Source of the DNA: Catajapyx aquilonaris
Lineage: Eukaryota
Length of the DNA: 64,000 nt
Direction: 5' to 3'
Assembly: GCA_000934665.2 (NCBI GenBank)
Contig: KZ538455.1
Coordinates: forward strand, 1 to 64,000
The notes below the pieces were generated by a model. The model worked only from the letters and a program-made list of their open reading frames with translations, did no database searches and had not been told where the DNA came from. Position numbers and translations under genes: made by a program. Positions 1 to 64,000 of this stretch are shown piece by piece; within the stretch, counting starts at the first letter, position 1; every line of letters begins with the position of its first letter.

Positions 1-289
1 GTATTTATATACATTCGGGTGTCGTGGGCTACGGTGGAGACACACACTGCATTGTGCCAGTACAGCTTGTACCTGTCACACGTGCTATGTATGGTCAGAA
101 TCATTTTTATTATACGTATAACTTTCAGGGTGGGTTTGTGGGCACCAGGATGTCATTTTGTGCTGTAAGGGTTGTAATTTGGCCTTTGATGACTGTCTTC
201 TTATATTCAGATTTATAGTCGGCTTTGCTGAAAATTGCAAAATTCCACGTCTGAAGCAACCTATGTCTCTCTTACTGTTATGAATGAAG
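1..289 (+). CDS. Possible 3' end of a plus-strand gene entering the window (frame unresolved)
   Basis: Exon-like blocks: acceptor tttcag|129, donor 164|gtaagg, acceptor ttcag|211; AATAAA at ~545 and ~573. No protein family recognised; implied introns are short (40-69 nt). Confidence 0.25.
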
Positions 290-851
290 ACTCTCGTTTT
301 GTTTAAATTCGGCGTGTTCCACCTGAAAATTTAATATTTAAAAATGGTTAGCTACGTTTGGCTTTAATCGGCTACTTTTAACCCCCCCCCCNACCCCCCC
401 CCCCCCCCACGTTTGAATACTCACTATTTCATGTATCATTGCCAGCTAATATGAGGCCAAATTAATTTAATAATTCAATGATTGAACCTACATTTATTGA
501 GAACAACTTTTGATAATTATTACAGGCGTTGAGTCCACACAAGTAATAAATAGGTAACAGTAACTGCTGAAAAATAAACAGCATATCGTTATGGACAGTA
601 AAGGTTTATTACATCGATGCCTTGTCGCATTAGAGTTACATCAACACATGTAGTCGTATAAGTCTTCATTGCCAATAACATTTGTGGCGTCTCTTCTGCA
701 TGTTAAAACGGGCACTAAAATATCTGATCCATGGTGAAAACCTAATGATGTCTGGGAGTGGACGTCTGATCGTCGCTTCTCTATGTGTCAGTAGGATATA
801 TAAGTCGGTTCAGAAGATAGTTGGTTAGTGACTTCCTGAATTACCTGGTGA

Positions 852-1661
852 TTAGTACATCATTGTCGGACCATAAGCCATCGGTACAGCTTGTACCACA
901 GGGACCATCGCTGGTCGCATCGGGACCATCGCTGGCCGCATCGGCACTAATCCTGGTCTACCGTACATTCCAGGGCCAGCAGCCATCAGGAACCCTGCGG
1001 AAATTAAACATGCTACATGCTTGCATCTTAAATCAGAAGTTTAAAAATAAAGTCATTTGTAAAGAGGTTAGGGTATGAGTAGCCTACTTATACCACTTAA
1101 AGTAAAAGTGAAACTTTATAGTTGATTCCCTCCTGAACTCAGCAATATTATTAGCAACAATTACCGTCAAATGAAACGGGTTTGTGACAATATCCATATT
1201 GCTGATGTCATCTCAAAATAAGAAGGAATTTTTTGTTTGATTTGGAATGACTACACATACCGGTAATATTGAAGATTTTTCTTAATCTGCGTTCATAAAC
1301 ACTGTCCTTCCTCCATTAGGAACAACGGATCTTAATCCATGCAACCAAACTGGCGCAATCTTGTGTGCAGCGTGTGTCGCAATTCGTGCCAACAAAATCA
1401 GTATGATCACTAACTGAAACCACTTTTGTCACACTTGTATAACTCCAAATATTTGAGTGCGTATGTCCCTCAGTTTGATGCAAATTTCTTACTATTTCCG
1501 AGCTCGGTCTCTGCCTCCTCCTCTGGTGTTGGAGCACCAATGGTAGACACCACTAGACATGTAAGCACAAATATCTGCGAAAATATTTTTACAAAATGTT
1601 ATGCTACGGTATGTTATGTGATTATGTACCTTGTACTACTTACTCTTAGTTGTCCACACAT
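852..1661 (-). CDS. Secreted Pro/Met/Val-rich peptide precursor, ~80 aa
   Basis: Exons 1661-1644 (MCGQLR, gtaagt), 1574-1493 (IFVLTCLVVSTIGAPTPEEEAETELGN, phase 1), 994-852 (RFLMAAGPGMYGRPGLVPMRPAMVPMRPAMVPVVQAVPMAYGPTMMY*). Phases compatible; signal peptide plus acidic spacer. An alternative phase-1 acceptor near 1414 would instead give a 4-Cys tail. Confidence 0.7.
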
Positions 1662-1997
1662 TTTAGCAATGAACGGGACAAAAGTGGGGAGGATTGTATT
1701 ATAACCATCGATTTATCTATGACGTATTTGGTTTACTACTTGGAACAATCAATAGTAAACTCAGGAGGGTTTTATATGTGGTTTATACGATAGTGCTAGG
1801 CGCTCAGAGAAGGCGTATTGTGCTATACAGGGTGAAGGGAAACGCGCTCCCAGTCGCCCGCCGAAAAATTCATCTACAGGGTGTTCCAGAAAAAAAATAA
1901 AGCGCAATTAACTTTAAATGTTATTATATTTATTTAAAATCTTAAAGTCACTCTAAAATTGTTACTACAGCGACAAAATAATACTAAAACACTGTAC

Positions 1998-2358
1998 CAG
2001 GGAGCATATACTACATAAGAGGCGCAAACATTCGATTTCCGTTTCTCTCTGTTTGGGACGTTGCCAAGGCTGGCGGCCGTTTTGAAGTGTGGGCAACGTC
2101 AACGAGGTATCAATAGAGTACAGGCAGAAATAGGGTCCGCCATATTTGATTCGCGCGTGTTCTTGTCGTGTAGTTGCCATGGCCGCCAAAACCATCAAAG
2201 ATGGCGGACCTTATTTTTGCCTGTACCCTACTTATACCTCGTTGGCGTTGCCCACACTTCAAAATGGCCGCCAGACTTGGCAACGTCCCAAACAGAGAGA
2301 CGCGAACATCAAAGGCGCCGACAGAAGTCTGCGCCTCTTATGTAGTATATGCTCCCTG
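1998..2358. mobile_element. Foldback-type non-autonomous DNA element (MITE) with long imperfect inverted arms and 7-bp TSD
   Basis: Ends CAGGGAGCATATACTACATAAGAGGCGCA ... TGCGCCTCTTATGTAGTATATGCTCCCTG; arms pair over ~140 nt; ACTGTAC directly flanks both ends (1991-1997 and 2359-2365). Confidence 0.85.
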
Positions 2359-2470
2359 ACTGTACGAATGTGACTGAACGAATGTGACTCCTGACTGTGC
2401 TCCTGACTGTGCTCCTGACTGTGCTCCTGACTGTGCTCCCTGACTGTACGAATGTGACTGTACGAATGTG
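2352..2470. repeat. Minisatellite built from the MITE end/TSD junction
   Basis: (CTCCTGACTGTG)n 12-mers and repeated GACTGTACGAATGT units. Confidence 0.8.
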
Positions 2471-3780
2471 AGAAATTCCTAAGAGTCCAGACTTACGGGC
2501 CACCCTGTTCTGATGCCGCGGGAGGATGTATTTTTAGCTCACGCTAGGAAGCGGAACACCTGATTAGCATATTTCATGGTAGTTGAGCCCCCTTCCACGA
2601 GGTGGTAGAAGCAGTTTGACCCTCATTTCTGTCTAAACTCTAGCGCACCCAGTTCAAAAACCCGTAGATCATCATATGATGCACGTAGGGCCTTAAAGGG
2701 TTAAGAAGCAAAAGTCAGTTCGAGGGCCTCCGAATGAAAGCGAGCCATGGTCATAGAAACTTCCGACTGGGTTTCTCATGGCATCTTATTATACACACAA
2801 GACTAAGACGGTATTGCTGTAGTGTGTTAAATGACACATAGGTAGCTGTTGATTTAATGGCGTGCCCCTGTGGCAGTGTGACTTTGTTCAGAACCCTCCC
2901 TGGCCATAAAGAACGTCCAGTCATACATGGAATAAGCAACAAAATAATGTTGAGCCGCTTGGGGTAATTTCTTTTTGAACAACGGAAGGTGTCGACAGTA
3001 TAATAATACATCGCCGTATACTGTGTACCGAATATGCGTGTCTTTGTCACATGTTACAGCCTGGAGTAAGTTTTAATAGGAAGGTGGCCAGAACGGGTTC
3101 AGTGCCCAGAACGGGTACAACCATCCTATATGTATTTTTTTATTATTTACATAATGGCACAGATTGCTTTAAAATATATTATGTTACGTAATAGAGACGT
3201 CACGGTAAGTCCTGCTGGTCACAATCGCGCCAAAAATTTCTAATCAAAATCGGTTTAGGTTTGTTTTCGGTACGGATTTTGATAATAATTTACAATGCGA
3301 TGGGGGTTCGATATAAAAAAAGCAAAAGGAAGTTTTATACCCTAGTTAGATCTACAAATATTATGTTGGAGTAAGCCATTTAGAGAATTTCAGTTTTAAT
3401 GTTATGGCTCCTAAGTGTTAGGGTTATGCAAGAATTTTTATTAAAAGTTTTACAGCCATAATAAAATTTGCGCAATTTTTAGAGCCGTGCATTTTTCACT
3501 ATTAAGTAACACATCATAAATGCGATTGCTCAATCTTGGTTGTACAGTTTCATGGCTCTTCCAATATTACGGGAAACCAATAGTAATTCATATACATTAT
3601 ACATTGCCATGTTATTAATGTGCCAAAAATCGGCAAAGTGAATAAGAACCAACTGTGAGTGATTAACTAAGTATAGTTACTTTGGTACAGTTAGTCTCTG
3701 AGATTATGTAAAATGTTACATGCATTTTACAAGAAATATTTGGATCCCTCACAACATGGTATTGCTGCCTTATGAAGGTA

Positions 3781-3930
3781 CTCTCGGTCTCAATTAGTTT
3801 CGGCCACCTTATCCTGGTCTTGAAGCAACCCTTCACACACACCCACACCCACACATCCTCGCCATGGAGCCTGTGCGAAGGGTTGCTACAAGACCAGGAT
3901 AAAGTGGCCGAAACTAATTGAGACCGATAG
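3781..3930. mobile_element. 150-bp Tc1/mariner-type MITE
   Basis: ~58-bp inverted arms CTCTCGGTCTCAATTAGTTTCGGCCAC... / ...GTGGCCGAAACTAATTGAGACCGATAG, TA on both sides. Confidence 0.8.
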
Positions 3931-4309
3931 TACATTACAATAATCCAAGTAGTACTACAAATACTCTACTTACCGTTTGATGTTATGGAGCGTCTGTGTT
4001 CTGCACTAACACATCGTTGCATTCTGCATGACCCTCACTATCGCGCGATCGCGCTTTATGTAGTTGTTTATAGCCACCTTTCGATAGAGAGAAGAAAACC
4101 TTTCTTCTTAAGACTAATAACAACCAACCTTTCCCTGAACACTTTTATTTACGGATCTACTTACTAAACACTCATTTTAAGCACGTTACGAACATTCATT
4201 GCAGAAATATTAATTTTCTCTGTGCTCTAGAAACACATGTGTACTTGCATTAGATTCATCATTACGACCTTGCAGGCCTCTAATTACCTCTTAGGACATG
4301 CAGGTCTAT

Positions 4310-4816
4310 TTATTTCCTGCGGCGGCGACCTAACAGAGTTAATACCAGTCCCTTCTTCTTAACTTCTTCCGATGATGAGCTGCTGGATGAACTGCTTCCT
4401 CCTAAAAATCAGAGAAGAGCAAAATAATTAAAAACGTAAAGTTGTAATGTCGACATGAAATGTAAAATTGAATTTTAGAAGAAATTGAATTAATAATTGT
4501 GTAATGTTCGAGTCAATTTTCTGGAGCAATAGCAATACCATTAGAGAAAAAAAATATCTGGAATGCAGCATTTCACATCTTGTAATCATACCAATGTGAT
4601 TCTCATCCCTCTTAGGTCCAGATCTTCCTAAAATATCACAAGTGACTAACCTTTTCGTGTTCCTAATAAGCCCAACAGTGCTGGAGCAGCGGAACACACA
4701 CTAATAGCAATAGCAACCATCAGGAGGGTCAACAACTGCAATGAAAAACCATCGTGTATGGGCACGTAATTAATCGAAGTTACAGTATGCCAAATGCTTA
4801 CCGCCTTGAACGCCAT
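4310..4816 (-). CDS. Small secreted protein with Ser9-Glu-Glu cluster and polybasic tail (63-75 aa)
   Basis: Exons 4816-4802 (MAFKA), 4735-4651 (LLTLLMVAIAISVCSAAPALLGLLGTRK, phase 1), optional 4627-4592, 4401-4310 (GGSSSSSSSSSEEVKKKGLVLTLLGRRRRK*). TATATAAA at 4903-4896. Confidence 0.8.
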
Positions 4817-5151
4817 GCTGGCTTGGTATGGTCTGATCTGAGCAGATCTGTGTCTGTGCGAAGACAAGCTCTGCTTCTTGGCAATATGGTTCCCATTTAT
4901 ATATCTTAGGTCTGATATAATATTTACTATGGACGTCATAGAATTGCTTCGGGGAAAAAGGGTTGAGGCAACACAATGCAGTTTTCTAAAGACTATCTCA
5001 ATTACAGGGTATTGTCATGAGTAGTGACACGTGTTAGCTATTTGTAGGTAAGAATGCAGAAATGTTAAACTAGAAGTTGCGCAGTTCCATTTAATCTAAA
5101 TGTGTGGATTTCAAAGAAAAATATATGAAAATGTGTGCAATACTTGCCTAA

Positions 5152-5533
5152 TTACAAGTTCCAAGGAAACAATCCGGTCCTTCTCTTTATCCCATATAAG
5201 AAAGTGCTCTGAAAAAAGTCATGATTATATACAGTACAAAGTAGGATTGAAATACAGTACAATTTCCCCATAAAAGGGCCCCTAATGGGACAAATAAAAT
5301 AAAATACAAAAATACGGTACAATAATTTAGGTCATTAAATTCCGTACGTACCTGAAGTCCTATTCCCAACAGTCCAGCTTCAGAAATGCACCATGTCATT
5401 GAAACAAATAGAGCTGCAATTTGGACCTTTCAAAAGTTAAAAATGTGCACTAAAGATAATGCTATTTACAGAGCCAGGGTAGCATTGAATATAATTATAT
5501 AACTCCTACCAATATCAGAAGTAGCTTCCACAT
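5152..5533 (-). CDS. Small secreted peptide precursor, 51 aa
   Basis: Exons 5533-5510 (MWKLLLIL, gtagga), 5426-5352 (VQIAALFVSMTWCISEAGLLGIGLQ, gtacgt), 5208-5152 (STFLYGIKRRTGLFPWNL*); all phase 0; TCAGT Inr-like at 5565-5561. Confidence 0.7.
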
Positions 5534-6948
5534 TGCCAGTTTGCGAATACTTATATTATTACTGATGCATGATTCCTTTTGATCGAAGTTTAAAAATACC
5601 TCTTTCATTGTGTTGTACAATGAAGATTTATGATTCAATTGAGAAGTTTTATCACTTTGTTCAAAACACAGTGCCTCTGGCGGGAAAGGAATGAACTTTC
5701 CTAATGACTAAACTAACTTGTTACATTCACTGTGGAATAGTTTTGCTTATGAGTGCATTGAAATCTGTAAGCACTAATTGAACCATATTGATTAGTGGAA
5801 GAACTGATTTATTGATCTCTCAAAAGGACCAGTTTTATTTATCTATTGTTAATTAAGTTTTTTTTAAAAAATTAGGGGCAGAGGTTCATGTCCGTGACAA
5901 TGCTCTTGCTATTACGTTTGTGTCAAATGAATTTATTGCAAAAAGTGGATAATCACGACTGGATTATTTTAGTGTATAGTGTAATGCTAATTATGTAATA
6001 AATTGAGGCGTGGAATAACCAGTTTATGTGAGCACGACAACAAGAGAAAAAGTGCAACAAGCTGTCAAATAAAAAGATGTTGAAGTGACATTGAAAAATA
6101 AATATTATTTCAATGTCTTAACTCCATGAAATATCGTCCTTATGTGCATCGCAGGACGCATATATTGAAAATGAGTCAGATAGGAAATAAAAATGGACAA
6201 TGTTTGCGAAGAAGGTAAAGTGTCGATTTCTATACAATGAACAATGAACAATGAACAATCGACATATCATACATGCCTGTACAATGATCTTGTAAGTAAA
6301 TTGCATTGGGTTACATATTGATGCAATATTCTGTAATATTTTTAGTTACTCTCTATTAATTATTATCTGTACACCCTGTACTTATGTTGATACACCATCG
6401 TTTGCGAAACATGATGATCAATTTGTGGAGCTCGATGGAATTAAATCAGGGCTCATTTCACATTTGAAAATGTGTAATTTTTGAACGCAATCGTAAATAT
6501 CTGCGCCTGACATTGCCATTATTTAAAAAGTGATTTTAATTAGACTTATGATTACAGGTTCAGGAAGTTAGGGTTATTGCGTATTGACTCAGAGCGTTGC
6601 AATAGTCATCTAGTTTTATTAACTGCACGTCAGCTGATATGCCCCCCCTAAAATGACTGGCTTTCATTTACAAATTACTGTACATGATTACACGTATCGC
6701 TTGAACAAAATATCATGTTTTGCATTTATTTTCGTGCATAATTTTATTGTGATGTGTGTAAACTATAAGGAATCTTAATGAAGGATGAAATTAAAGTGAC
6801 ATTTGAAAAATATATTTCATCTTCTGTAATATAACTTTCACAGTAGCCTAGTTGCTTACAGAATTACTGGTTCATTATAAGTAGTTTTTTTTTTCAAAAT
6901 TTGCGTACTTTACAATATCTCGTTTGGTTCTGGGAGTTGTGCATATTT

Positions 6949-8442
6949 TCAGCCTGCTCCAGGATGACTTTGACGCAGGTATTGCAACAGTCGGGTTGCC
7001 TCGTGAGGTTGATCATAAGGGCTGCAATCCAAGACCTGTCCAGTTTTAAAATAATACAATGTACGGTAATAATGACATTCATTTTGACCACCTTCGTTAT
7101 AGTGAGCTCTTTGCCCATACCCATCATAGTAATGAGACTGAGCTTGTGCTTTATGGTCTTTCAATAATTGTTGTAGTCTCATTGCTATGTGTGACCACCT
7201 GTTTTGGGCATCCTCCTCCGGATGATGGTTGGTGTCATCCGGTGCTGTGTTGTCATTGTGTTGATCTCCATCTGTGTAAATAAAAATATCAAGAGCCATG
7301 TGTAATTATTGCACCTAATGATATTACTTACCATGCAAACTTAAATAATTCACTGCATGTTCTGACATCTTATCGTTTTCGCTTGGCCGGTCAGCCTCCG
7401 GATCGTACCAGGAAGATAAATCCGGATGTTGGTAACGTGTGTCTTCCAACTCAGGCTCATACCATTGCGGTAAATCCGGTTCTTGATATTCTGAAGCCCT
7501 TTGTAGCTCATACCATGCTGATTGTTGATCTGATCTTAATGGTGCTGGCTTTTGATATTTTGATTGAGGTTGTTGAGGTTGACCTTTTGATTTGGGGTGT
7601 GGCTCTGGTGCTAACTTATGCTCCTGAAATTTTGTATCCGGTTTTTGATATTCTGAAGTCCTTAGTCGCCCATACCATGCTGATCGTGCACCCGATCTTG
7701 ATGGCTTTTGAGATTCTGAAGTCCTTAGTCGCCCATACCATGCTGATCGTGCACCCGATCTTAATGGCTTTTGAGATTTTGAACGCGGTTGTTGACGTTG
7801 ATCTTTTGATCTGGGGTGTAGCTCTGGTGCTAAATTATGCTCCTGAAATTTTCGTTCCGGTTTTTGATAATCTGAAGCCCTTAGTCGCCCATACCATGCT
7901 GATTGTGGCTTTTGAGATTTTGAACGAGGTTGTTGAGGTTGATTTTTTGATATGGGGTACGGCTCTGGTGATAAATTATGCTCAGGATATTTCAGACTTT
8001 CGGAAGACTGATGTGGCTCATGTAAATTCGGTTTTGTATCGGGTTCTTGCATCTGGTTTCGAAATGCTGAAGTTGCAGCTTCATGTGCATCATGAAATAA
8101 TTCCGTTTGGTGATGCTTGTACGGTTTTGACACTGGTGGATTTGTATGATTCAAACTATGGTTTTTAAACAAAGATTCTGTTGGAACTGGTTGGTTATTT
8201 TCCAACAATGACATGTCCAATGTTTTGGGCGATTCGACACGACCATGTTCATCATATTCAATGTCCGGAGAATACGGTTCTTGAAATTCTTCCGAAGAAC
8301 TCGAAGAAGACTCGTCGTCAAAATAGAAAGCTCCAGTATCGCTGGCGATAAGAGACACTAAAAAGAAAAGCTATTCAAGGTACATAATAATTGCGTAATG
8401 AGGACAGAGTGCAAGTCTTACCAGCACATTTGAGTTCAGCAT
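6949..8442 (-). CDS. Secreted repetitive protein (~460 aa) with N-terminal DDESSSSSSEE and SAWYGRLR / QEHNLAPEP repeats
   Basis: Exons 8442-8422 (MLNSNVL), 8370-7332 (ORF 7324..8358 frame, donor gtaagt, phase 1), 7271-6949 (ORF 6949..7299 frame). Signal MLNSNVLLFFLVSLIASDTGA; clear DNA tandem repeats 7480-7990. Confidence 0.85.
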
Positions 8443-9312
8443 TGTTTGGCACAGCACTTTGACGCGTTACCTTCAGAACTGAATGACATAATATTCTTAT
8501 CCACCTTTTGTGACGCACCACTACAGCTCTATCTGGCAACGCTCTCTGGAACTACTGGATAAAAATATTAATTATAGAAACATGACTGTGACATTTAAGG
8601 AGATTTTGCGACGTCATTGCTATATATAGGGGTATAGGAATTTAATTCGAGTACTTTATGAAAGTGTCAGGCTCGAGGTTTTAATGATTTCTGCATCGTC
8701 TCCTCGGTCTGTCATTCGGGGGGAATCTCATTTTCGCCGTTTCATTAACGCTTCCAAGTGTGACTAATCAGTGGAGGGGTTAAAAATGGGGTCGTTTGGA
8801 CCATCGATTTCAAGTCCAGATATGTCTTTGATGTGGGCGACATTGCAGCAGGAGAGAGAGAGATAAAAAGTACAGGGGGAAATATCAGGTGATGAACAAT
8901 GGTGACTCTTTTATTGTTGTTACTGCAAGGATGTAATGTACAGGCGATTATTGGGGCGTTGAGAATCGTACTGATGGCGTCCTGCAAAAGAGAAAGAAAT
9001 GGAGGGTAAAAAATTTGGCCGAACAAAGCAAGGAATTGCAGATATTCGGGGGCAACTTTGTCTGGTACATGTAATTATACGTGCCATTTCGGTTCATATC
9101 CAACAAGTACTTGATTATTAGATTGAACCTAAGGCTGCTATATACAGCAGAACAATATGTCATAGACTCCTTATAGTCAGAAAATGGTGTCAATTACGAA
9201 TTTTATACAATTATATCTGTCATCAGTTAAATAATTTACACACTTCTAATATTTCCTTGTGATAAAATAAGGGCAAATAAATTAATTTAAATGAAGTCTT
9301 ACTTTGTTATCG

Positions 9313-10250
9313 TCAGTGGTGTCCGTGACCTCCGTAGTGTCCACCACCACCATGACCTCCATAGTGTCCGCCTCCACCATGACCTCCATAGTGTCCGCCT
9401 CCACCATGACCTCCGTAGTGTCCACCACCACCGTGACCTCCGCCGTAGTGTCCACCGCCTCCGTGACCTCCACCATAATGCCCTCCTCCTCCGTGACCTC
9501 CTCCCCCATGACCTCCGCCGTAGTGACCTCCTCCTCCATGACCTCCGCCGTGATGACCACCCCCGCCGTGATCTACCCACATAGCAACAACCAACAATGT
9601 TTAAAAAAAAAACGAATGTCAGACCATCTGATCCAGTTATTGTTACCTATGCAGATCGACAATTCAAACAGCAATTTAGAACCGAACGGTAATGATGGTA
9701 TACGTCCCCATAATTATAATTTAAATGCCGCATAAATTTGGTCCAAACTGTCACTACAGTTTCGGAAATTGCATCGGTTGCGTCACCCCAATCGAACGTA
9801 ACTCATTGGAAACAATATATAATACAATGGGACTTACGCTGCGCTCCGATCATTGCGACACCCAGGCACATCACCAACATCATAACGACCTGTAACATAT
9901 ACATAAATCACATCAGGTTCAAGGGTTTGGATTGTTCTTCCCAGCAACCAATCGAAACAGAAGCACTAGTTGCTGAAGTCAACAGCGAGTCTCTGAATTA
10001 TTGTGTTATTTTATACGACTTTATTATTTTCATAGATTACAAGTTTCATACTCTCAGTAGTCCGGAAGTGGGTTAGGCAGCCGGGACATGCAAACAAACA
10101 TGCGGAGAAACCTTCACGTTTATACTATATGAGAGATTGAAATAGTACCTTAAGCACTTTTTGGTCAGATAATTTCAACTTTCGACTGTACAAAAATCTA
10201 ATAAAATTACACAACCGTCGAATCGCCATACTCACAATTTTGGACGTCAT
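9313..10250 (-). CDS. Secreted Gly/His/Tyr-rich peptide (GGGGHY repeats), 108 aa
   Basis: Exons 10250-10236 (MTSKI, gtgagt), 9889-9838 (VVMMLVMCLGVAMIGAQ, phase 1), 9572-9313 (HHGGGGHHGGGHGGGGHY...GHGHH*). TATATAAG at 10314-10307. Confidence 0.9.
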
Positions 10251-10683
10251 TGTTGCAAGTTCTTTGAGAGGACAGTGTACACAAGGCAAAACCCAACAGG
10301 AAAGGTCTTATATAGTTGGGGTATCCTTGGGTTGGACCAATGGCAAGGCCCGCCAAAGACGCTTCGAAAATGTGTGCAAAAAAAAATATTTGCGAGAGAA
10401 CAGGTTTGCACAGAGGTCATTGAGTGAGTCCCCCGTCACATACTCGTTTTAAGAGGGCCAAAGAGACGGCAAACGTGCGTCATGTCATGCACGTAAAATG
10501 TTGTGAAGCAGGTGAAAAACCAAGACTGGGAAGTTCATGGCTGAATATGCTTAAAAGTTGCGCGCAATTCTTGGAATAATATTGGACGAGGTTATTGAGC
10601 AAACTTACTTTTATTACGTCATTAAGGCGAGGTCGTATTTACATGGACTGTACATTGCAAAATTTTGGGATAAATTTATGATC

Positions 10684-11270
10684 TTAATCGTAGTCTCCAT
10701 GGTGGTGATGGCCACCGCCGTAGTGGCCGTGTCCACCGTAATGTCCATGTCCATGTCCACCATAATGGCCATGTTCATGTCCACCATAATGGCCGTGTCC
10801 ACCATAATGGCCGTGTCCGCCATAATGGCCATGTCCGCCGTAGTGACCGTGGCCATGTCCGCCGTAGTGACCGTGGCCATGCCCGCCGTGATGGTGATGG
10901 CCAAAATCTAAACAGAGCACCAAATGTCAGCAAGTGATTGAAACATATTGTATAATCAGAGCTTACCAGATTCACACATGGTGGGTATGATTAGCAAGAA
11001 TGCTGCAAGTAGTACAACGAAAATCTGAAATAAAAATAATTATTATTACAAGTTTGCAGTAAGGGATTCAAATAGTTTGCATGTTAAATATACAAGTATG
11101 CAAAATATACGAATAAATAAATTCTGAGAATCACGTTCACTTTTGGCGTATATCGGCAACAATGCAATAAGGAAAAGAGTACAGAGCAATGCTCCTAGAC
11201 TTTGCAATTACAAGTTATGCAAAATGGCAAATGCAGAAAAACAACGCATACTCACCAGTTTGGATGCCAT
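10684..11270 (-). CDS. Secreted His/Gly/Tyr-rich peptide (GGHGHY repeats), 98 aa
   Basis: Exons 11270-11256 (MASKL, gtgagt), 11024-10967 (IFVVLLAAFLLIIPTMCES, phase 1), 10907-10684 (DFGHHHHGGHGHGHY...HHHHGDYD*). TATAAA at ~11329-11324. Confidence 0.9.
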
Positions 11271-11689
11271 GTCTGCTGCTGGTTCCTTCCAAAATACAAG
11301 TTTTGGGCTGTTGGCTCCAGATATTTATACTCATCTTTTAGCAATAAAAAATTGTTTTAAGAAGCGTGTTAGACCAGCCTTGGATCCAGTTCTGTTAAAA
11401 TTCCCCCCCCAACTCAAAAAAAAGAAAGAAGTCACGCACTGCCTTCGGTTATTCTGATTTCACTTAGAGCAAAGTGCGTCATTGTTTATTTGGGTTAGAC
11501 GTCACATGGACCAAAGTAATGGTTCCTGCATGACCAATTAACATGGCTTCAAAACAGGTGCGTCAAGAACTAATTTATAGATTGTGGTGAGTTACGTTGT
11601 TTGTCTCAACAACCGGTTTTTATAGAAAACACCTATAACAATAATGCGGTTTGGAAGCGGGAATTCATTTTATGAAAAAAATCGAGTTG

Positions 11690-11770
11690 TGTTCCGACTT
11701 GGAGACGGAACAGCATAATGTTCCGGCTTGGAGACGGAACAGCATAATGTTCCGGCTTGGAGACGGGACA
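11690..11770. repeat. 29-bp tandem repeat, ~3 copies
   Basis: Unit TGTTCCGGCTTGGAGACGGAACAGCATAA. Confidence 0.8.
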
Positions 11771-12229
11771 CTGCAGTTTTGAAGCGATCTAAAAGTAGGT
11801 CTTGTGCATGACATTTTGCAAGGTGCGTAGTACTTTCGCTTTTATAGAATACTGTTGAGCTACTTTTGGGTGTGACGTGGGTTGTGATAGTTCAAGGGCT
11901 ATGTGCATGAAAATGGTCAAGATGCATAATATTTGCATAATTGTTTTCTTTTTGCATATGTCATGACTTGTCATATGCGGAGTGAGTGACCGATTTAGTG
12001 CATGTAGGTGCAATCACATTGACATATATTTGACTTTCACGATCGAGTCTTGACATTGTAACATGCTGACTTCGAAGGGTAATATGCTAAGTACAAAAAT
12101 ATATCGCAATAAAAAATCACCGAAAGTAAATACGGTACTGTATTTATTCCATCACTTCCACATTATACAATATTAATATAATGTACTGTTTTGCTCAGAC
12201 AAGATGTTCGCTCCTTCCTTCAGAAACTA

Positions 12230-12841
12230 CTACGGATCTTTCGGATTCAGGTAGGTCCAAATATCATCAATTTGCTGAAATTAAAATTAAAAACAAATTG
12301 TCATCAACTCATAATTTGCCTAAATGTTCGAACTTCTTGCGTTACTTCAAGAGGAAATTAATAAGTTTTATCAATTTTATTTTTGTTTCAATATCCAAGT
12401 TTGTCATATATAGATACGTAGACATGTGGCATAACTATTATAGTGGTTCACGTGCATTCCAAACAAAAAAAATGGAAAATATACTGCGATTATATCAATT
12501 ATGAATCCGAAATAGACAAAATCAACTCGTGTGTTTTCGCAAGGAATCAACATATAACATAAAACATAATACCGCATGAACATGACAGTTTCTTTCACTC
12601 ATAAATAAGCGTAGAGAAATGCATTATTAATCTATTATTTAAAAAAAATGTCAAGTATTGATACTTACGACACGTTCAGGTTTCTCATGGTCTGAAAAAG
12701 ACAATTAACAAAGGATTCAAAAAAGGAATCAACAACTAATCAACAAACAGTAATATATTAACGATTATTTACGTGCTGAACGAGCATCAACTGCTGCCAA
12801 CAACAGCAAGCATACGTATGTCATCACCATCAAAAGTGCCT

Positions 12842-12922
<81 letters not shown>

Positions 12923-12983
12923 GATGATTTTAAAGCCGGAATTGTATAATTTTGATGGCAAAGACACTCACCCATTTCATCAT
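12230..12983 (-). CDS. Tiny secreted peptide precursor, ~48 aa
   Basis: Exons 12983-12972 (MMKW, gtgagt), 12839-12773 (ALLMVMTYVCLLLLAAVDARSA, phase 1), 12691-12669 (HHEKPERV, gtaagt), 12274-12230 (QIDDIWTYLNPKDP*); AATAAA near 12145. The last exon is the least certain. Confidence 0.6.
12843..12922. repeat. (AAT)n microsatellite in intron 1 of the 48-aa gene
   Basis: Uninterrupted AAT run. Confidence 0.95.
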
Positions 12984-13463
12984 GTTTTAGCAGAGTGCTG
13001 TGTTAGGTGTCGTACAGTTCCGAACAAATCTCGCCAACAAAACTGAGCCAAGTACTTACCGATATTATATGTCCTTTCTGAATAGAGAATAGAAAATTGC
13101 AGAAAGATATGCCGACAGTATATTCCGGAGATAACTACGTGCTTGTACACCACGTCATGCAATAATATTGTGATGCGCACTTCATGTAACTGATATATGG
13201 AAAATAAAATGTTAAAGGTTGTGTCAGTGCACAGTTGTGGACATTGTTATGGATTCACACTACAGTGAATTTTTAATGAGTGACCCAGAATGCAGGACGT
13301 TTATTCCATTGCTTAGGTGCAATTTTCAGCAATTTGATTATATACTAGAAAGGACATGAAACTACTTTCGATGGTTTTTCGACTTCAATACTAATTACCC
13401 CCAACCATTTCTCAATTTTCTGAAACTGAAAGGAAAAAAATAATATTACAGTAATAAATTATT

Positions 13464-13853
13464 TTAATTATATAAGCATTCAACATCAACAACCGTGATT
13501 TTTATGCATGATGTCCCTAAAGATTTGAACTTCCTTTCGGATTTATTGCTGTTATTCCAAGAAGGAATTACTACAGTTGGTTTTTTTTTCTTCATTTTAT
13601 TGTCATTATGGAGGTAATACTCAAGGCCTGTTTCCACCGGCATGATATTTGAGCACACAATGAAAATCACAAAAATAGAGCACTGGCGGGGACGAGGAGG
13701 GATTGGCAAGAAAGGGTTTGTATTAATAATTTATTAGTACCCTATACAGTGTATAATAATAGTGGATATTATTAAGGTGTGCCAGCCTGCATTCTTAGCA
13801 TCTTATTAGGTCTTTTCGACTGTACTTACAGTAGACCACTATAAGCAGAGCAT
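13464..13853 (-). pseudogene. Possible disabled member of the secreted-gene cluster
   Basis: Putative exon 1 13853-13830 = MLCL*WST with a strong gtaagt donor; phase-0 exon 13682-13464 = CSIFVIFIVCSNIMPVETGLEYY... hydrophobic start. In-frame TAG at 13841-13839. Confidence 0.3.
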
Positions 13854-14229
13854 TATTTTCCTCACACGTCTTCTTGTCTCAACCAGTAACCGACAGTTTA
13901 TCTTAAACGTCGGTTAGTTCTTAAACCGTTAATTAGAGATCTCTGCAGTTAACTACGAGCAATCAGTACGTTTGAACCGTCGATAACCTATACAGTTAGT
14001 TCTTAGATTATTTTGTCAAACTTTCCGAACTGAAAGCTGGAACTGTGTTAGAAAAAATTACGACAGTTTTCTCAATTAAATCGTAATAATTTATTCTCAC
14101 ACATTCCTTTGTGGAATAGACACCAAGGTGTTTGCAATAAGGGCACCTGAAAATCAATGAACAAACATGAAGCGAACATGTCGACAAGAAATAATCACTA
14201 AAAAAAGTCGAGCTGAATAATTTACCTGT

Positions 14230-14661
14230 TTAATGGTGATGGCCATGGTGACCGTGGTGATGTCCGTGGTGATGACCGTGGTGATGGTGGTGACCGTGGT
14301 GATGGTGGTGGCCATGATGGTGGTGATGACCATGGTGGTGATCATGGTGGTGATCGTGATGATGATCGTGATGGTGATCGTGGTGATGCCCATGGTGGTG
14401 GTGATGCCCATGATGATGCCCATGATGGTGGTGATGCCCATGGTGATGACCTGTCACACACACAAATCTACTTAATATTCACCAACATTAGCATGCAATT
14501 ACAGCAATTACCATGATGGTCATGATGATGATGCCCTGCGTTGACCGTCAAGACAACAACGCACAGAATCAGAAGAAAAATCAAAGCCTACAACCAAACC
14601 ACGAATTAGTGTTGTTAGAGTGTGAGTTAACAATAAGCTGACTTACGAGTTTGGACGCCAT
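14230..14661 (-). CDS. Secreted poly-histidine peptide, 103 aa (mature ~81 aa, ~78% His)
   Basis: Exons 14661-14647 (MASKL, gtaagt), 14587-14512 (ALIFLLILCVVVLTVNAGHHHHDHH, phase 1), 14450-14230 (GHHHGHHHHHG...DHHH...GHHH*). TATATAAG at 14772-14765. Confidence 0.9.
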
Positions 14662-15305
14662 TGTTGCTCGGACTTAACTCGACAAAACTACCAGGATCTG
14701 TTCCAAAAACTGCAGGGAACTTCTCTCAGAGGAGATTGATGCCGTCCATCGAGGCACCTCATGTCTTATATACAACCAGGGGGGAATGTTGAGATGGCTT
14801 CCTGATTTTTATCCATGATCGAGCAATTATCACCGGTCCAAATTAGCTCACAGAGTTTGGTTCGGACCGATAGGAAGGCGTAAAATTGGGCGAATTCTTT
14901 TGCGAAAGCGAAAGTGGAGCCTTACTTGGAACGAATGCACGAAAGTTGCGACAATGTTTCTCAAATATCATAATTACAACTTGAGATTTGTTTATTTAAG
15001 CTATTTATTTATTGTGACGGGCCACCTGATGAGTATGCAATTTTCATATACGCACAGCATACAATTCAAGTGTGACTGGTCCATTGAACAGATCCAAATC
15101 AAATTTTTTAAATGTTAACTTTCAGAGTACAGAACACTCGTTTGGTAATTTTACCGGAATTAATCCAATTGCGAGGATTCCTGCCAGTCATTTCTTAACT
15201 AAAACCATGCCCAATTAATTACAACGTTCCCTTTCACTGAGAAGTACTCAACCGAAAGATAACATGACAATTAATTACGTAACACAAGACATGCTTCCGT
15301 GCTTT

Positions 15306-15590
15306 CCCCCCCCCCTTTTTGGGAGCAATTTTATGGTTTTATTTACTTGCACTTTATTTGGTTAGAAACTAACTGTTATTTATGTGAAAATAGCTGCTAT
15401 TGTAATTTAGCACCTTTCCAGCCATACAAACATCGCTTATCACCAGCNCCCCCCCCCCCTTTTTGGGAGCAATTTTATGGTTTTATTTACTTGCACTTTA
15501 TTTGGTTAGAAACTAACTGTTATTTATGTGAAAATAGCTGCTATTGTAATTTAGCACCTTTCCAGCCATACAAACATCGCTTATCACCAG
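15306..15590. repeat. Near-identical ~142-bp tandem duplication split by a single N (probable assembly artefact)
   Basis: Two copies of poly-C TTTTTGGGAGC...TTATCACCAGC with n at 15448. Confidence 0.75.
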
Positions 15591-16321
15591 CCTGCACATA
15601 ACCGCATTTTTTTTCTACCCTCGTAACACAGATAGTCCATTTTGCTCCCATGTTCAACCAGTCTATCTGCTCGGATCTATCTCCCCACTACACACATTAC
15701 ATGCCATCCACCCCTCTACGCACATATAATTGAACAAGGTGCATACAGAGATCATGGATCATCCAGGTTCATACACATTGGCATGGATAAATATTATCGG
15801 GTATCTCCAGAGAANGAGGGGGGGGGGGGTTATATTAAATGGCCCATCAACGTCCCCCCCTTTCCACATAGCCAAGTACAATTCGCTAGTTGATGTTCCA
15901 TTCAATAACACGAGAATCAGCGGTCGCTGGTCTTTGGTCCCAAGGGACTCAGCCTGCCAAATGGCCCATTTAATTTTAATGCCCTAATTTACTTGCCCAT
16001 TCTGGGTAGGAAAGCAGGGGGGAGTATTAAAATACAACGGAATTTCAATAAGCTGCCCAATTAACCGAGGGGGGGGGGGAAGGCTATATTTAAAATATGA
16101 TCGTAAATTATTATTGAACCAATAGATTCACATCACTATTGTTGCTGCCATCAAAAGAGCTGCGAGTGATATGGTAGGAAATAGCCCATCGGTATTGTTG
16201 ACATTTTTTTATTGTACGAAAGCGGGTATAAAAAGGGCGCACAGGCACAGCACAACAAAAACTCTATTGTCAACAATGGTTCTCAACAGCAAAAAGTTGT
16301 TCAGTATTTTTCAATGTCATG

Positions 16322-17053
16322 TTAGTGGTGATTGTGCCCTCCGTGATGACCATGGCCGTGTCCGTGATGGTGATGGTGACCGTGACGGTGATGGTGCCCG
16401 TGCCTGTGGTGGTGGTCGTGGTTGTGTTCGTGGTCGTGATGGTGCTTGTGATTGTGCCCGTGGTGGTGGTGGTGGGTATGACCTGCATTCGCAAAAGGAA
16501 ACAGTTCACTTTCCCCCCCAGCAGTCCTTCAGTGAAAACAAATTTTTTAAAACACAAAAACCTACCGTGATAACTGTGTCCGTGGTGGTGGTGACCCGCA
16601 TTGACCACGACCGAAACCACGCACAGGATGGCCAACAATACCAGAACCTGTAATCACATCAAATGTGCATATACGCATCCATATTTTTGCTAAACACTGA
16701 GTGTTTGTACAGAGAAGTTGCCATTTTAGCATTATATAAATATTAGCTGATAATATCAGCTAATTTCATCAGCTAATCGAAATAGCAGCTGATGAACCCA
16801 GCTCGCTAATTTCATCAGCTAATCGAAATAGTAGCTAATGAAACCAGCTAATATGATCAGCTAATTTCGTCGTTTGATAACCAGTGAAAGTATGCAGCTT
16901 TATGCCAATTGCAGAACTCAGCAAAGTTTCGGACAACACAATGCAACAAGCAGCACTCCAGATTTTCACCTTGATGGAGTGCTGATGGTCCTGTCCGGAA
17001 CCTTATTTTTTGGGAGGGAATTCATGAAAAATTCCTACCGCTTTGGAAGCCAT
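16322..17053 (-). CDS. Secreted His-rich peptide, 85 aa (mature ~63 aa, ~63% His)
   Basis: Exons 17053-17039 (MASKA, gtagga), 16647-16566 (VLVLLAILCVVSVVVNAGHHHHGHSYH, phase 1), 16482-16322 (GHTHHHHHGHNHKHHHDHEHNHDHHHRHG...GGHNHH*). TATATAAG at 17158-17151. Confidence 0.9.
16740..16870. repeat. CAGCTAAT-type minisatellite in intron 1
   Basis: Repeated GCTAATTTCATCAGCTAATCGAAATAG units. Confidence 0.65.
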
Positions 17054-18119
17054 GCTAATGAATCCTCTTGAAGACACTTAAAAAGACACACCGTACTTGA
17101 ACTTCACTGCACTTGATGAGACTGTGCCCTTGTGCAGTCAGCACCGGGCACTTATATAGAAGGCAGTGACTGTGATGAGGTGGTTATGTTCCTCTCCAGT
17201 GAACAATTTGCAGCGCAAGACAAAGGTGGTCACCCCATCCCCGGTCTCTGCTCAGAGAAGGACTGTCCAAAAAAAATGTATGATTTTCGAACTAAGAAAA
17301 AGTCGAGCTGCCTTGCCGTGGGAGAATCTTGTCCTGATGTGACAGTGAAAGTCAGCCGGAACACATTAACTGGACTTGTTCAAAATCCAGCATTTCAGTC
17401 AAATACAGGGTGGTGCGTACTAAAAAATGTTACTGTCTAAGGTCTACATGAAAATTATTTGGCTGGAAAAGAGTGTCAGAAAATCGGACAATAATGAAGT
17501 ACAAAATTATTTGGCTCTTTTCAAGTTGGAAAAATTGCTTCTGAAGGCACATATTTCAATTGAAATTTGAATTAATCCAATACTGAAAGGCAATTTAAAT
17601 TATTTAGAAATTGTAGGCTTACTTTTAACATAAAAAGAAAAAATAATTAAAAATTGAAATCACAAAATGAAAATAATAAAATAAAATAAATCGTGACACA
17701 GAAAATTACAACTAAATTGATTATGAAATTGGAAGATTGAAATTAAAATAATTTTTAAATTCTTTATATTACAATTAAATCATAAACATAAAATTACAAT
17801 GTTGCAATAATTATCATTCAAATATTAATTGAATTTATTACAAAACTTTTGAATTGCGCTTAATTACTCGAATCAAATTCTTTAATAAAAATTCAATTGT
17901 GAGATCAACTAAACTGCTTAATTTAAAATTAAATTTCCTCGATTTAAAATTAAATTTATTAGACAATACCAGTAGTAAAGAAGGGTGTAGATACACTTCC
18001 TGAGTGTGAACTTGGGCAGTGTAACACCCGGTGTCGTTTACAGTACCCAATTTTCTGCATTGCTGAAATGCACCTTAATTACCTGCAATTTTGAGCGTAG
18101 TACTGTTATATACCAACTT

Positions 18120-19730
18120 TCACTTCTTCCTTTTTCTTCCTGCAATTAAAAAGGTTTTTGGGGAGGATTCGGTGGATTAGCAAAACTAAGGCGGTGTCAG
18201 GGTCGGATTTTTTGAATTGTTGGGAGAAAGCAACACTACTTGGTTTCACTTTTCCTCTCTCTTTATTTTTGGTGAGATCATTGGTACCTATAGGTTGTTA
18301 GATCATTTACCTTTCATCAGCGACGATACCCTGTGAGGGGAAGATCAGGATTTAATTGGTCACTGCTGCTATTCTGACCGTTTTGAATGGCCTTACCTTG
18401 GCCGTAACCCCTGTTGCCTCCGGAACCTCTGTTGCTTCCAGAACCTCTGTTACTTCCGGAACCTCTGTTGCCTCCGTATCCTCCGGAGTCGCCGCCGTCT
18501 CCGTATTCGTTTCCGTCTTGGCTTCCGTAATTGCTACCTCCTTGATCGCTGAAACTGTAGCTGTTTTCACTCTCACTGCCCTGTGTTCCGCCTCGTCCGT
18601 TACGTTTCCGGCCGTTTCCGTAACCACCGGAACTTACACCGGATATTCCATAACCAGATCCGGAACTTCCATAACCAGATCCGGAGTTTCCGTAGCCTCC
18701 ATAACCTGATCCAGAGTTTCCGCCGTACCTTCCGTAACCAGAGTTTCCTCCGTAGCCGCCGTAACCAGCAGAATTTCCGCCGTAACCGCTACCCCCGGAG
18801 TTTCCGCCGGAACTAGAACCAGTTCCTGAATTTCCGCCGTAACTAGAACCAGATCCTGAATTTCCACCATAACTAGAACCAGATCCTGAATTTCCACCGT
18901 AACCACCGGACGATCCGCCGTAACTTCCGTAACTTGATCCGGTGTTTCCACCATTTCCGGTGTTTCCGTAACCGGAGTTTCCGTAACTGCTTCCGGTTCC
19001 CCCGCTGTTGCCGCTTCCTACGCTGTTGCCGTAATCGCCTCCGTCGTTTCCCTCGAAGTTGTCGTCATTATCAAACCCGTCTTCTCCGGAGTTTCCGGAG
19101 TTCCCGTTGTTTGTGGAATAACTTGTTCTGGTCCTTCCGGTACGAGTACGACCACGTCCTCGGTTGCCTCCGTCGTCGTCAAATCCTTCGTCAAAGTTTT
19201 CGTCATCACCGTCGTTATTGTTGTTGTTGTTATTGTTGCCTCCACCACCGCCGAAGTCCTGCCCTTCATCATCGTTGTAACCTGACACAAAGAGTCGCCA
19301 ATATTAATTAATTGTTGCCTTGGTGATCTCAAGTTACGAATTGTAATGTCTCATCATTGTTTTTCAATAGTTGAAACAATGCACTGATTGCAGGTGCAAA
19401 ATTTCTCCAATTACAAGTGGTAAAGTGTTAAGCTTACCACCGTCGTTACCTCCATCGTTGCCACCGTCATTGCCACCGTCGTCTCCAAACCCGTCGTCTC
19501 CCTGTCGTCCTGCAAAAATTTATGATTAAACACACAAAAAATTATTAAATTATTATTATAGATTACACCTACCTTGACCTGCCACTGCTCTGCACAACGT
19601 TGCGACAACACATATCAGCAATATCTGAATGAAAAAAAACGCGCTATTAGTCGTCTAATGGTGCAATTAAAAAGGAGTACCCAGCTTGGTGATAATCGAC
19701 TCCACTTACATATCGCACCATATCCGGCAT
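18120..19730 (-). CDS. Secreted Gly/Ser/Asn/Tyr-rich structural-type protein, ~349 aa
   Basis: Exons 19730-19710 (MPDMVRY), 19624-19573 (ILLICVVATLCRAVAGQ), 19509-19438 (GRQGDDGFGDDGGNDGG..), 19281-18397 (ORF 18317..19288 frame), 18139-18120 (GRKRKK*); all phases compatible. TATAAAAG at ~19808-19801. Confidence 0.85.
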
Positions 19731-21309
19731 ATCAAAGCACCAGGCATTAATTCGGCGGATAAAACCCATACAATGTACGGTCCATCGATCTGATCCTTCC
19801 CTTTTATAGTCGACCCATCAATATGACTGGCAGTGCGATTAGCATAAAACTAGTAATTTATAAAATGGAAAGCAATAAGTCAGCCATTTCAGAGGCCATC
19901 TTTTTTTCTCTCTCTTTCTCTCTTCTCCTCTGGTACATATCAAGGCTTTATTGCTGCATTGCAAAGACCTCGAGTCCTTGGATTGTGGCTGTAATCCCAG
20001 CAGATGAAGGAATTTACACGTCGCTGGGATTCCAAACCCCCTTTATCCACATGTGATTGCGTAAATGGGACACCCGTGTCGAGGATCAATGCTTTTGTCA
20101 CGTTTCTCTTTGATTTTCCCTCCGTCGACGACGACGGTTCTGCCTCGACGCCTGTTGAATCTTGACATACAAGAGTTAAGGTAGATTAGCCCTCTCCATC
20201 CATTATATATACTCTCGTAGATAGAAATTTTTTGCGCAGATTTTTCCAGCAATCCAAAAGGTCATGTGCGCTTTATCTATTTCGCACTTTCCAAGTTATT
20301 TCACGTAATTAATTAATTTTTATATTGATGTTTAATTTTTATAGGATTTTTTATTTGATTGTTAATTTTTCAGTTGTAAATGTTTAAATGTTTAAATTTT
20401 TCGTTTTTATTTTGTTTGAATATTTTAATTCAATTTGAAATTTGAAATTCATTTTTTTTGCTTTTGATTTGATTGTTAATTTTTCCGTTATAAATATTTA
20501 AACTGAATTTTTCATTTTTAGTCTGTTTCGCGTGACATTTATCGCAAATTTTGCACTAGTATAAGAGCTATTCTGGCCATGTTTGTTTTAAATTGTAAAA
20601 TGCTCGTTTTATTGCTGCTTTTACAAGTTTTTAACTTCGTTGTCCTGCTGCAATAAGCGATACGGTATACTTGAAAGCTGCGTTGACATAGAATCATAGA
20701 TGATTGGGAGGATGGACCAGCTTTTTAAATGGGTGTTGAAGCTTTTAGGGATCGCCTGAAAACCATTTAAGCGCCTATCTGGTTTGCAACCTATTTTAAT
20801 GCGATTATTTTGTTGACTCTTTTTTTTTCAGTGTTCGTTAATTTGAAGTGAGGCTGCTTTCAAACCCCCCCCCCNCCCCCTCATTTTGCAGGGTAATTCA
20901 GGTGTTTGTAAAAGAAAATAAGCTTTGCCCAGTAATTAATTTTTAATTTTTTTTCAATTTGGGGAGGTCTGGCAAGATTATTAATTTTGCGCGAGTGAGT
21001 GGTGGGAAACATTCTCATTAGAGTATTGATCATTTGCAGTTTCCCGCTGGATTTGTAGACTGGTTGCGACATCTCTGGCCTAAAATTGTTACTGCAATTT
21101 GCTACCTGTAAAAATTTATTGCAAAAATTTAATGATGTGTTTTTAATAGAAAACAAACTGTATACGCATCGGGATCAGTTTTTATATATAGTTTTTTATT
21201 TAACCATTCACAATTAAATAACAAATAAAATATTTGCGAACAGACATTAACAACCAAATTGACTGTGTGACCCGTACTTTTCTCTTTATTAATATAAAAA
21301 ACAGGTCGT

Positions 21310-24300
21310 TTAAAATAATAAGGGCTGAGATTTCTTGCCACCTTTGGTTTCATCCAACTTCGGGTTGTAAACTGTTGTAGGTGGTCCGTGATCTGAAAAT
21401 TAAAATTATTGTAAATTAAAATTGTAATTAAAATAAATTTAGAGCAAATACCTGGATCGTCAGCGTCGTTATCTGCTTTCACTAACTCTCTGTACACATC
21501 CTCGTCAAATTGGTCTCGTTTCTTCTTAGGCACTGGAATACCAAAATATATTATTTTAATGTCATACGCAACGTTACGATGTACTTACGAAAATTGTCCA
21601 ATTGGCGATCAATTGCTTTGGTATATTTCCTCAACGATTCTTCTGATAAGTCATCCTTCCGTCTGTTCCTCGTTCGTTGCTTGGATTCGGCCGAATTGAC
21701 GTCGTCGTTTTCGTAGTCATCGTCGTCCGAATGTCGTCTTCCACCGGTGCGGTACTTTCGGTACGGTTCTATAAATCGAACTCCAGTTATTCCATCTTTG
21801 ATTGGGAATGCAAGGTACGGGTTGTAATAGGAGGAAATAGGAGGGTAAATGATGCGTCGTGGTTGTTGACGGAATATGGGTTGTTGTCCTTCATCATTAA
21901 AATAATTACCGTGTGGTCTTCGGTCGTCTCTCCGCCTGTCGTCGTACCGGTCGTCGTACCGGCGTCGGTCATCATCATAGTGCCTGCGACGAGGCCGGTC
22001 ATCATAGTCACGACGTCGATCGTCGTAACGGTCATCCTCACGACGATCATCGTAGCGTGGACGATCGTCGTCCCTGCGACGGTCATATCTGGGACGATCG
22101 TCATAATCGCGTCGGTCATCGTCGTGGTGTCGGGGACGTTCCTCCTCGTCATGATGCTGAGGACGTTCCTCCTCTTCGTCATGGTGTCGATTGTCTGGAT
22201 GATCTTCCTCCTCGTCGTTCCTGTTAACATCCGGATGCTCCTCTTCCTCTCGTTCGCCTTCAGGATACTCCGGCTCGTCGTTGGATGGAACTTCATCGTC
22301 GTCGTTTTGTCGTCGGTGTCTCGATTCGCTTTCTTTCTCATCCTCAGGCTCTTCGCTTCTTTGTTGACGACGCGTCGACTTTTTGGGTTGCTCTTCCTCC
22401 TCTTCCTCCTCTTCGGTTTCAGGCTCCTTAGGTTTTTCCTCTTCTTTCTCTTTGTCGTCTTCCTCCTCTTCTTCCTCCTCTTTCTGCTTCCGTGATTTTT
22501 TGGCCTTTTTCGCTTTGGATTTTCGACCTTTTGGCTTCTTTTTTACTTTTACTTTCGCAGGCTCCTCTTCCTCCTCTTCCTCCTCGTCATCTGTATTTTT
22601 CTTCTTCTTCTTTTTGACCGGTTCTGTTTCTTCCTCTTCCTCTTCCTCTTCCTCCTCCTCCTCGTACTGTACTTTCGTCTTTTTCTTTGGCTTTGGCTTC
22701 TTCTTCCTCTTTATTTTAATTATTTTAACAACCGGCGGTTCTTCCGGTTCTTCATCTTCGTACTCGTATATGACAGGTGCCGCCGTCGGTTGTGTTGCGT
22801 ATGTCCTAACTGGCTGTGAAATGTACGGAAGTTTAAGACTTTCGTTCTCTGGTATGGCTGAATTTACAGAAGGAGCTTCCTCGTAATTCCTATAAGGCTG
22901 CTGTTGCTGTTGCTGTTGTCGTTGTTGTATCTTACGAATCCTAAGTTTAGGCCTGGTTGTGCTGGCCGCCAGTTGCAACTGTTGATTATTATTAAATTGC
23001 AATTGATGCTGATTATTATTCTGATGCAACTGCAGTTGTTGGTTACCGTCGTAAACCAGAGGTTGTTGGTTATTGTTGTAACTGGTCGGTTGATGGTTAT
23101 TGTTGAACGATGCAGGTTGCTGATTATTGTTAAAATTTGTCTGTTGCTGATTGTTGTTGTACCGCCTAGGTTGCTGCTGGTTATTCCCCCGAATCTGTTG
23201 TTGATTGTTGATACGGAATGGTTGCCTGTTGTTGCGGAAATTTTGCTGATTGTTATTACGGGTCTGCTGCTGCAGAGGCGTCTGGTTGTTATTGTATGGC
23301 AGTGAATTACCCTGCCGCTTGTCATAATCCTGCCTCCTTTGATGGAACCCATTGTAGGCGTTTCTGAGCGCATTGTTGTACTCATTGTTGGACGACTGGG
23401 CTGTTATTGGCTGGCTCTCGTTTTCTGAAACCCCGCCCACTTTTGAGCCAAACTCCAAGCTGGCTATGTGGAAGTCTCGAAAATCATCGAAGTGAACTCC
23501 GTGGTCCAACACTGTGTGATCAGTCTTGGGCGTTACATCGGGTTTGGCAGTGACAATCCTCTGAACGGAAGCAGAAAATGGGTTGATCGAAGCTGAAGTG
23601 ACAGGAGACGATGCAGAGAACGCGAGTGTCGAAGGATAGAACTGGTTGTAACTCTGGCCCGGAAATCTAAAACCAGGTGTTGGATCCCGAAGTCTTGATA
23701 TCACCGACAGTGTGTATGGAAAAGGACCTTCCTGGGGTGGAAGAAGCTGCTGTTGTGGACGTCGTTGAAACTGCTGATTTGGTTGAAACTGTCGAGGTAC
23801 AAAGTGTGTTGGACGAGGTGACAAGTGAGCTGGACGAGGTGACAAGTGAGCTGGACGAGGTGACAAGTGTGCTGGACGAGGTGGAAAATGTGTCGGATTA
23901 ATTGACAAGTGTCCTTGCTGAGGTGACAAGTATGCCGGATTAGGTGACAAGCGTGTTGGATTAGGTGACAATTGGGCTAGATTATGTGACAAGATTGCTG
24001 GATTAAGTGACAGGTGTGCTGGAGTAGGTGGACGAGGTGGAAAGCGTGTTGGATTAGGTGACAAATGTTGGGTTGGACGAAATTGTTGTTGAGGTCTTCT
24101 AGGTGGTTCAGGTGAATATTCATCACCATTGGCAGTAGGCGGGGTGTGAATAAAAGGCTGACGACCTGGTAAGCGCTGACCAAACTCACTGTCTGAAGAA
24201 GGATGTCTTTCATCCACAGTGACCTGTGGTTGATACTCTTCTGACCCCTCACTTGTGACTGGTTCTGGTGGAGGTCGAAACTGTCGATATATTGGAGGCG

Positions 24301-25445
24301 AAGGAGGAGGTGGAGGCAATGGTCTTGGTGGTGGTAAAGGTCGGGGCTGAGGTCTGGTCGCCACTTGACCTTTGACAGGAGGACGGTTCTGTCGACGTCC
24401 ATACTCCGGCTCCACTTTGTCCTCCAGCTTCTTCCTGGCTCCTTCCTCACGCTTTTCCTCTTCCTTCTTTTCCTTCCGTCTTTCTTCAGCCGTGTATATC
24501 TTCTTGGAAGACAAGTGCGACTCTTCAGGTATTGTGTTCTTCTGTAGCTCTTCGTCGTGCTGCTTACTTGTTAAAAATTGACCTCTCCTGTAAAACACTC
24601 TGGGCACTCTTGTCACTTTCTGGCTTCTTGTTGTAGTTCTGACTTCTGTTGTTGTTGCTTCTGTTGTTGTTGAAGTGGTAGTTGCTAGTGTCGTTGCTGG
24701 TGGTGTCGTTGTTGTTAGCACGACTGAAACTGTGGGCAATGCAACATCCAACTCTGTTACCACTGTTAGCAAACTGCTTCTAAAAGGAGTGGACTGCGTT
24801 ACGTAAACTTGGGTATCATCCGATGTTGTAATATCCGGATCACTTTCTAAATCCTTACTCTTCACCATTGGCTTTCCATCAGAAGGGTAAAAATTGGAAT
24901 TATTTCGCGCTGTCAAAACTGGCACAACGTGGTTTCGCGTGTCACTGAACTGGAGCGTGGTGAAGACAACCTCGTTTCTTGGAGTAACTTCCTGTTGAAT
25001 CAACCGTGCCATCCGTCGCGTATTATTATTGACATCCATAAGTGCGTAGGCAGGAACACTCGCGTTACCACTCAGCTGTTCAGGTGACCGACTTTCTGCA
25101 AAAATTTTGAGTGTAAATTACGACCCACTGTGGTTAACAAAACCTCACCTTTTTTAGCCGTTGATCCCCACGTACCAGCTAAGATAAGGCTGACCAAGCA
25201 TAGCCACAGGAGCTGTAATTGCAAAATTGTCACGTACTTATTGCACACAGGTGACAAAACGAAAGTGCGATGTAATTTTACGCTAAAAGACAATTTTACT
25301 CACTTGCACATTTTATAATGCGATTAACATAATGAGTATTGGCCTGATTGGATTATCCTATTGTAATGTTTACTTTCAGAATAAGAAGGGGCTTCAACTA
25401 CACCCAAATCCTCACCCATTTGGTCAGCACACAGATTGCAGACAT
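21310..25445 (-). CDS. Large secreted intrinsically disordered block-copolymer-like protein, ~1254 aa
   Basis: Exons 25445-25416 (MSAICVLTKW), 25212-25149 (LLWLCLVSLILAGTWGSTAKK), 25095-21589 (includes ORF 21551..25039), 21532-21452, 21392-21310 (..GGKKSQPLLF*); canonical GT-AG, phases compatible. TATAAAAG at 25547-25540. Confidence 0.9.
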
Positions 25446-28400
25446 GGCGTAAAGTCTGCGACGGACAGTCATCTCTGAGGCCTCTTCTCACCCATGGCTG
25501 GCAGGTAGGACACTTTCGCGCCACGCAAGCCTGACTCGCCTTTTATATCCAGACCCGATCATCCAAGAAATCACATATCCTGTGTCCTCACCTGGAATCA
25601 TTTTCCCTTTTCGTCCGCACCTATTAAACTCAAGGAATGTCTAGCCACGGATGAACCGTAAACAACCTTCAATTTCTTTTAAAAAAAAGTAGAAACGCAT
25701 CCTGGATTTCCTCATGACTTCTTATACAGAAAAGGTCGTTCCAGTAATAAGGTCAGTACCAGGATCTTTGCTTTTAATTGGCTTCTATTGTTGAGGAGTG
25801 TGTGTTTGAAGAGACATTTTGAGTCTCGTTTTCTGGATAAGAGATGACGCTCGGGATTTCCTCGCAGGTTGGAGCGCCTCGTAGCGATCGAAGCTTGAAT
25901 CTGCCCAACATTGGCTATGGTTGACAGCCCTTTGTTTACTGACCGATTGCTTTTGGGAGTTGGCCATCTGGCTGTCCGGAGAGTGAAAGACCCGGAACAT
26001 AATTGGTGATGTCTCTATCCAGAGAGGGGGTACTGAAGATTTTTTTAAAAAATGTTCACACAAATGATATGGGTCAAGGTCACGGGAGTCGATATGTAGC
26101 TTTTGACATGTAACGGAACATGTGGCTGTTCTTAGATTCGTTTTTTTTTTGTGTGTAAGGTTCGTGACATGTTCTGGGTGAATCAACTCTCACGGGCGCA
26201 ATTCTGTTGCACCAAGGATTGGCAGATGACTGTATTTTATACAATAATATTGAAAGCTCTATTTTAGTTCTCTCGTTATATGGCGAATTAATTTATGAAT
26301 CCTGGGAATAGGAATGCGCAAATATTAATAGAAGAATAATCAGTATTGGTTTCTTGAACATTCGTGTATAAGTCAATTGTGGCGCACCTTCCAAGTCCTT
26401 GGTTTGTAAGACTATTTCAATAAAGAGAACTCGCCAATAGTTGTTGGTGGTACTTTATTAAAGTTATGAAACAGGTCAATTTTAATTTAATTCATTAGGA
26501 TTTTTCGTCGCTGATTACTCTCTTTTGGGTACATATTTTGTAAGAAAATGGCATATTGGTATTGGAACAGGCTTTGATGGAAGTTTGGGTTAACTGTACT
26601 GTATACTGTACTGGTTTCGTAATATCAACATGATAGAGTACTGTAGATCACATACACGCTAGTAATGTCAAATATTGAATTTTAAAGCATTCGCTAATGT
26701 CACTGTGGCCTTTTTAAAAATGAGAGTGCAGTATCAGCCCTTAATTAGAGTACAGTAGGCACAGGGGAATTTTCCCTGGCAATATTATTATTCACACACT
26801 ATCCGACAACCCTGGAGATCTGCCAATATTTGCCTACATCATAACGGCTTTCGAGCGTTCAATTGCGTCCCAAAAAAAAAAGTGGGTGGGTAGGGGGGAC
26901 CTTTTGCTCTGTTTCCTTAAGACCCCCTCTTGGTCCTTCATGAGAGAACAAAGAGAAATCCTTGTATGTATACAGCCCTTACTTCCTTCGTTCCCCCATC
27001 TGCTTTTCTGCTGGATTGTTGAGTCCCACAGAATCCGCAAGCATTTGACGCAGCTGGTGTCAGTCAGACGCCTAGCTAGTTCGCACAGGATTTCTGCGGC
27101 ACTCAACCTGATGTGGACTCCTTTGCCTTGATGAATTCTCATTGTTTCGAGTCTGCTAGGCACAGTCGACATCGCTTCTTGCAACTGACACATTCGCCGT
27201 CTTGGTTGTGCTCAACTATGATTCGTCATAGTGGCTAGAATTCAGCAATATGACGTATATCGCAGCAACGTTTTGTGTGAAGTTGGGACGGAAATCAGTA
27301 GATGGCGCCGTCCGAAATTTTTCGGAACGACATGACGGAAGCCTTTTAATCTTCCAAATCATCCTAAAAACTAACCTGCTCTAAAAAAAAAGACTCAGAG
27401 AGTAGACATAGATCGAAAAGAGAAGGACGTGCATTAGTAAGCAGCCCATTTGGATCCGGTGACCTGCAGGATGAGAGTTTTGGAAATGCATTGGCCACTC
27501 GAGCTCCATTCCCAGTGATTTATCCGTGGAAAGGACCAGCAGGCAAAGTAGTGCTCCATATCCCCCCTGGAGCTGGTTCTGGAGACCGTGAACATTGCTC
27601 AAAGGGGAGGGTTAGCAACAGCAGTGATAGCTGACCACTGACCACTCTCCATATTTCAGACCCCTACCCCCCTCCCCGATAGACTTGCTAACCGGGGCCA
27701 CACTGCTGGGGTGACTATGACAAATCCGCACTGGTTTATTCAGATGGCGGGGATAGCAAACTTTGGAGGGGTGAAGTCGTTTTGAGGTGTGACGGATTTA
27801 CAGAGAAGTTGAACGGAGGACGTTCCTATAAGTGTCTGAATTATTTCGAGTGGGTTTGCCACTCGATTTGAGTGCCGTTCATTTATTCCAGCACCAAGTT
27901 AGGTTTTAAAACGTTTGATAATTTTTTAAAAAAGTTGGACACATGATGACTTTTTGAACAATTTGTTCCATGCAATGTGTACATACTATAGTTATGACAG
28001 CTATTTAGTCTGCCTCGCATTACGTCAAACGCCATCATTCGCTCGGCTTCACAGCAATATTAGATTTGCTGGATGCCTGTGGACTGCATTTCATGCACTG
28101 CAGATTTCGCGTTATTATGTGAATTACTTGCACCCGCCCACTGTTTGGAATACCCTACAAATTCGAGCATTTAAATCAACATATAAGTATAACATAATTA
28201 CATTAAAAATTGCGCCTCTGCTCTGTTTTGTTTTCCCATGACCGTAGGCGCATGTACTACCACTACCCCTCACGACCCTGAGAGTGGCAGGAGTGTGCTG
28301 AGAAGGAGCATGCGCCATCTATGTGTCCTAAATCGACTCTCATTGTAAACAGACCGTTCTAGGCCCGGTCCACTTGTCTCCAAACCGTGTAAACGGTCCC

Positions 28401-29173
28401 CCATTGTCAACCTTTCCCTAAAATCACGCCTGTTCCCTGCTCTTATAGTCGGTTATATCACTTTCCCCTTCGATTATCCCCTGTTTGCACACACTATACT
28501 GCCATGAAAACCATCCCTCCCACCCGCAAAATGTAGTATAAACACAAAGTAAATTAGGCTGCAATGCGGGGCTGTGGTGGGCCCCGTTGATTGTAGGCTG
28601 GCCAAAAACAGGCTAATTGAAAGACCTGGTCCTCTTTTTTATAGAAATTTTTTAGGGTACATTCAAGAGCCAACCATGCACGTTAAAACGGGCCAGTGCT
28701 GACCCCTGCCTGAAAATCATAACTGATTAGTAAAGCCTCCCACCAACTATTTTCCATGCGATTACACGGTCATTGTGGTAAGAAAACGTGTTGTTCGACA
28801 CCCTGGATATATATAGGCTTGTTATTATTTGTGTTTAGCGTTGATTGCATTTGAATGGGAAAACAGGGGGGCAGCGAGCGTTGGGAGAGAGGGAAATAGA
28901 GTTATCCCGGAGGTCGAAAACAGCGTTTTGGACGCATGAAAATGGCGGTATTGATGCTGGCATGGGGCTTATTCGGTGTCAACACAACCCCCAAACCGAG
29001 TTGTGTCAACACAAGTGGAACGATGTTCTTAAATAAAAATATATATCCCAGGGTCGATGCGGGTCGATGCGGGTTATACAAGCTGTTCAGTCATGTTAAT
29101 TTTACAGGAGACAGTGTCATTTACATGATTGTATCACTCGCAAGGGGCCCTTCATAAAATCATTACGTAAACC

Positions 29174-29175
<2 letters not shown>

Positions 29176-29245
<70 letters not shown>

Positions 29246-29322
29246 AGGGAAACTCTGGACATTGACGGTTCTAAAAATATTGTCCAACATATAGGGAGGT
29301 GTCCAACTTGACAGGTTTCACT

Positions 29323-29394
<72 letters not shown>
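29176..29394. repeat. (AAT)n and (GTA)n microsatellites flanking a 79-bp MITE-like element
   Basis: AAT run to 29244; CAGGGAAAC...GTTTCACTG at 29245-29323 with TA each side; GTA run from 29323. Confidence 0.8.
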
Positions 29395-32053
29395 TAATAA
29401 TTTATTTCAAATGTATATTATTATAAAATGCAATGTTTGTTTGTTTGTCTGGTTCATACCCATTCATACCCTTTAACTGGTAATACCTTAGGTGAGATTA
29501 GATTGATAAAATGTGATGTTACCTGGACAAATTTTTTTGGGGAAAAATGTGAGCTCATTTGATCCCAGATTTCCATTAACGGCATCGAGGACGTAATGCA
29601 AATTTTACGAACCCATCGATTAGACGGGGAGGGGGGGGGGCGACGGGTAATTTCATTAAGGTAGCTGCTGTGGGTACAGTCTGGGCCCAAAAAAATTTCA
29701 TTTAAAAAAATGATGTCGTCCGCGTAATGACTATACTTCATATCCACTGGATTATGGTGTCATATTTTGTTGGATGCGGATTCAAGTTTGTGTGTGTGTG
29801 TGTGTGTGTAAAAGACAGTGGGTGACCTTAAGGGAAACATTTGTCACCTCATTGAGCAGCCAAATGAGGCTAGAACCAGGACCAGGAAATCCTGATGAAA
29901 GCTTATGATTTATGATAGTTTCTTCCCTCGTCAAAATAGAGAGACGAGGGGAACTGAGTTTTTAGTACTCTTCTCCCTCATTTCTAGACGCGAGAGGAAA
30001 GTTTTCTTCTGAAGCATCTTTAAAAAGAAGCATTGAGTCACTTAAAATGGCTGCCATACAGAGCCGCATAGTTGCCAGATCCGGGACTAGTTTTTGCAAC
30101 TATAATGGGTTGAAACGAACCCAGGGCACTTCTATTGCCTTTATACTTCTGTCTAAACAGCAATTTTTTCCATATTTTTCACTGATTGGCTGCAGTTTTC
30201 TCGAAGCGGTGGCGACATCTGTTATCTAGAGCCAGCATGTTATAAAGGTGGCTGGCAACAATGCGCAAAATTTTGGGGGAAGCGGTTCAATCACCTCTGC
30301 GCCCCCCCCCCTCTCCCAGCTTGCGGGCAATCTGTTAAGACAAGCCGTTCCTGCCAGGAGTAAGGCCCGAGAGCAATCCATTAAATAATTAAGAGGCCAG
30401 CAGGGAAGATCGGCGCTGTGGGATAGAAGGCAGGCCAAGTAAGACACAGGTTCTCCATGACAAACGAAGAATCGCTCCTTTTCCGATCCACCACTTTCCC
30501 CAATTAACTACATCTGCACTTTCTCCCGGACTATCCTCCAGCTCTTGTGGGGGGAGGCTCCTGAGACTAAGGCTGCTCTGCGGCCATTCATCACCAAACC
30601 TCGCTCCAAGGGTTATATGGAAAACAGATCCTGTCTACTAGGATAATGGCAAACTTTCTGTACCACCACAAGGTATGCGGCGAAATGGGTATATGAAATT
30701 GACAAAATTTGCATTTTATACTAATATAAATCGAATTATCAATGTCGAGTGACGATATGGTCCAGTGAGGTTTGGGACAATTTAAAATTCGACATTGCGG
30801 TTAGTGTATGTGTGGGCAAATTTTTGGTCCAGAGGTTTTCCTGGTTGGCAATCCGTCCGGTTTTTTTTTTTGAAACGGGGCAGAGAGCTCTCTCGTCTTG
30901 AGCTCCAGTCCGAGATAAGACGAGATCGATATGTTCGTGGTTGGAATACTGGATGGGGAGAGGAGGAAGGGGAGAAGAGAGGGGGAAGGTTTTCTCTCAA
31001 CTCCCTGCGTATATTTGACACCGCTGAATTTAGATGACTGCCACTTTTCCGTTCATTGTGTAGCCATCGGAATAAAAAAATCGATATGCGAACTGTCTAC
31101 TGAATACATTTCCACAACTCTACTGGCTGCTTTTGAAGCGACTTTGACTTCTCCTGCCCATTTTTCTTACGAGAGAAAAACTGCCATGAATTTATATGGG
31201 CCAAACATCATCCAATCACATGCATGTTGATGGGACCTCAAAGTGCTGACTACAGTTTGGGGCTTTTCATTTTTCCAGGTCAGCAATAGATGTCTCACTG
31301 TCAGACAGAGCCTTCAATCTCAAATGATTAAATAAAATTATTTTAAAACGCCGAACAAAATAAATTCGACAAAATACAAAACAAAATTAATGTTGCAAAT
31401 ACAGGTGTGATATAATTATAATATAGTCCGAAAATGGTATAAACGGAAACTATATCAAAGATGATGTCCTAACCAACCCTTTGAAATGTAAGGGTAAGGG
31501 TTGTAAAAGGAGAGGCGAGTTTCCGGAACACACACCACCGCCTCATCGGCCTCGAGCAGAGGTCATAAAAAATAAGGAAAAGGACAACACGTGCAGGGTC
31601 TGTCAACACCATGTGAGGACCGTAGTTCGGTACCGTACACCTGGCTAAGTCAGTAGCATCGCTCCTTATATACAGTGTTTCAGGCACCAGATGGCGCACA
31701 AGAACAGGGACAATTTCCAAAAGAGGATAAATGCCGATCTCACAACCAAAAGGGAACTAGTACCTTGACATGGAGAATAGTAAGGAAAAATAATCCCCCA
31801 CCAGAGAGGTCGCTAGTGTCTTAATTTAGCGTGTCGACCCTTTCCCCATTTTTCCAGGATTAACCTGATTTTTAAGCGTAATATCAGTGTATCAGATAGA
31901 TGCATAGAGGTCGGTCAAATAAGGACCAATTGTAAGGGCAAGCGCAACATTGTTGTGAAAAATGTTGAGGAACAACTATACGATAGTTTGAGGTGTCCCA
32001 GTGTAGGGGCCACCGATGTTATAAGTTGGAACTGTTGGGACTTATTTTTGCAT

Positions 32054-32184
32054 GGAAGGCTTCCAGAGAGCTGGGGTTGCAGAGACAAGATGGGCAATAG
32101 GGATGGGTACCATCATATCCTCTGATGATATCCTTCGCTACTGCCCACGTTGTCTCGGCAACCCCAGCTCTCTGGAAGCCTTCC
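32054..32184. repeat. ~130-bp hairpin / inverted repeat (MITE-like)
   Basis: GGAAGGCTTCCAGAGAGCTGGGGTTGC pairs perfectly with GCAACCCCAGCTCTCTGGAAGCCTTCC; imperfect pairing continues inward. Confidence 0.75.
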
Positions 32185-34898
32185 GACAAAAACCTCCACA
32201 CCAAGAGTACTGTACATTGAGTACAGTGATATTATGGCGACCTCATAGAACTAAAATAATATTTATATTACAGTATTTGACTTGAACGTTATGTCACACT
32301 GCCATTGGAGTGGCAGCATGAATCGTCTTTCAATTGGCCTGTATAGTACTCGACTTTCCCAAAGGGAGACGTGTAATGACAATGGCCAATTTCATGCATT
32401 TCAGTAATTATTATTCCTGCTCCCCCTCCAGAGTTCGAATTTGCTGCATTATTGTTGGTCACAATAAAGTAATGACTCCTTTCCCCCAGCTGTAATTGGC
32501 TCCTTGCACTTTTTAAGATGCTCGATTCCCTCTTTTCATTATATAAAATTGATTCATGGAGATAAGTTGGTATTGGGTCTTCTCCCCCCCCTTTTCTCTG
32601 AATAGGTGACAGCGTCGACTAGCTTTCAAGACGAAAAGCCCTCCTTGAATTGAAGCAAAGTGAATTAAATCGTTCAATCCCTGAATGCAGTCCTTAAAGT
32701 CTATTGAATTATCCTAAGTGGATACGCAATGCAGTAGTCTCATCTGCAAAAGTAGGCTGGAGAAGCAAACGGTATAGGGGTGGGTGGGGTGGAGAAAAAG
32801 AGAAAAGCCTTGATGATTTGCTTCTTGGCATTAGGAGATGGCGCGATTTCCTTCCCAGGACTCTTCCTGTTGACTCCCAACTTTTTTTTCTGTGATCCCT
32901 AAATCCCCTTTTCAAAATATCCCTGCCTGGAAAAAAAATCCGGAATTGAATTATTTCGCTCCTCACAAAATTCCCAGCTCGTGGTCAATTTTTCTTTAAC
33001 AACCACTCGAATTTGTGAGTGACAAATTCACGTGTTTTGCACTCCTTTTCCTAATATGTGTAAGACAATGTCGGTATCGCTGTAATACAACTATTCTCTT
33101 GTATTTTTTTTATATCCCAGAGTTTTCTTTGCCTTCTGAAATGGGAATTGATTTTCCAGGTCTTCCTCTATGGCAAAGAAGGGGAGAAATGTTTGGGAGG
33201 AAGAGGGCTGCGCTTGTCGACTTCAATTTAAATAGAACGATCAAGACATCCACTCCAGCTATCTCCGGGGGAAAGTGAAAACATTTCGCCGTCTCGCTCC
33301 GGAATTGACAATAGCGAATGCTGATGCACCTCCGCTCTCTTACTGTGCTATCCACTTTGTCAAGAAATGGAGAGAGAAAAAATGTGCAATTTTTTTTAAA
33401 AAAAGGTATTGCGAATAATGTGACCAATAGTGACTCCTTATGTGTTTATAGTTTCAGTTATGCAAACACTGGCCGCACATAATAGAGTTTGGGGACAATG
33501 GACAAAGTTTGCTGATCCGAATCTTGACACACCGGATTATATCGTACATGGTGCTAAGCAGGTCTTTACTTTGGTGCTGAGAAGATTCCTTGTATAAATG
33601 TACGACCTAGTTGTGGAGAGTTGCCCTCCACGTAACTCTCAGAAACTGATTTAATTGCAGAAACTTTCCTTAGGAGGGAGAGACGTCGTCGTGGACTACC
33701 CCCCCTTTCCAAAAGTTAAGGAGACAACTGCAGAGTAAATCTGGTGAAGTGCGGAGTGTGTTCCGGTGACTGCTCCGTATATATACGGGAGAAAAAGAGA
33801 CCAGGTCCGAAATTCTTCTTCTCAGGGCCTTATCCGGGGGTTCTCCGCCACTTGGGATGAAGCCCACCAACTCGTGAAAAGAGGCTGAAACAAATCCGGA
33901 TCAAAGACATTGTCAGGAAAGGGATTCAAGCAAGGGTTGGAACTCCGGGCAAGCAATTGGAGGTGTTTTTTTGGTTTAAAAAAAAGTGATTTGCATGCAA
34001 AATGATGGAGTGGATTATTGTATGCGCTTTCGAAAATTTCATTTATGCCCGATAGTTTGGGGAGTAACACTTTGTAATGCATTCATTGCGGTATAAGTAC
34101 ACTGAGTCCACAGTCCAATTGTTTGAACCAGCCAACTCAGAGTTTAAAGAGAAGCAGCCAGGAAAACTTGTTTAGGTCTGCACAACCCTGTACGTTGAGT
34201 CATTATGACCTTGCTGATTAGAAAGTATAAAAGCGAGAGGCTGAATGCACAATATTAGTTTCACAGCAGTTGACGATTAGTGTACGGCAATAAAGATAAC
34301 ACCCTATTCAAACCCGGAACAGTAACGAGCATTATATCAGTGCTGCACCCTAACTTTATATTCATCCACGTTTAATATTGACTCAATCTTTATGAAACAT
34401 AATGAAAAGTTGAACATTATGTAAGAACAGCATGTCTGCAATGCTACTAGCAGTTTCACCCATTGTTACTTTATTGGTTACCAGCTGAAGAAACAATGAG
34501 TAAAAATATACGAATAATTGCGAATAACAATAATTTTTTCTCTATTCTCTTCTGACCCTGTTTCCTTACTCCCAGTGGTCGGCATTAGGAAGGGCAGACA
34601 CGCAGGAATGTAAGCTGTGACCACCCGCAGGATTTGTATGTGTAGACCCCCCCTCTTTTTCTTCTCCCTTGAGAGTAGGTTATGTATCCCCGGAAGGTGT
34701 TGTGAGTAGCATGCGCGCGCAGTGAGTGTGGAGAGCGCAGGCGGTGAGGGGGGTGCATGGCAACCATTAGAGAAGGGGGAACCCGAAGAAGGCCCTACCC
34801 CTCAGATTGTAGCCGGGCTTCGAAGCTGGCTGTTGTGTTGTGTCCCATGTGAAAAGTTTTAAGAGAAAGGAAGGGGAGGGGTGGTCTGCCCCGGGGCG

Positions 34899-35426
34899 AT
34901 GGCCGGAAGCAACATCGTGGCGGAATGGCTTCGTTCACTTCAGTTGGGGCAGTACGCGGATTCCTTCCTGGACAATGGTTACGACGATTTGGAGATATGC
35001 AAGCAGGTGGGCGAGCCGGACCTGGACGCGATTGGGGTCTTCAACCCGCATCATCGCACGCGGCTACTAGACGCGGTCAGAGGCTTGAGAGAAGAAGGAG
35101 CCGCGTCTGTGTATTTCACTCTGGAGGAAGCGGCAGCTGCTGTGGCATCCGTGGCCGAAGAAGAGGACAGCCCTGAAGAGGACTCGCAGCAGCTGCAGCC
35201 TCCGGTTCCATCATCGTCATCATCATCTCGTAGCAATAACAACAAGGCCAATAGGACACCCACGCCGTCCGAGAGTGCGGGAAGCAATGTGGACAACTTC
35301 TTGGACGAGTATGAGGAAGGGAAGGCAGAGTTGGTCAAGATACCCAAAGTGCAGCTCAGGGAGCTGTTGAAGGATAGGATCGGACAGGATGGCATCAGGC
35401 TCACGTGTCTGCCCTACTCCACATCC
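34899..35426 (+). CDS. SAMD5: First coding exon of a SAM-domain protein, SAMD5-like (N-terminus of an arthropod SKIP/SASH1-type gene)
   Basis: MAGSNIVAEWLRSLQLGQYADSFLDNGYDDLEICKQVGEPDLDAIGV...VYFTLEE...LVKIPKVQLRELLKDRIGQDGIRLTCLPYS matches, from memory, both conserved SAMD5 blocks; ends at a phase-0 gtaagt donor at 35427. Symbol means 'SAMD5-like'. Confidence 0.9.
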
Positions 35427-38400
35427 GTAAGTGCATCCTTATAATATCTAGTTAGGAAAGAGTCCCGAGAAAACCCTCACGCCAGCACAATTCATCCGCT
35501 GTGAAAATTCGAGTGATAGTTGCTGATTGGGATGCAGTATTTGCGTTTAATTAGGCTCACTAAAGCGGACAGGAGGAAAGTAGTGGCCATTAAACTATTA
35601 TGGGCGGAGTTGTGTGCCATTAGCCGAAAGGAAAACAAAGTGTGGGCTGCTTCAAAGAGGCGGGATAAGAGCGATACTTTGTTGTTGTGATTTTTCCAGT
35701 TGTAGAGGTAATGCAACAATGGCACCCAAACTATTACCCAACCGTAAGAAGAGCAACAATGGCCCGGTTCTTATCAGCAACGGACACTCACCAATCCTGA
35801 ACAATACCCCCCCAAAAAAGCTGGGAATGTCACACTGCCTATTAGGTCCAATTGTCACCCCCCACTAAAAAAAGATGCAAATGAAGCAGCCCACGCTGCG
35901 GATGGTTAGAAAATTTAAACCAATTAACATCGATTCCGACCCCAGCAAAAATTAGGCAACTGTCGCGACATCTTTTTATTGTTATATGGTAAGTATCGTA
36001 TGAAAATCGGGTGGTTCAAAACACCATAAAAATTTGAACCTATGTTCGGTCTCGAAATTGGCACAATTTTCAATCGATTGTTCCAGATTATTTTTTGTGG
36101 ACATTCCGATGTGATTCATATCGGTAACAATGCAGTCATTATGGGGTATGTATATAAGAGGCCCAGGCCTCCGGTTTATGAATACTCGGCAGGCGTTTAT
36201 TTAAGCATTCAGGCTGCGTTTATGGACATTTATTGCAAGGGCCCCCCCGGAAGAGAGTCTGGGGAAGTTTTTATTGGGAAATCAGATTTAAATGATGAGG
36301 TTATGAACAGGGAAAACGCCTGCATAATGAACGCAATGAAAAATCTTGTGCAGTTGACAATCAACGCGGATCGTGTAGGGACATCCAAGCAATGCAAAAA
36401 TATTTCTGCAGATGGTGCTGGCGGATGAGAAGTTTATTTTTTTTGCCATGGACTTTAAAAAAAGGGGGGTATTGCCGCATAATTAATTAGGCATCGATTT
36501 ACTTCGTCTCCGTACTACCCAGTGCTCTTTGTGCCGCCTGTGTGTGTAATTCGCCAAAAGGGGGATATATACAGACAGGGGGGGGGGGGGNTTTGCGACA
36601 TTCGTAGCTTGCAATTGCGCGGGTTTGATTGATTTTGGGGGCATGGCGAAAAAACAAGTCCTTTTCAGTAAATTAAAACTTGTCTGCCTCGGGTTTGTAG
36701 AGAACCAGTCCGGTGTATAATTTTATGCGGGCCCACACACACATATCGGTTGTCAATATTTGATCGTTTTCTGGGGCTTCAACCCCCCCGAACTTGTTTA
36801 TCTGACATACTCTATACCCTCGGAATTAATTTCTCGTAAACACCACGGGTCAGGGCAAGTACCGACAATTTTTATGCGAAATTTTAAATATGGCACACAG
36901 TTAATTGTTCAAGTGAGCAAGTGGCATGAAAGGTCGGTTCGGTTCGATGACACTGGCCTTCCTGCATGGAGATTCTCAGACTCAACGAGGCTAACAAAAA
37001 CAAACAAATCTTATCAAGGAAGTAGATCTCACCTGCAAAAAAAAATGGCAGCGAGTTCAGTGCATTCACTGTATATTATTAGAAAAAATTTGCAAATTTT
37101 TTGACTTTTAAGAAAAGTAGAGCGGACAACTAATACATTCGGCAGACATATTAGTTTAAAATGAGCTGCTTAAAAATAAGCTGATGCCAAAAATTAACTT
37201 AATATACATTGGTTCGATATTGCCAATATTTTTGTTTGCGAAATATGGGTATGCCACAAATTTACATCGGTACAAGCAACAGTTGCGATCACTTCCGTTA
37301 CAAACTGTGTGCAGTTTCTTACTATTTCAACATGACAATGAAGTGTTTTCGTACAAGAGCCATGATTTTGGTGCTATTTATGGATGGTTAGTGATGCGAA
37401 TAAAAGGAAGCGCGTCCCGCCAGATGGGGCGTTTAAACACCGTTTTGCCAGGATCAATTTCAGGCCGCATGGGCGTGAAAAACGCACGCAACTGGCAGCC
37501 TGAAATTATAACCTGGGCACTGCAGATTACAATGCTCATTAAGTGTAATAGGTTTGCCTTTTGCGATAAAATGACACACGATCATATATGATGTGTATAC
37601 CCACAAGAGAATGGTACGGCCAGGAAAAAAAGTAACACAACTAATCCTGGAGTATGCCAAAACCGGAAGTGACTGTAAGGACACAAAGAGGGAAGAAGTG
37701 ATGGATGGGACACAGTTTGGGGTCTGTAGCAGGGAGTCCTCTTTGTCAGCTTGACCGGAAGATACTACTGGACGAACTTTTTCTAAAGTCCGTCGGTGCG
37801 AAACCGAAAGAAGAGACCAAACATAACAACTCCCCCTAGAATTCTCCATGGGAATGGAACAAAAAGGACGACAGGACTTCACGCTTTGGGGAGGAAGGAG
37901 AAAAAAAGAGAGTAAAATTCAATAGGAATGGCCGCTTTAGAATTTTAACTTAGCTCTCTGTACACCTTTCTGAGAAAAGAGAATGCTCATGGAATTTTTA
38001 AGAGATGGGAAATAACGTGCAATTTGAGTCGGTTTAGCTGGAAATTTTTGGGCGGTTTGGCTATGGGTTGAATGTAAATGCCATACCGCTGCGGGTGTCG
38101 CAATTTTAGGCTGTAATATTGTAAGCCTCGGACTTGTACCTGGAGGCTCATTTACCTTCTCTATGTACTGCCTGGGTGGTTTCAGAAGGTAAATTATTTA
38201 GAAGACACACAGTAATGCGCTACGCTGGTCGCTGGTGGTCATTTTATTATTTTAAAACAGTTCAATATCGAGTCGGAATTTAGACCCAAGACTGTAAATG
38301 CCATTTGTAAGTAATTAACACAATGTTGGCCTTCTCTACGTATAAGGCGATTCTGCGTCCAAATGTAAAACAGGAATTTAAAATTTATGACAATATTAGA

Positions 38401-41058
38401 ATTAAATGAATTTTTTTGCAGCATTTAAAAACCTTGTTGAGAACTAACAATGTTTTTTGGCCCACCCTGTGCCTGGGGAGTGACAAGTTTAAGCACTGCA
38501 AATGAACTGCATTAATCAATGGATTGCTTCATTACTCCCATACTGATTCTGAGGTAAACTGTATTCGACAGTATGAACTTATAGCCCGTGGGAACTGATT
38601 GAACTTTAATTGTCGCCCCATTTTTTGGGGGGTCGGGGGGGGGGGGCGGATATTTCTATAGATTTATTTGGAGAAGGTTTCAGGCGACAGAGAAGGTGAT
38701 CACTTAGCAGGTCCAACGTTGTGACTTTGAGAGCCTCTTTCTTGATCCTCCACTTTTGGGAAGCGATATAGCTTATATCGATCTCACCCTCCAGCACCTT
38801 TTTGGTGGGATATGCTTCAAAAATCCTCTGACACATACCCTTCCAAAAAATAAAAAAATGTGAAGTACACACTTGGCAACTGAAAATTGTGGCACCTATT
38901 TTTGAATTACCCCCCTAGGTCCAGCGTAATTTAGTCGAGTGTCTTAAGCTCTTAGCATTTTTATGTTCCCTCGTTCTTTTTCGAGGGGGGCCTTCCCACA
39001 GTTCCATGCGAGTTCTCACGGGGTTTAACAGTGGGAGCTTTAAATGAGAAGTTGGTCGGAAAAGACGTCTGCAATCCTTGCGTGTGCATCCGAGAGAGAA
39101 TTTCGCACAGGCTGGGGGTGGTTCCGCATGGCAAAACAGACGGAAAGAGAAGTGAGAGAGAGAGAGAATACCCTGTGTTTAATTTGGGATCTGCTAGACT
39201 TTCGATACCGAGACTCTACAATCTGATACTTCCGACAGACTGTAATTCGACGCTATACTTCAAGAGAAGAAGGGAGAGCTGTCAAGTTTGTGGAGCTCTC
39301 CATCTGATGGGAACATCTTGAGAGGAGTGTATAACTTGGGGTGTGTGTCATGAAAGAAGATGGAGTTGCAAACCTTTCTGTCAGTTTTTTTTGAGACCAT
39401 AAGTAAGCTGAGTGATCGAAAACATACTCTTGACAAAATATGCAAAAATTTCATTTCAGACCAAGACGGTTAGTGGTTCCTTCTTTACAAGGTAAATCGT
39501 TTTCATCCAGTTTGGGCAAACTTTTCCGGTATAGAGATCAGAGAAACAAAGTTTGCAGAGCTGATTTACTCCCACTAGAGTGATATTCTTCTAGCTCAAC
39601 TCCGGGGCTGATTTTTAGGAGATCAAAAACAAACTTCAGCCAAGAAGGGGTATAGAGAGTTTGTTCTATTTCCCTGCGGGAGTGAGTGCAAACTATTCCC
39701 AAAACGTTTCTCTATGTTTTAGTGCCATTTGTACTTTGAAACTTCCGTCATTGTAAAATCACTTCCCAGGATCGGTTTTGCCAGAGGACATTTTGCTAAC
39801 AATTGGCCCACATTATCCGACGTAACTGGAGCATGAAACCCACCACAAAATATTTCTAAATTCTCAACAATCCACACAGTCATAAGTGGACATGACATTG
39901 GTCACCCATAATTTAGACACAATAGGGCTAATTGGACTATTCATAATATTCGGGCTCGGTTAATTACATAGTGAGATTGAAGCTAATAGTAATATTGTTT
40001 GTCATTTGAATGACAGTACGTACTGAAATCAGTTCATTTCAAATTGGCCCCAAGCGTGTCCAATCACAGGGTCGCATTACCTTTGGGCCGGATAAAAAGA
40101 AATTCTACGAGCGACTTCCAGTAACGTGATTTGTAATGATTTTGTGACGAGCAACTTTCAGACGCTGCACTGGTTCGAAGACCCCCGAAACTTGACAAGT
40201 TACTGCAGGTTACGTGACCTTACACTCTAACAATCCGCATCCTTTCCATTAGTTGATTTGGGTTGGGTCAGCCCCTGCAGACATATTAAACAAATAGCTG
40301 CTACTTAAAAGAGCAGTTACAACAGTAGCAGCTACGCATGCAACGTTGCCATTTTCGAGTTATGGTGAGTAAAATGTGAGTAATTTCCTGCAGAATAGAG
40401 AGAGAGATGTTATATGCGAAGAAAATCATATTGAGCGAGCACATTTTGGTGGGGGGATGTGCAGCAGAAGGAACATGGAGTAGTGTTTCTCACGGGGATT
40501 TTGTGGAAGGGGGGGGGGGGGNATACTGAGATGAATGAAGCTTAGGGAGGTGCTGGCCAACCTTTACCTTTTTGCTGGATATTAGAAAGGTGGGGGTGTC
40601 CAAAATTTGCCGGAATTTTCTCCCTCAAAAAAATTATGATGTTGGACCACCCCTTGTTTGTTTCATTAGAGGCATTTTTCGTTAGCCATTTTTGCGCCTC
40701 ACGTCAGCTAACAGTATGATGAAGCCTGCCTCTTTACCTTCCCGATTTGCATGAGCTCTTTTCATCAGTTCATCACGCCTCCAACCCGGGCCCATAAATT
40801 GCAGGCCCTACTTTCTGTTACTCTTTTCCATTATGCCCTGGGATGAGCATTTCCATTAGCATCCGCCTGCTGAAGATTTTTGTGGTCGATGCCAAAGACA
40901 AAGGACATTGCTTTGTTGCACGGTTTTTTTCTCTCTCTTTCTCTCGCCTCTCATTTTTAGTGCCTGAAGCGCATAAAAGTGGGTTTTAAATCTGCGGAAT
41001 GTTCGCATTGTTAATGGGCCGCTCGGGATACATTTTTACTCAGCACCTTCAGGTGCTA

Positions 41059-41088
41059 CAGGGTGTGGCATGAAGTCGGACCACCCTG
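41059..41088. mobile_element. 30-bp remnant with mariner-like ends
   Basis: TA-CAGGGTG...CACCCTG-TA; same terminal motif as the 52361 element. Confidence 0.45.
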
Positions 41089-44000
41089 TAAGGACAGTCA
41101 TCATTCTGTCTGGAAGTTGTCAACACTTCATTTAGGGGTCACCCTGTATATACCCCCAAGTTGATTTGAAAGGCATCTAGAACATCCCCCCTTATACACC
41201 TCCCCATATAAAAGAGGGCGTTGCAGGATAATGCAGGCTAATGAGAGTCGAGGTCTCTCCGGAACTGCTCCCCACGTACAATATATATACACACACCCTT
41301 GGCTTGCAATACCATTAGAGCTGGTTCTTCACAAAGACTCTACTCTATATACCCCCCCTCCTCCAAATCCCACGTTAGATACTTAAGCTGATTAGTCCAA
41401 GTTGCATTAATGCAGAGGCCCTTTGGCAGGTGTAAGGGGGGGAGGGGTCGCTCAGGAGCTCTAAATCTAAGGCAAGAGGTGGTAGGGTATATTTTAAGAA
41501 AAAGAAAAAAAAAAGTTTCGAATCTATTGCCCTCTCAGGGTCTGGGAAAGTAGAGGTATGGCTGTATCGTAGCGTCTACCTACTTTTCTTATCCTCGGGT
41601 ATATCACACCCTCAGTTTTATTAGTGGCTACTGAATTGGCCCAATGTATATAGTAGGGAATTCCCCCCTCCCTTACACAGCAAGCGCTGATTTATGCTTA
41701 ACCCGCGGGATTGTGTGAAGATTAATCTCTCCCCAATCCGCTCTTAATCTTTAAAGGCGAGATAATGAGCGGCTCGGGTTGGAAATGGCGATATTTGCAC
41801 GGAAGTTGGGGTATCTGCAAAATAAATAAATATGGGATTTGCTGGGGTGTGATTAAGGGTTGGGTGTCATTGCACAAAATTAACAAGCAAACAGGGGATC
41901 TAAGTCAAATAAATATAGGGTAAAAAAAGATACAATACACGAAATTACAGAAATAAACGCAGTGTTAATCATTATGTAGTCATATATTCGCTTCTGGCAA
42001 TATGAAATTGCAAGAAATTGTTCAAAGGCGACTTGAGGAACTCAAAAATATTTTATCTGAAAATATTTGTCAAATATTTATCTGATAAAGATTTCAAAAA
42101 GATTTATCTGATATTACTTTTAAAAAAATTATATGATATTGCCTTTCAAAAAAAAAAAAAAGATTTACTTCTCAAAATAATTTCATCCAGATGTTACTTC
42201 ACAAAAAAATTTACCTAATTTTATTCGTAAAAAATTCGCATTATGCTTAGTAAGCCATCCATATTTTATTTATAACGAAAGAAACTAATAAGCCGAGAGT
42301 GTATTCAAACGAGTTCTAGCATCAGCATAATTTTTTATGCTAATACACGATAAATCCTAGACCCGGGTTTTTGCGGTGTATATGCATGAAGGGCTTGCAT
42401 ATCCCAGAGCAGCTATTAAAATTCCATTAACCTACCCGCTAAAAATAGCTACACACATGCGGCTAATGGACCAACCACCAATACTCTTCCTAAAAAAAAT
42501 TTTTTTTGGCTCCAACAAACTTTTGGACCACCTCTAGCATGATACAGTACCTGGTATGAAAACATCACCATGCACCGACACCGAAGGCATGTTGATAAAA
42601 AAGTAAACTGTACAGTCATATATGGTGCATAGAGACCCACATGTGAATGTATAAATATATAAAATTATCTGTGCCTCTGTATGTCCATGGTGAGTTAGAT
42701 ACATACTGATTAACCTTTACCAGGGAAAAGGGTCCATGACCTAATGGAGAAGTGACCATCAGCTTTTTCATATCCGCCAGGCAATTATTTCCTCTTTCTT
42801 TCCACGGGAATAAAAAGATAGAGATAAAAAGAAAATAGACTCTTGCGAGAGAATTGGAAATGAAATTGGGAATCGGCCACACTGCCTTTTTTAGAGAGGT
42901 TTTCCTCTCATAACAGGTCCTGCTCCTGCTTTTCTAGGCTTCCCAAGATATATAGGAGACAGCAGTATAAACGAGTGTTGGTTGCAAATGGCAACGGTGT
43001 CAAGACGCAATTATTGGAGCCGTTCGCTCCCAAAATCCCAGCTCTCTCTCTATATATATAGAGAAGTGCGAAAATTGGAACCTCCTGACAGAACTCGGGA
43101 TGTGATTTATGCCCTGATGAGTTACCGGTTTTTGCACGGTTGGTCAGAATGGCAAACGAACATTGCAAACTTTTTCCGCGAACTTCAGACATTTTTTTTT
43201 GGGAGACTGATCCTACTAATCAAGCTGTCTAATGACGGGCGCATTATTTCAAGTAGATTCGAATGGTAATAGTTCGGAAGAAGAAAAAAAAAAAAAAAAT
43301 AGGGGGATGAGCGACGTATGACGAGGGCGTGTAGGTAATGATGACATTACAATGATCGCTTTTTTTTCCTCTCTGGTAAATTGAGATCGATCGGTGGGAA
43401 ATAACCAAACCACGACCTGTGTCTTGGCATCGAGCCCAGTTCTTTTCGATTCGTGGTCAATAAAGGCTGATGCACCGCACAGATAAATATTTCGTACGTG
43501 TTGTTTACTTGCTATTAGTCCTGTTTTTCGGACTTGGACATGACATATAAGGCTTGCAGCTATCTGTAGGTTGTGTACCGGTTTAAGCAGGTGAATTGAA
43601 TTAGAAGTGGCGTGCATTCAGTCACCTGCTGGGTATTGAATAATATTTTATTGCGCCAAATACTGCATGATAAGTGTTTATTGGTGGTTATTAAGGAAAG
43701 ATGTCACGCACACTATTACAAGTGTATGAATAACAGTTTGTTTCTGACAAGTAAACCGCTGAACACACAAAGGCAGACTTTCCCCCTCTCCCTATGTAAC
43801 ATCTGTCACGCCAACCCTAACCCTTCCATGCATGACATCTCTCTTATCAGGGGTCAACCACATCTCCAAAATTCTCACCCAACACTTACCAAGTGCTGGA
43901 CACTTTGCAATAAAAATACCCCGGCTGTAATTGGCCAACTCCTACAAAATCCAAGCATGCATGAAAATCCGGACATCTTTCGGATGCGAGTTGCGAAACG

Positions 44001-47000
44001 GATCCTTTCCCTTCCCTTTGTAGCAGTGCATCCAAGTATGTGGGACTGGTTATCTCCTCGACATGGAGATGCCAAGAAGGGTCTCGCCATCTCCTTAGAG
44101 CCCGTATTTCCGCTCGAACGGTTTTATCCTGAAACCCAAATGGACGTATCGCAGGTGGCGCAAGAAATTAGTGCAACTCAGCCGAGACTTCTAGGCCCTG
44201 CTGGCCCCGAGGAAATGGGGAAGGGGGGATCTACGGAACCCTAGAGTTGTTCCTCCTGCATTTCTATCAGGATTTGCTTCCAGACCACCTTCCAGAGTAC
44301 AAACACGTCCGGTTTAATTGGCCAACAAGCATACAGATGGCACCACCTGAGCTCATTCAGTGAAAAGTCGCAGGGTTGGAAATACAACAATCATGGACAA
44401 ACAAATAGAGAGATTAATCGTACGAATGGAGCAAGGTGTAAACTAGGTTAGCAACTTAATTACATTCACACATATGATGCGAGCTAACACCATTTGAGCA
44501 AGCCTTGTGTGTAGACGAGCAAACCCACTCGCACTCGACTATTACACAGATGCTTGTTGTTGTATGGAAAGCTGGGAATGGGGAGGATGGAATGTCACCT
44601 AGTCCCAATGGACTAATAAGCCCCTCCCTTGCATATGTGTGACATTTGTTGCACAGAGGGGGATTAAATGTGGGGGGGATTTCCGGATGCCTCACCAGTC
44701 AGGTGCAAACTGCCACTGTATTTAGGACATTGTCCGATGGAGAAAAAAAATTGTCAGGTTTTGAAGTTTACAAAAACGTAGTAATTAGCGCGGACAATGC
44801 CTGAAGAGGTGACTATGAAACTGTGCATTTTTTTTGGGGGGGGACCGCCTTTTTTTTTGGGACCGGCCAAAAAAATCCGGTGTAGTCCGGATGAATAGTG
44901 CACCGCCCGGATACTTTCATCCCTGAATAATAGGCCAGCTGTCGAGCCGGTTATGCACGTAATGCCCTAACCCAAACATGTATGCTCACCTTATGAGACA
45001 CCCTGTGTGGACCATCAACAATGTGGCAGTGACATTGCTCAGATTTCCACTGGGCTGGAAATAAAATTCACACACACAAAAAAAGGTGTGGTTGGGTAGT
45101 GTTGAGGCGATTCTAGGAAGGAAATTGGCGCTGGGCAAAGGCATAATGGGGAGCCGGCCATTACATGCACTGGAAAACGTTTTATCTGTCGCGATACCAA
45201 AGCCCAAACGGGGGACTATCAACTCGGGTAGGGGCAATGCAAGAGGGGGAAAGAGAGGCTTAACGATTCTCAGCTCTAACCCCGTACCCACCCCCCTCCA
45301 ATTCGTACTTACACATACACAGTTTGGCCCAACCCCCCAGCTCCTAAAAAGGACAGTCCGCTGGACCCTGAATGGTACACATTCAGAGCAGTTGCTCAAA
45401 CGGCCATCTTGGATACGTGTGTCATGCTGATGATATGTTTTCACCAGAAGTCTGAGAGGAAGTTATTTCCATGGTAAGAAAAAAATCGTGTTTCACTTTT
45501 TCACGTACTATAGTAAGAAACAACTTACAAGTTGGACTAATAATTACAGTTGAAAATCAATCCTGAAAGAGATCCTGTCAGTGATTGGTTGTATTGATAA
45601 CTTCCGTCCACACTTCCTGTGAAATCTGACCACATAGAAGGATACTGCCCAACGTTGGGGTGTCTCCAAGGACTGTCCAATGTGACGTGCTTGTGGCGTC
45701 AACCTAAAAACCTGGGGTAATGGAAATGAGTCATAAAGCCATTTATTATTGAAAGAAACGGCTTTGCTGGCCGGGGCCACACGAGCCCCGCGGGTTGGGC
45801 CAAAAAAGCACGATTTTCTGTCGCTTAAATTCAGATCACTCAACGTTGGGTTGCGACACGAAACGGTTTTTATTCCTCACGTCACGTCACTAAAGCTTGT
45901 CTGGAATTCTCTCCGGAAGCCCACGTAAGTCAGGATAGAAGAGTAGGGGGCAGGGCTGGAGAGACTTTACCCTGCACACAAGGCCAAGAGACCTGACAAA
46001 AAGAGATGGACGGTAAAAAAAATAAGGGACATGTCCATTACTAGTGACGTGTTACGTGGCGACATGGAAATTACAGGCGGCTTGAAAATCAAGAGATGAC
46101 AAACAACAAACGTGGTCATGCGCAATGGGGGTTATGAGCCGTTCATAAAACTTGCCCAATTTTAGAATACGACCCTACAGGGAGTTACATCTGTGTTAAA
46201 TTTTTTTTTTTGAGAGAGGACGCGTAGTCATAACAAGCTCATATGTTAGAGAGCACTGTTATACCCTCTTTTTATGTTATTGGATGGACAAGCCTTGTAA
46301 ACAGTTGCGACAACAATGTGCCATGAACATAACGTGGTTTTGGAATTTGCATCCAGTTCGGGTTTAATTACCATCCGCTGGAACTGACTTGTCACCATTT
46401 TGACTCTAACAAGGTTTTTTTGGGGGTCTAAATTGTTTTAACTATCAATTCTAATTTATTTTATTATTGTACTACTAGTAGAGCACTCGTTGCCATATTT
46501 TGTCAACGGATTGTGAATTTTGTAGCTACTTATTATTATTTGCTGTTGGTGACTAATTCGCTGCTTTTAACCGCCATTAATTTCCCCCCCTTTCAAAATG
46601 GCGTCGGTGTGAATCACACTCCTGATTCCTTCGACCGAGGGAATATTTTCCAGAAGCTCCCTTTATGTGTCCCAAGTCCGGATGTCAGTCAGGACTAATA
46701 GGTGAGCCGGAGTTGGCCATAATTGGCGTCTGGCAGCACCCCGGTGAGGATGGTTGCTCATTTGACAAGAGTTGGCGGCCTGGATTTGTCAGCGCAACCC
46801 AGGCCTAACCTCTGGACTCCCCCGGACCCTTCCCTAATCAGGGGGACAGTAGCAGGACACAATGGAATGGACTGTGAGAGGGGAAGGGGGGGGGGGAGAA
46901 ACAGCCATCTGCTGCTTTTTGGGTGGGGTGTATAGGGGGCAGCCCAGGAGAGCAATCTGTTCCATTGAAAGTCTGACGCCCGAGCTAGGCCTATTCACGC

Positions 47001-50000
47001 CTGCGTGTCTGTGGGGTCGAGCAGGGGGGGGAAAGATATAGGGCATTGTTGCCATTAGTGGAGAAATGGCTTTGATGAAAGCTTCCTGGTCGCATTGGGA
47101 CCGATGGATTCTTATAAGGTGGGAGGGCTGGTCGAGAGTGAGGTTTCGAGCCATTGATAGTGGACTGTCAAAGGTGCCTGATGTCAACTGGACTCGGATA
47201 TTGGGGACCTTTTAGCCACGCCAAATTGAGCCCATATAGAGATGTCGTGACTACTTTTGGGACGATGTTGAGGAGTGGTCATATTTTCATTTATGAAGCT
47301 GAAGGACACAGGTAGGGGGGGGGGGGATTCAGCTGAAAGGATATTAATGGTTAGGCTAATATTATTAGGTTCAAAATTAATATCTGAAACGTGCTTTAAT
47401 TCTTGAATGACTATCAGTTTAACCTACTAAGGAACTAATATTTAAATATTTCTAAAAGTAACTGTTCAAATGTAACTGCGAAAAGTTGCTAACAAAAACT
47501 GATGGTTGGACACTGAATTTGGGAGTAACTGGAAAGCGATAAGCTTGTGGTGTTTTTCCACTGTATTTTTTAGTTAAATTATTATAATGAAAACAGGGGA
47601 TATTTATGCTGAATAGTGTAAATTTGCGTAACAGTGAATAGCCTGCATTGATAATACCACTGATTAGAGATGAATAGAATTGGTTATAAAGGCATTAAAG
47701 TTATCTGCTTCGAACAAAAGTGTATTACAGCCACCGCTATATTCACATTTAATCATCATATTAGTGTATACTTATGTCGAGTAATCATCCATCTGTTTTT
47801 AGAAATATTATTCGTGATAATAATTATTCTGGTTAACCTTTGCAGTCTGATGGCATCATGAAATTTTTATTCATTCATTTAGTTTTTAGCAAGATGTTAG
47901 GTTCGTACAGTTATACCATGTGTCACCAGAACGTAACCAAATTTAAGCTTACCTTTGATATTTACGGCACTTCATGAGTCAAATATGAGGAGACAGTCCT
48001 GTACGTTCCACATGATTCACGTAAATTAATCAGGATTGTAGGCGGACCTATTAGCAAGTTCACATTTGGCCTTTTACAGTGAATGAATCCTACTCATTTC
48101 AGTCACCGTACAGTCACTCCACAGCTAAAACCTTAATTGCTGCCATAACATGTAAGAATGGACTATGAAAAGCTAATCAAATTAAAACGTGAATTCCCGT
48201 GGAATTGTAAATATGTGAACAACGCTTGTATTATTATACCCTCGGATTTCCAGAGGTTAGAACCACATATTTGAGAAGAGAACCAAACGAGCGCCACAGG
48301 TGCGCCAATATTTGTATTGAAAAGAGCTTCATTTCAAAGCATTTACGCACTTAAAATTAGGTTAATAATTCAAAGCCCTGAGAGCACACAGGTTCACTCG
48401 AAAACCTGTAGTGTTTTGCATAATATGCGAAACGGCATTAACAGATGTCGTAATTAATTCGACTAATTAAATGAATCGAGACAACTTTGAGAAAATTGTT
48501 GTTAATTCATTACACAGATATGCGGCGAATGATATTACAATAAACATGTCAAGAAGACCACGTGTTTGTAGTACATGTGGTATATTTTTTCTCTCTAAAA
48601 CTTTAAACTGAAGGTAAATGAGCATAATAGTGTGTAAGCCATGCTATACTTCTGATTGATACGTTGAAAAGCAAAGCTATGCAATTGGAATTCAAAGTGC
48701 CTAAACCTGTTAGCGAAGAGAAGCCCGCTTCCTACATTCCTTTCTTTTGTCTTTGGATTGCAGTTGACCCCGGATTTTTTCCATCGAAGTAGGCTCCAAA
48801 ATCCTCCCGTTTTTTTTCTTTTGTTTGGAAACACCCTATATAGTGTCCATCCGGGTGTGGATTGGATTCGTCCAAAAACCACAATCCTCCAGAAGCCCTG
48901 TGGACCCGCGGTATTTCCTACGGGTTTTTCTCCCTAACATAGGGAAACAAGGTCCCAAGAAAGTCGATACTCATCTCCGGAATTTTCTTCTTTTTTGGGG
49001 GGGTGTGTGGGATGTGGGGGAGTGAAGAGGGGAGGGGGGGAACTTCTCTTTCCCCCTCCTCTCTTCTTCCGAGACTGATGCTGTCTCCGGAGCCACTCCG
49101 GAGGGTCTTCCGGAAACATGGGTTTGCGTAGCTTTATTCGGTGGCCCTTGTGTAGCATTCAAGATGGGTCTCCTGTGGGCAGGGGGTGAATAGGGGTGGG
49201 GGAAAGGGGGGGGGGCGAATGTAACGCGGGTTTCTGCGCAATAATCTGGGTTCTGTTGGATGTCAATCGATATGCTGAGGGAGACTTTTATCGAGTGGCT
49301 TTGTGGCGCCGACATTGTCATTCAATTTTTTTTGCAAAAAAACCGTAGTTAACTGTAAAGCCAATATATTTATTAAACATCCTGGAAGTAACACCTACAG
49401 TGGCACTTCACATTATCATGAAATTAAATAAATTGATAAATAAATTGTTAATAAATTGAATTAATAAATGAAATTTAATGAAAATGAATAAATTGACGAA
49501 TCAGTAATTAATTACGAAAATAAATAATGAAATAAATATCACGAGCACAATAAATTATCCTGTAATTGGCTCATGGAAACGTGTCAGGTTCTAAAAATAT
49601 ATAATTATAACTTATATATATATTTTTTGATTTGAACTTTGTGGACACCGCTTGCGTGTTGACCCAAGCTCATTTAGTGTGGAAAGGAGTCGTAACGACA
49701 CCGCATTTGGAATGGAGTAAAAAAAAAGAAGGTGGCTCCTAAATCTGATATCGTGAGCAACTTTTTTTGTTATGTGTCAGGGAGTTCGGGAGGTTCTGGT
49801 CCTGGGGATTTGTAATTATGCGTGTCATCTTTTTTGGAGAAAGATAGTGGGGGGGGCGACAAGTTTTATATAGGGTCCAAAAACCCGACTGTGAATCGCA
49901 TGCTGATGCCACGTACATTAAGTCACAAGTTGCGTAATAGCAGGCGCTAATATTTTCAGCCCGAAATGCTATAAAAACGTACGGGTATATGGGTACGGGG

Positions 50001-51699
50001 TATAACTCATTCCTTTTATGCCCGTTTCCCCTGACCATGTTTGGTATTGCTGTACTGGCTAGCAGGAATTTTATGGGCATGGCACATGCGACTCATGAAT
50101 GGGTGCATGTGTTGCTCGAATGGACGGGGGGTAAAAAAAAGAGTGTTAGATCAATACGTGTTAAGATGAAACAGGTCCACACACCACATTCCCCCGGGAA
50201 TAGAAATTTTTAGCCCCCCCCTCCCCCCACCACCGAAATTTTTAGGCTACATTTTTGGCACTGCTCGGTTGGCAACCCGGATTCCAAAATTGGGCTGGAG
50301 ATAGGCTCGGTTATTCGGGAGAATCCGGAGCTGTAACAGTGCTCTAACTGGGAAGGACTTTACTTGATGACCCCAGTGCAGCACCAGCCAGTGTGCGATA
50401 AAAAGCAACCAGCAACGTACGAAATGAGTGCTTATGAACAAGGAGTAATTGCATGGTCTGATGGAGAGAGAAAAAAAAGTTGATAAGACACATTTGCACC
50501 ACAGCTCAAGTTACGACTGGTTGGGTTTTTTTTTACAAATATTTTTGGCAAAAATTTTCACGTGAGAAAAATTACAAATTGCAAATTGGTTGTTGTCCAG
50601 CTTGGTTGCCTGATTATCAGTTTTGCTATATTGAAGCAACGGTCCTTAACTTGCAGATTAACCTCCAGTTAAATCTCGGCGTCACACCCTGACGTGTACT
50701 AATTGGCACCGGCTGCTTATCATGCACACATGTTGGGGAGACTCCGGATGCTTCCGAAAAACAAGCGTTTTGTCAAACCCCCTCCCGGACACCAAAGTCA
50801 ACATCCATCATTTTCTGTGCATAAACTTCACATCGATCTGTTGACATTACCTGATACTGTACGGTTCGTACAAAAAAAATGGCAAAAATGAACCTGTGCC
50901 ATATATCCACTCTATAAAAAAAAAACCAGTTATTCAATCGGTTTGACGCAAACTGAGTTTAAAAAAAAAGACTGGTGGCGCCTTTTCGGGTGGCGCCAAC
51001 TCTTAGGTCGCCAACTTGATACTTTTCCACCCCCGCCTACCCCTCCTCTAATCGGAGGCAGGGAGTGGGGAGGGGAGGGGGAGGGTAGAAAGCATCGATC
51101 TCCATCATATCACCCTCCTTTTGGTCCTCCTGAGACCATCTCGGCTATTACATTGGAACGAGGACGGGATCCAGCCCAAGTTTAATGGAAGCATCCATCT
51201 TCCAAAAGCTGTGAAATGGTGGGCGTTGGCCATTTTCGGATGGAAAAAAAAGAACCTTTTTCCTACTACTCTCCTTCTTTTTTTTCTTTTTTGGAAGCTC
51301 AGACTCGTGATGTAAGTCGGGCTCAGATTTTTTTTTAGAGGAGGAGGAGGGTTTTCACTCTGTCGCTTCGTGGTCTTGCTGTTAAATAGGGGTCAAACTG
51401 CAGTGTAAAGCCGGCGGATTGGCTGGAGGCAAGTGCTTTATTGTTGCAATGATGCGGGCTCCCGATTGTTCATCTCTTAATCACCACTCTGGGGGGTCAA
51501 TTCCGGTTATGTCTGTCTGGAAACGTGGATATATGTATACCTTTTAATGGCAATTTGGCCAATTTCGCTCAGAAATATTATTTTTATGTATGCATGTACA
51601 GTACTATAATGTTATATTATCCTTAATTGATTATTTATTTATGTAATTTATTTATACGTTAACTAATCTGATCTTTTGTGTCCTTTAATTATTTGAATT

Positions 51700-52075
51700 G
51701 AGTAAATTTATTTGTGCATTTATTTAATTTTTGTGTATATTTATTTATGTTTATTTATTTGAATTTATTAAATTTATTTTTGCATTTAATTTTTGTGTAT
51801 ATTTATTTGTTTATTTATTTGAATTTATAAAATTTATTAATACATTTATTTATTCACACATTTATTTAATTTTTGTGTATATTTATTTATGTTTATTTAT
51901 TTGAATTTATTAAATTTATTTATACATTTATTTATTCATACATTTATTTAATTTTTGTGTATATTTATTTATGTTTATTTATTTGAATTTATTAAATTTA
52001 TTTATACATTTATTTATTCATACATTTATTTAATTTTTGTGTACATTTATTTATGTTTTATTTATTTGTCATTTT
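51700..52075. repeat. AT-rich tandem repeat (~80-bp unit)
   Basis: Repeated CATTTATTTAATTTTTGTGTATATTTATTTATGTTTATTTATTTGAATTTATTAAAT blocks. Confidence 0.85.
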
Positions 52076-52360
52076 GCATTATTTATTATTATTATGTTGA
52101 GTTTTATACCTTTATTAATGTATTTTGTTATTAATTTATTAAATAATTAATTAATTTCAGATTTGATTGGATATTTTTATTTGTAGATCTTATTTTTATT
52201 AGTGTATGTAATTATTTATTTTTCTTGTAGCTCTCCTTATTTGATATTGTTTTATTTGTGATATATTTATCATTTTATTTATCATTATATATTTTACTTA
52301 TTGTTATATTGGTATCGAAATTTTTATTATATGCGTATAAAATAATGAATATGAAATATA

Positions 52361-52695
52361 CAGGGTGTCTCATTTTTTTGTCCGAACAGTTATCAGAAAA
52401 TTACGCGTAGCTGCTACTTTTAAGCAGTGACTTGTAACCGGTGATTCGGCGGAGAAATTGGGAGTGGGGAATGTGGGAAAAGATGGTCACACATCCCAGG
52501 GCATGTGTGACCCTCTTTTTTCCAGGCTTGACCCTCAATTTTCAGCGGGCAGCACGTCTGCCACGTCAACCTACGATTCGCAGGGAATATTCCCCGTTCC
52601 TCAGAAAAATCACCGTTTGCAAGTCACTGCTTAAAAAGTAGCAGCTACGCGCAATTTTCCGATAACTGTTCGGACAAAAAAGATGAGACACCCTG
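52361..52695. mobile_element. 335-bp Tc1/mariner-type MITE
   Basis: ~85-bp TIRs CAGGGTGTCTCATTTTTTTGTCCGAACAGTTATC... / ...GATAACTGTTCGGACAAAAAAGATGAGACACCCTG with TA TSD; related fragment at ~40295-40338. Confidence 0.9.
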
Positions 52696-55600
52696 TATAT
52701 AATAAATAATGAATAAAATAATAACCACGGGTTTAAAATAATAAATAATAAGCAATAAATAAATGATATTGTTTATTATTTTAAAGTTTATACTCATTAT
52801 TTTATACGTACGGTATTTAATTATTTTGATATTTGGTCACTCTTAGCTCGGTGACATGTCGTGATCGTGCAATGGTCCTGGTAATTGCAAGTGCAAATGA
52901 AACGGTAATGTAAAGCGAGTGCGGGCAAGGGAAGAGGGGCGGCCCCGGGGGTTATACGACGCAACTTCATCCCTTGCGCCCGTTAACTTCGACTACTTAA
53001 GATCAAGTGCGGGCTGAAGCCTTGAGCAGGAATTTTCCAATAAAGTTTCCGTGCAAAGTTGAGCGCGCAAAGTGGCGATGCAGAATGAAGGTTTCGTCGC
53101 CGTTATGAGAACATAGGGGGGGTGAAATGGAACTCATTACTCCTCCTCACCCCTTCCCTGCCCCCCCTTTTCCAGCCATCCAAAACCCTACCCCAGGTCC
53201 ACATATATATCCGGGTACAGTCACAATCCGGGAGGGGGGGAAGGCCTCGTGAGACCTTTCCATTTGTCAAGAGTCGCTCCGGTGTCGCCTTCATGCGTGT
53301 AATTGCACAGGACAACACGCGCATTGCTGTGTACATTGCGGACATATCTGTCATAATTTTTGCGACTGTCGAGGTCAGCCCCATCTGTCGTTGGCGTCGC
53401 TGAATTTGTGCAATTTTGACAACAGAGGGCAAAATCGCTGCTACTTGTGTAAAAAATAGCAGCGATCAGGTACTGTAAGCACAGAAATTGCAATTTTTTG
53501 AGCCCCAATTTTGCAGACGATAGTACTGTTATAATTTCGCGATAAATCAACCGTGACATATGCACTGCTGGATTTTCATGACGAGTGAGAGCCCTTGTGA
53601 CGTCAGTGGGGGACAGCTTTTGGCGTCGTGTTTTTTTATAGCGTTCGCACTGTTTCTGACAGCGGTTATGCAGGGTAATATTAAGTGGGCAAGTAATTAT
53701 GCCAAGGGTATGCCAAGTGCTATACGGTGGGCCTCACGCGAGGGGTTGAATTTATGGGCATGAAAGACGATACCTTGACAAGCACTTGGCACTCCATTCG
53801 TCGAAATTTGTGCCGCACACAAGAATATGGCGACGGGAAATGTGGTTTTTTATTATTTTAGGAAGCGCAATTAATCTTTTTGGCTTTTAGATTGAAAAAG
53901 AAAGCGTGCGAGGAATTTGTGTTTTTGTTTCGATGAAAGATTTGTAGTACCTGCAGGATAATAACGTACTGCGGTGGACTGTAAATAAACAGGGGGGCAA
54001 CATTTTGTGCCCATTTGTGCCCAAAAAGTGCGTTCCATTTTTTAAGCGTGCTGAGCCAATTTTCGGGACACCTAGAATGGGTTTTTGGGGCCTGTGCTTC
54101 AAATATGTATGACCTCCGACCGATACGGAATCGTACCTCTGAGAACACAAGTAGTCGTACCTGAAGTGCTTATCTGAGAGCACTTACTCGCATTCGGCTA
54201 TTTTTAAGAAAAACTACTGGGGGCATAGTACGAGCCACACGGATGCCCATAGTAAATAATAGATACAAAAGAGGCCGGACTATACTTAATTTATGGCGTC
54301 TCCGGGACAAAACGAGGTCATTCTACAAATTGAACCTTTTATTACCGTTTGTTAGGCCCGTTTTGATCATAATATTTTCAAGCACAATTTGCATCGTCTG
54401 ATAGCAACAACGCCACAAAAATCGCTGCTAAACAATAGCGACGAATGTCTTACTTATTCATCAGTAGCAGCGACTGATAGCAATTTATCGGTTTGAGATT
54501 GCAACTATTGTCTCGGAATGTACTGTAAAAATGTAAGTAGATTATTGTTCAATTTTTGGTTATACAGTATACTCAGCATATGTCCCATGCCCTCATATGG
54601 GGGTTTAAAGTAAATAAATTAACAAATTAATAAATCCATACCTATAAAAGGCGAAGTTTGTCTAGGTTTCATGAATGAATGACTAAACAAGCCGGCAAGA
54701 AAATAAATAAATAAATAAATAAATAAACAAACAAAATAATGGATTCATTATGTTTCTTGCCGCTAGAATGCGCTGCTGAACATGTCGCCATCTAGCGGGC
54801 AATACAGGAAACCTGGTTTTCTGCCAATTGTTTTGGCAGGCTCTGTACAATAAGGCAGGGAAAACGGGCCAATTTCGGGCTCGACACATAACGGGCATAA
54901 TTTGTGTCTGAATCCTTCGTAATTCCAGGTATCTATCGACCTCTTTACACTCACTAATTTGAAAGGGCTAGAGGGCTTTACTTCCCGGGCCCAAGATTGC
55001 TCCTGTCAGATAGTACACCTAGAACGTATGTCATTTGCATATCATACACATGCCGGCTATTTAGAGAGAGAGGGGGGGTATAGGGGGGGTTTGAAAGTGG
55101 GATGGTGGTAGGGGGGGGACTAGGGGCGGAAGTAGGGGTAATGATGTGGGGTTTGTGGCTAACGACAAATGGTAATTAGGGTTGACGTGTTGCCGTCTAG
55201 ATGTGGCGCTAACATGAAACGCGATTGTGTCTTCATCATAGGGGGTGTTTTGCACGAGTCGGAGGCGTAGCTCACTGAAATATTTGTCGGTGCGTAACGC
55301 ATCCGGCTTTTTAAAAAAAAAAAATTAATGAATTTATACAGCAATTTAGGACGCGATTTATCGACATACTGTACCGGTACATTCAATGTCTGGGCATGTA
55401 TAGGCTATTCGATCTATCGTCATATAATTATTGTTGCATGTATCTTATAAATTTAAAATACCATATCGGTATTGAAAAATCGTGCCTACCTGTTGGCTAT
55501 ACTTTTGTTAGGGAACTTTCAATCAGATTATGCCAAACATTTAAAGCAGTTTTTGAATCCCAATTTTCTACGCGTAAGTGATAGCACGTTCCATGTCCGT

Positions 55601-57927
55601 TTCATTGAATCGGATCGCATAAAGGGGGCCGTAGGTTGTTGGCTTTTCAGTCGGATTATTCTGATGAAGAGACTTTTTTCATGGAGTTTTGTTCGGACCA
55701 TTCTATCCAGGCTTTTATAAAATTTCAACAGCAGTAGTCACACGCAGCGAAGTGGAACCATTCATCAGTAGGCTTTACTGTACCAATGTTCGTTGCGCTT
55801 CGGCTGATATAAACTGATTTGTGTGGAATTAAAACGGTATAGAACTCCCAGAGGCCTACAATGATCACTTGCATTCCTGACACAGAGGTAGGCTCCTCCC
55901 AAAAAAATCTCCGCAGTGAATTATCAGGTGATCAATACATATCGAACAGTTATCAAATTGACGCCCTTTTTTTCTTCTAAGAAGTAGAATTTCTTAGCAT
56001 TCTTTTTTTTTCTCCCTCCAGTTTTCTTATTCTCGCTTCGGTGGAAATAAAAGAAAGTTTCTGCGTGCGTGTCTTTTCCAAATGAACTTTTTAAGGGAGG
56101 AGGAGGTAGAGGGAGAAAGGGGGGGGTTAGAAGCAATTTGGATACTGCGAAGTTCTGTAAACAGGTCCTGGCTTCTCGGATTAAGCGGAATTCGTGCGTC
56201 GCGCCCATGCGAGAAGCTCTCTTTTCGTAATTACGGACCTTCATTCACGAAAAAGACACCCGGGACGTTATTACTGCCTGGGAAAAATTTAAGCTAATAC
56301 TGCTACTCTCCTGTACAAAGCTAAGCCTCACATTAATGGCTATAAAAAAATATTAAGCATGCGAGCAAACTTGAACGGTTATTCACCCTCCATATAATCA
56401 CATGTGTATGTTTCAGCCTCAACAGAGTCTGAGAGCCCCAAAATGTCCTCTCTGTTCATCCAACTGTTTCTAGCTCTGTTTGTATTTCCAGCCTCCTCTA
56501 AACCCGCCTTCTCGATGTAATCCTGCTTACCAAACAACGATTGCGCGACTCAAACTCCCCCCCTCCTCCGACGGTGTGATTGATCCTGTGGTGACACCCT
56601 TCTAGACCGCCATTTTGGACTAAGCTAGAGACCGGCTTCTAATTCACCGGGGCTTCCTTGCCACATTCCTAACCGTGTTTTTAACGTTCCTTGGAACTCT
56701 GAGGAAGAGAGGGGGTGGAAAAAATACCAGGAGCCGAGGTAACAAATGGGTGCAATATTCTAGGGTGGGCTGGGTGTAATTTAACGCGCGGGTGAGATCT
56801 GCGCGCTGTGGCTTCCAATCCAATATTGTGACTTTAGGGGCAGAATTTTTTTTAAAAAGGGGGGAGAGTTAGACAATTATGTACCTACGGTGTTCTACAC
56901 CCCTGGAGATAGAAGTACTCGGACCGCTTGTGTTAACATAGCATTGGGGTAGGGGGGGAGGGGGCACCCTCCACTACGTCCTCTAAATTAGTGCCCTATT
57001 TACCTCCAGTGCAAATTCATTTACGAGGGGGGAGAAACCCAGGATCGATTCACCCACATCCAGCACCCACTCTTTTGGAAATCACGAGGAGCGTTATTTG
57101 CATTTCCAACTGGAAAGCAAAACGTGGGGGGGGGGGGGGGGGNTTTTTGGGGGGGGGGAGGGGGGCAAATGAAGTGGGTTGCATTGGATGTTATATTCAC
57201 ACCTGGAACGGGCATGAAAGGAAAATTTTTTTGAGCTGAAAGGACTGCTTAACCTGAATATCCACCACTTATCACAAAACTAAATATGTAAATAAATAAA
57301 TTCGGCAAAAAAGCGCGTATAAAATCGTGCAGATGACGACAAATCGATTTGTGTATTAACCACATTTTCATATGGATGTGTCCATTGCTAACTGGAGGTC
57401 TAACAATTTGAGGCCATTTCCTCAGAACGGTTATAGCGAAATTGAATTTACTAGTCTGACACAGGAAATGAAGGAAAAGTGGCGTGTTCCTCTCCTTCTC
57501 CAAAAAAGAGGGGGCTGTCATTGACGCTGGGGGCTTTTGAAAGTGAAACTAATGTTGTACACCGCTTTTCCTTATTAGGCCTTCAGAGGTTATAAACCCT
57601 GCTGATTGACTATTTTGGTGTGTCAAAGGGACGCCCCCCAAAGTTAAAAAGAAGGCCTGAACTTACTCCCATCAGAGCGAGCCTGGGCCCCAAAATTCAC
57701 TTAAGAGAGGTTCAACGTACCTGTGACCGAAATATCTCCACAAAATTTTGCATTTGCAACATGCTTTACTCCCTGCTTACATCACTCTAGTCTAGATGGC
57801 AATAGGGCTCTACATGCAGTATCGCGATTTACATATTGGTAATCAATACCGCATAAATATCGAATCTCATCGAAACTGTATCGCATATGTCGCACATCTA
57901 CTTCATGAAGTATTATATTGTTAGTAA

Positions 57928-58245
57928 TGTATGAAAAGATTTTATTAAAATTGTTAGTACAGTATATTAAAATGAACGTATGAAAAGATTTTATTGAAAT
58001 TGTAAGTAGGCTACAGTATATTAAAATGAACGCATGAAAAGATTTTATTAAAATTGTTATATTAACAGTATATATGAAAATATTTTTGTTACTAATGCGT
58101 TACTAATGTACGAAAATATTTTTATAATGTTACTAATGTATGAAAAGATTTTAATATGTATTAATTTTATGGAAATATTTTTATTTTGTATTAATTTTAT
58201 GAAAATATTTTTATTTTGTATTAATTTTATGAAAACATTTTAAAA
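57928..58245. repeat. Degenerate AT-rich minisatellite
   Basis: Repeated TATGAAAAGATTTTATT / GAAAATATTTTTAT units. Confidence 0.7.
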
Positions 58246-61200
58246 ATACGTGTAAATTAATTTTACGAATATATTTCATGATATTATATTACAAAGGGAC
58301 AATGTCACGCATTTCATAAAAATTTTCTGTACATGCACTTTTACAAAACGTGATAGCAGTAAATATTGGAATTTGACTTAATATTTGCCAATGTAATATT
58401 GGAGGGAAAATATCGAAGCTTCCTACCCATTCCCTGTAGGTGTCAGGGCGATCTGTACCCGCAGGGTTGCCACATAACCGGAATTTGCGTGCTGTAATTG
58501 TTTATGAAAATATTTCCGGTTAGGTCCGAGGCGGAAAGTAATAACCGTTATTGATGGCGAATGACTGGAATGATGGGAAATGGCGAGTGACTGAGGGCGG
58601 CTTGGGGATACGGGGATCGATGAAATTGCCGAGCTGGCAGAGAGAGAGAGAGACCCATCTCCTCCATCCCCCCCACCTCCCCACACCCTTCTTTTGAAGA
58701 CGGATTGAGGAAAATTGGATGCAACCGAGCAAAGTGGGTTCTTCTCTCTTCTTCCTCCTCCTCCTCCTCCTCCTGCTGCAGGGAGGAGGAAAGGGGGGGC
58801 TCTAATGAGCTTCCTTTTCACCGTGACCTTATGAGCCATCCAGTTCACTCTCCCGGCAGCAATATAAGTCCAAATCGGCCACGATTTGATTCTCCCGCGA
58901 GCAAGGAAGGCGGGGGAGGGAGTCTGGGAGTAAGGATTTCTGCGTCAGGCCTGATTGGGGAGGACGCTGTAAAGTGGCACAATCAAGCGGCCCAGTGGTT
59001 TTTGGACCGGTGTCAAGAAGCGGACTACTATTGTGTCCACTAGATTTAATTGCTGCCTGATTTTATTACGCGAGAGGCGAATTATCGGGCATGTAAGGAA
59101 ACAATGGCGCCAGTGGGGGTGACCACAAATTTTTTTTTGATTTGGAACACACTGCTGTACTGCCACGATGTGACCAGACGGTCAGTATTTTGAGACCACA
59201 GCATATTGTGACCTGTGTGCCAACTCTCAATAGCCTGAAAGTGGGTCAGGTAGCCCGAATATACTGTACTAACAAACTTTCCACTTTGTACAGTGTAATA
59301 TACGTCACCAAACCATTGTGTTGGTTCTATGATTACTATTTTTTTCTATATTTTTCGGTGGTTGTGTAAGCATCGCAATGCCAGCAAAGTGCGAACACCT
59401 TTCACTGCCATGTCGTGGGAAAATGAAAAATCCGAGACCTGCCGGTATATATGAAAGCCCGGAAATCCCAGACTGACGTTCCTTCAATATCCCCCCAAAA
59501 TGATATTCGATCCATGGCTCAATCCGCTCTAGTCAAGTCCAGCTACCTGTAAGTACAGACAGGCTTTTTTTTGCACTCTATTTTTTGTGTAACCGTAAAT
59601 ATGAACCGTTTTGCTCAACTTTAATCATCCAATATCCTCGCCTCCATTTTGTCTTGTCGTTTTCCTCTGAAAAAGCACTCCCCAGGGTGTGAATTATTAA
59701 TATCCGTCGGACAATACCATCGATGTAACCACCCCTCCCTCCCACGTTGTTGGGCCAACATTTTGGACCCCCCCGTTGTAGTGAGTGCCAATATAAAAGA
59801 CGAGACCCAGGGCGCACATCCGAGCCATCAAGTGATTCAGGCGACGACAAGTGGTAAGAACCTCTCTTTCGTCGCGATGCTCCATCAGGAAAGCAGCCTC
59901 CAGCCTTTGAAATGGGGTACCCGGATTCCCATTTTGCTCCCAGAGAAATTGAAGCTGACGCACCCCCCAAAAAAGTGGTGTATCACCGGTGTCACCGGAG
60001 GGGACAAAAAAATGGTGGGTGTCCTGAGGGACATTTTTGCAAATTTAGTCCTGCGGATATTTATTATCGAGACTCGCTAAGCTCGGCGGTGGGGGCTTCG
60101 TCTCCCCACATTGTTGGGCTTCGCCCCCGGGGTGAGTAGATGGTATTCCGCGCATATTTCCATTACCTTAATACTTTCTAGAGTAAAATAGAGAAAAACC
60201 AGTTTCTAGAAATGTTTGGAACAACTTCGCATCCGGAGTGGGTTTTACAGCGGCTCTCCATTCCGGTGGATAGCAATTTTGATTCCGAAGCTTCCTGAAA
60301 GTCGTATACTTTCCAATTCCATTTGTGAAGAGGAGCTAACATGTAAGTCATGCGGCTGAAGAGGAGTCGTAGAGAAAGAATTGGAGGATCACTGCCTAGG
60401 GTGGGGGGGGATCATTAGCGAATTGAGGCCCCCCCTCAAAGGGAGGTGCATCCTGTTTGGAAGCTTGACCTCTCCTGGCTTAAACCCCTCCCCACAAGTT
60501 CTTTTCTAGGAAGAAAACCTTTAGATAAGAAAAGGATTCGGTAGGGTTTTACCTTAATAGAATGGTTTTTTTTTTGTTGCGAAGATGGGCATATGTGTTG
60601 CATGCAATTGTTGGACCCTAGCACGTATCAAAGTCGAGGCGTAATTGATTTGGTTGCGGGCGAAATTGTGTGCTCGGATGCTTATCGGCATCACGGCTAA
60701 TGTAGTCTGATTGGACTAACTCGGAATGTGCACAGGCTGCCATGTTGATAGTTGTGATGCAGCAAGCCCAGAGCACCCTGGTTTTGCAGCTGATACCGGA
60801 CTCAGGGAAACAACAGATGGCTGGAACCAAGAAGAGAGCAGGGGGAAAAAAAAACTAAAAAATAAACGAAGCCAGGAGAGAGCTAGAGAGACCGAAATTG
60901 GAAATTTTAATGCCATTATGGATTCCTAGTGTAAGATGGCGGCGGGTCATCGGCACGGTGCCATCAGTAAATTAATGCGCAAAATTCGGAATCCCTAATT
61001 ATTTGGCAGATTTCGCCATATCTGCATAATATGCACTGTACGAGCCTCGCACCAGCATGGACGGCCCTAGGGAATATCAGCCAGGTTGTCCAATTAGCTA
61101 GACTGAAAATATCAGCTACTGGTACTTTTAAAATATTAGCTATAGATTGTAAAATTAACTATATCGTAAATTTTTTTAGCTATATACTTTAAAACACCAG

Positions 61201-61476
61201 GCTAGATTTAGTAGATTGTAAAATTAACTGGGGGGACTGGGGAGGGTAGAAGCGCCATCTATGGTTGCCGCAGATGAGACACAAAAGTTCATTTTTAAAT
61301 ATCATAAGTTTTGGGTATTTAGACTTTAAAAAGTGCGGATTTCGGACTTTTACCTGAATCAGCAGCATGTAAGACATCTGTGTGCCAAGTTTCAGAACTC
61401 TCAGAGTTGGGGAAGTGGGTTAGGTAGCCGTGATATACATGTATACAACCTTTCCCGTTTATATATGCAAGATAAA

Positions 61477-61746
61477 ACCGAAGCAGTGGCGGCGGAGGGG
61501 ATATGGTATTCGACTGCTAATCGGGAGGTCCTGGGTTCGAATCCCGGTGCCGGCAACTCTAACCGCGGCTTTCTGTGGTTTCCCACGGTTCCTCCAGGAG
61601 AATTCCGGAGTTGTTTCCTAAACTAATAGGCCACAGCCGCCTCCTTCCTTTCCTGTCCCAAAAAGCGCAGTAAAAACGAAAAAACGAAGAGTTCCAGTCA
61701 AAAAATATCCCCCCTAAAGAGCCACCGGTTGATAACGGGATATGAA

Positions 61747-61805
<59 letters not shown>
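61477..61805 (+). mobile_element. Full-length tRNA-derived SINE with (ATT)n tail and 15-bp TSD
   Basis: A-box-like GTGGCGGCGGAGGGG, B-box GGTTCGAATCC, body ...GGTTTCCC..CCAGGAGAATTCCGG..AGGCCACAGCCGCCTCCTTCC, ATT tail; TATATGCAAGATAAA at 61462-61476 and 61806-61820. Confidence 0.9.
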
Positions 61806-61810
<5 letters not shown>

Positions 61811-62278
61811 GCAAGATAAATATTAAATACGTATTAACATATTAGCTACATTGAAAAAATATTAACTGTGTTGAAAAATAGCTAAGTTGTAAAATATAAG
61901 CTGTAAATATTAGCCGTGTTAGAAGTAGCAGCCATCAACATTAGCAGGGTTGGAAATATCAGCTGTTAATATTAGTTTTCTAAATATTAGTTTTTAATAT
62001 TAGTTGGGGCGAAAAATTTTGGCTGGAGAAAAATATGGGCCCGAATCTTATGGACAACCTTTGCTGACTGATATATCATTGGTGTGGGGGCCACAGATGG
62101 AGCAAGATGGAGGGTCATGGTACCCTTCCCGTAGGGGTTATAGACGAGGGGTTTGAGAGGGTGAGGGGGGTTAGAATCGAGAGAAATCGATCAATATCGC
62201 ACGAGTTCGACGTTGGGGAGAAGCGAGAAGGTATATATATCGTATAAAGCTTGAAGGAATAAGGAGGGGGGGGGGGGG

Positions 62279-62386
62279 NNNNNNNNNNNNNNNNNNNNNN
62301 NNNNNNNNNNNNNNNNNNNNNNNNNNNNNNNNNNNNNNNNNNNNNNNNNNNNNNNNNNNNNNNNNNNNNNNNNNNNNNNNNNNNNN
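62279..62386. other. Assembly gap (N run) beside poly-G
   Basis: Run of n characters. Confidence 0.99.
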
Positions 62387-64000
62387 GGGGTGCGATTATC
62401 CAGCCGTGCGAGGAAGATGGCTTTCAGGTCCAAGCCCAAGATGAAATGGAGTTATAATAGAATATTCCAAGAGCCAAGATGGGATTTTCTTCAAGGGTGG
62501 TCTGGGGAGTTGGTGATTAGCATGATGCGGCTATGGACAGCCAGAGTCCGTGCACAAAGATGGCGCTTGCCTTCGCTCCGGTGCTTTTCGACTAGGGAGT
62601 AGGGAAAAGCTTAACACAAATCCGGGTTTTGTGACGGGATATTGCTTGCCCCCAACTTAGAGTCGGGTTCACGAGTAGTTACAGATTGTGAACTTTGCCA
62701 AAAAGTTGGCAACACTGCCCTGACTGGACATCTGACACATAGGTGGCTCATCCTCCTGCTCTGTACGCCAATGATGACTCACCGCGGACAAACAAGCACA
62801 GACCCAAGCAAATTTTCATATTATAATTTGCTCTCTAATTAATATTTGTTTTACTAATTTATTAAATATTTTTGCATAAATTATTTCGTCGAATACGGTT
62901 CACACAAATTGCAACCGGATTCTATTGGGAAGGAGAGGCTGATTTATTCGTCTGAGCAATGGCCCTACCCAGCAGCCAGATAATTCACACTAAAAAATGA
63001 CCGTTCCATGCAAAAAAATTCGCAACTCCAAAAAAAATTAGGTTATTAGCACGTCCTGCAATTTAGTACCAGGCCCCCGTCAACACTGTCCGTCACCTCT
63101 CATCTGGTAACCAAATCCAATTGTGTATTTATATTGCCAAAAAAGGCTTAATCCATCCGGATATTGGTTACCTACCCGCTGAATGTACACCGCCGGCATT
63201 GAATGTTAATGAATTCGCGAATAATGAGGATAATGCCTCAGCTTATTTTGAGGGGGGGGGGGGTTGGCTAAAAAAAACACATACACAATAGTAGCATGGA
63301 AGCAAACCCCGTACTTTTTTTTTGTTTTTGAAAGCCTCTCTCTCGTTATTCAGCAGCGATAACAGCACGTTGCAGGACCTCCCACCGATAAATAACTGGT
63401 CGCCTTGTTGACTTATGCAGATAATGCCGGCGAAGACAAATGGCGGTTGCCATTACGCGTGCGGTTGCATAGATTTGTCACCGATCTCCAAAAGCTATTT
63501 TGCACACAACAAAAAACAAATGGGGGTTCACACGAGCGTCTTTCGCGGTTCCATTTCGTCATATCTATAATAGTCGCTGCGTTTATACACTATATCAATC
63601 CATGTTAATAGAAGGGAAGAGAGGGTAAGAGGAGGGGGGGCACACTTTGCACAAAATCAGAGGAGTAGTGCCATCCTATATACAGCAATGGCATAATAAT
63701 ACCCGCTGGCTTAAGCGGGAATAGCACATCATTTCTCATTAGGAAACTTGCGAGGGACTCAAATTACAACGAGCCTTCCTTTCCACCTTGCCAAAAGTAG
63801 CCCCCAGCCATGCGGGGCCAAGTTGGGAGGCAAAAGGGGTGGTGGTAAGGACTTGCTTAGGAGATGAACGTCTCTTCAGGGAAGTTCAAGACTAACTCAA
63901 AATGAAGGGTTCAAAAAATTTCTCTAAAATTATGTTGGGCACTTTACGTACAAGTATGTATATGCGATTAAGCTAATATTTTTCATAACAATTTTTGTCC

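Follow-up and report, generated by a model that had tools for sequence, protein, structure and literature searches.

A candidate tandem array of genes for secreted low-complexity proteins in Catajapyx aquilonaris

The vertebrate SCPP cluster comprises the genes of caseins, histatins and enamel proteins, a tandem set whose disordered products vary in composition and share a common 5' gene plan. SCPP introns are described as all being in phase 0, Ser-x-Glu follows the signal peptide, and the family descends from SPARCL1. In insects, cuticular proteins can be encoded in compact tandem arrays; the CPR genes of Anopheles have first exons of 3-36 nt, a TATA box with initiator in 93%, and an intron in the signal peptide in 86% of the intron-containing genes (PMC2259329). 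CPG are secreted, Gly-rich cuticular proteins defined by GXGX/GGXG and GGY repeats (PMC12426002). The marks of the CPLC families are two invariant Gly, an invariant Trp, a Pro-rich region and a retinin-like domain. His-rich cuticular proteins contain up to 45% His, the value of BmorCPR152, and are cross-linked by laccase-2 (PMC8062583); Tribolium TcCP30 (36% Glu, 21% His, 19% Arg, 16% Gly) lacks the R&R motif (PMC4440208).

Here, we compare with these systems a locus from a window of 64,000 nt, i.e., the whole stretch of Catajapyx aquilonaris DNA analysed. Nine minus-strand genes were modelled in it, from the stop codon of the first at 852 to the ATG of the last at 25445 (Table 1).

Layout and gene plan

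Gene models were read by eye first, followed by enumeration of frame-open GT-AG combinations. Only one open model exists for G1; the enumeration left alternative in-frame junctions for G2 (3), G6 (2), G8 (4) and G9 (2), all junctions being predicted, and for G4 a different first exon, of 3 codons, is available at 10049. A preliminary description of this DNA had proposed about 11 co-oriented genes. Its outer limits were matched exactly and all nine models share one strand, but the number itself was not confirmed: a relaxed scan of the span added no further gene of the same build with a TATA box.

Table 1. Predicted genes of the array, with positions counted in the window.
Gene	Span	Strand	Exons	TATA box	Length (aa)	Predicted product
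G1	852..1661	-	1661-1644, 1574-1493, 994-852	TATAAA at 1776, 115 nt upstream of ATG	80	Pro/Met-rich predicted secreted peptide; mature part P 18%, M 15%, Cys 0
G2	4310..4816	-	4816-4802, 4735-4651, 4401-4310	4903	63	Small, cationic precursor; pI 11.8
G3	6949..8442	-	8442-8422, 8370-7332, 7271-6949	8628	460	Protein with internal repeats of 63 nt and 219 nt
G4	9313..10250	-	10250-10236, 9889-9838, 9572-9313	10314	108	Gly/His/Tyr peptide; mature part G 66%, H 26%, Y 8%
G5	10684..11270	-	11270-11256, 11024-10967, 10907-10684	11329	98	Gly/His/Tyr peptide; G 43%, H 38%, Y 12%
G6	14230..14661	-	14661-14647, 14587-14512, 14450-14230	14772	103	Poly-His peptide; mature part H 78%, G 16%, D 6%
G7	16322..17053	-	17053-17039, 16647-16566, 16482-16322	17158; initiator-like ACAGT 33 nt further on	85	Poly-His peptide; mature part H 63%, G 17%
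G8	18317..19730	-	19730-19710, 19624-19573, 19509-19438, 19281-18317	19808	369	Acidic Gly/Ser/Asn/Tyr protein; pI 4.2
G9	21310..25445	-	25445-25416, 25212-25176, 25095-21589, 21532-21452, 21392-21310	25547	1245	Modular polyampholyte (GT-AG model); charged fraction 0.34, net charge per residue -0.01

The gene plan claimed in that description recurs in all nine models: a short first exon (5-10 codons; 4-10 had been claimed), a first intron in phase 0, a second exon coding for a hydrophobic signal-type stretch, with intron 1 splitting the predicted signal peptide, and a TATAWA box that precedes the ATG by 59-186 nt and had been claimed for most genes. Of the random ATGs in the window, 355 of 2293 (15.5%) have such a box. 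Every intron after the first (12/12) is in phase 1, so that the phases run 0, 1 in G1 and 0, 1, 1 in G8. A poly-A signal lies within 400 nt past the stop in eight genes (AATAAA 69 nt past it in G5); in G4, neither AATAAA nor ATTAAA occurs within 400 nt of the stop codon. The mature proteins lack Cys except for G3, with two in its last exon. Adjoining the cluster is the gene for SKIP; among the 120 matches listed for it, 119 are to insect proteins that carry a name and the other is to an unnamed one. This neighbour is thus the SKIP gene of an arthropod, and it marks the host as one; the preliminary description had recognised neither this nor the likeness of the gene plan to that of cuticular-protein arrays.

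Each composition class previously listed was found among the nine products. G1 consists of an acidic pro-piece followed by a cationic Pro-rich part. Behind the predicted signal peptide of G2 come nine consecutive Ser, then Glu-Glu, and the protein ends in a Lys/Arg tail and has seven dibasic sites; G1 and G2 resemble processed peptide precursors, an observation that weighs against a cuticle reading. In G3 six Ser and Glu-Glu adjoin the predicted signal peptide. G9 is built of Thr-, Pro-, Asn/Gln-, Glu/Lys- and Asp/Arg-rich blocks, the Thr-rich one being mucin-like, and structure prediction for its N-terminal 165 aa yielded no confident fold (pLDDT 35.6).

Pfam hmmscan of eight cluster exons returned no family, and 5-6 further pieces gave nothing except one unrelated sub-threshold match. 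The claimed lack of a Rebers-Riddiford motif (Chitin_bind_4) was thereby borne out, and that of any folded domain in part: no Pfam family was found, but structure prediction for the last G3 exon, with one sequence as input, produced a weak alpha/beta model (pLDDT 59.9, pTM 0.39). The absence of a chitin-binding or other cuticle domain from the Pfam results speaks against a cuticle reading. Relatives of the cluster proteins were found in none of three protein databases, the PDB, two metagenome scans and the Atlas, and G3 had none in the databases searched. Every database match of G9 is a repeat artefact, and nothing among 1.8 billion representative proteins corresponds to its open frame of 1188 aa, as would suit a gene that annotation overlooked or that databases do not contain. 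The suggestion that these genes are lineage-specific and were missed by automatic annotation agrees with the homology searches throughout.

Coding signal and kinship

Third-codon-position entropy is highest in five of the six last exons examined, the exception being G2. His and Gly are each encoded by a mixture of codons (for His in G6, CAT 26 and CAC 31), and Ser runs, including that of G2, are built from both AGY and TCN codons. This third-position variation shows selection on the protein rather than microsatellite noise. Against an origin of the models as chance open frames across non-coding minisatellites, or as decayed pseudogenes, stand this third-position entropy and mixing of synonymous codons, reading frames that stay open for 328, 348 and 1188 codons at a GC content near 40%, the TATA box at the right distance and the identical intron-phase pattern with a signal-type exon in 9/9 genes, and the poly-A signals of eight. 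TRF tandem repeats do overlap every mature region in the nine genes, the homology searches returned no relative and G4 lacks a nearby poly-A signal, all of which speaks for such an origin; we nevertheless hold it to be highly improbable. Judged by sequence, these seem to be true, lineage-restricted genes with secreted products of low complexity.

A first-exon pattern, M-A/T-S/F-K-x followed by GT, has seven matches in the window, where 0.74 would be expected; five coincide with the start codons of G2 and G4-G7. The first exon reads MASKL in G5 (the exact form) and G6 and MASKA in G7, with one mismatch in G4 (MTSKI) and two in G2. The second exons of G6 and G7 are identical at 44 of 76 nt (58%), the best pair among the eight signal exons, and at least these two genes are paralogues. 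The remaining pairs, at 28-54% identity, are too weak to prove common descent; by the common first exon, G2, G4 and G5 probably belong to the same family. In this family, mature parts may have been swapped for differing, expanding coding minisatellites.

Comparison with cuticular arrays and alternative readings

The gene plan matches that of insect cuticular-protein arrays. Like the CPR, CPG and low-complexity cuticular-protein genes of Anopheles gambiae, the cluster is a compact, co-oriented tandem with TATA boxes, very short first exons and signal-peptide introns, and its products are of low complexity, rich in Gly, Tyr and His and without Cys (PMC2259329, PMC12426002). Unlike those arrays, the cluster, known from its genes alone, has no Rebers-Riddiford or other cuticle domain and no sequence relative, and its His content is far higher. 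Since this plan is the standard one of cuticular arrays, an ordinary cuticle-matrix reading is likelier than an exotic biomaterial. Our preferred reading, at a probability of roughly 0.4, is that nine lineage-restricted genes in tandem encode disordered, secreted proteins, essentially without Cys, that would be components of the matrix of an extracellular material hardened by sclerotisation or metal. By the account of the Anopheles study itself, a short-first-exon plan is not confined to cuticle genes, which weighs against this reading (PMC2259329).

In a matrix of this kind, the His-rich peptides G4-G7 would offer imidazoles for quinone cross-links of the laccase-2 type and/or for Zn/Cu coordination, and near pH 6-7 would turn from a soluble polycation into a condensed phase. 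The GGY and GHGxY motifs of the Gly/Tyr-rich G8 and G5 could serve cross-linking and phase separation, with the poly-Ser-Glu-Glu tracts of G2 and G3 and the polyampholyte G9 as charged partners.

As to known families, G8 (G 35%, 19 GGY/GYG motifs) has the composition of CPG, and G4 and G5 have GXGX with X = His; this is no sign of common descent, because CPG are defined by composition only. Assignment to CPR was rejected, the Rebers-Riddiford consensus (Pfam Chitin_bind_4) being absent, and no CPLC family (CPLCG, CPLCW, CPLCP, CPLCA) was matched in Pfam, a result that covers the retinin-type domain if it is in Pfam. The cluster proteins resemble BmorCPR152 and TcCP30, both laccase-2/catechol substrates, in being secreted, highly polar, His-rich and of low complexity (PMC8062583, PMC4440208). 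TcCP30, as described there, is likewise without R&R, and a Glu/Asp/Arg/His block of G9 (residues ~960-1080) is similar in make-up (PMC4440208), whereas BmorCPR152, compared here by description only, is by name a CPR with the R&R Consensus and G6 and G7 have 63-78% His. Such His contents far exceed those of cuticular proteins in the cuticle literature examined, a point against a cuticle reading. With SCPP genes the cluster has in common the tandem grouping of genes for secreted, disordered proteins of widely differing composition, a shared 5' gene plan and Ser-x-Glu phosphorylation-type tracts adjoining the signal peptide (G2, G3), but the lineage is unrelated and only intron 1 is in phase 0. 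With 12 phase-1 introns and no SPARC-like parent gene in the 64-kb window, membership was rejected and the likeness is one of analogy only.

The nine upstream regions contain no common motif beyond the TATA box. The co-regulated toolkit for one structure suggested in the preliminary description is thus unsupported, and the lack of a motif arguing for co-regulation also counts against a cuticle reading.

A conserved first exon with hypervariable mature parts, as seen in the cluster, is typical of fast-evolving secretions. A glandular cocktail (saliva, silk/cement adhesive, accessory-gland or eggshell material), in which disordered proteins of opposite charge would form complex coacervates, or His-rich peptides would chelate metals and thereby silence metalloproteases or starve microbes, seems to us somewhat unlikely. 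The complementary charges of G2, G8 and the neutral G9 with its mucin-like block would suit it. The salivary transcriptomes of black flies and tsetse likewise include families that are lineage-specific and comprise Gly-His-rich, H-rich acidic and poly-Q mucin proteins as well as small basic peptides, and the Glossina paper calls histidine-repeat peptides common in sialotranscriptomes (PMC3285218, PMC2853526); in vipers, poly-His/poly-Gly peptides act as metalloproteinase inhibitors through chelation (PMC9472272). Fly salivary secretomes thus contain very similar low-complexity secreted mixtures, which tells against a cuticle reading, but the dipteran families are defined by gland expression and the cluster by its genes, and Cys-free sequences with Gly/Tyr repeats suit cuticle-type proteins equally or better. 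Less probable still is an antimicrobial or antifungal role of the small members, namely G4-G7 (Gly/His-rich), G1 (Pro-rich) and G2 (dibasic-processed), with G3, G8 and G9 as unrelated neighbours. Like tenecin 3, holotricin 3 and the hisnavicins, G4-G7 are small, secreted, linear and Gly/His-rich; Gly-rich and His-rich linear peptides are insect AMP classes (tenecin 3, histatin-like; PMC2853521), and hymenopteran hisnavicins are His-rich, genomically clustered and overlap cuticle-protein annotations (PMC10542623). The pro-piece of G1 and the dibasic sites of G2 point the same way. However, hisnavicins of the sawfly contain a conserved motif of 62 aa (PMC10542623), in contrast to G4-G7, which when mature consist of 63-86 residues of Gly/His(/Tyr) repeats and have no sequence match. 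The peptides with 63-78% His (G6 and G7, mature length 63-81 residues, pI 7.0-7.8) are also near neutral at pH 7, and members of 369, 460 and 1245 aa with the same gene plan would be left unexplained. In the nine 500-nt upstream regions neither kappaB-like sites (3 against 1.9 expected) nor GATA sites (6 against 7.5) are enriched, by insect-derived consensus, so this result counts weakly. It gives no ground for placing the array among insect inducible AMP genes, whose marks are kappaB/GATA sites near the TATA box and induction on infection.

Histidine, condensation and zinc

Metal binding by the peptides with 63-78% His is plausible from their composition. Squid beak HBP-1/2 and Nereis Nvjp-1 resemble the cluster in Gly/His/Tyr composition (PMC6884462, PMC8410824), a likeness that is convergence at most, because they come from other phyla. 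The squid GHGxY analogy drawn in the preliminary description is literally true of G5, with seven such motifs and x = His in all; in squid HBP, x is Leu, Val or Pro (PMC6884462). At least four tandem GHGLY motifs suffice for pH-triggered phase separation of HBP peptides (PMC6884462), a number that the seven GHGxY motifs of G5 exceed; G4, G6 and G7 have none.

Arthropod 'heavy-element' tools hold up to ~18-20% Zn by mass, which exceeds the capacity of a protein with 27% His binding Zn through 3-4 His; about 27% His has been linked to Zn in a worm jaw protein (PMC8410824). For G6, the calculated Zn load is ~17% by weight if two His share one Zn, and ~29% if each His binds its own. It is conceivable, though we consider it quite improbable, that G6 and G7, together with G4 and G5, form the zinc-binding matrix of such tools (mandible teeth, claws, stings, fangs), the rest of the cluster being condensing, space-filling partners secreted into the tool tip before metal loading. 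If true, this would supply the long-sought Zn-binding matrix of arthropod tools.

The cluster, its gene models and their products

GC content across the window was 33-47%. On the minus strand between 852 and 25445, eight long open frames with very low amino-acid entropy were found together with several short hydrophobic frames. Gene models were built by reading the minus strand around each frame and enumerating the GT-AG combinations that gave a single ATG-to-stop open frame, which resulted in nine predicted genes, G1-G9. All nine follow a common plan: a 5-10-codon first exon, an intron in phase 0, a second exon encoding a hydrophobic core with a plausible signal-peptide cleavage site, and then phase-1 introns (12 of 12 later introns). 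Introns measure 51-498 nt and intergenic gaps 433-2959 nt. The architecture announced in the preliminary description (minus-strand genes with a short first exon, a phase-0 intron, a signal exon and, in most, a TATA box) is thus present, but its count of about 11 genes was reduced to nine, since a relaxed scan with the same build gave no additional TATA-bearing candidate in 852-25445.

All nine genes have a TATAWA box 59-186 nt upstream of their ATG, compared with 355 of all 2293 ATGs in the window (15.5%), and AATAAA or ATTAAA occurs within 400 nt past the stop in eight, G4 being the exception. Across the last exons of G4-G8, which encode the repeats, third codon positions show the highest nucleotide entropy; His is encoded by a mixture of CAT and CAC, Gly by all four codons, and Ser runs by both AGY and TCN. 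TRF detected imperfect coding minisatellites in every gene (periods 9-63 nt). The third-position entropy and synonymous codon mixing point to selection for amino-acid composition rather than a slipping DNA microsatellite. The 1188-codon frame of G9 cannot be open by chance at about 40% GC. TATA boxes, poly-A signals, third-position entropy, codon mixing and the G9 frame all argue against artefacts or pseudogenes, which we regard as a highly improbable explanation; the models very probably represent real genes.

The chemistries previously listed for the products proved accurate for the predicted proteins (see table). Lys and Arg are nearly absent from G4-G7. The only two Cys residues of the cluster are located in the last exon of G3. 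Single-sequence AlphaFold modeling of this exon gave a weak alpha/beta fold (pLDDT 59.9), and the G9 N-terminus gave no fold (pLDDT 35.6).

Predicted products of the cluster and other features of the window
Feature	Position	Strand	Size	Characteristics
G1		-	80 aa	Acidic pro-piece, then cationic Pro/Met-rich part
G2		-	63 aa	Nine Ser then Glu-Glu, Lys/Arg tail; pI 11.8; seven dibasic sites
G3		-	460 aa	Six Ser then Glu-Glu directly after signal peptide; internal repeats
G4		-	Mature 86 residues	Gly/His/Tyr: G 66%, H 26%, Y 8%
G5		-	Mature 74 residues	G 43%, H 38%, Y 12%; seven GHGxY motifs
G6		-	Mature 81 residues	78% His
G7		-	Mature 63 residues	63% His
G8		-	369 aa	Gly/Ser/Asn/Tyr, Asp-rich start; pI 4.2; 19 GGY/GYG motifs
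G9		-	1245 aa	Modular polyampholyte; Thr-, Pro-, Asn/Gln-, Glu/Lys- and Asp/Arg-rich blocks; charged fraction 0.34; net charge ~0
SKIP / SAM-SH3 first coding exon	34899-35441	+		Pfam SAM_1, E 5.5e-16
Alternative first exon of G4	10041-10049	-	3 codons	Within intron 1 of preferred model; own TATA-like box 75 nt upstream
Antisense open frame	7284-8168	+	294 aa	Antisense to G3 repeat part
Short frame	~26280-26346	-	22 codons	Signal-peptide-like start, then stop; no splice donor
Inverted-repeat pair	2031-2150 / 2194-2313		120-nt arms	Between G1 and G2; 88% complementary
Inverted-repeat pair	3775-3839 / 3872-3936		65-nt arms	Between G1 and G2; 92% complementary
Duplication	15306-15592		144-nt unit, twice	99% identity, around single N
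Single N	392, 15448, 15815, 20875, 36591, 40522, 57143			Adjoined by poly-C/poly-G runs
N run	62279-62386			
Long trinucleotide microsatellites	12843-12920, ~29167-29360, ~61740-61780			For example (TAA)26

Several minor features accompany the models. The alternative first exon of G4 reflects either an alternative promoter or chance, and the frame antisense to G3 most likely results from the repeats on the coding strand rather than being a gene. Just beyond the span, the short frame could be a relic of another cluster member. The two inverted-repeat pairs look like MITE-type elements and account for mirror-image ORFs on both strands between G1 and G2. The 144-nt duplication and the homopolymer runs at the Ns probably stem from errors in assembly or polishing; none of the nine models is touched by Ns or suspected artefacts. 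The genome seems to be rich in simple repeats.

To a limited extent, the genes resemble one another. A search of the window for the first-exon pattern M-A-S-K-x followed by GT gave seven matches where 0.74 would be expected, and five coincide exactly with the start codons of G2, G4, G5, G6 and G7. The signal exons of G6 and G7 share 44 of 76 nt, with the same residues up to and into the first His run. Identity between the remaining signal-exon pairs is 28-54%, too low to establish a shared origin of the nine genes. Upstream regions align poorly except for the TATA box, beyond which no k-mer common to the nine genes exceeded the random-window level.

Neighboring gene and search for relatives

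The only recognizable neighbor of the cluster is the first coding exon of SKIP, a SAM-SH3 gene, transcribed divergently from it. Among the best 120 listed database matches of this exon, 119 were named insect SKIP / SAM-SH3 proteins and the remaining one was unnamed, with the best match showing 64% identity over 175 residues. No later SKIP exon was found in the window, and the first intron of the gene must therefore exceed 28 kb. In a tree of exon 1 built with 21 of the 120 listed matches, picked to span three orders, the window sequence formed a long branch that fell outside Hemiptera, Coleoptera and Lepidoptera. The host is accordingly an arthropod, probably a hexapod or another pancrustacean whose lineage is poorly sampled or evolves fast. 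A marine-invertebrate origin of the cluster (mollusc or annelid jaw, or byssus) was dropped, given that the neighbor is an arthropod SKIP. Rfam and tRNA scans yielded nothing.

Pfam assigned no family to the cluster exons or to 24 further ORFs of the window; an Endotoxin_mid match (E 0.018, 15.1 bits, cut-off 22) was dismissed as noise. When 5.8 billion proteins were searched by word-seeded HMMER, none of 3140 candidates was retained for the G3 main exon and none of 3661 for the last exon of G5. An exhaustive phmmer search of 1.84 billion representatives with the G9 main exon returned 26 matches at E <= 0.001, of which 23 fell on a Pro/His/Leu/Ser heptad block and three on an Asn/Gln block. 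These were rejected as repeat artefacts, the three inspected all being unrelated proteins with similar repeats. PDB sequence searches gave no match for G5 and a single sub-threshold match, to collagen IV (E 0.0069), for the G3 last exon. The best ESM Atlas scores (0.79 and 0.86, mostly bacterial clusters) were uninformative, and neither of two metagenome scans, one with G9 and one with G3, detected a relative. Because of its composition correction, HMMER is insensitive for G4-G7; G3 and G9 contain long non-repetitive parts, yet no relative was detected for them either. The outcome of these searches fits the earlier proposal that the cluster is lineage-specific, and a limited literature search found no described counterpart of the gene family.

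Possible roles: cuticle matrix, gland secretion or defense

Based on composition and gene architecture, we hypothesize that G1-G9 encode lineage-restricted matrix proteins of a sclerotised, possibly metal-loaded extracellular material (probability about 0.4). This reading draws on the gene plan, which is the standard layout for cuticular-protein genes of insects, and on known cuticular proteins without a conserved domain. As reported for Anopheles gambiae CPR genes, a cuticular-protein family, an intron interrupts the signal-peptide region in 86% of intron-containing genes, coding first exons span 3-36 nt, 93% combine a TATA box with an initiator, and many are grouped in compact tandem arrays; the same source indicates that short first exons are not exclusive to CPR genes (PMC2259329). 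Among domain-less cuticular proteins, the GGY repeats of Gly-rich CPGs are thought to cross-link (PMC12426002), and Tribolium TcCP30 is described as undergoing laccase-2 cross-linking (PMC4440208). Silkworm scales are reported to contain His-rich cuticular proteins, with up to 45% His, that form films upon cross-linking by laccase-2 and catechol (PMC8062583). In such a matrix, His would serve both as a nucleophile and as a ligand for metals, the GHGxY and GGY motifs may, as an analogy to squid beak peptides suggests (PMC6884462), drive phase separation and cross-linking through Tyr, and the Ser-Glu-Glu tracts and the polyampholyte G9 could act as charged partners.

A gland secretion is possible, though rather doubtful. 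Salivary transcriptomes of black flies and tsetse are described as holding the same mix of Gly-His-rich, H-rich acidic, poly-Q mucin and small basic families, with His-repeat peptides being common (PMC3285218, PMC2853526), and viper poly-His/poly-Gly peptides are reported to silence metalloproteinases via chelation (PMC9472272). We consider it unlikely that the cluster encodes antimicrobial peptides: linear Gly- or His-rich peptides are a known insect class, and hymenopteran hisnavicins are reported to be clustered and annotated interchangeably with cuticle proteins (PMC2853521, PMC10542623), but kappaB-like and GATA sites were not in excess, and this reading leaves the three large members unexplained. 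Insect-derived consensus motifs for kappaB and GATA, like those for FTZ-F1 and the EcR half-site, showed no enrichment in the upstream regions of G1-G9.

Arthropods commonly have clusters of genes for secreted low-complexity proteins, and the kind is thus already known. Unusual features here are the extreme His content of 63-78%, the occurrence of an exact GHGxY array in an arthropod protein, Ser-Glu-Glu tracts like those of caseins, a single 5' gene scaffold serving very different products, and the lack of a detectable relative.

A possible link to zinc-hardened tools, and wider significance

Arthropod cuticle is hardened by quinone tanning. In mandible teeth, stings and fangs, Zn is reported to account for as much as roughly one fifth of the mass, mainly on histidine nitrogen, a load requiring approximately one His per Zn; the part of this account of arthropod tools available to us names no arthropod Zn-binding protein (PMC8410824). 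The calculated Zn capacity of G6 is 17-29% by weight. It is quite unlikely that G4-G7 form the Zn-binding matrix of these heavy-element tools. Peptides with two-thirds to three-quarters His, encoded beside Gly/Tyr-rich, phospho-Ser-type and polyampholyte partners, would be direct candidates for the Zn-tool protein, and those of the G6/G7 type would make attractive templates for materials that can be switched by pH or metals. If the products turn out to be ordinary cuticle, saliva or defense proteins, the locus would still exemplify low-complexity genes overlooked by homology-based annotation, and would still show how one scaffold of promoter, first exon and signal exon is combined with radically different repeat-encoded products.

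What the first reader, a model, noticed from the sequence alone, without database searches (positions are those of the whole stretch)
9313..17053. Four paralogous M[AT]SK-x peptides forming a graded histidine series (~25, 37, 78, 63% His)
Seen: four genes share a 15-nt first coding exon (MTSKI, MASKL, MASKL, MASKA), identical 0/1 intron phases and a TATA box (TATATAAG in three). Mature repeats differ: GGGGHY (22 His/87 aa), GGHGHY (28/76), (G/D)HHH(HH) (63/81) and mixed HxH (40/63), all hand counts. MAFKA at 4816 may be a more distant member. Inference: tandem duplication kept the signal module while the repeat exon turned over, giving tunable metal-coordination density or Tyr cross-linking. 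A graded material is one reading; shepherin-like Gly/His antimicrobial peptides are another.
Basis: partly seen in the sequence, partly recalled or inferred. Interest (0 to 1): 0.8.

Follow-up and report, generated by a model that had tools for sequence, protein, structure and literature searches.

The report
Extreme histidine-rich secreted peptide family
A forceps-tailed soil hexapod carries five small secreted-protein genes made almost wholly of histidine and glycine, three of them 63-78% histidine, which most likely harden or cross-link its cuticle but could also be antimicrobial or metal-holding peptides; their function is untested.

Summary
Four intact minus-strand genes have GT-AG introns, TATA boxes, a 5-codon M[AT]SKx first exon and mature peptides of 25, 38, 78 and 63% His. 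A fifth copy (75% His) lies on another contig inside a copper-monooxygenase array. The host is a japygid dipluran. Codon use shows protein-level constraint, not decayed microsatellite. The family reading needs qualifying. TATA and a short phase-0 first exon are generic here (cuticle-protein controls, five neighbours). Signal-exon similarity exceeds background only among the three poly-His genes. The two Gly/His/Tyr genes are tied in by the rare first exon and by composition. So there are two subfamilies, not a shown gradient, and an unrelated spliced gene sits in the middle. Best reading: disordered, pH-switched His/Gly matrix proteins of cuticle, cross-linked by quinones and/or loaded with Zn, like TcCP30, BmorCPR152 or worm-jaw proteins (about 0.5). 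Holotricin-3-like antifungal peptides are the main rival (about 0.25), strongest for g1. No function, tissue or metal was tested. This is a new variant of a known kind, notable for its extreme His content.

The parts
9313..10250 (-). g1: 3 exons (10250-10236, 9889-9838, 9572-9313), 108 aa; mature 87 aa, 66% Gly, 25% His, 8% Tyr; 7 HYGG motifs
10307..10314 (-). g1 TATA box (TATATAAG), 64 nt upstream of ATG
10684..11270 (-). g2: 3 exons (11270-11256, 11024-10967, 10907-10684), 98 aa; mature about 74 aa, 43% Gly, 38% His, 12% Tyr; 7 GHGxY (x = His), 8 HYGG; AATAAA at 10615
11322..11329 (-). g2 TATA box (TATAAATA), 59 nt upstream of ATG
12127..13068 (-). gX: unrelated 4-exon gene for a 48-aa secreted peptide (coding exons 12983-12972, 12839-12773, 12691-12669, from 12274), not His-rich, lying inside the cluster
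   Evidence: spliced 360-nt contig with GT-AG joints and a poly-T loose end in run X5; translation
14230..14661 (-). g3: 3 exons (14661-14647, 14587-14512, 14450-14230), 103 aa; mature 81 aa = 63 His, 13 Gly, 5 Asp; His runs mostly of 3 or 5; AATAAA at 14095
14765..14772 (-). g3 TATA box (TATATAAG), 111 nt upstream of ATG
16322..17053 (-). g4: 3 exons (17053-17039, 16647-16566, 16482-16322), 85 aa; mature 63 aa, 40 His, 11 Gly, mixed HxH; AATAAA at 16213
17151..17158 (-). g4 TATA box (TATATAAG), 105 nt upstream of ATG
4310..4816 (-). g0 (MAFKA): neighbour with 5-codon first exon, 0/1 phases and TATA; 63 aa, Ser-rich with a basic tail, no His; membership undecided
18317..19721 (-). g5: neighbour, 366-aa secreted Gly/Ser/Asn/Tyr-rich protein (10 YGG), same promoter and exon plan, no His, no Pfam hit in its long exon
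852..1661 (-). gA: neighbour, 80-aa secreted Pro/Met/Val-rich protein, same exon plan
6949..8442 (-). gB: neighbour, secreted low-complexity repeat protein with a 7-codon phase-0 first exon; 3' end approximate
21340..25445 (-). g6: neighbour, about 1200-aa secreted low-complexity protein (Thr, Pro, Gln/Asn, Glu/Lys and Asp/Arg blocks); 3' end approximate

Best explanation
A lineage-restricted family of small, secreted, disordered His/Gly matrix proteins of a japygid dipluran, in two subfamilies: Gly/His/Tyr repeats (g1, g2) and near poly-His (g3, g4, the C1053 copy). Shown: gene structure, signal peptides, composition, coding constraint, paralogy of the poly-His three. Inferred mechanism: the epidermis makes them for cuticle; in an acidic secretory vesicle they are soluble polycations (computed net charge +20 to +53 at pH 5), near neutrality they lose that charge (-3 to +1 at pH 7.4) and condense in the matrix; imidazoles (and Tyr in g1/g2) are then cross-linked by laccase-made quinones, and remaining imidazoles bind Zn or other transition metals. 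The poly-His members would serve the hardest parts, such as mandible tips or forceps.
For: They sit among six other secreted low-complexity genes on one strand, including a Gly/Tyr-rich protein. They share the TATA plus short phase-0 first-exon plan with cuticle-protein genes of this genome (21 of 30 loci). AlphaFold2 single-sequence models have no secondary structure (pLDDT 51 and 61), consistent with disorder though weak. The charge switch is computed. Precedents, from passages read: TcCP30, non-R&R, 21% His, laccase-2 cross-linked in rigid cuticle (PMC4440208); Bombyx His-rich cuticle proteins of 6-45% His with distinct RNAi phenotypes (PMC8062583); Nereis and Glycera jaw proteins of 27 and 40 mol% His with GYGGH-type motifs (PMC9999432); squid-beak GHGxY repeats drive pH-triggered coacervation (PMC6884462), and g2 has 7 GHGxY.
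Against: No expression, tissue, moult-timing, metal or cross-linking data. No R&R or other chitin-binding motif is visible in the sequences. The short-first-exon plan is common to many secreted genes and does not point to cuticle specifically. In squid x is Val, Pro or Leu, whereas here it is His; the three poly-His genes lack the motif and have 0-1 Tyr. g1 matches the antifungal holotricin 3 closely in length, Gly content and pI. The listing and the empty result gave no report of metal-enriched cuticle or His-rich proteins in Diplura.
Confidence: 0.5

Rival explanations
1. Gly/His-rich antimicrobial (mainly antifungal) peptides of haemolymph or body surface, like holotricin 3, tenecin 3 and shepherins, acting by uptake into fungi or by holding Zn/Cu; most plausible for g1 and g2.
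For: g1 mature: 87 aa, 65.5% Gly, pI 7.56 versus holotricin 3: 84 aa, 64.1% Gly, pI 7.41, and shepherins 66-68% Gly, pI 7.28, with GGH motifs (PMC5031766 Table 3); g1 has 17 GGH. g3, g4 and the C1053 copy would begin G-H-H, fitting the x-x-His Cu/Ni site (motif recalled; cleavage inferred). Small, secreted, tandem, fast-changing.
Against: Near-zero charge at pH 7.4, though holotricin 3 shares this. No kappa-B-like site in 0 of 5 upstream regions, with very low power (0.05-0.11 expected each, motif recalled). His content of 63-78% is far above holotricin 3 (13 of 84, my count from the table in PMC5715947). Neighbours look structural rather than immune.
Confidence: 0.25
2. Components of a gland secretion (glue, egg or spermatophore stalk, cuticular gland product) that sets by pH-driven condensation, rather than of cuticle.
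For: The cluster holds chemically diverse small secreted peptides (basic g0, Pro/Met gA, gX) as gland gene clusters often do (own knowledge); the same charge switch would serve a glue.
Against: No tissue data. No Cys or phosphorylation-type Ser repeats in g1-g4. The analogy rests on recall.
Confidence: 0.12
3. Extracellular or secretory-pathway metal buffers or copper carriers, for instance supplying or guarding copper monooxygenases.
For: Up to 63 imidazoles in 81 residues. The fifth copy lies on the opposite strand inside a tandem array with 4 DOMON hits and copper-monooxygenase N- and C-terminal hits (the N-terminal hit is below its cut-off).
Against: Only 1 of 5 copies has that context, so it may be a chance insertion. 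Metal-response cores occur upstream of g1 only (two sites, one palindromic; 7 of 458 control windows have two or more) and of none of the other four.
Confidence: 0.1
4. The His tracts are decayed (CAT)n/(CAC)n microsatellites and the genes are spurious or dead.
For: Such microsatellites are very common in this genome (7169 pattern matches, 5485 in the control). Splicing of g1-g4 is predicted, not observed.
Against: 211 of 212 CAn codons are His; longest identical-codon run 2-5; g3 and the C1053 copy share 86 of 99 aligned residues, 39 with different codons against 13 changed residues (repeat alignment is ambiguous); TATA, signal exon and polyA signal are in place.
Confidence: 0.03

Closest known systems
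TcCP30 of Tribolium (PMC4440208; abstract and passages read)
   Same: Small secreted low-complexity His-rich protein without R&R motif, predicted disordered
   Different: 21% His with 36% Glu and 19% Arg, 171 aa, single exon; cuticle location and laccase-2 cross-linking shown there, untested here
His-rich cuticular proteins of Bombyx scales, such as BmorCPR152 (PMC8062583; passages read)
   Same: A set of cuticle proteins spanning a range of His content (6-45%) with different roles, so a His series is already known
   Different: Mostly RR-2 proteins with a chitin-binding domain; maximum 45% His against 78% here
Polychaete jaw proteins Nvjp-1, Nai11527 and Glycera MTP (PMC9999432, PMC13120676; passages read)
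   Same: Signal peptide plus Gly/His repeats; Nvjp-1 36% Gly, 27% His, 7% Tyr resembles g1/g2; MTP 49% Gly, 40% His resembles g2; paralogue families
   Different: 30-53 kDa against 7.6-10 kDa; annelid, so convergent; MTP lacks runs longer than two, unlike g1, g3, g4; metal binding shown there only
Squid beak HBP-1/-2 (PMC6884462; passages read)
   Same: GHGxY repeats (7 in g2); His protonation switch
   Different: x is Val, Pro or Leu in squid and His here; g1, g3, g4 have no GHGxY; HBPs have 10-16% His and an Ala-rich domain
Holotricin 3, tenecin 3, shepherins (PMC5031766, PMC5715947; passages and tables read)
   Same: Length, Gly fraction, pI and GGH/GGGH repeats close to g1
   Different: Lower His (about 15% in holotricin 3), no regular HYGG repeat; activity shown there, untested here; no counterpart of the poly-His subfamily

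Membership tests
CPR cuticular proteins (R&R) | Chitin_bind_4 domain (PF00379) | tested here: not met
   The genome-wide PF00379 search listed 66 matches, none on the window's contig; the mature regions are wholly His/Gly repeats
Non-R&R low-complexity His-rich cuticle proteins (TcCP30 kind) | Signal peptide, low complexity, His-rich, disordered | tested here: met
   (signal peptides judged from hydrophobicity; disorder from low-confidence models)
Non-R&R low-complexity His-rich cuticle proteins (TcCP30 kind) | Present in cuticle, moult-timed expression, laccase-2 cross-linking | not testable with these tools
   needs tissue RNA, proteomics and assay
Gly/His-rich antifungal peptides (holotricin 3, shepherin) | About 30-85 aa, 60-70% Gly, GGH/GGGH repeats, pI near 7.3 | tested here: inconclusive
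   met by g1, partly by g2 (43% Gly), not by g3, g4 or the C1053 copy (16-18% Gly)
Gly/His-rich antifungal peptides (holotricin 3, shepherin) | Antimicrobial activity; haemolymph origin or immune induction | not testable with these tools
   promoter scan had too little power
Squid-beak HBP coacervating proteins | Four or more tandem GHGxY with hydrophobic x, or two with a spacer | tested here: inconclusive
   7 GHGxY in g2 but x = His; 0 in the other four
Zn/Cu jaw matrix proteins (Nvjp-1, MTP) | Gly+His dominated secreted repeat protein | tested here: met
   Gly+His = 81-94% of each mature peptide
Zn/Cu jaw matrix proteins (Nvjp-1, MTP) | Sequence homology, and localisation in a metal-rich tool | tested here: inconclusive
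   homology searches were blank but uninformative for low-complexity queries; localisation not testable
One paralogous family g1-g4 plus C1053 copy | Signal-exon similarity above unrelated signal peptides | tested here: inconclusive
   met for g3/g4/C1053 (0 of 120 background pairs), borderline for g1, not met for g2; rare shared exon 1 supports all five

The most novel reading that the evidence does not exclude
The poly-His subfamily (63-78% His) is the protein matrix of a chitin-poor, zinc- or manganese-hardened layer on japygid mandibles or forceps, with the Gly/His/Tyr subfamily forming the coacervating, cross-linked transition zone. Arthropod zinc layers are described as protein plus zinc with little chitin and zinc on more than a quarter of residues (PMC8410824, passages), which calls for exactly such proteins; my searches did not surface a paper naming their genes. 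This would give gene candidates for arthropod metal-hardened cuticle, in the sister lineage of insects.
Probability: 0.15. Interest if true: 0.75.

Novelty: new variant of a known kind. Interest (0 to 1): 0.42.

Why it matters
Secreted Gly/His repeat proteins are a known kind in cuticle, jaws, beaks and immunity, so the class is not a surprise. What stands out is the His density: 75-78% exceeds the 45% called the highest for insect cuticle proteins in the papers read. The peptides are 63-87 residues with three to nine residue types, so they can be synthesised, making metal loading, pH condensation and antifungal action directly testable. If they prove to be the matrix of metal-hardened dipluran tools, they would supply missing genes for a long-studied material.

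Tried and rejected
No RNA holder was listed for 9200-17200. The one RNA-like run laid (X5) had no contig over g1-g4 exons; a hole proves nothing, so expression of g1-g4 is open. Protein searches with the third exon of g2 (3661 candidates, 0 at E<=0.001) and of g3 (0 hits) were blank; low-complexity correction makes this no evidence of novelty. Atlas searches gave one 0.79 hypothetical cluster for g2 and nothing for g4. Pfam was not run on g1-g4 themselves. AlphaFold2 gave no fold, so the idea of a polyglycine-II bundle (Gly every third residue over 14 triplets in g1 and 8 in g2) is neither supported nor excluded, and no fold search was run. A metagenome scan for the first exon gave 23 loci, 0 of 23 His-rich (at most 6 His per 30 residues); one carries the same exon on an unrelated secreted gene, so MASKL alone is not diagnostic across species. 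The metal-response-element lead at g1 was rejected. Upstream 150-nt similarity was at most z 2.8, uncorrected, so no promoter tree was built. A loose poly-His pattern was swamped by microsatellites, so further poly-His genes with other spacing may be missed. The single GHYGGHG match outside the window (1 of 11, contig C4563) lies in a short frame without a gene plan and was treated as chance. For controls, 30 of 66 cuticle-protein matches were fetched, 21 gave a model, 3 ambiguous ones were dropped and 18 used; the script looked only for phase-0 donors. mis-framed gX in the background set; one search corrects it. ARAGORN found no mitochondrial tRNA. PMC8423362 and PMC12024784 held nothing relevant. 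No supplements were consulted.
Full report
Observation. Each has a 15-nt first coding exon, a phase-0 intron, a hydrophobic second exon, a phase-1 intron and a repeat exon, all GT-AG, translating to 108, 98, 103 and 85 aa. Mature His counts are 22/87, 28/74, 63/81 and 40/63. TATA boxes lie 59-111 nt upstream; polyA signals follow g2, g3 and g4. The tracts are coding: 211 of 212 CAn codons in five mature regions encode His with both codons mixed, and no identical-codon run exceeds five, although (CAT)n microsatellites abound in the genome. Splicing of g1-g4 is predicted, not observed.

Host. The window is contig C821 of a 285.6-Mb genome. The SAM-domain exon at 34899 has insect SAMD5-like proteins as best named hits (76-80%). 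The odorant-receptor family gave one weak match. Mitochondrial COX2 is 92% identical to Japyx, 86% to Occasjapyx, 80% to Parajapyx and at most 77% to other named taxa. The host is a japygid dipluran, a soil predator with pincer cerci (own knowledge).

The family is larger and less uniform than reported. A His-repeat pattern gave 9 matches, 3 in g3 and 6 on contig C1053. That locus has a TATA box, a MASKL first exon, a signal exon and a 77-aa mature region of 58 His, 14 Gly, 5 Asp, sharing 86 of 99 aligned residues with g3. It lies antisense within an array of DOMON/copper-monooxygenase genes. A broad first-exon pattern gave 14 matches against 11 for the control; only 5 had TATA plus signal exon, and these are the five His-rich genes. 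Since the fifth was found from its repeat, this link is not circular. Signal-exon scores, however, exceed all 120 background pairs only among g3, g4 and the C1053 copy; g1 is borderline and g2 is at background. g1 and g2 are tied to each other by HYGG repeats, with 10 of 11 genome matches of that pattern in them. Two subfamilies therefore describe the data better than one graded series.

Context. The four lie in a minus-strand cluster of ten secreted low-complexity genes between 852 and 25445. One, gX, sits between g2 and g3 and is bridged by a spliced, poly-T-ended contig of run X5; it encodes 48 aa and is not His-rich. Five of the six neighbours share the 0/1 phases and four of those a TATA box, and 21 of 30 cuticle-protein loci gave a TATA plus short phase-0 first exon, 14 of the 18 kept having three codons and none M[AT]SK. 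The shared plan is generic; only the first-exon sequence is specific. None of the three long neighbour ORFs scanned has a Pfam hit.

Mechanism. Computed pI is 6.7-7.8; net charge falls from +20 to +53 at pH 5 to between -3 and +1 at pH 7.4. Single-sequence AlphaFold2 models show no secondary structure. I infer disordered, pH-switched imidazole polymers. The best fit is a cuticle matrix role: TcCP30 shows that a non-R&R His-rich low-complexity protein is cross-linked by laccase 2 in rigid cuticle (PMC4440208); Bombyx uses cuticle proteins of 6-45% His with distinct roles (PMC8062583); worm jaws use Gly/His proteins of 16-40% His with Zn or Cu (PMC9999432, PMC13120676); squid GHGxY repeats coacervate on His deprotonation (PMC6884462), and g2 has seven with x = His. 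Arthropod zinc layers are protein plus zinc with little chitin (PMC8410824), which suits the poly-His members. Every functional step is inference. Against it, g1 matches the antifungal holotricin 3 in length, Gly content and pI, and the two subfamilies may do different jobs. Promoter scans neither support nor exclude immune or metal control.

Novelty. Sequence searches were blank but uninformative. No paper in the library holds both Diplura and histidine-rich; the listing showed none on metals in dipluran cuticle. The kind is known, including ranges of His content; the extreme density in so small a secreted arthropod protein is the new element. Earlier notes report other His-rich secreted clusters in this genome (unchecked), which suggests such proteins are not rare here. 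Verdict: real, a new variant of a known kind, interest 0.42; 15% chance of the metal-hardened-tool reading, worth 0.75 if true.

Noticed in passing
window 12127-13068 (-): Small spliced, polyadenylated gene for a 48-aa secreted peptide; its first intron is mostly a (TAA)26 microsatellite at 12843-12920. No family search was made.
   Followed up: partly
G000:C1053:13500-34455 (L057, L058, L061): Tandem array of DOMON/copper-monooxygenase genes (4 DOMON hits) with the fifth His-rich gene antisense inside it, and a single-exon ionotropic-receptor-like ORF at 35774-37816 (Lig_chan hit below cut-off).
   Followed up: partly
window 15306-15592 and 15815: The 144-bp tandem duplication with an N is skipped by a DNA contig, and 169 letters are missing at 15815: probably assembly artefacts.
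   Followed up: yes
window 34899-35426 (+): First exon of a SAMD5-like SAM-domain gene.
   Followed up: yes
window 10050-10099: Fragment of a high-copy repeat in g1 intron 1 (depth 430 in that bin, many loose ends).
   Followed up: no
window 21554-25117 (-): 1188-codon exon of a secreted block-copolymer-like protein with Thr, Pro/His, Gln/Asn, Glu/Lys and Asp/Arg/Tyr blocks; no Pfam hit.
   Followed up: partly
L060 (G000:C4563:3518-5236, -): 573-codon ORF of Glu/Gly/Ser/Lys 9-residue repeats, another low-complexity protein.
   Followed up: no
L075 (G000:C5905:579-3047): Frameshifted ND2-COX1 copy, probably a nuclear mitochondrial insertion.
   Followed up: no
L113:1201: An unrelated metagenome contig has TATA, a MASKL first exon and a signal exon on a protein that is not His-rich.
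   Followed up: partly

Follow-up and report, generated by a model that had tools for sequence, protein, structure and literature searches.

A predicted secreted peptide of histidine, glycine and aspartate with about 78% histidine, and its diverged duplicate, in a japygid-type dipluran genome

The window, that is, the whole stretch of DNA analysed here, covers positions 1 to 64,000 of contig KZ538455.1 in the Catajapyx aquilonaris assembly GCA_000934665.2 (64,000 nucleotides). COII of a mitochondrial-type contig in the same assembly is 92% identical to that of Japyx solifugus, 85% to Occasjapyx and 79% to Parajapyx; for every other named match among the 120 matches listed, the identity is 76% or lower. 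This indicates that the genome is that of a japygid-type dipluran, one of the hexapods outside the insects. Japygids live in the soil as predators and bear hardened forceps at the tail end. COI on contig C5905 is split over several frames, reflecting either a nuclear copy or assembly errors. The window contains, at 34872-35444 on the plus strand, the first exon of a gene of SAMD5 type (SAM_1, E 5e-16); for most of the gene's length, the match to insect SAMD5 proteins is only about 52-63%.

The gene under study lies at 14661-14230 on the minus strand and consists of three coding exons and two GT-AG introns, which together encode a precursor of 103 aa. Its features are as follows.

14766..14772, minus strand: TATA box, 111 nt 5' of the ATG
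14647..14661, minus strand: coding exon 1, 15 nt, five codons
14588..14646, minus strand: intron 1, 59 nt, GT..AG, phase 0
14512..14587, minus strand: exon 2, the remainder of the predicted signal peptide (to 14537), then 8 mature residues
14451..14511, minus strand: intron 2, 61 nt, GT..AG, phase 1, splitting a Gly codon
14230..14450, minus strand: exon 3, the His/Gly/Asp repeat and a TAA stop
14090..14095, minus strand: AATAAA poly(A) signal, 135 nt 3' of the stop

The coordinates, the two introns with intact splice sites and the composition of His, Gly and Asp only, with about 78% His, had been given in a sequence-only reading of this DNA and were all confirmed. The other two minus-strand frames of exon 3 give Ile/Thr/Met, or Ser/Pro with a stop. 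The predicted leader is 22 aa long and ends in V-N-A, and its best 12-residue mean hydropathy is 3.82. The signal peptide and the cleavage at VNA are predicted from this hydropathy and the V-x-A end, and we infer that the peptide is exported.

The first 25 kb of the window is occupied by a run of minus-strand genes for low-complexity proteins, most of them clearly secreted, and those searched against Pfam gave no match. The following neighbours are referred to below.

16322..17053, minus strand: closest family neighbour, 85 aa from three coding exons; 40 of the 63 mature residues are His (63%)
10684..11270, minus strand: gene for a secreted Gly/His/Tyr protein of 98 aa; His is 38% of the mature part; seven copies of GHGxY
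9313..10250, minus strand: gene for a secreted Gly/His/Tyr protein of 108 aa; Gly57 His22 Tyr7 in the mature part (26% His, 66% Gly); 17 copies of GGH
4310..4816, minus strand: gene for a small secreted protein of 63 aa with a Ser run, a basic tail and no His repeat; first exon of 15 nt, as in the focal gene
18317..19727, minus strand: gene for a secreted protein rich in Gly, Ser, Asn and Tyr, about 365 aa, with a provisional start codon
6949..8358, minus strand: probably secreted repeat protein, two exons, about 450 aa, first exon not fixed

A paralogue of the focal gene is found on contig C1053, with five exons, four introns and 99 aa. The 15-nt first coding exon is common to five cluster genes of the window and to this paralogue, and the spacing between the TATA box and the ATG is 105 nt in both the paralogue and the 16322..17053 neighbour. 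This neighbour also has the leader pattern of the focal gene, ILC...VNA-G-HHH. The genes at 9313, 10684 and 16322 and the focal gene form a graded series of 26, 38, 63 and 78% His, and they are tied together by their intron positions: the phase-1 intron comes right after the leader in the two Gly-rich genes and 8-10 codons later in the two His-rich genes, and the C1053 paralogue has both positions, its intron 3 corresponding to the focal intron 2. The two Gly-rich neighbours carry 9 and 17 copies of GGH.

When the genome was searched with the first-exon pattern, four of six matches fell in family genes, and no His- or Gly-rich frame was seen in the DNA examined around the other two (contigs C138 and C1007). 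The leader pattern gave 18 matches, three of them in family genes, and many of the other 15 share one repeat-like sequence. About ten contigs (L044-L058) carry a short repeat-like element that matches the leader pattern by chance.

The predicted mature chain of 81 residues consists of His63, Gly13 and Asp5 (77.8% His), and His makes up 61% of the whole precursor. The His codons are CAT (32) and CAC (31), and Gly uses all four of its codons. The His runs (ten of length 3, five of 5, two of 2 and one of 4) are always parted by a single Gly or Asp, and no residue shuffle of the chain among 20,000 gave single spacers with runs of at most five. Over the focal gene and the paralogue, none of the 37 spacers is Asn, Tyr, Pro, Arg, Leu or Gln, the six other residues one mutation from CAY; such residues interrupt other His tracts of the same genome (loci L007 and L008), and a Gly codon lies more than one mutation away from a His codon. 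The calculated side-chain charge is +53 at pH 5, +26 at pH 6 and about zero to +1 at pH 7, in a crude calculation with a single His pKa of 6.0 and no neighbour effects. An AlphaFold model of the focal exon alone was uninformative (pLDDT 61, pTM 0.14, no secondary structure or beta).

Searching the genome with the DNA of the focal locus gave 38 matches, most of which cover the repeat only. The ten loci taken from these matches include four uninterrupted CAY tracts on other contigs, in which the CAT/CAC counts are 30/10, 17/19, 16/23 and 40/4. Because three of these four unrelated tracts are also well mixed, the mixture of CAT and CAC is not diagnostic of selection, as the sequence-only reading had taken it to be. 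The protein-level selection for which that reading argued is supported on other grounds, namely the paralogue and the gene family.

The mature part of the paralogue has 77 residues, His58, Gly14 and Asp5. Among the 77 aligned mature codons, 41 are identical to those of the focal gene, 32 are synonymous and 4 change the amino acid, and 36 of the 42 base differences fall at third positions. Nine of the 22 leader residues differ, and the introns and flanks have almost nothing alike, save a short upstream match and a 15-nt stretch around the focal AATAAA, 14 positions of which are the same in the 3' region of the paralogue. The synonymous sites are near independence, since paired codons agree in 34 of 57 cases for His (against an expected 50%) and in 5 of 12 for Gly (against an expected 32%). 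The paralogue nevertheless holds the frame across two introns that are absent from the focal gene, and the two share the same three-letter alphabet, block order and stop position. Because alignments of low-complexity sequences inflate identity, shuffle tests were applied: the real score was reached by 1 of 5000 block-order shuffles and by 0 of 2000 residue shuffles. The pattern G-HHH-[G/D]-HHH-[G/D]-HH has eight matches in the genome, all at the focal and paralogue loci, and none in the control. As a copy that has diverged so far keeps the frame, the alphabet and the block order, we conclude from this comparison that the two genes are an old duplicate pair under purifying selection.

These results bear on the possibility that the locus holds no functional gene, being a compound CAY microsatellite behind a signal-like exon or a silent copy. 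Such an origin could draw on the mixed CAT/CAC tracts of 36-44 codons that the genome contains and on the predominance of repeat-only matches among the 38. However, the flanks and introns of the second gene have diverged, yet this gene keeps the stop position, the block order, the alphabet and, despite two additional introns, the frame, and the TATA spacing and the poly(A) motif are conserved between the two genes, so that this explanation is very improbable. An origin de novo out of a (CA)n repeat, which the available part of PMC13756084 proposes for Drosophila, was also considered and rejected, as there is neither a His-Thr pattern nor a CAC bias.

The spacers of the two genes show a further regularity. 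Because the core His runs are only 3 or 5 long, the spacers fall in one parity series, which holds 15 of 18 spacers in the focal chain (residues 9-75) and 16 of 19 in the paralogue (residues 8-72). If the strand is extended, His would therefore occupy the whole of one face, with 33 in a row in the focal chain and 32 in the paralogue. Such parity was reached by 349 and 287 of 20,000 block shuffles, respectively, for a pattern that was spotted post hoc in two genes that share ancestry and are not independent. Repeat duplication could be its source.

In a metagenome scan, the register G-HHH-D-HHH-D-HHH gave only two exact matches, and both are tails of a bacterial nickel-insertion protein (PF01969, E 1.5e-91). 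The four-residue register may therefore simply be a good metal-binding spacing. At both loci (L032:1330-2500 and L033:595-1755), the PF01969 protein (profile positions 1-238) continues into a long HHH-D/G tail followed by a stop; the tail length differs between the loci, and an AIR-carboxylase-family gene adjoins.

Metal binding and pH switching of the focal peptide are very likely, judging from chemistry and from analogy with similar proteins; in vitro, the chemistry makes metal binding all but certain. The ATCUN pattern is defined at the amino terminus of a chain and binds Cu or Ni. The predicted mature start, Gly-His-His, has this pattern, which is near trivial at such a composition. Together with 63 imidazoles plus Asp, and with the exact register shared with the nickel-insertion tails, it would suit a soluble extracellular or luminal buffer that stores or detoxifies Cu, Zn or Ni, comparable to the nickel sequestration described for Hpn (PMC4671568, in part), and possibly a copper reservoir for secreted copper enzymes.

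The surroundings of the paralogue are of interest in this respect. C1053:12900-45100 holds a tandem array of at least six genes with DOMON and copper type II monooxygenase domains (DBH/MOXD1-like), which accounts for 13 of the 42 matches to PF03712 found on 11 contigs of the genome, and the paralogue lies antisense between the first two monooxygenase genes of this array. At about 10.7-11.2 kb of the same contig a further stretch resembles a short, independent DOMON gene that has a leader of its own. However, no further His-rich gene was found in 16 scanned stretches, which comprised the rest of the C1053 array to 58 kb, parts of eight of the ten other monooxygenase contigs and the end of the window contig, and the link is therefore one suggestive coincidence. 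A general association of His peptides with copper-monooxygenase arrays is unsupported beyond the C1053 locus. The buffer explanation is also weakened by the lack of such a copper enzyme near the focal copy and by the poor solubility to be expected of a neutral poly-His chain near pH 7. It is considered unlikely, with a probability that is still appreciable.

Comparison with known systems places the focal peptide among His/Gly-rich secreted proteins. The Glycera protein MTP also has a signal peptide followed by nearly only Gly and His, with some acidic residues and no folded domain; however, in the available text of PMC9999432, it is a 30-kDa protein of 49% Gly and 40% His with never more than two His running, whereas the focal peptide is of 10 kDa with 78% His and runs of 3 and 5, in a hexapod and not an annelid, and no sequence homology supports the likeness. 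The Nereis/Alitta proteins Nvjp-1 and Nai11527 are likewise secreted His/Gly/Asp-rich chains, to which the Tyr-bearing neighbours are closer still, but they have 27% and 16% His, respectively, masses of 32-53 kDa and Tyr, and their zinc binding and location have been measured (PMC9999432, PMC13120676 and PMC6477608, each in part). The pentapeptide GHGxY of the squid beak protein DgHBP occurs in seven copies in the 10684..11270 neighbour, whereas DgHBP itself has 10-16% His (PMC9999432, in part) and the focal peptide is without Tyr, Ala, Phe and GHGxY. The arrangement of a signal peptide and a low-complexity His/Gly chain, as in these proteins, is present in the focal gene, where the signal is predicted; the motifs GGH, GHGxY and Gly-flanked Tyr have 0 copies in the focal peptide and the paralogue and are present in two neighbours. 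MTP, Nvjp-1 and DgHBP constitute a functional class and not one homologous family.

RR-2 insect cuticular proteins resemble the focal peptide in being secreted arthropod proteins from clustered genes whose His could enter catechol cross-links, but they reach up to 45% His (PMC9999432, in part), far below the focal value, and neither the R&R consensus nor any Pfam domain was detected in exon 3 and three neighbouring His exons (E up to 1). The only one of the comparators considered with a similar fraction is the histidine-rich protein of P. lophurae with 73% His, an unrelated protist granule protein with Pro, Ala and Glu (PMC3996934, in part); the Ala, Pro and Glu of Plasmodium HRPs are absent from the focal mature chain, and the host genome is that of a hexapod. 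Hpn, to which the sequence-only reading had likened the peptide, is also small, with His in runs and metal-binding potential, but it fits poorly, being an intracellular bacterial protein with 28 His among 60 residues and two Cys pairs (PMC4671568, in part), whereas the focal gene has a signal-like leader and introns and its mature chain has none of the Cys pairs or the Gln-rich tail of Hpn and Hpn-2, containing no Cys or Gln.

At 77.8% His, the predicted mature peptide exceeds every comparator (the highest being 73%), in a set that is not a survey of all proteins. Poly-His/poly-Gly peptides are reportedly on record from snake venom. Protein searches with the focal His exon returned 0 matches among 8000 scored candidates, 0 in a 50%-identity library and 0 in the PDB, which is uninformative for a three-letter query. 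In the ESM Atlas, the exon matched three unnamed clusters below 0.8, and the 10684..11270 neighbour matched no cluster; prokaryote genomes gave 0 matches to a strict His/Asp/Gly pattern. On this sequence evidence, the peptide resembles His/Gly-rich metal-binding secreted proteins and appears as a member of no named family.

Heme binding, another role put forward by the sequence-only reading, would ask only for many His, as in bis-imidazole coordination, and HRP II of P. falciparum takes up 15-18 hemes (PMC3996934, in part). On the other side, the focal peptide has neither Ala-His repeats nor a Cys for the dimer described for HRP II in the available part of the same source. The gene context of the focal locus is not digestive, and nothing at the locus points to a heme load, so that the analogy to Plasmodium HRPs is a poor fit. 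Ala-His repeats are the motif of HRP II, and to our knowledge no japygid feeds on blood. A heme binder of this kind is thus scarcely probable.

An antifungal or antibacterial Gly/His-rich peptide, acting via zinc binding, pH-dependent charge or zinc-induced fibrils, deserves more weight, as the size, the signal peptide and the tandem family all fit. Among insect antifungals, tenecin 3 and holotricin 3 are rich in Gly and His, and in its pattern of Gly runs and His the 9313..10250 neighbour is like holotricin 3 (PMC5715947, in part); shepherin I, with GGH repeats and 28.6% His, is antifungal once in Zn fibrils (PMC10698721, in part). All three share with the focal peptide a small, secreted, low-complexity Gly/His chain. 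They are, however, Gly-dominated with single His, and their activity has been demonstrated (PMC5715947 and PMC10698721, in part), whereas the focal chain, with 16% Gly and 78% His, is not a Gly-dominated chain with spaced His, a description that the 9313..10250 gene (66% Gly) does fit. Furthermore, the focal peptide has no Lys or Arg and no net charge at pH 7, and the remaining cluster consists of large low-complexity secreted proteins with no recognisable immune genes. A defence role for the focal peptide is therefore a minority possibility, on the unlikely side.

The reading that we prefer, by analogy and at a little less than even likelihood, is that the secreted near-homopolymeric His peptide fills an extracellular material, most likely hard cuticle or a gland secretion, and reacts there with metals and catechols. 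The neighbours contain GHGxY and GGH, which are described as motifs of squid beak HBPs and of Glycera MTP, and this counts in favour of such a matrix role. In the available text of the sources, a pH change converts Nvjp-1 from a coil into a beta-sheet and Zn makes it form fibrils, and His-catechol adducts occur in insect cuticle (PMC9999432); worm jaws, spider fangs and insect mandibles are hardened by His-Zn (PMC6477608, PMC13120676). On the other hand, the focal mature peptide has no Tyr, Lys or Cys, no chitin-binding motif was found and focal exon 3 had no Pfam match, and a mass of 10 kDa is far below those of MTP (30 kDa) and Nvjp-1 (32-40 kDa). Antifungal peptides bear the same Gly/His motifs, so the neighbours cannot tell a material role from a defensive one.

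In the preferred reading, the peptide would be held in acidic secretory vesicles as a soluble polycation (+26 at pH 6, +53 at pH 5). Near pH 7, where its net charge would be about zero with the five Asp offsetting the still-protonated His, it could condense. In the condensed state, the imidazoles may be bridged by Zn or Cu, add to oxidised catechols, or both, and the Gly/Asp spacers of one parity would leave an all-His strand face. Candidate sites in hard cuticle are the mandibles, claws and forceps, and the neighbours of graded His content (26, 38, 63 and 78%) might provide a hardness gradient. The matrix, metal-buffer and antifungal roles can overlap, and all remaining explanations together have a small probability. 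Of the functional interpretation in the sequence-only reading, a metal sink, pH-switchable cross-linker or heme binder, metal binding and pH switching are thus very likely and heme binding is unlikely; the tandem Gly/His/Tyr cluster, the paralogue and the lineage, the context with the greatest bearing on function, had escaped it.

A bolder form of the reading would hold that the ribosomally made, secreted peptide is nearly a His homopolymer, at or above the highest recorded His content, and that selection keeps its single Gly/Asp spacers in register for the all-His face of metal-bridged strands. In this hexapod outside the insects, it would stand at the top of a graded series from which a metal-hardened or redox-active material is made, or which supplies secreted monooxygenases with copper. 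Taken as a whole, this is improbable.

Secreted His/Gly metal-binding proteins are already known, and the animal examples compared here reach at most 40-47% His. A 10-kDa chain of three residue types and 78% His, kept in two old copies, is about as simple a model as nature offers for materials based on His-metal and His-catechol bonding; the peptide can be made synthetically, with the four graded neighbours as built-in controls. It would also open a first molecular route to asking whether hexapods other than insects use metals to harden cuticular tools, and by what means. The literature search, which left most subscription journals outside its range, returned nothing on zinc or His-rich proteins in dipluran cuticle, no dipluran or japygid His-rich protein and no comparable His sequence from an arthropod fang or mandible. 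The gene may nevertheless stand under a generic name among those listed by arthropod genome papers. Diplurans are mentioned merely in passing in the available part of PMC12024784, and those of PMC2185886, PMC2114335 and PMC8522059 hold nothing bearing on the focal peptide.

Several minor features of the window were also recorded. The region 6949-8430 on the minus strand contains 63-bp and 219-bp repeats with a recurring SAWYGRLR motif. An open frame of 1188 codons at 21551-25117 on the minus strand passes in turn through Thr-, Pro-, Gln/Asn-, Glu/Lys- and Asp/Arg-rich blocks; it has no Pfam match, and its upstream exons would include a leader-like stretch. A small gene at 852-1574 on the minus strand encodes a leader, an acidic stretch and Pro/Met/Val repeats of 7 residues. 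At 15306-15592, an N and a poly-C run join two near-perfect 144-bp copies, which probably reflects an artefact of assembly, and several poly-G/C runs of the window start with N. Elsewhere in the genome, contig C4305 (L014:700-2900 and 5600-5930) carries more genes for secreted, cuticle-type proteins rich in His, Gly and Tyr, one of which terminates in GHH repeats, and these genes adjoin two long frames of membrane-protein character. With this further example on C4305 (L010/L014), His-rich secreted genes are common in the genome, and the focal pair is the extreme.
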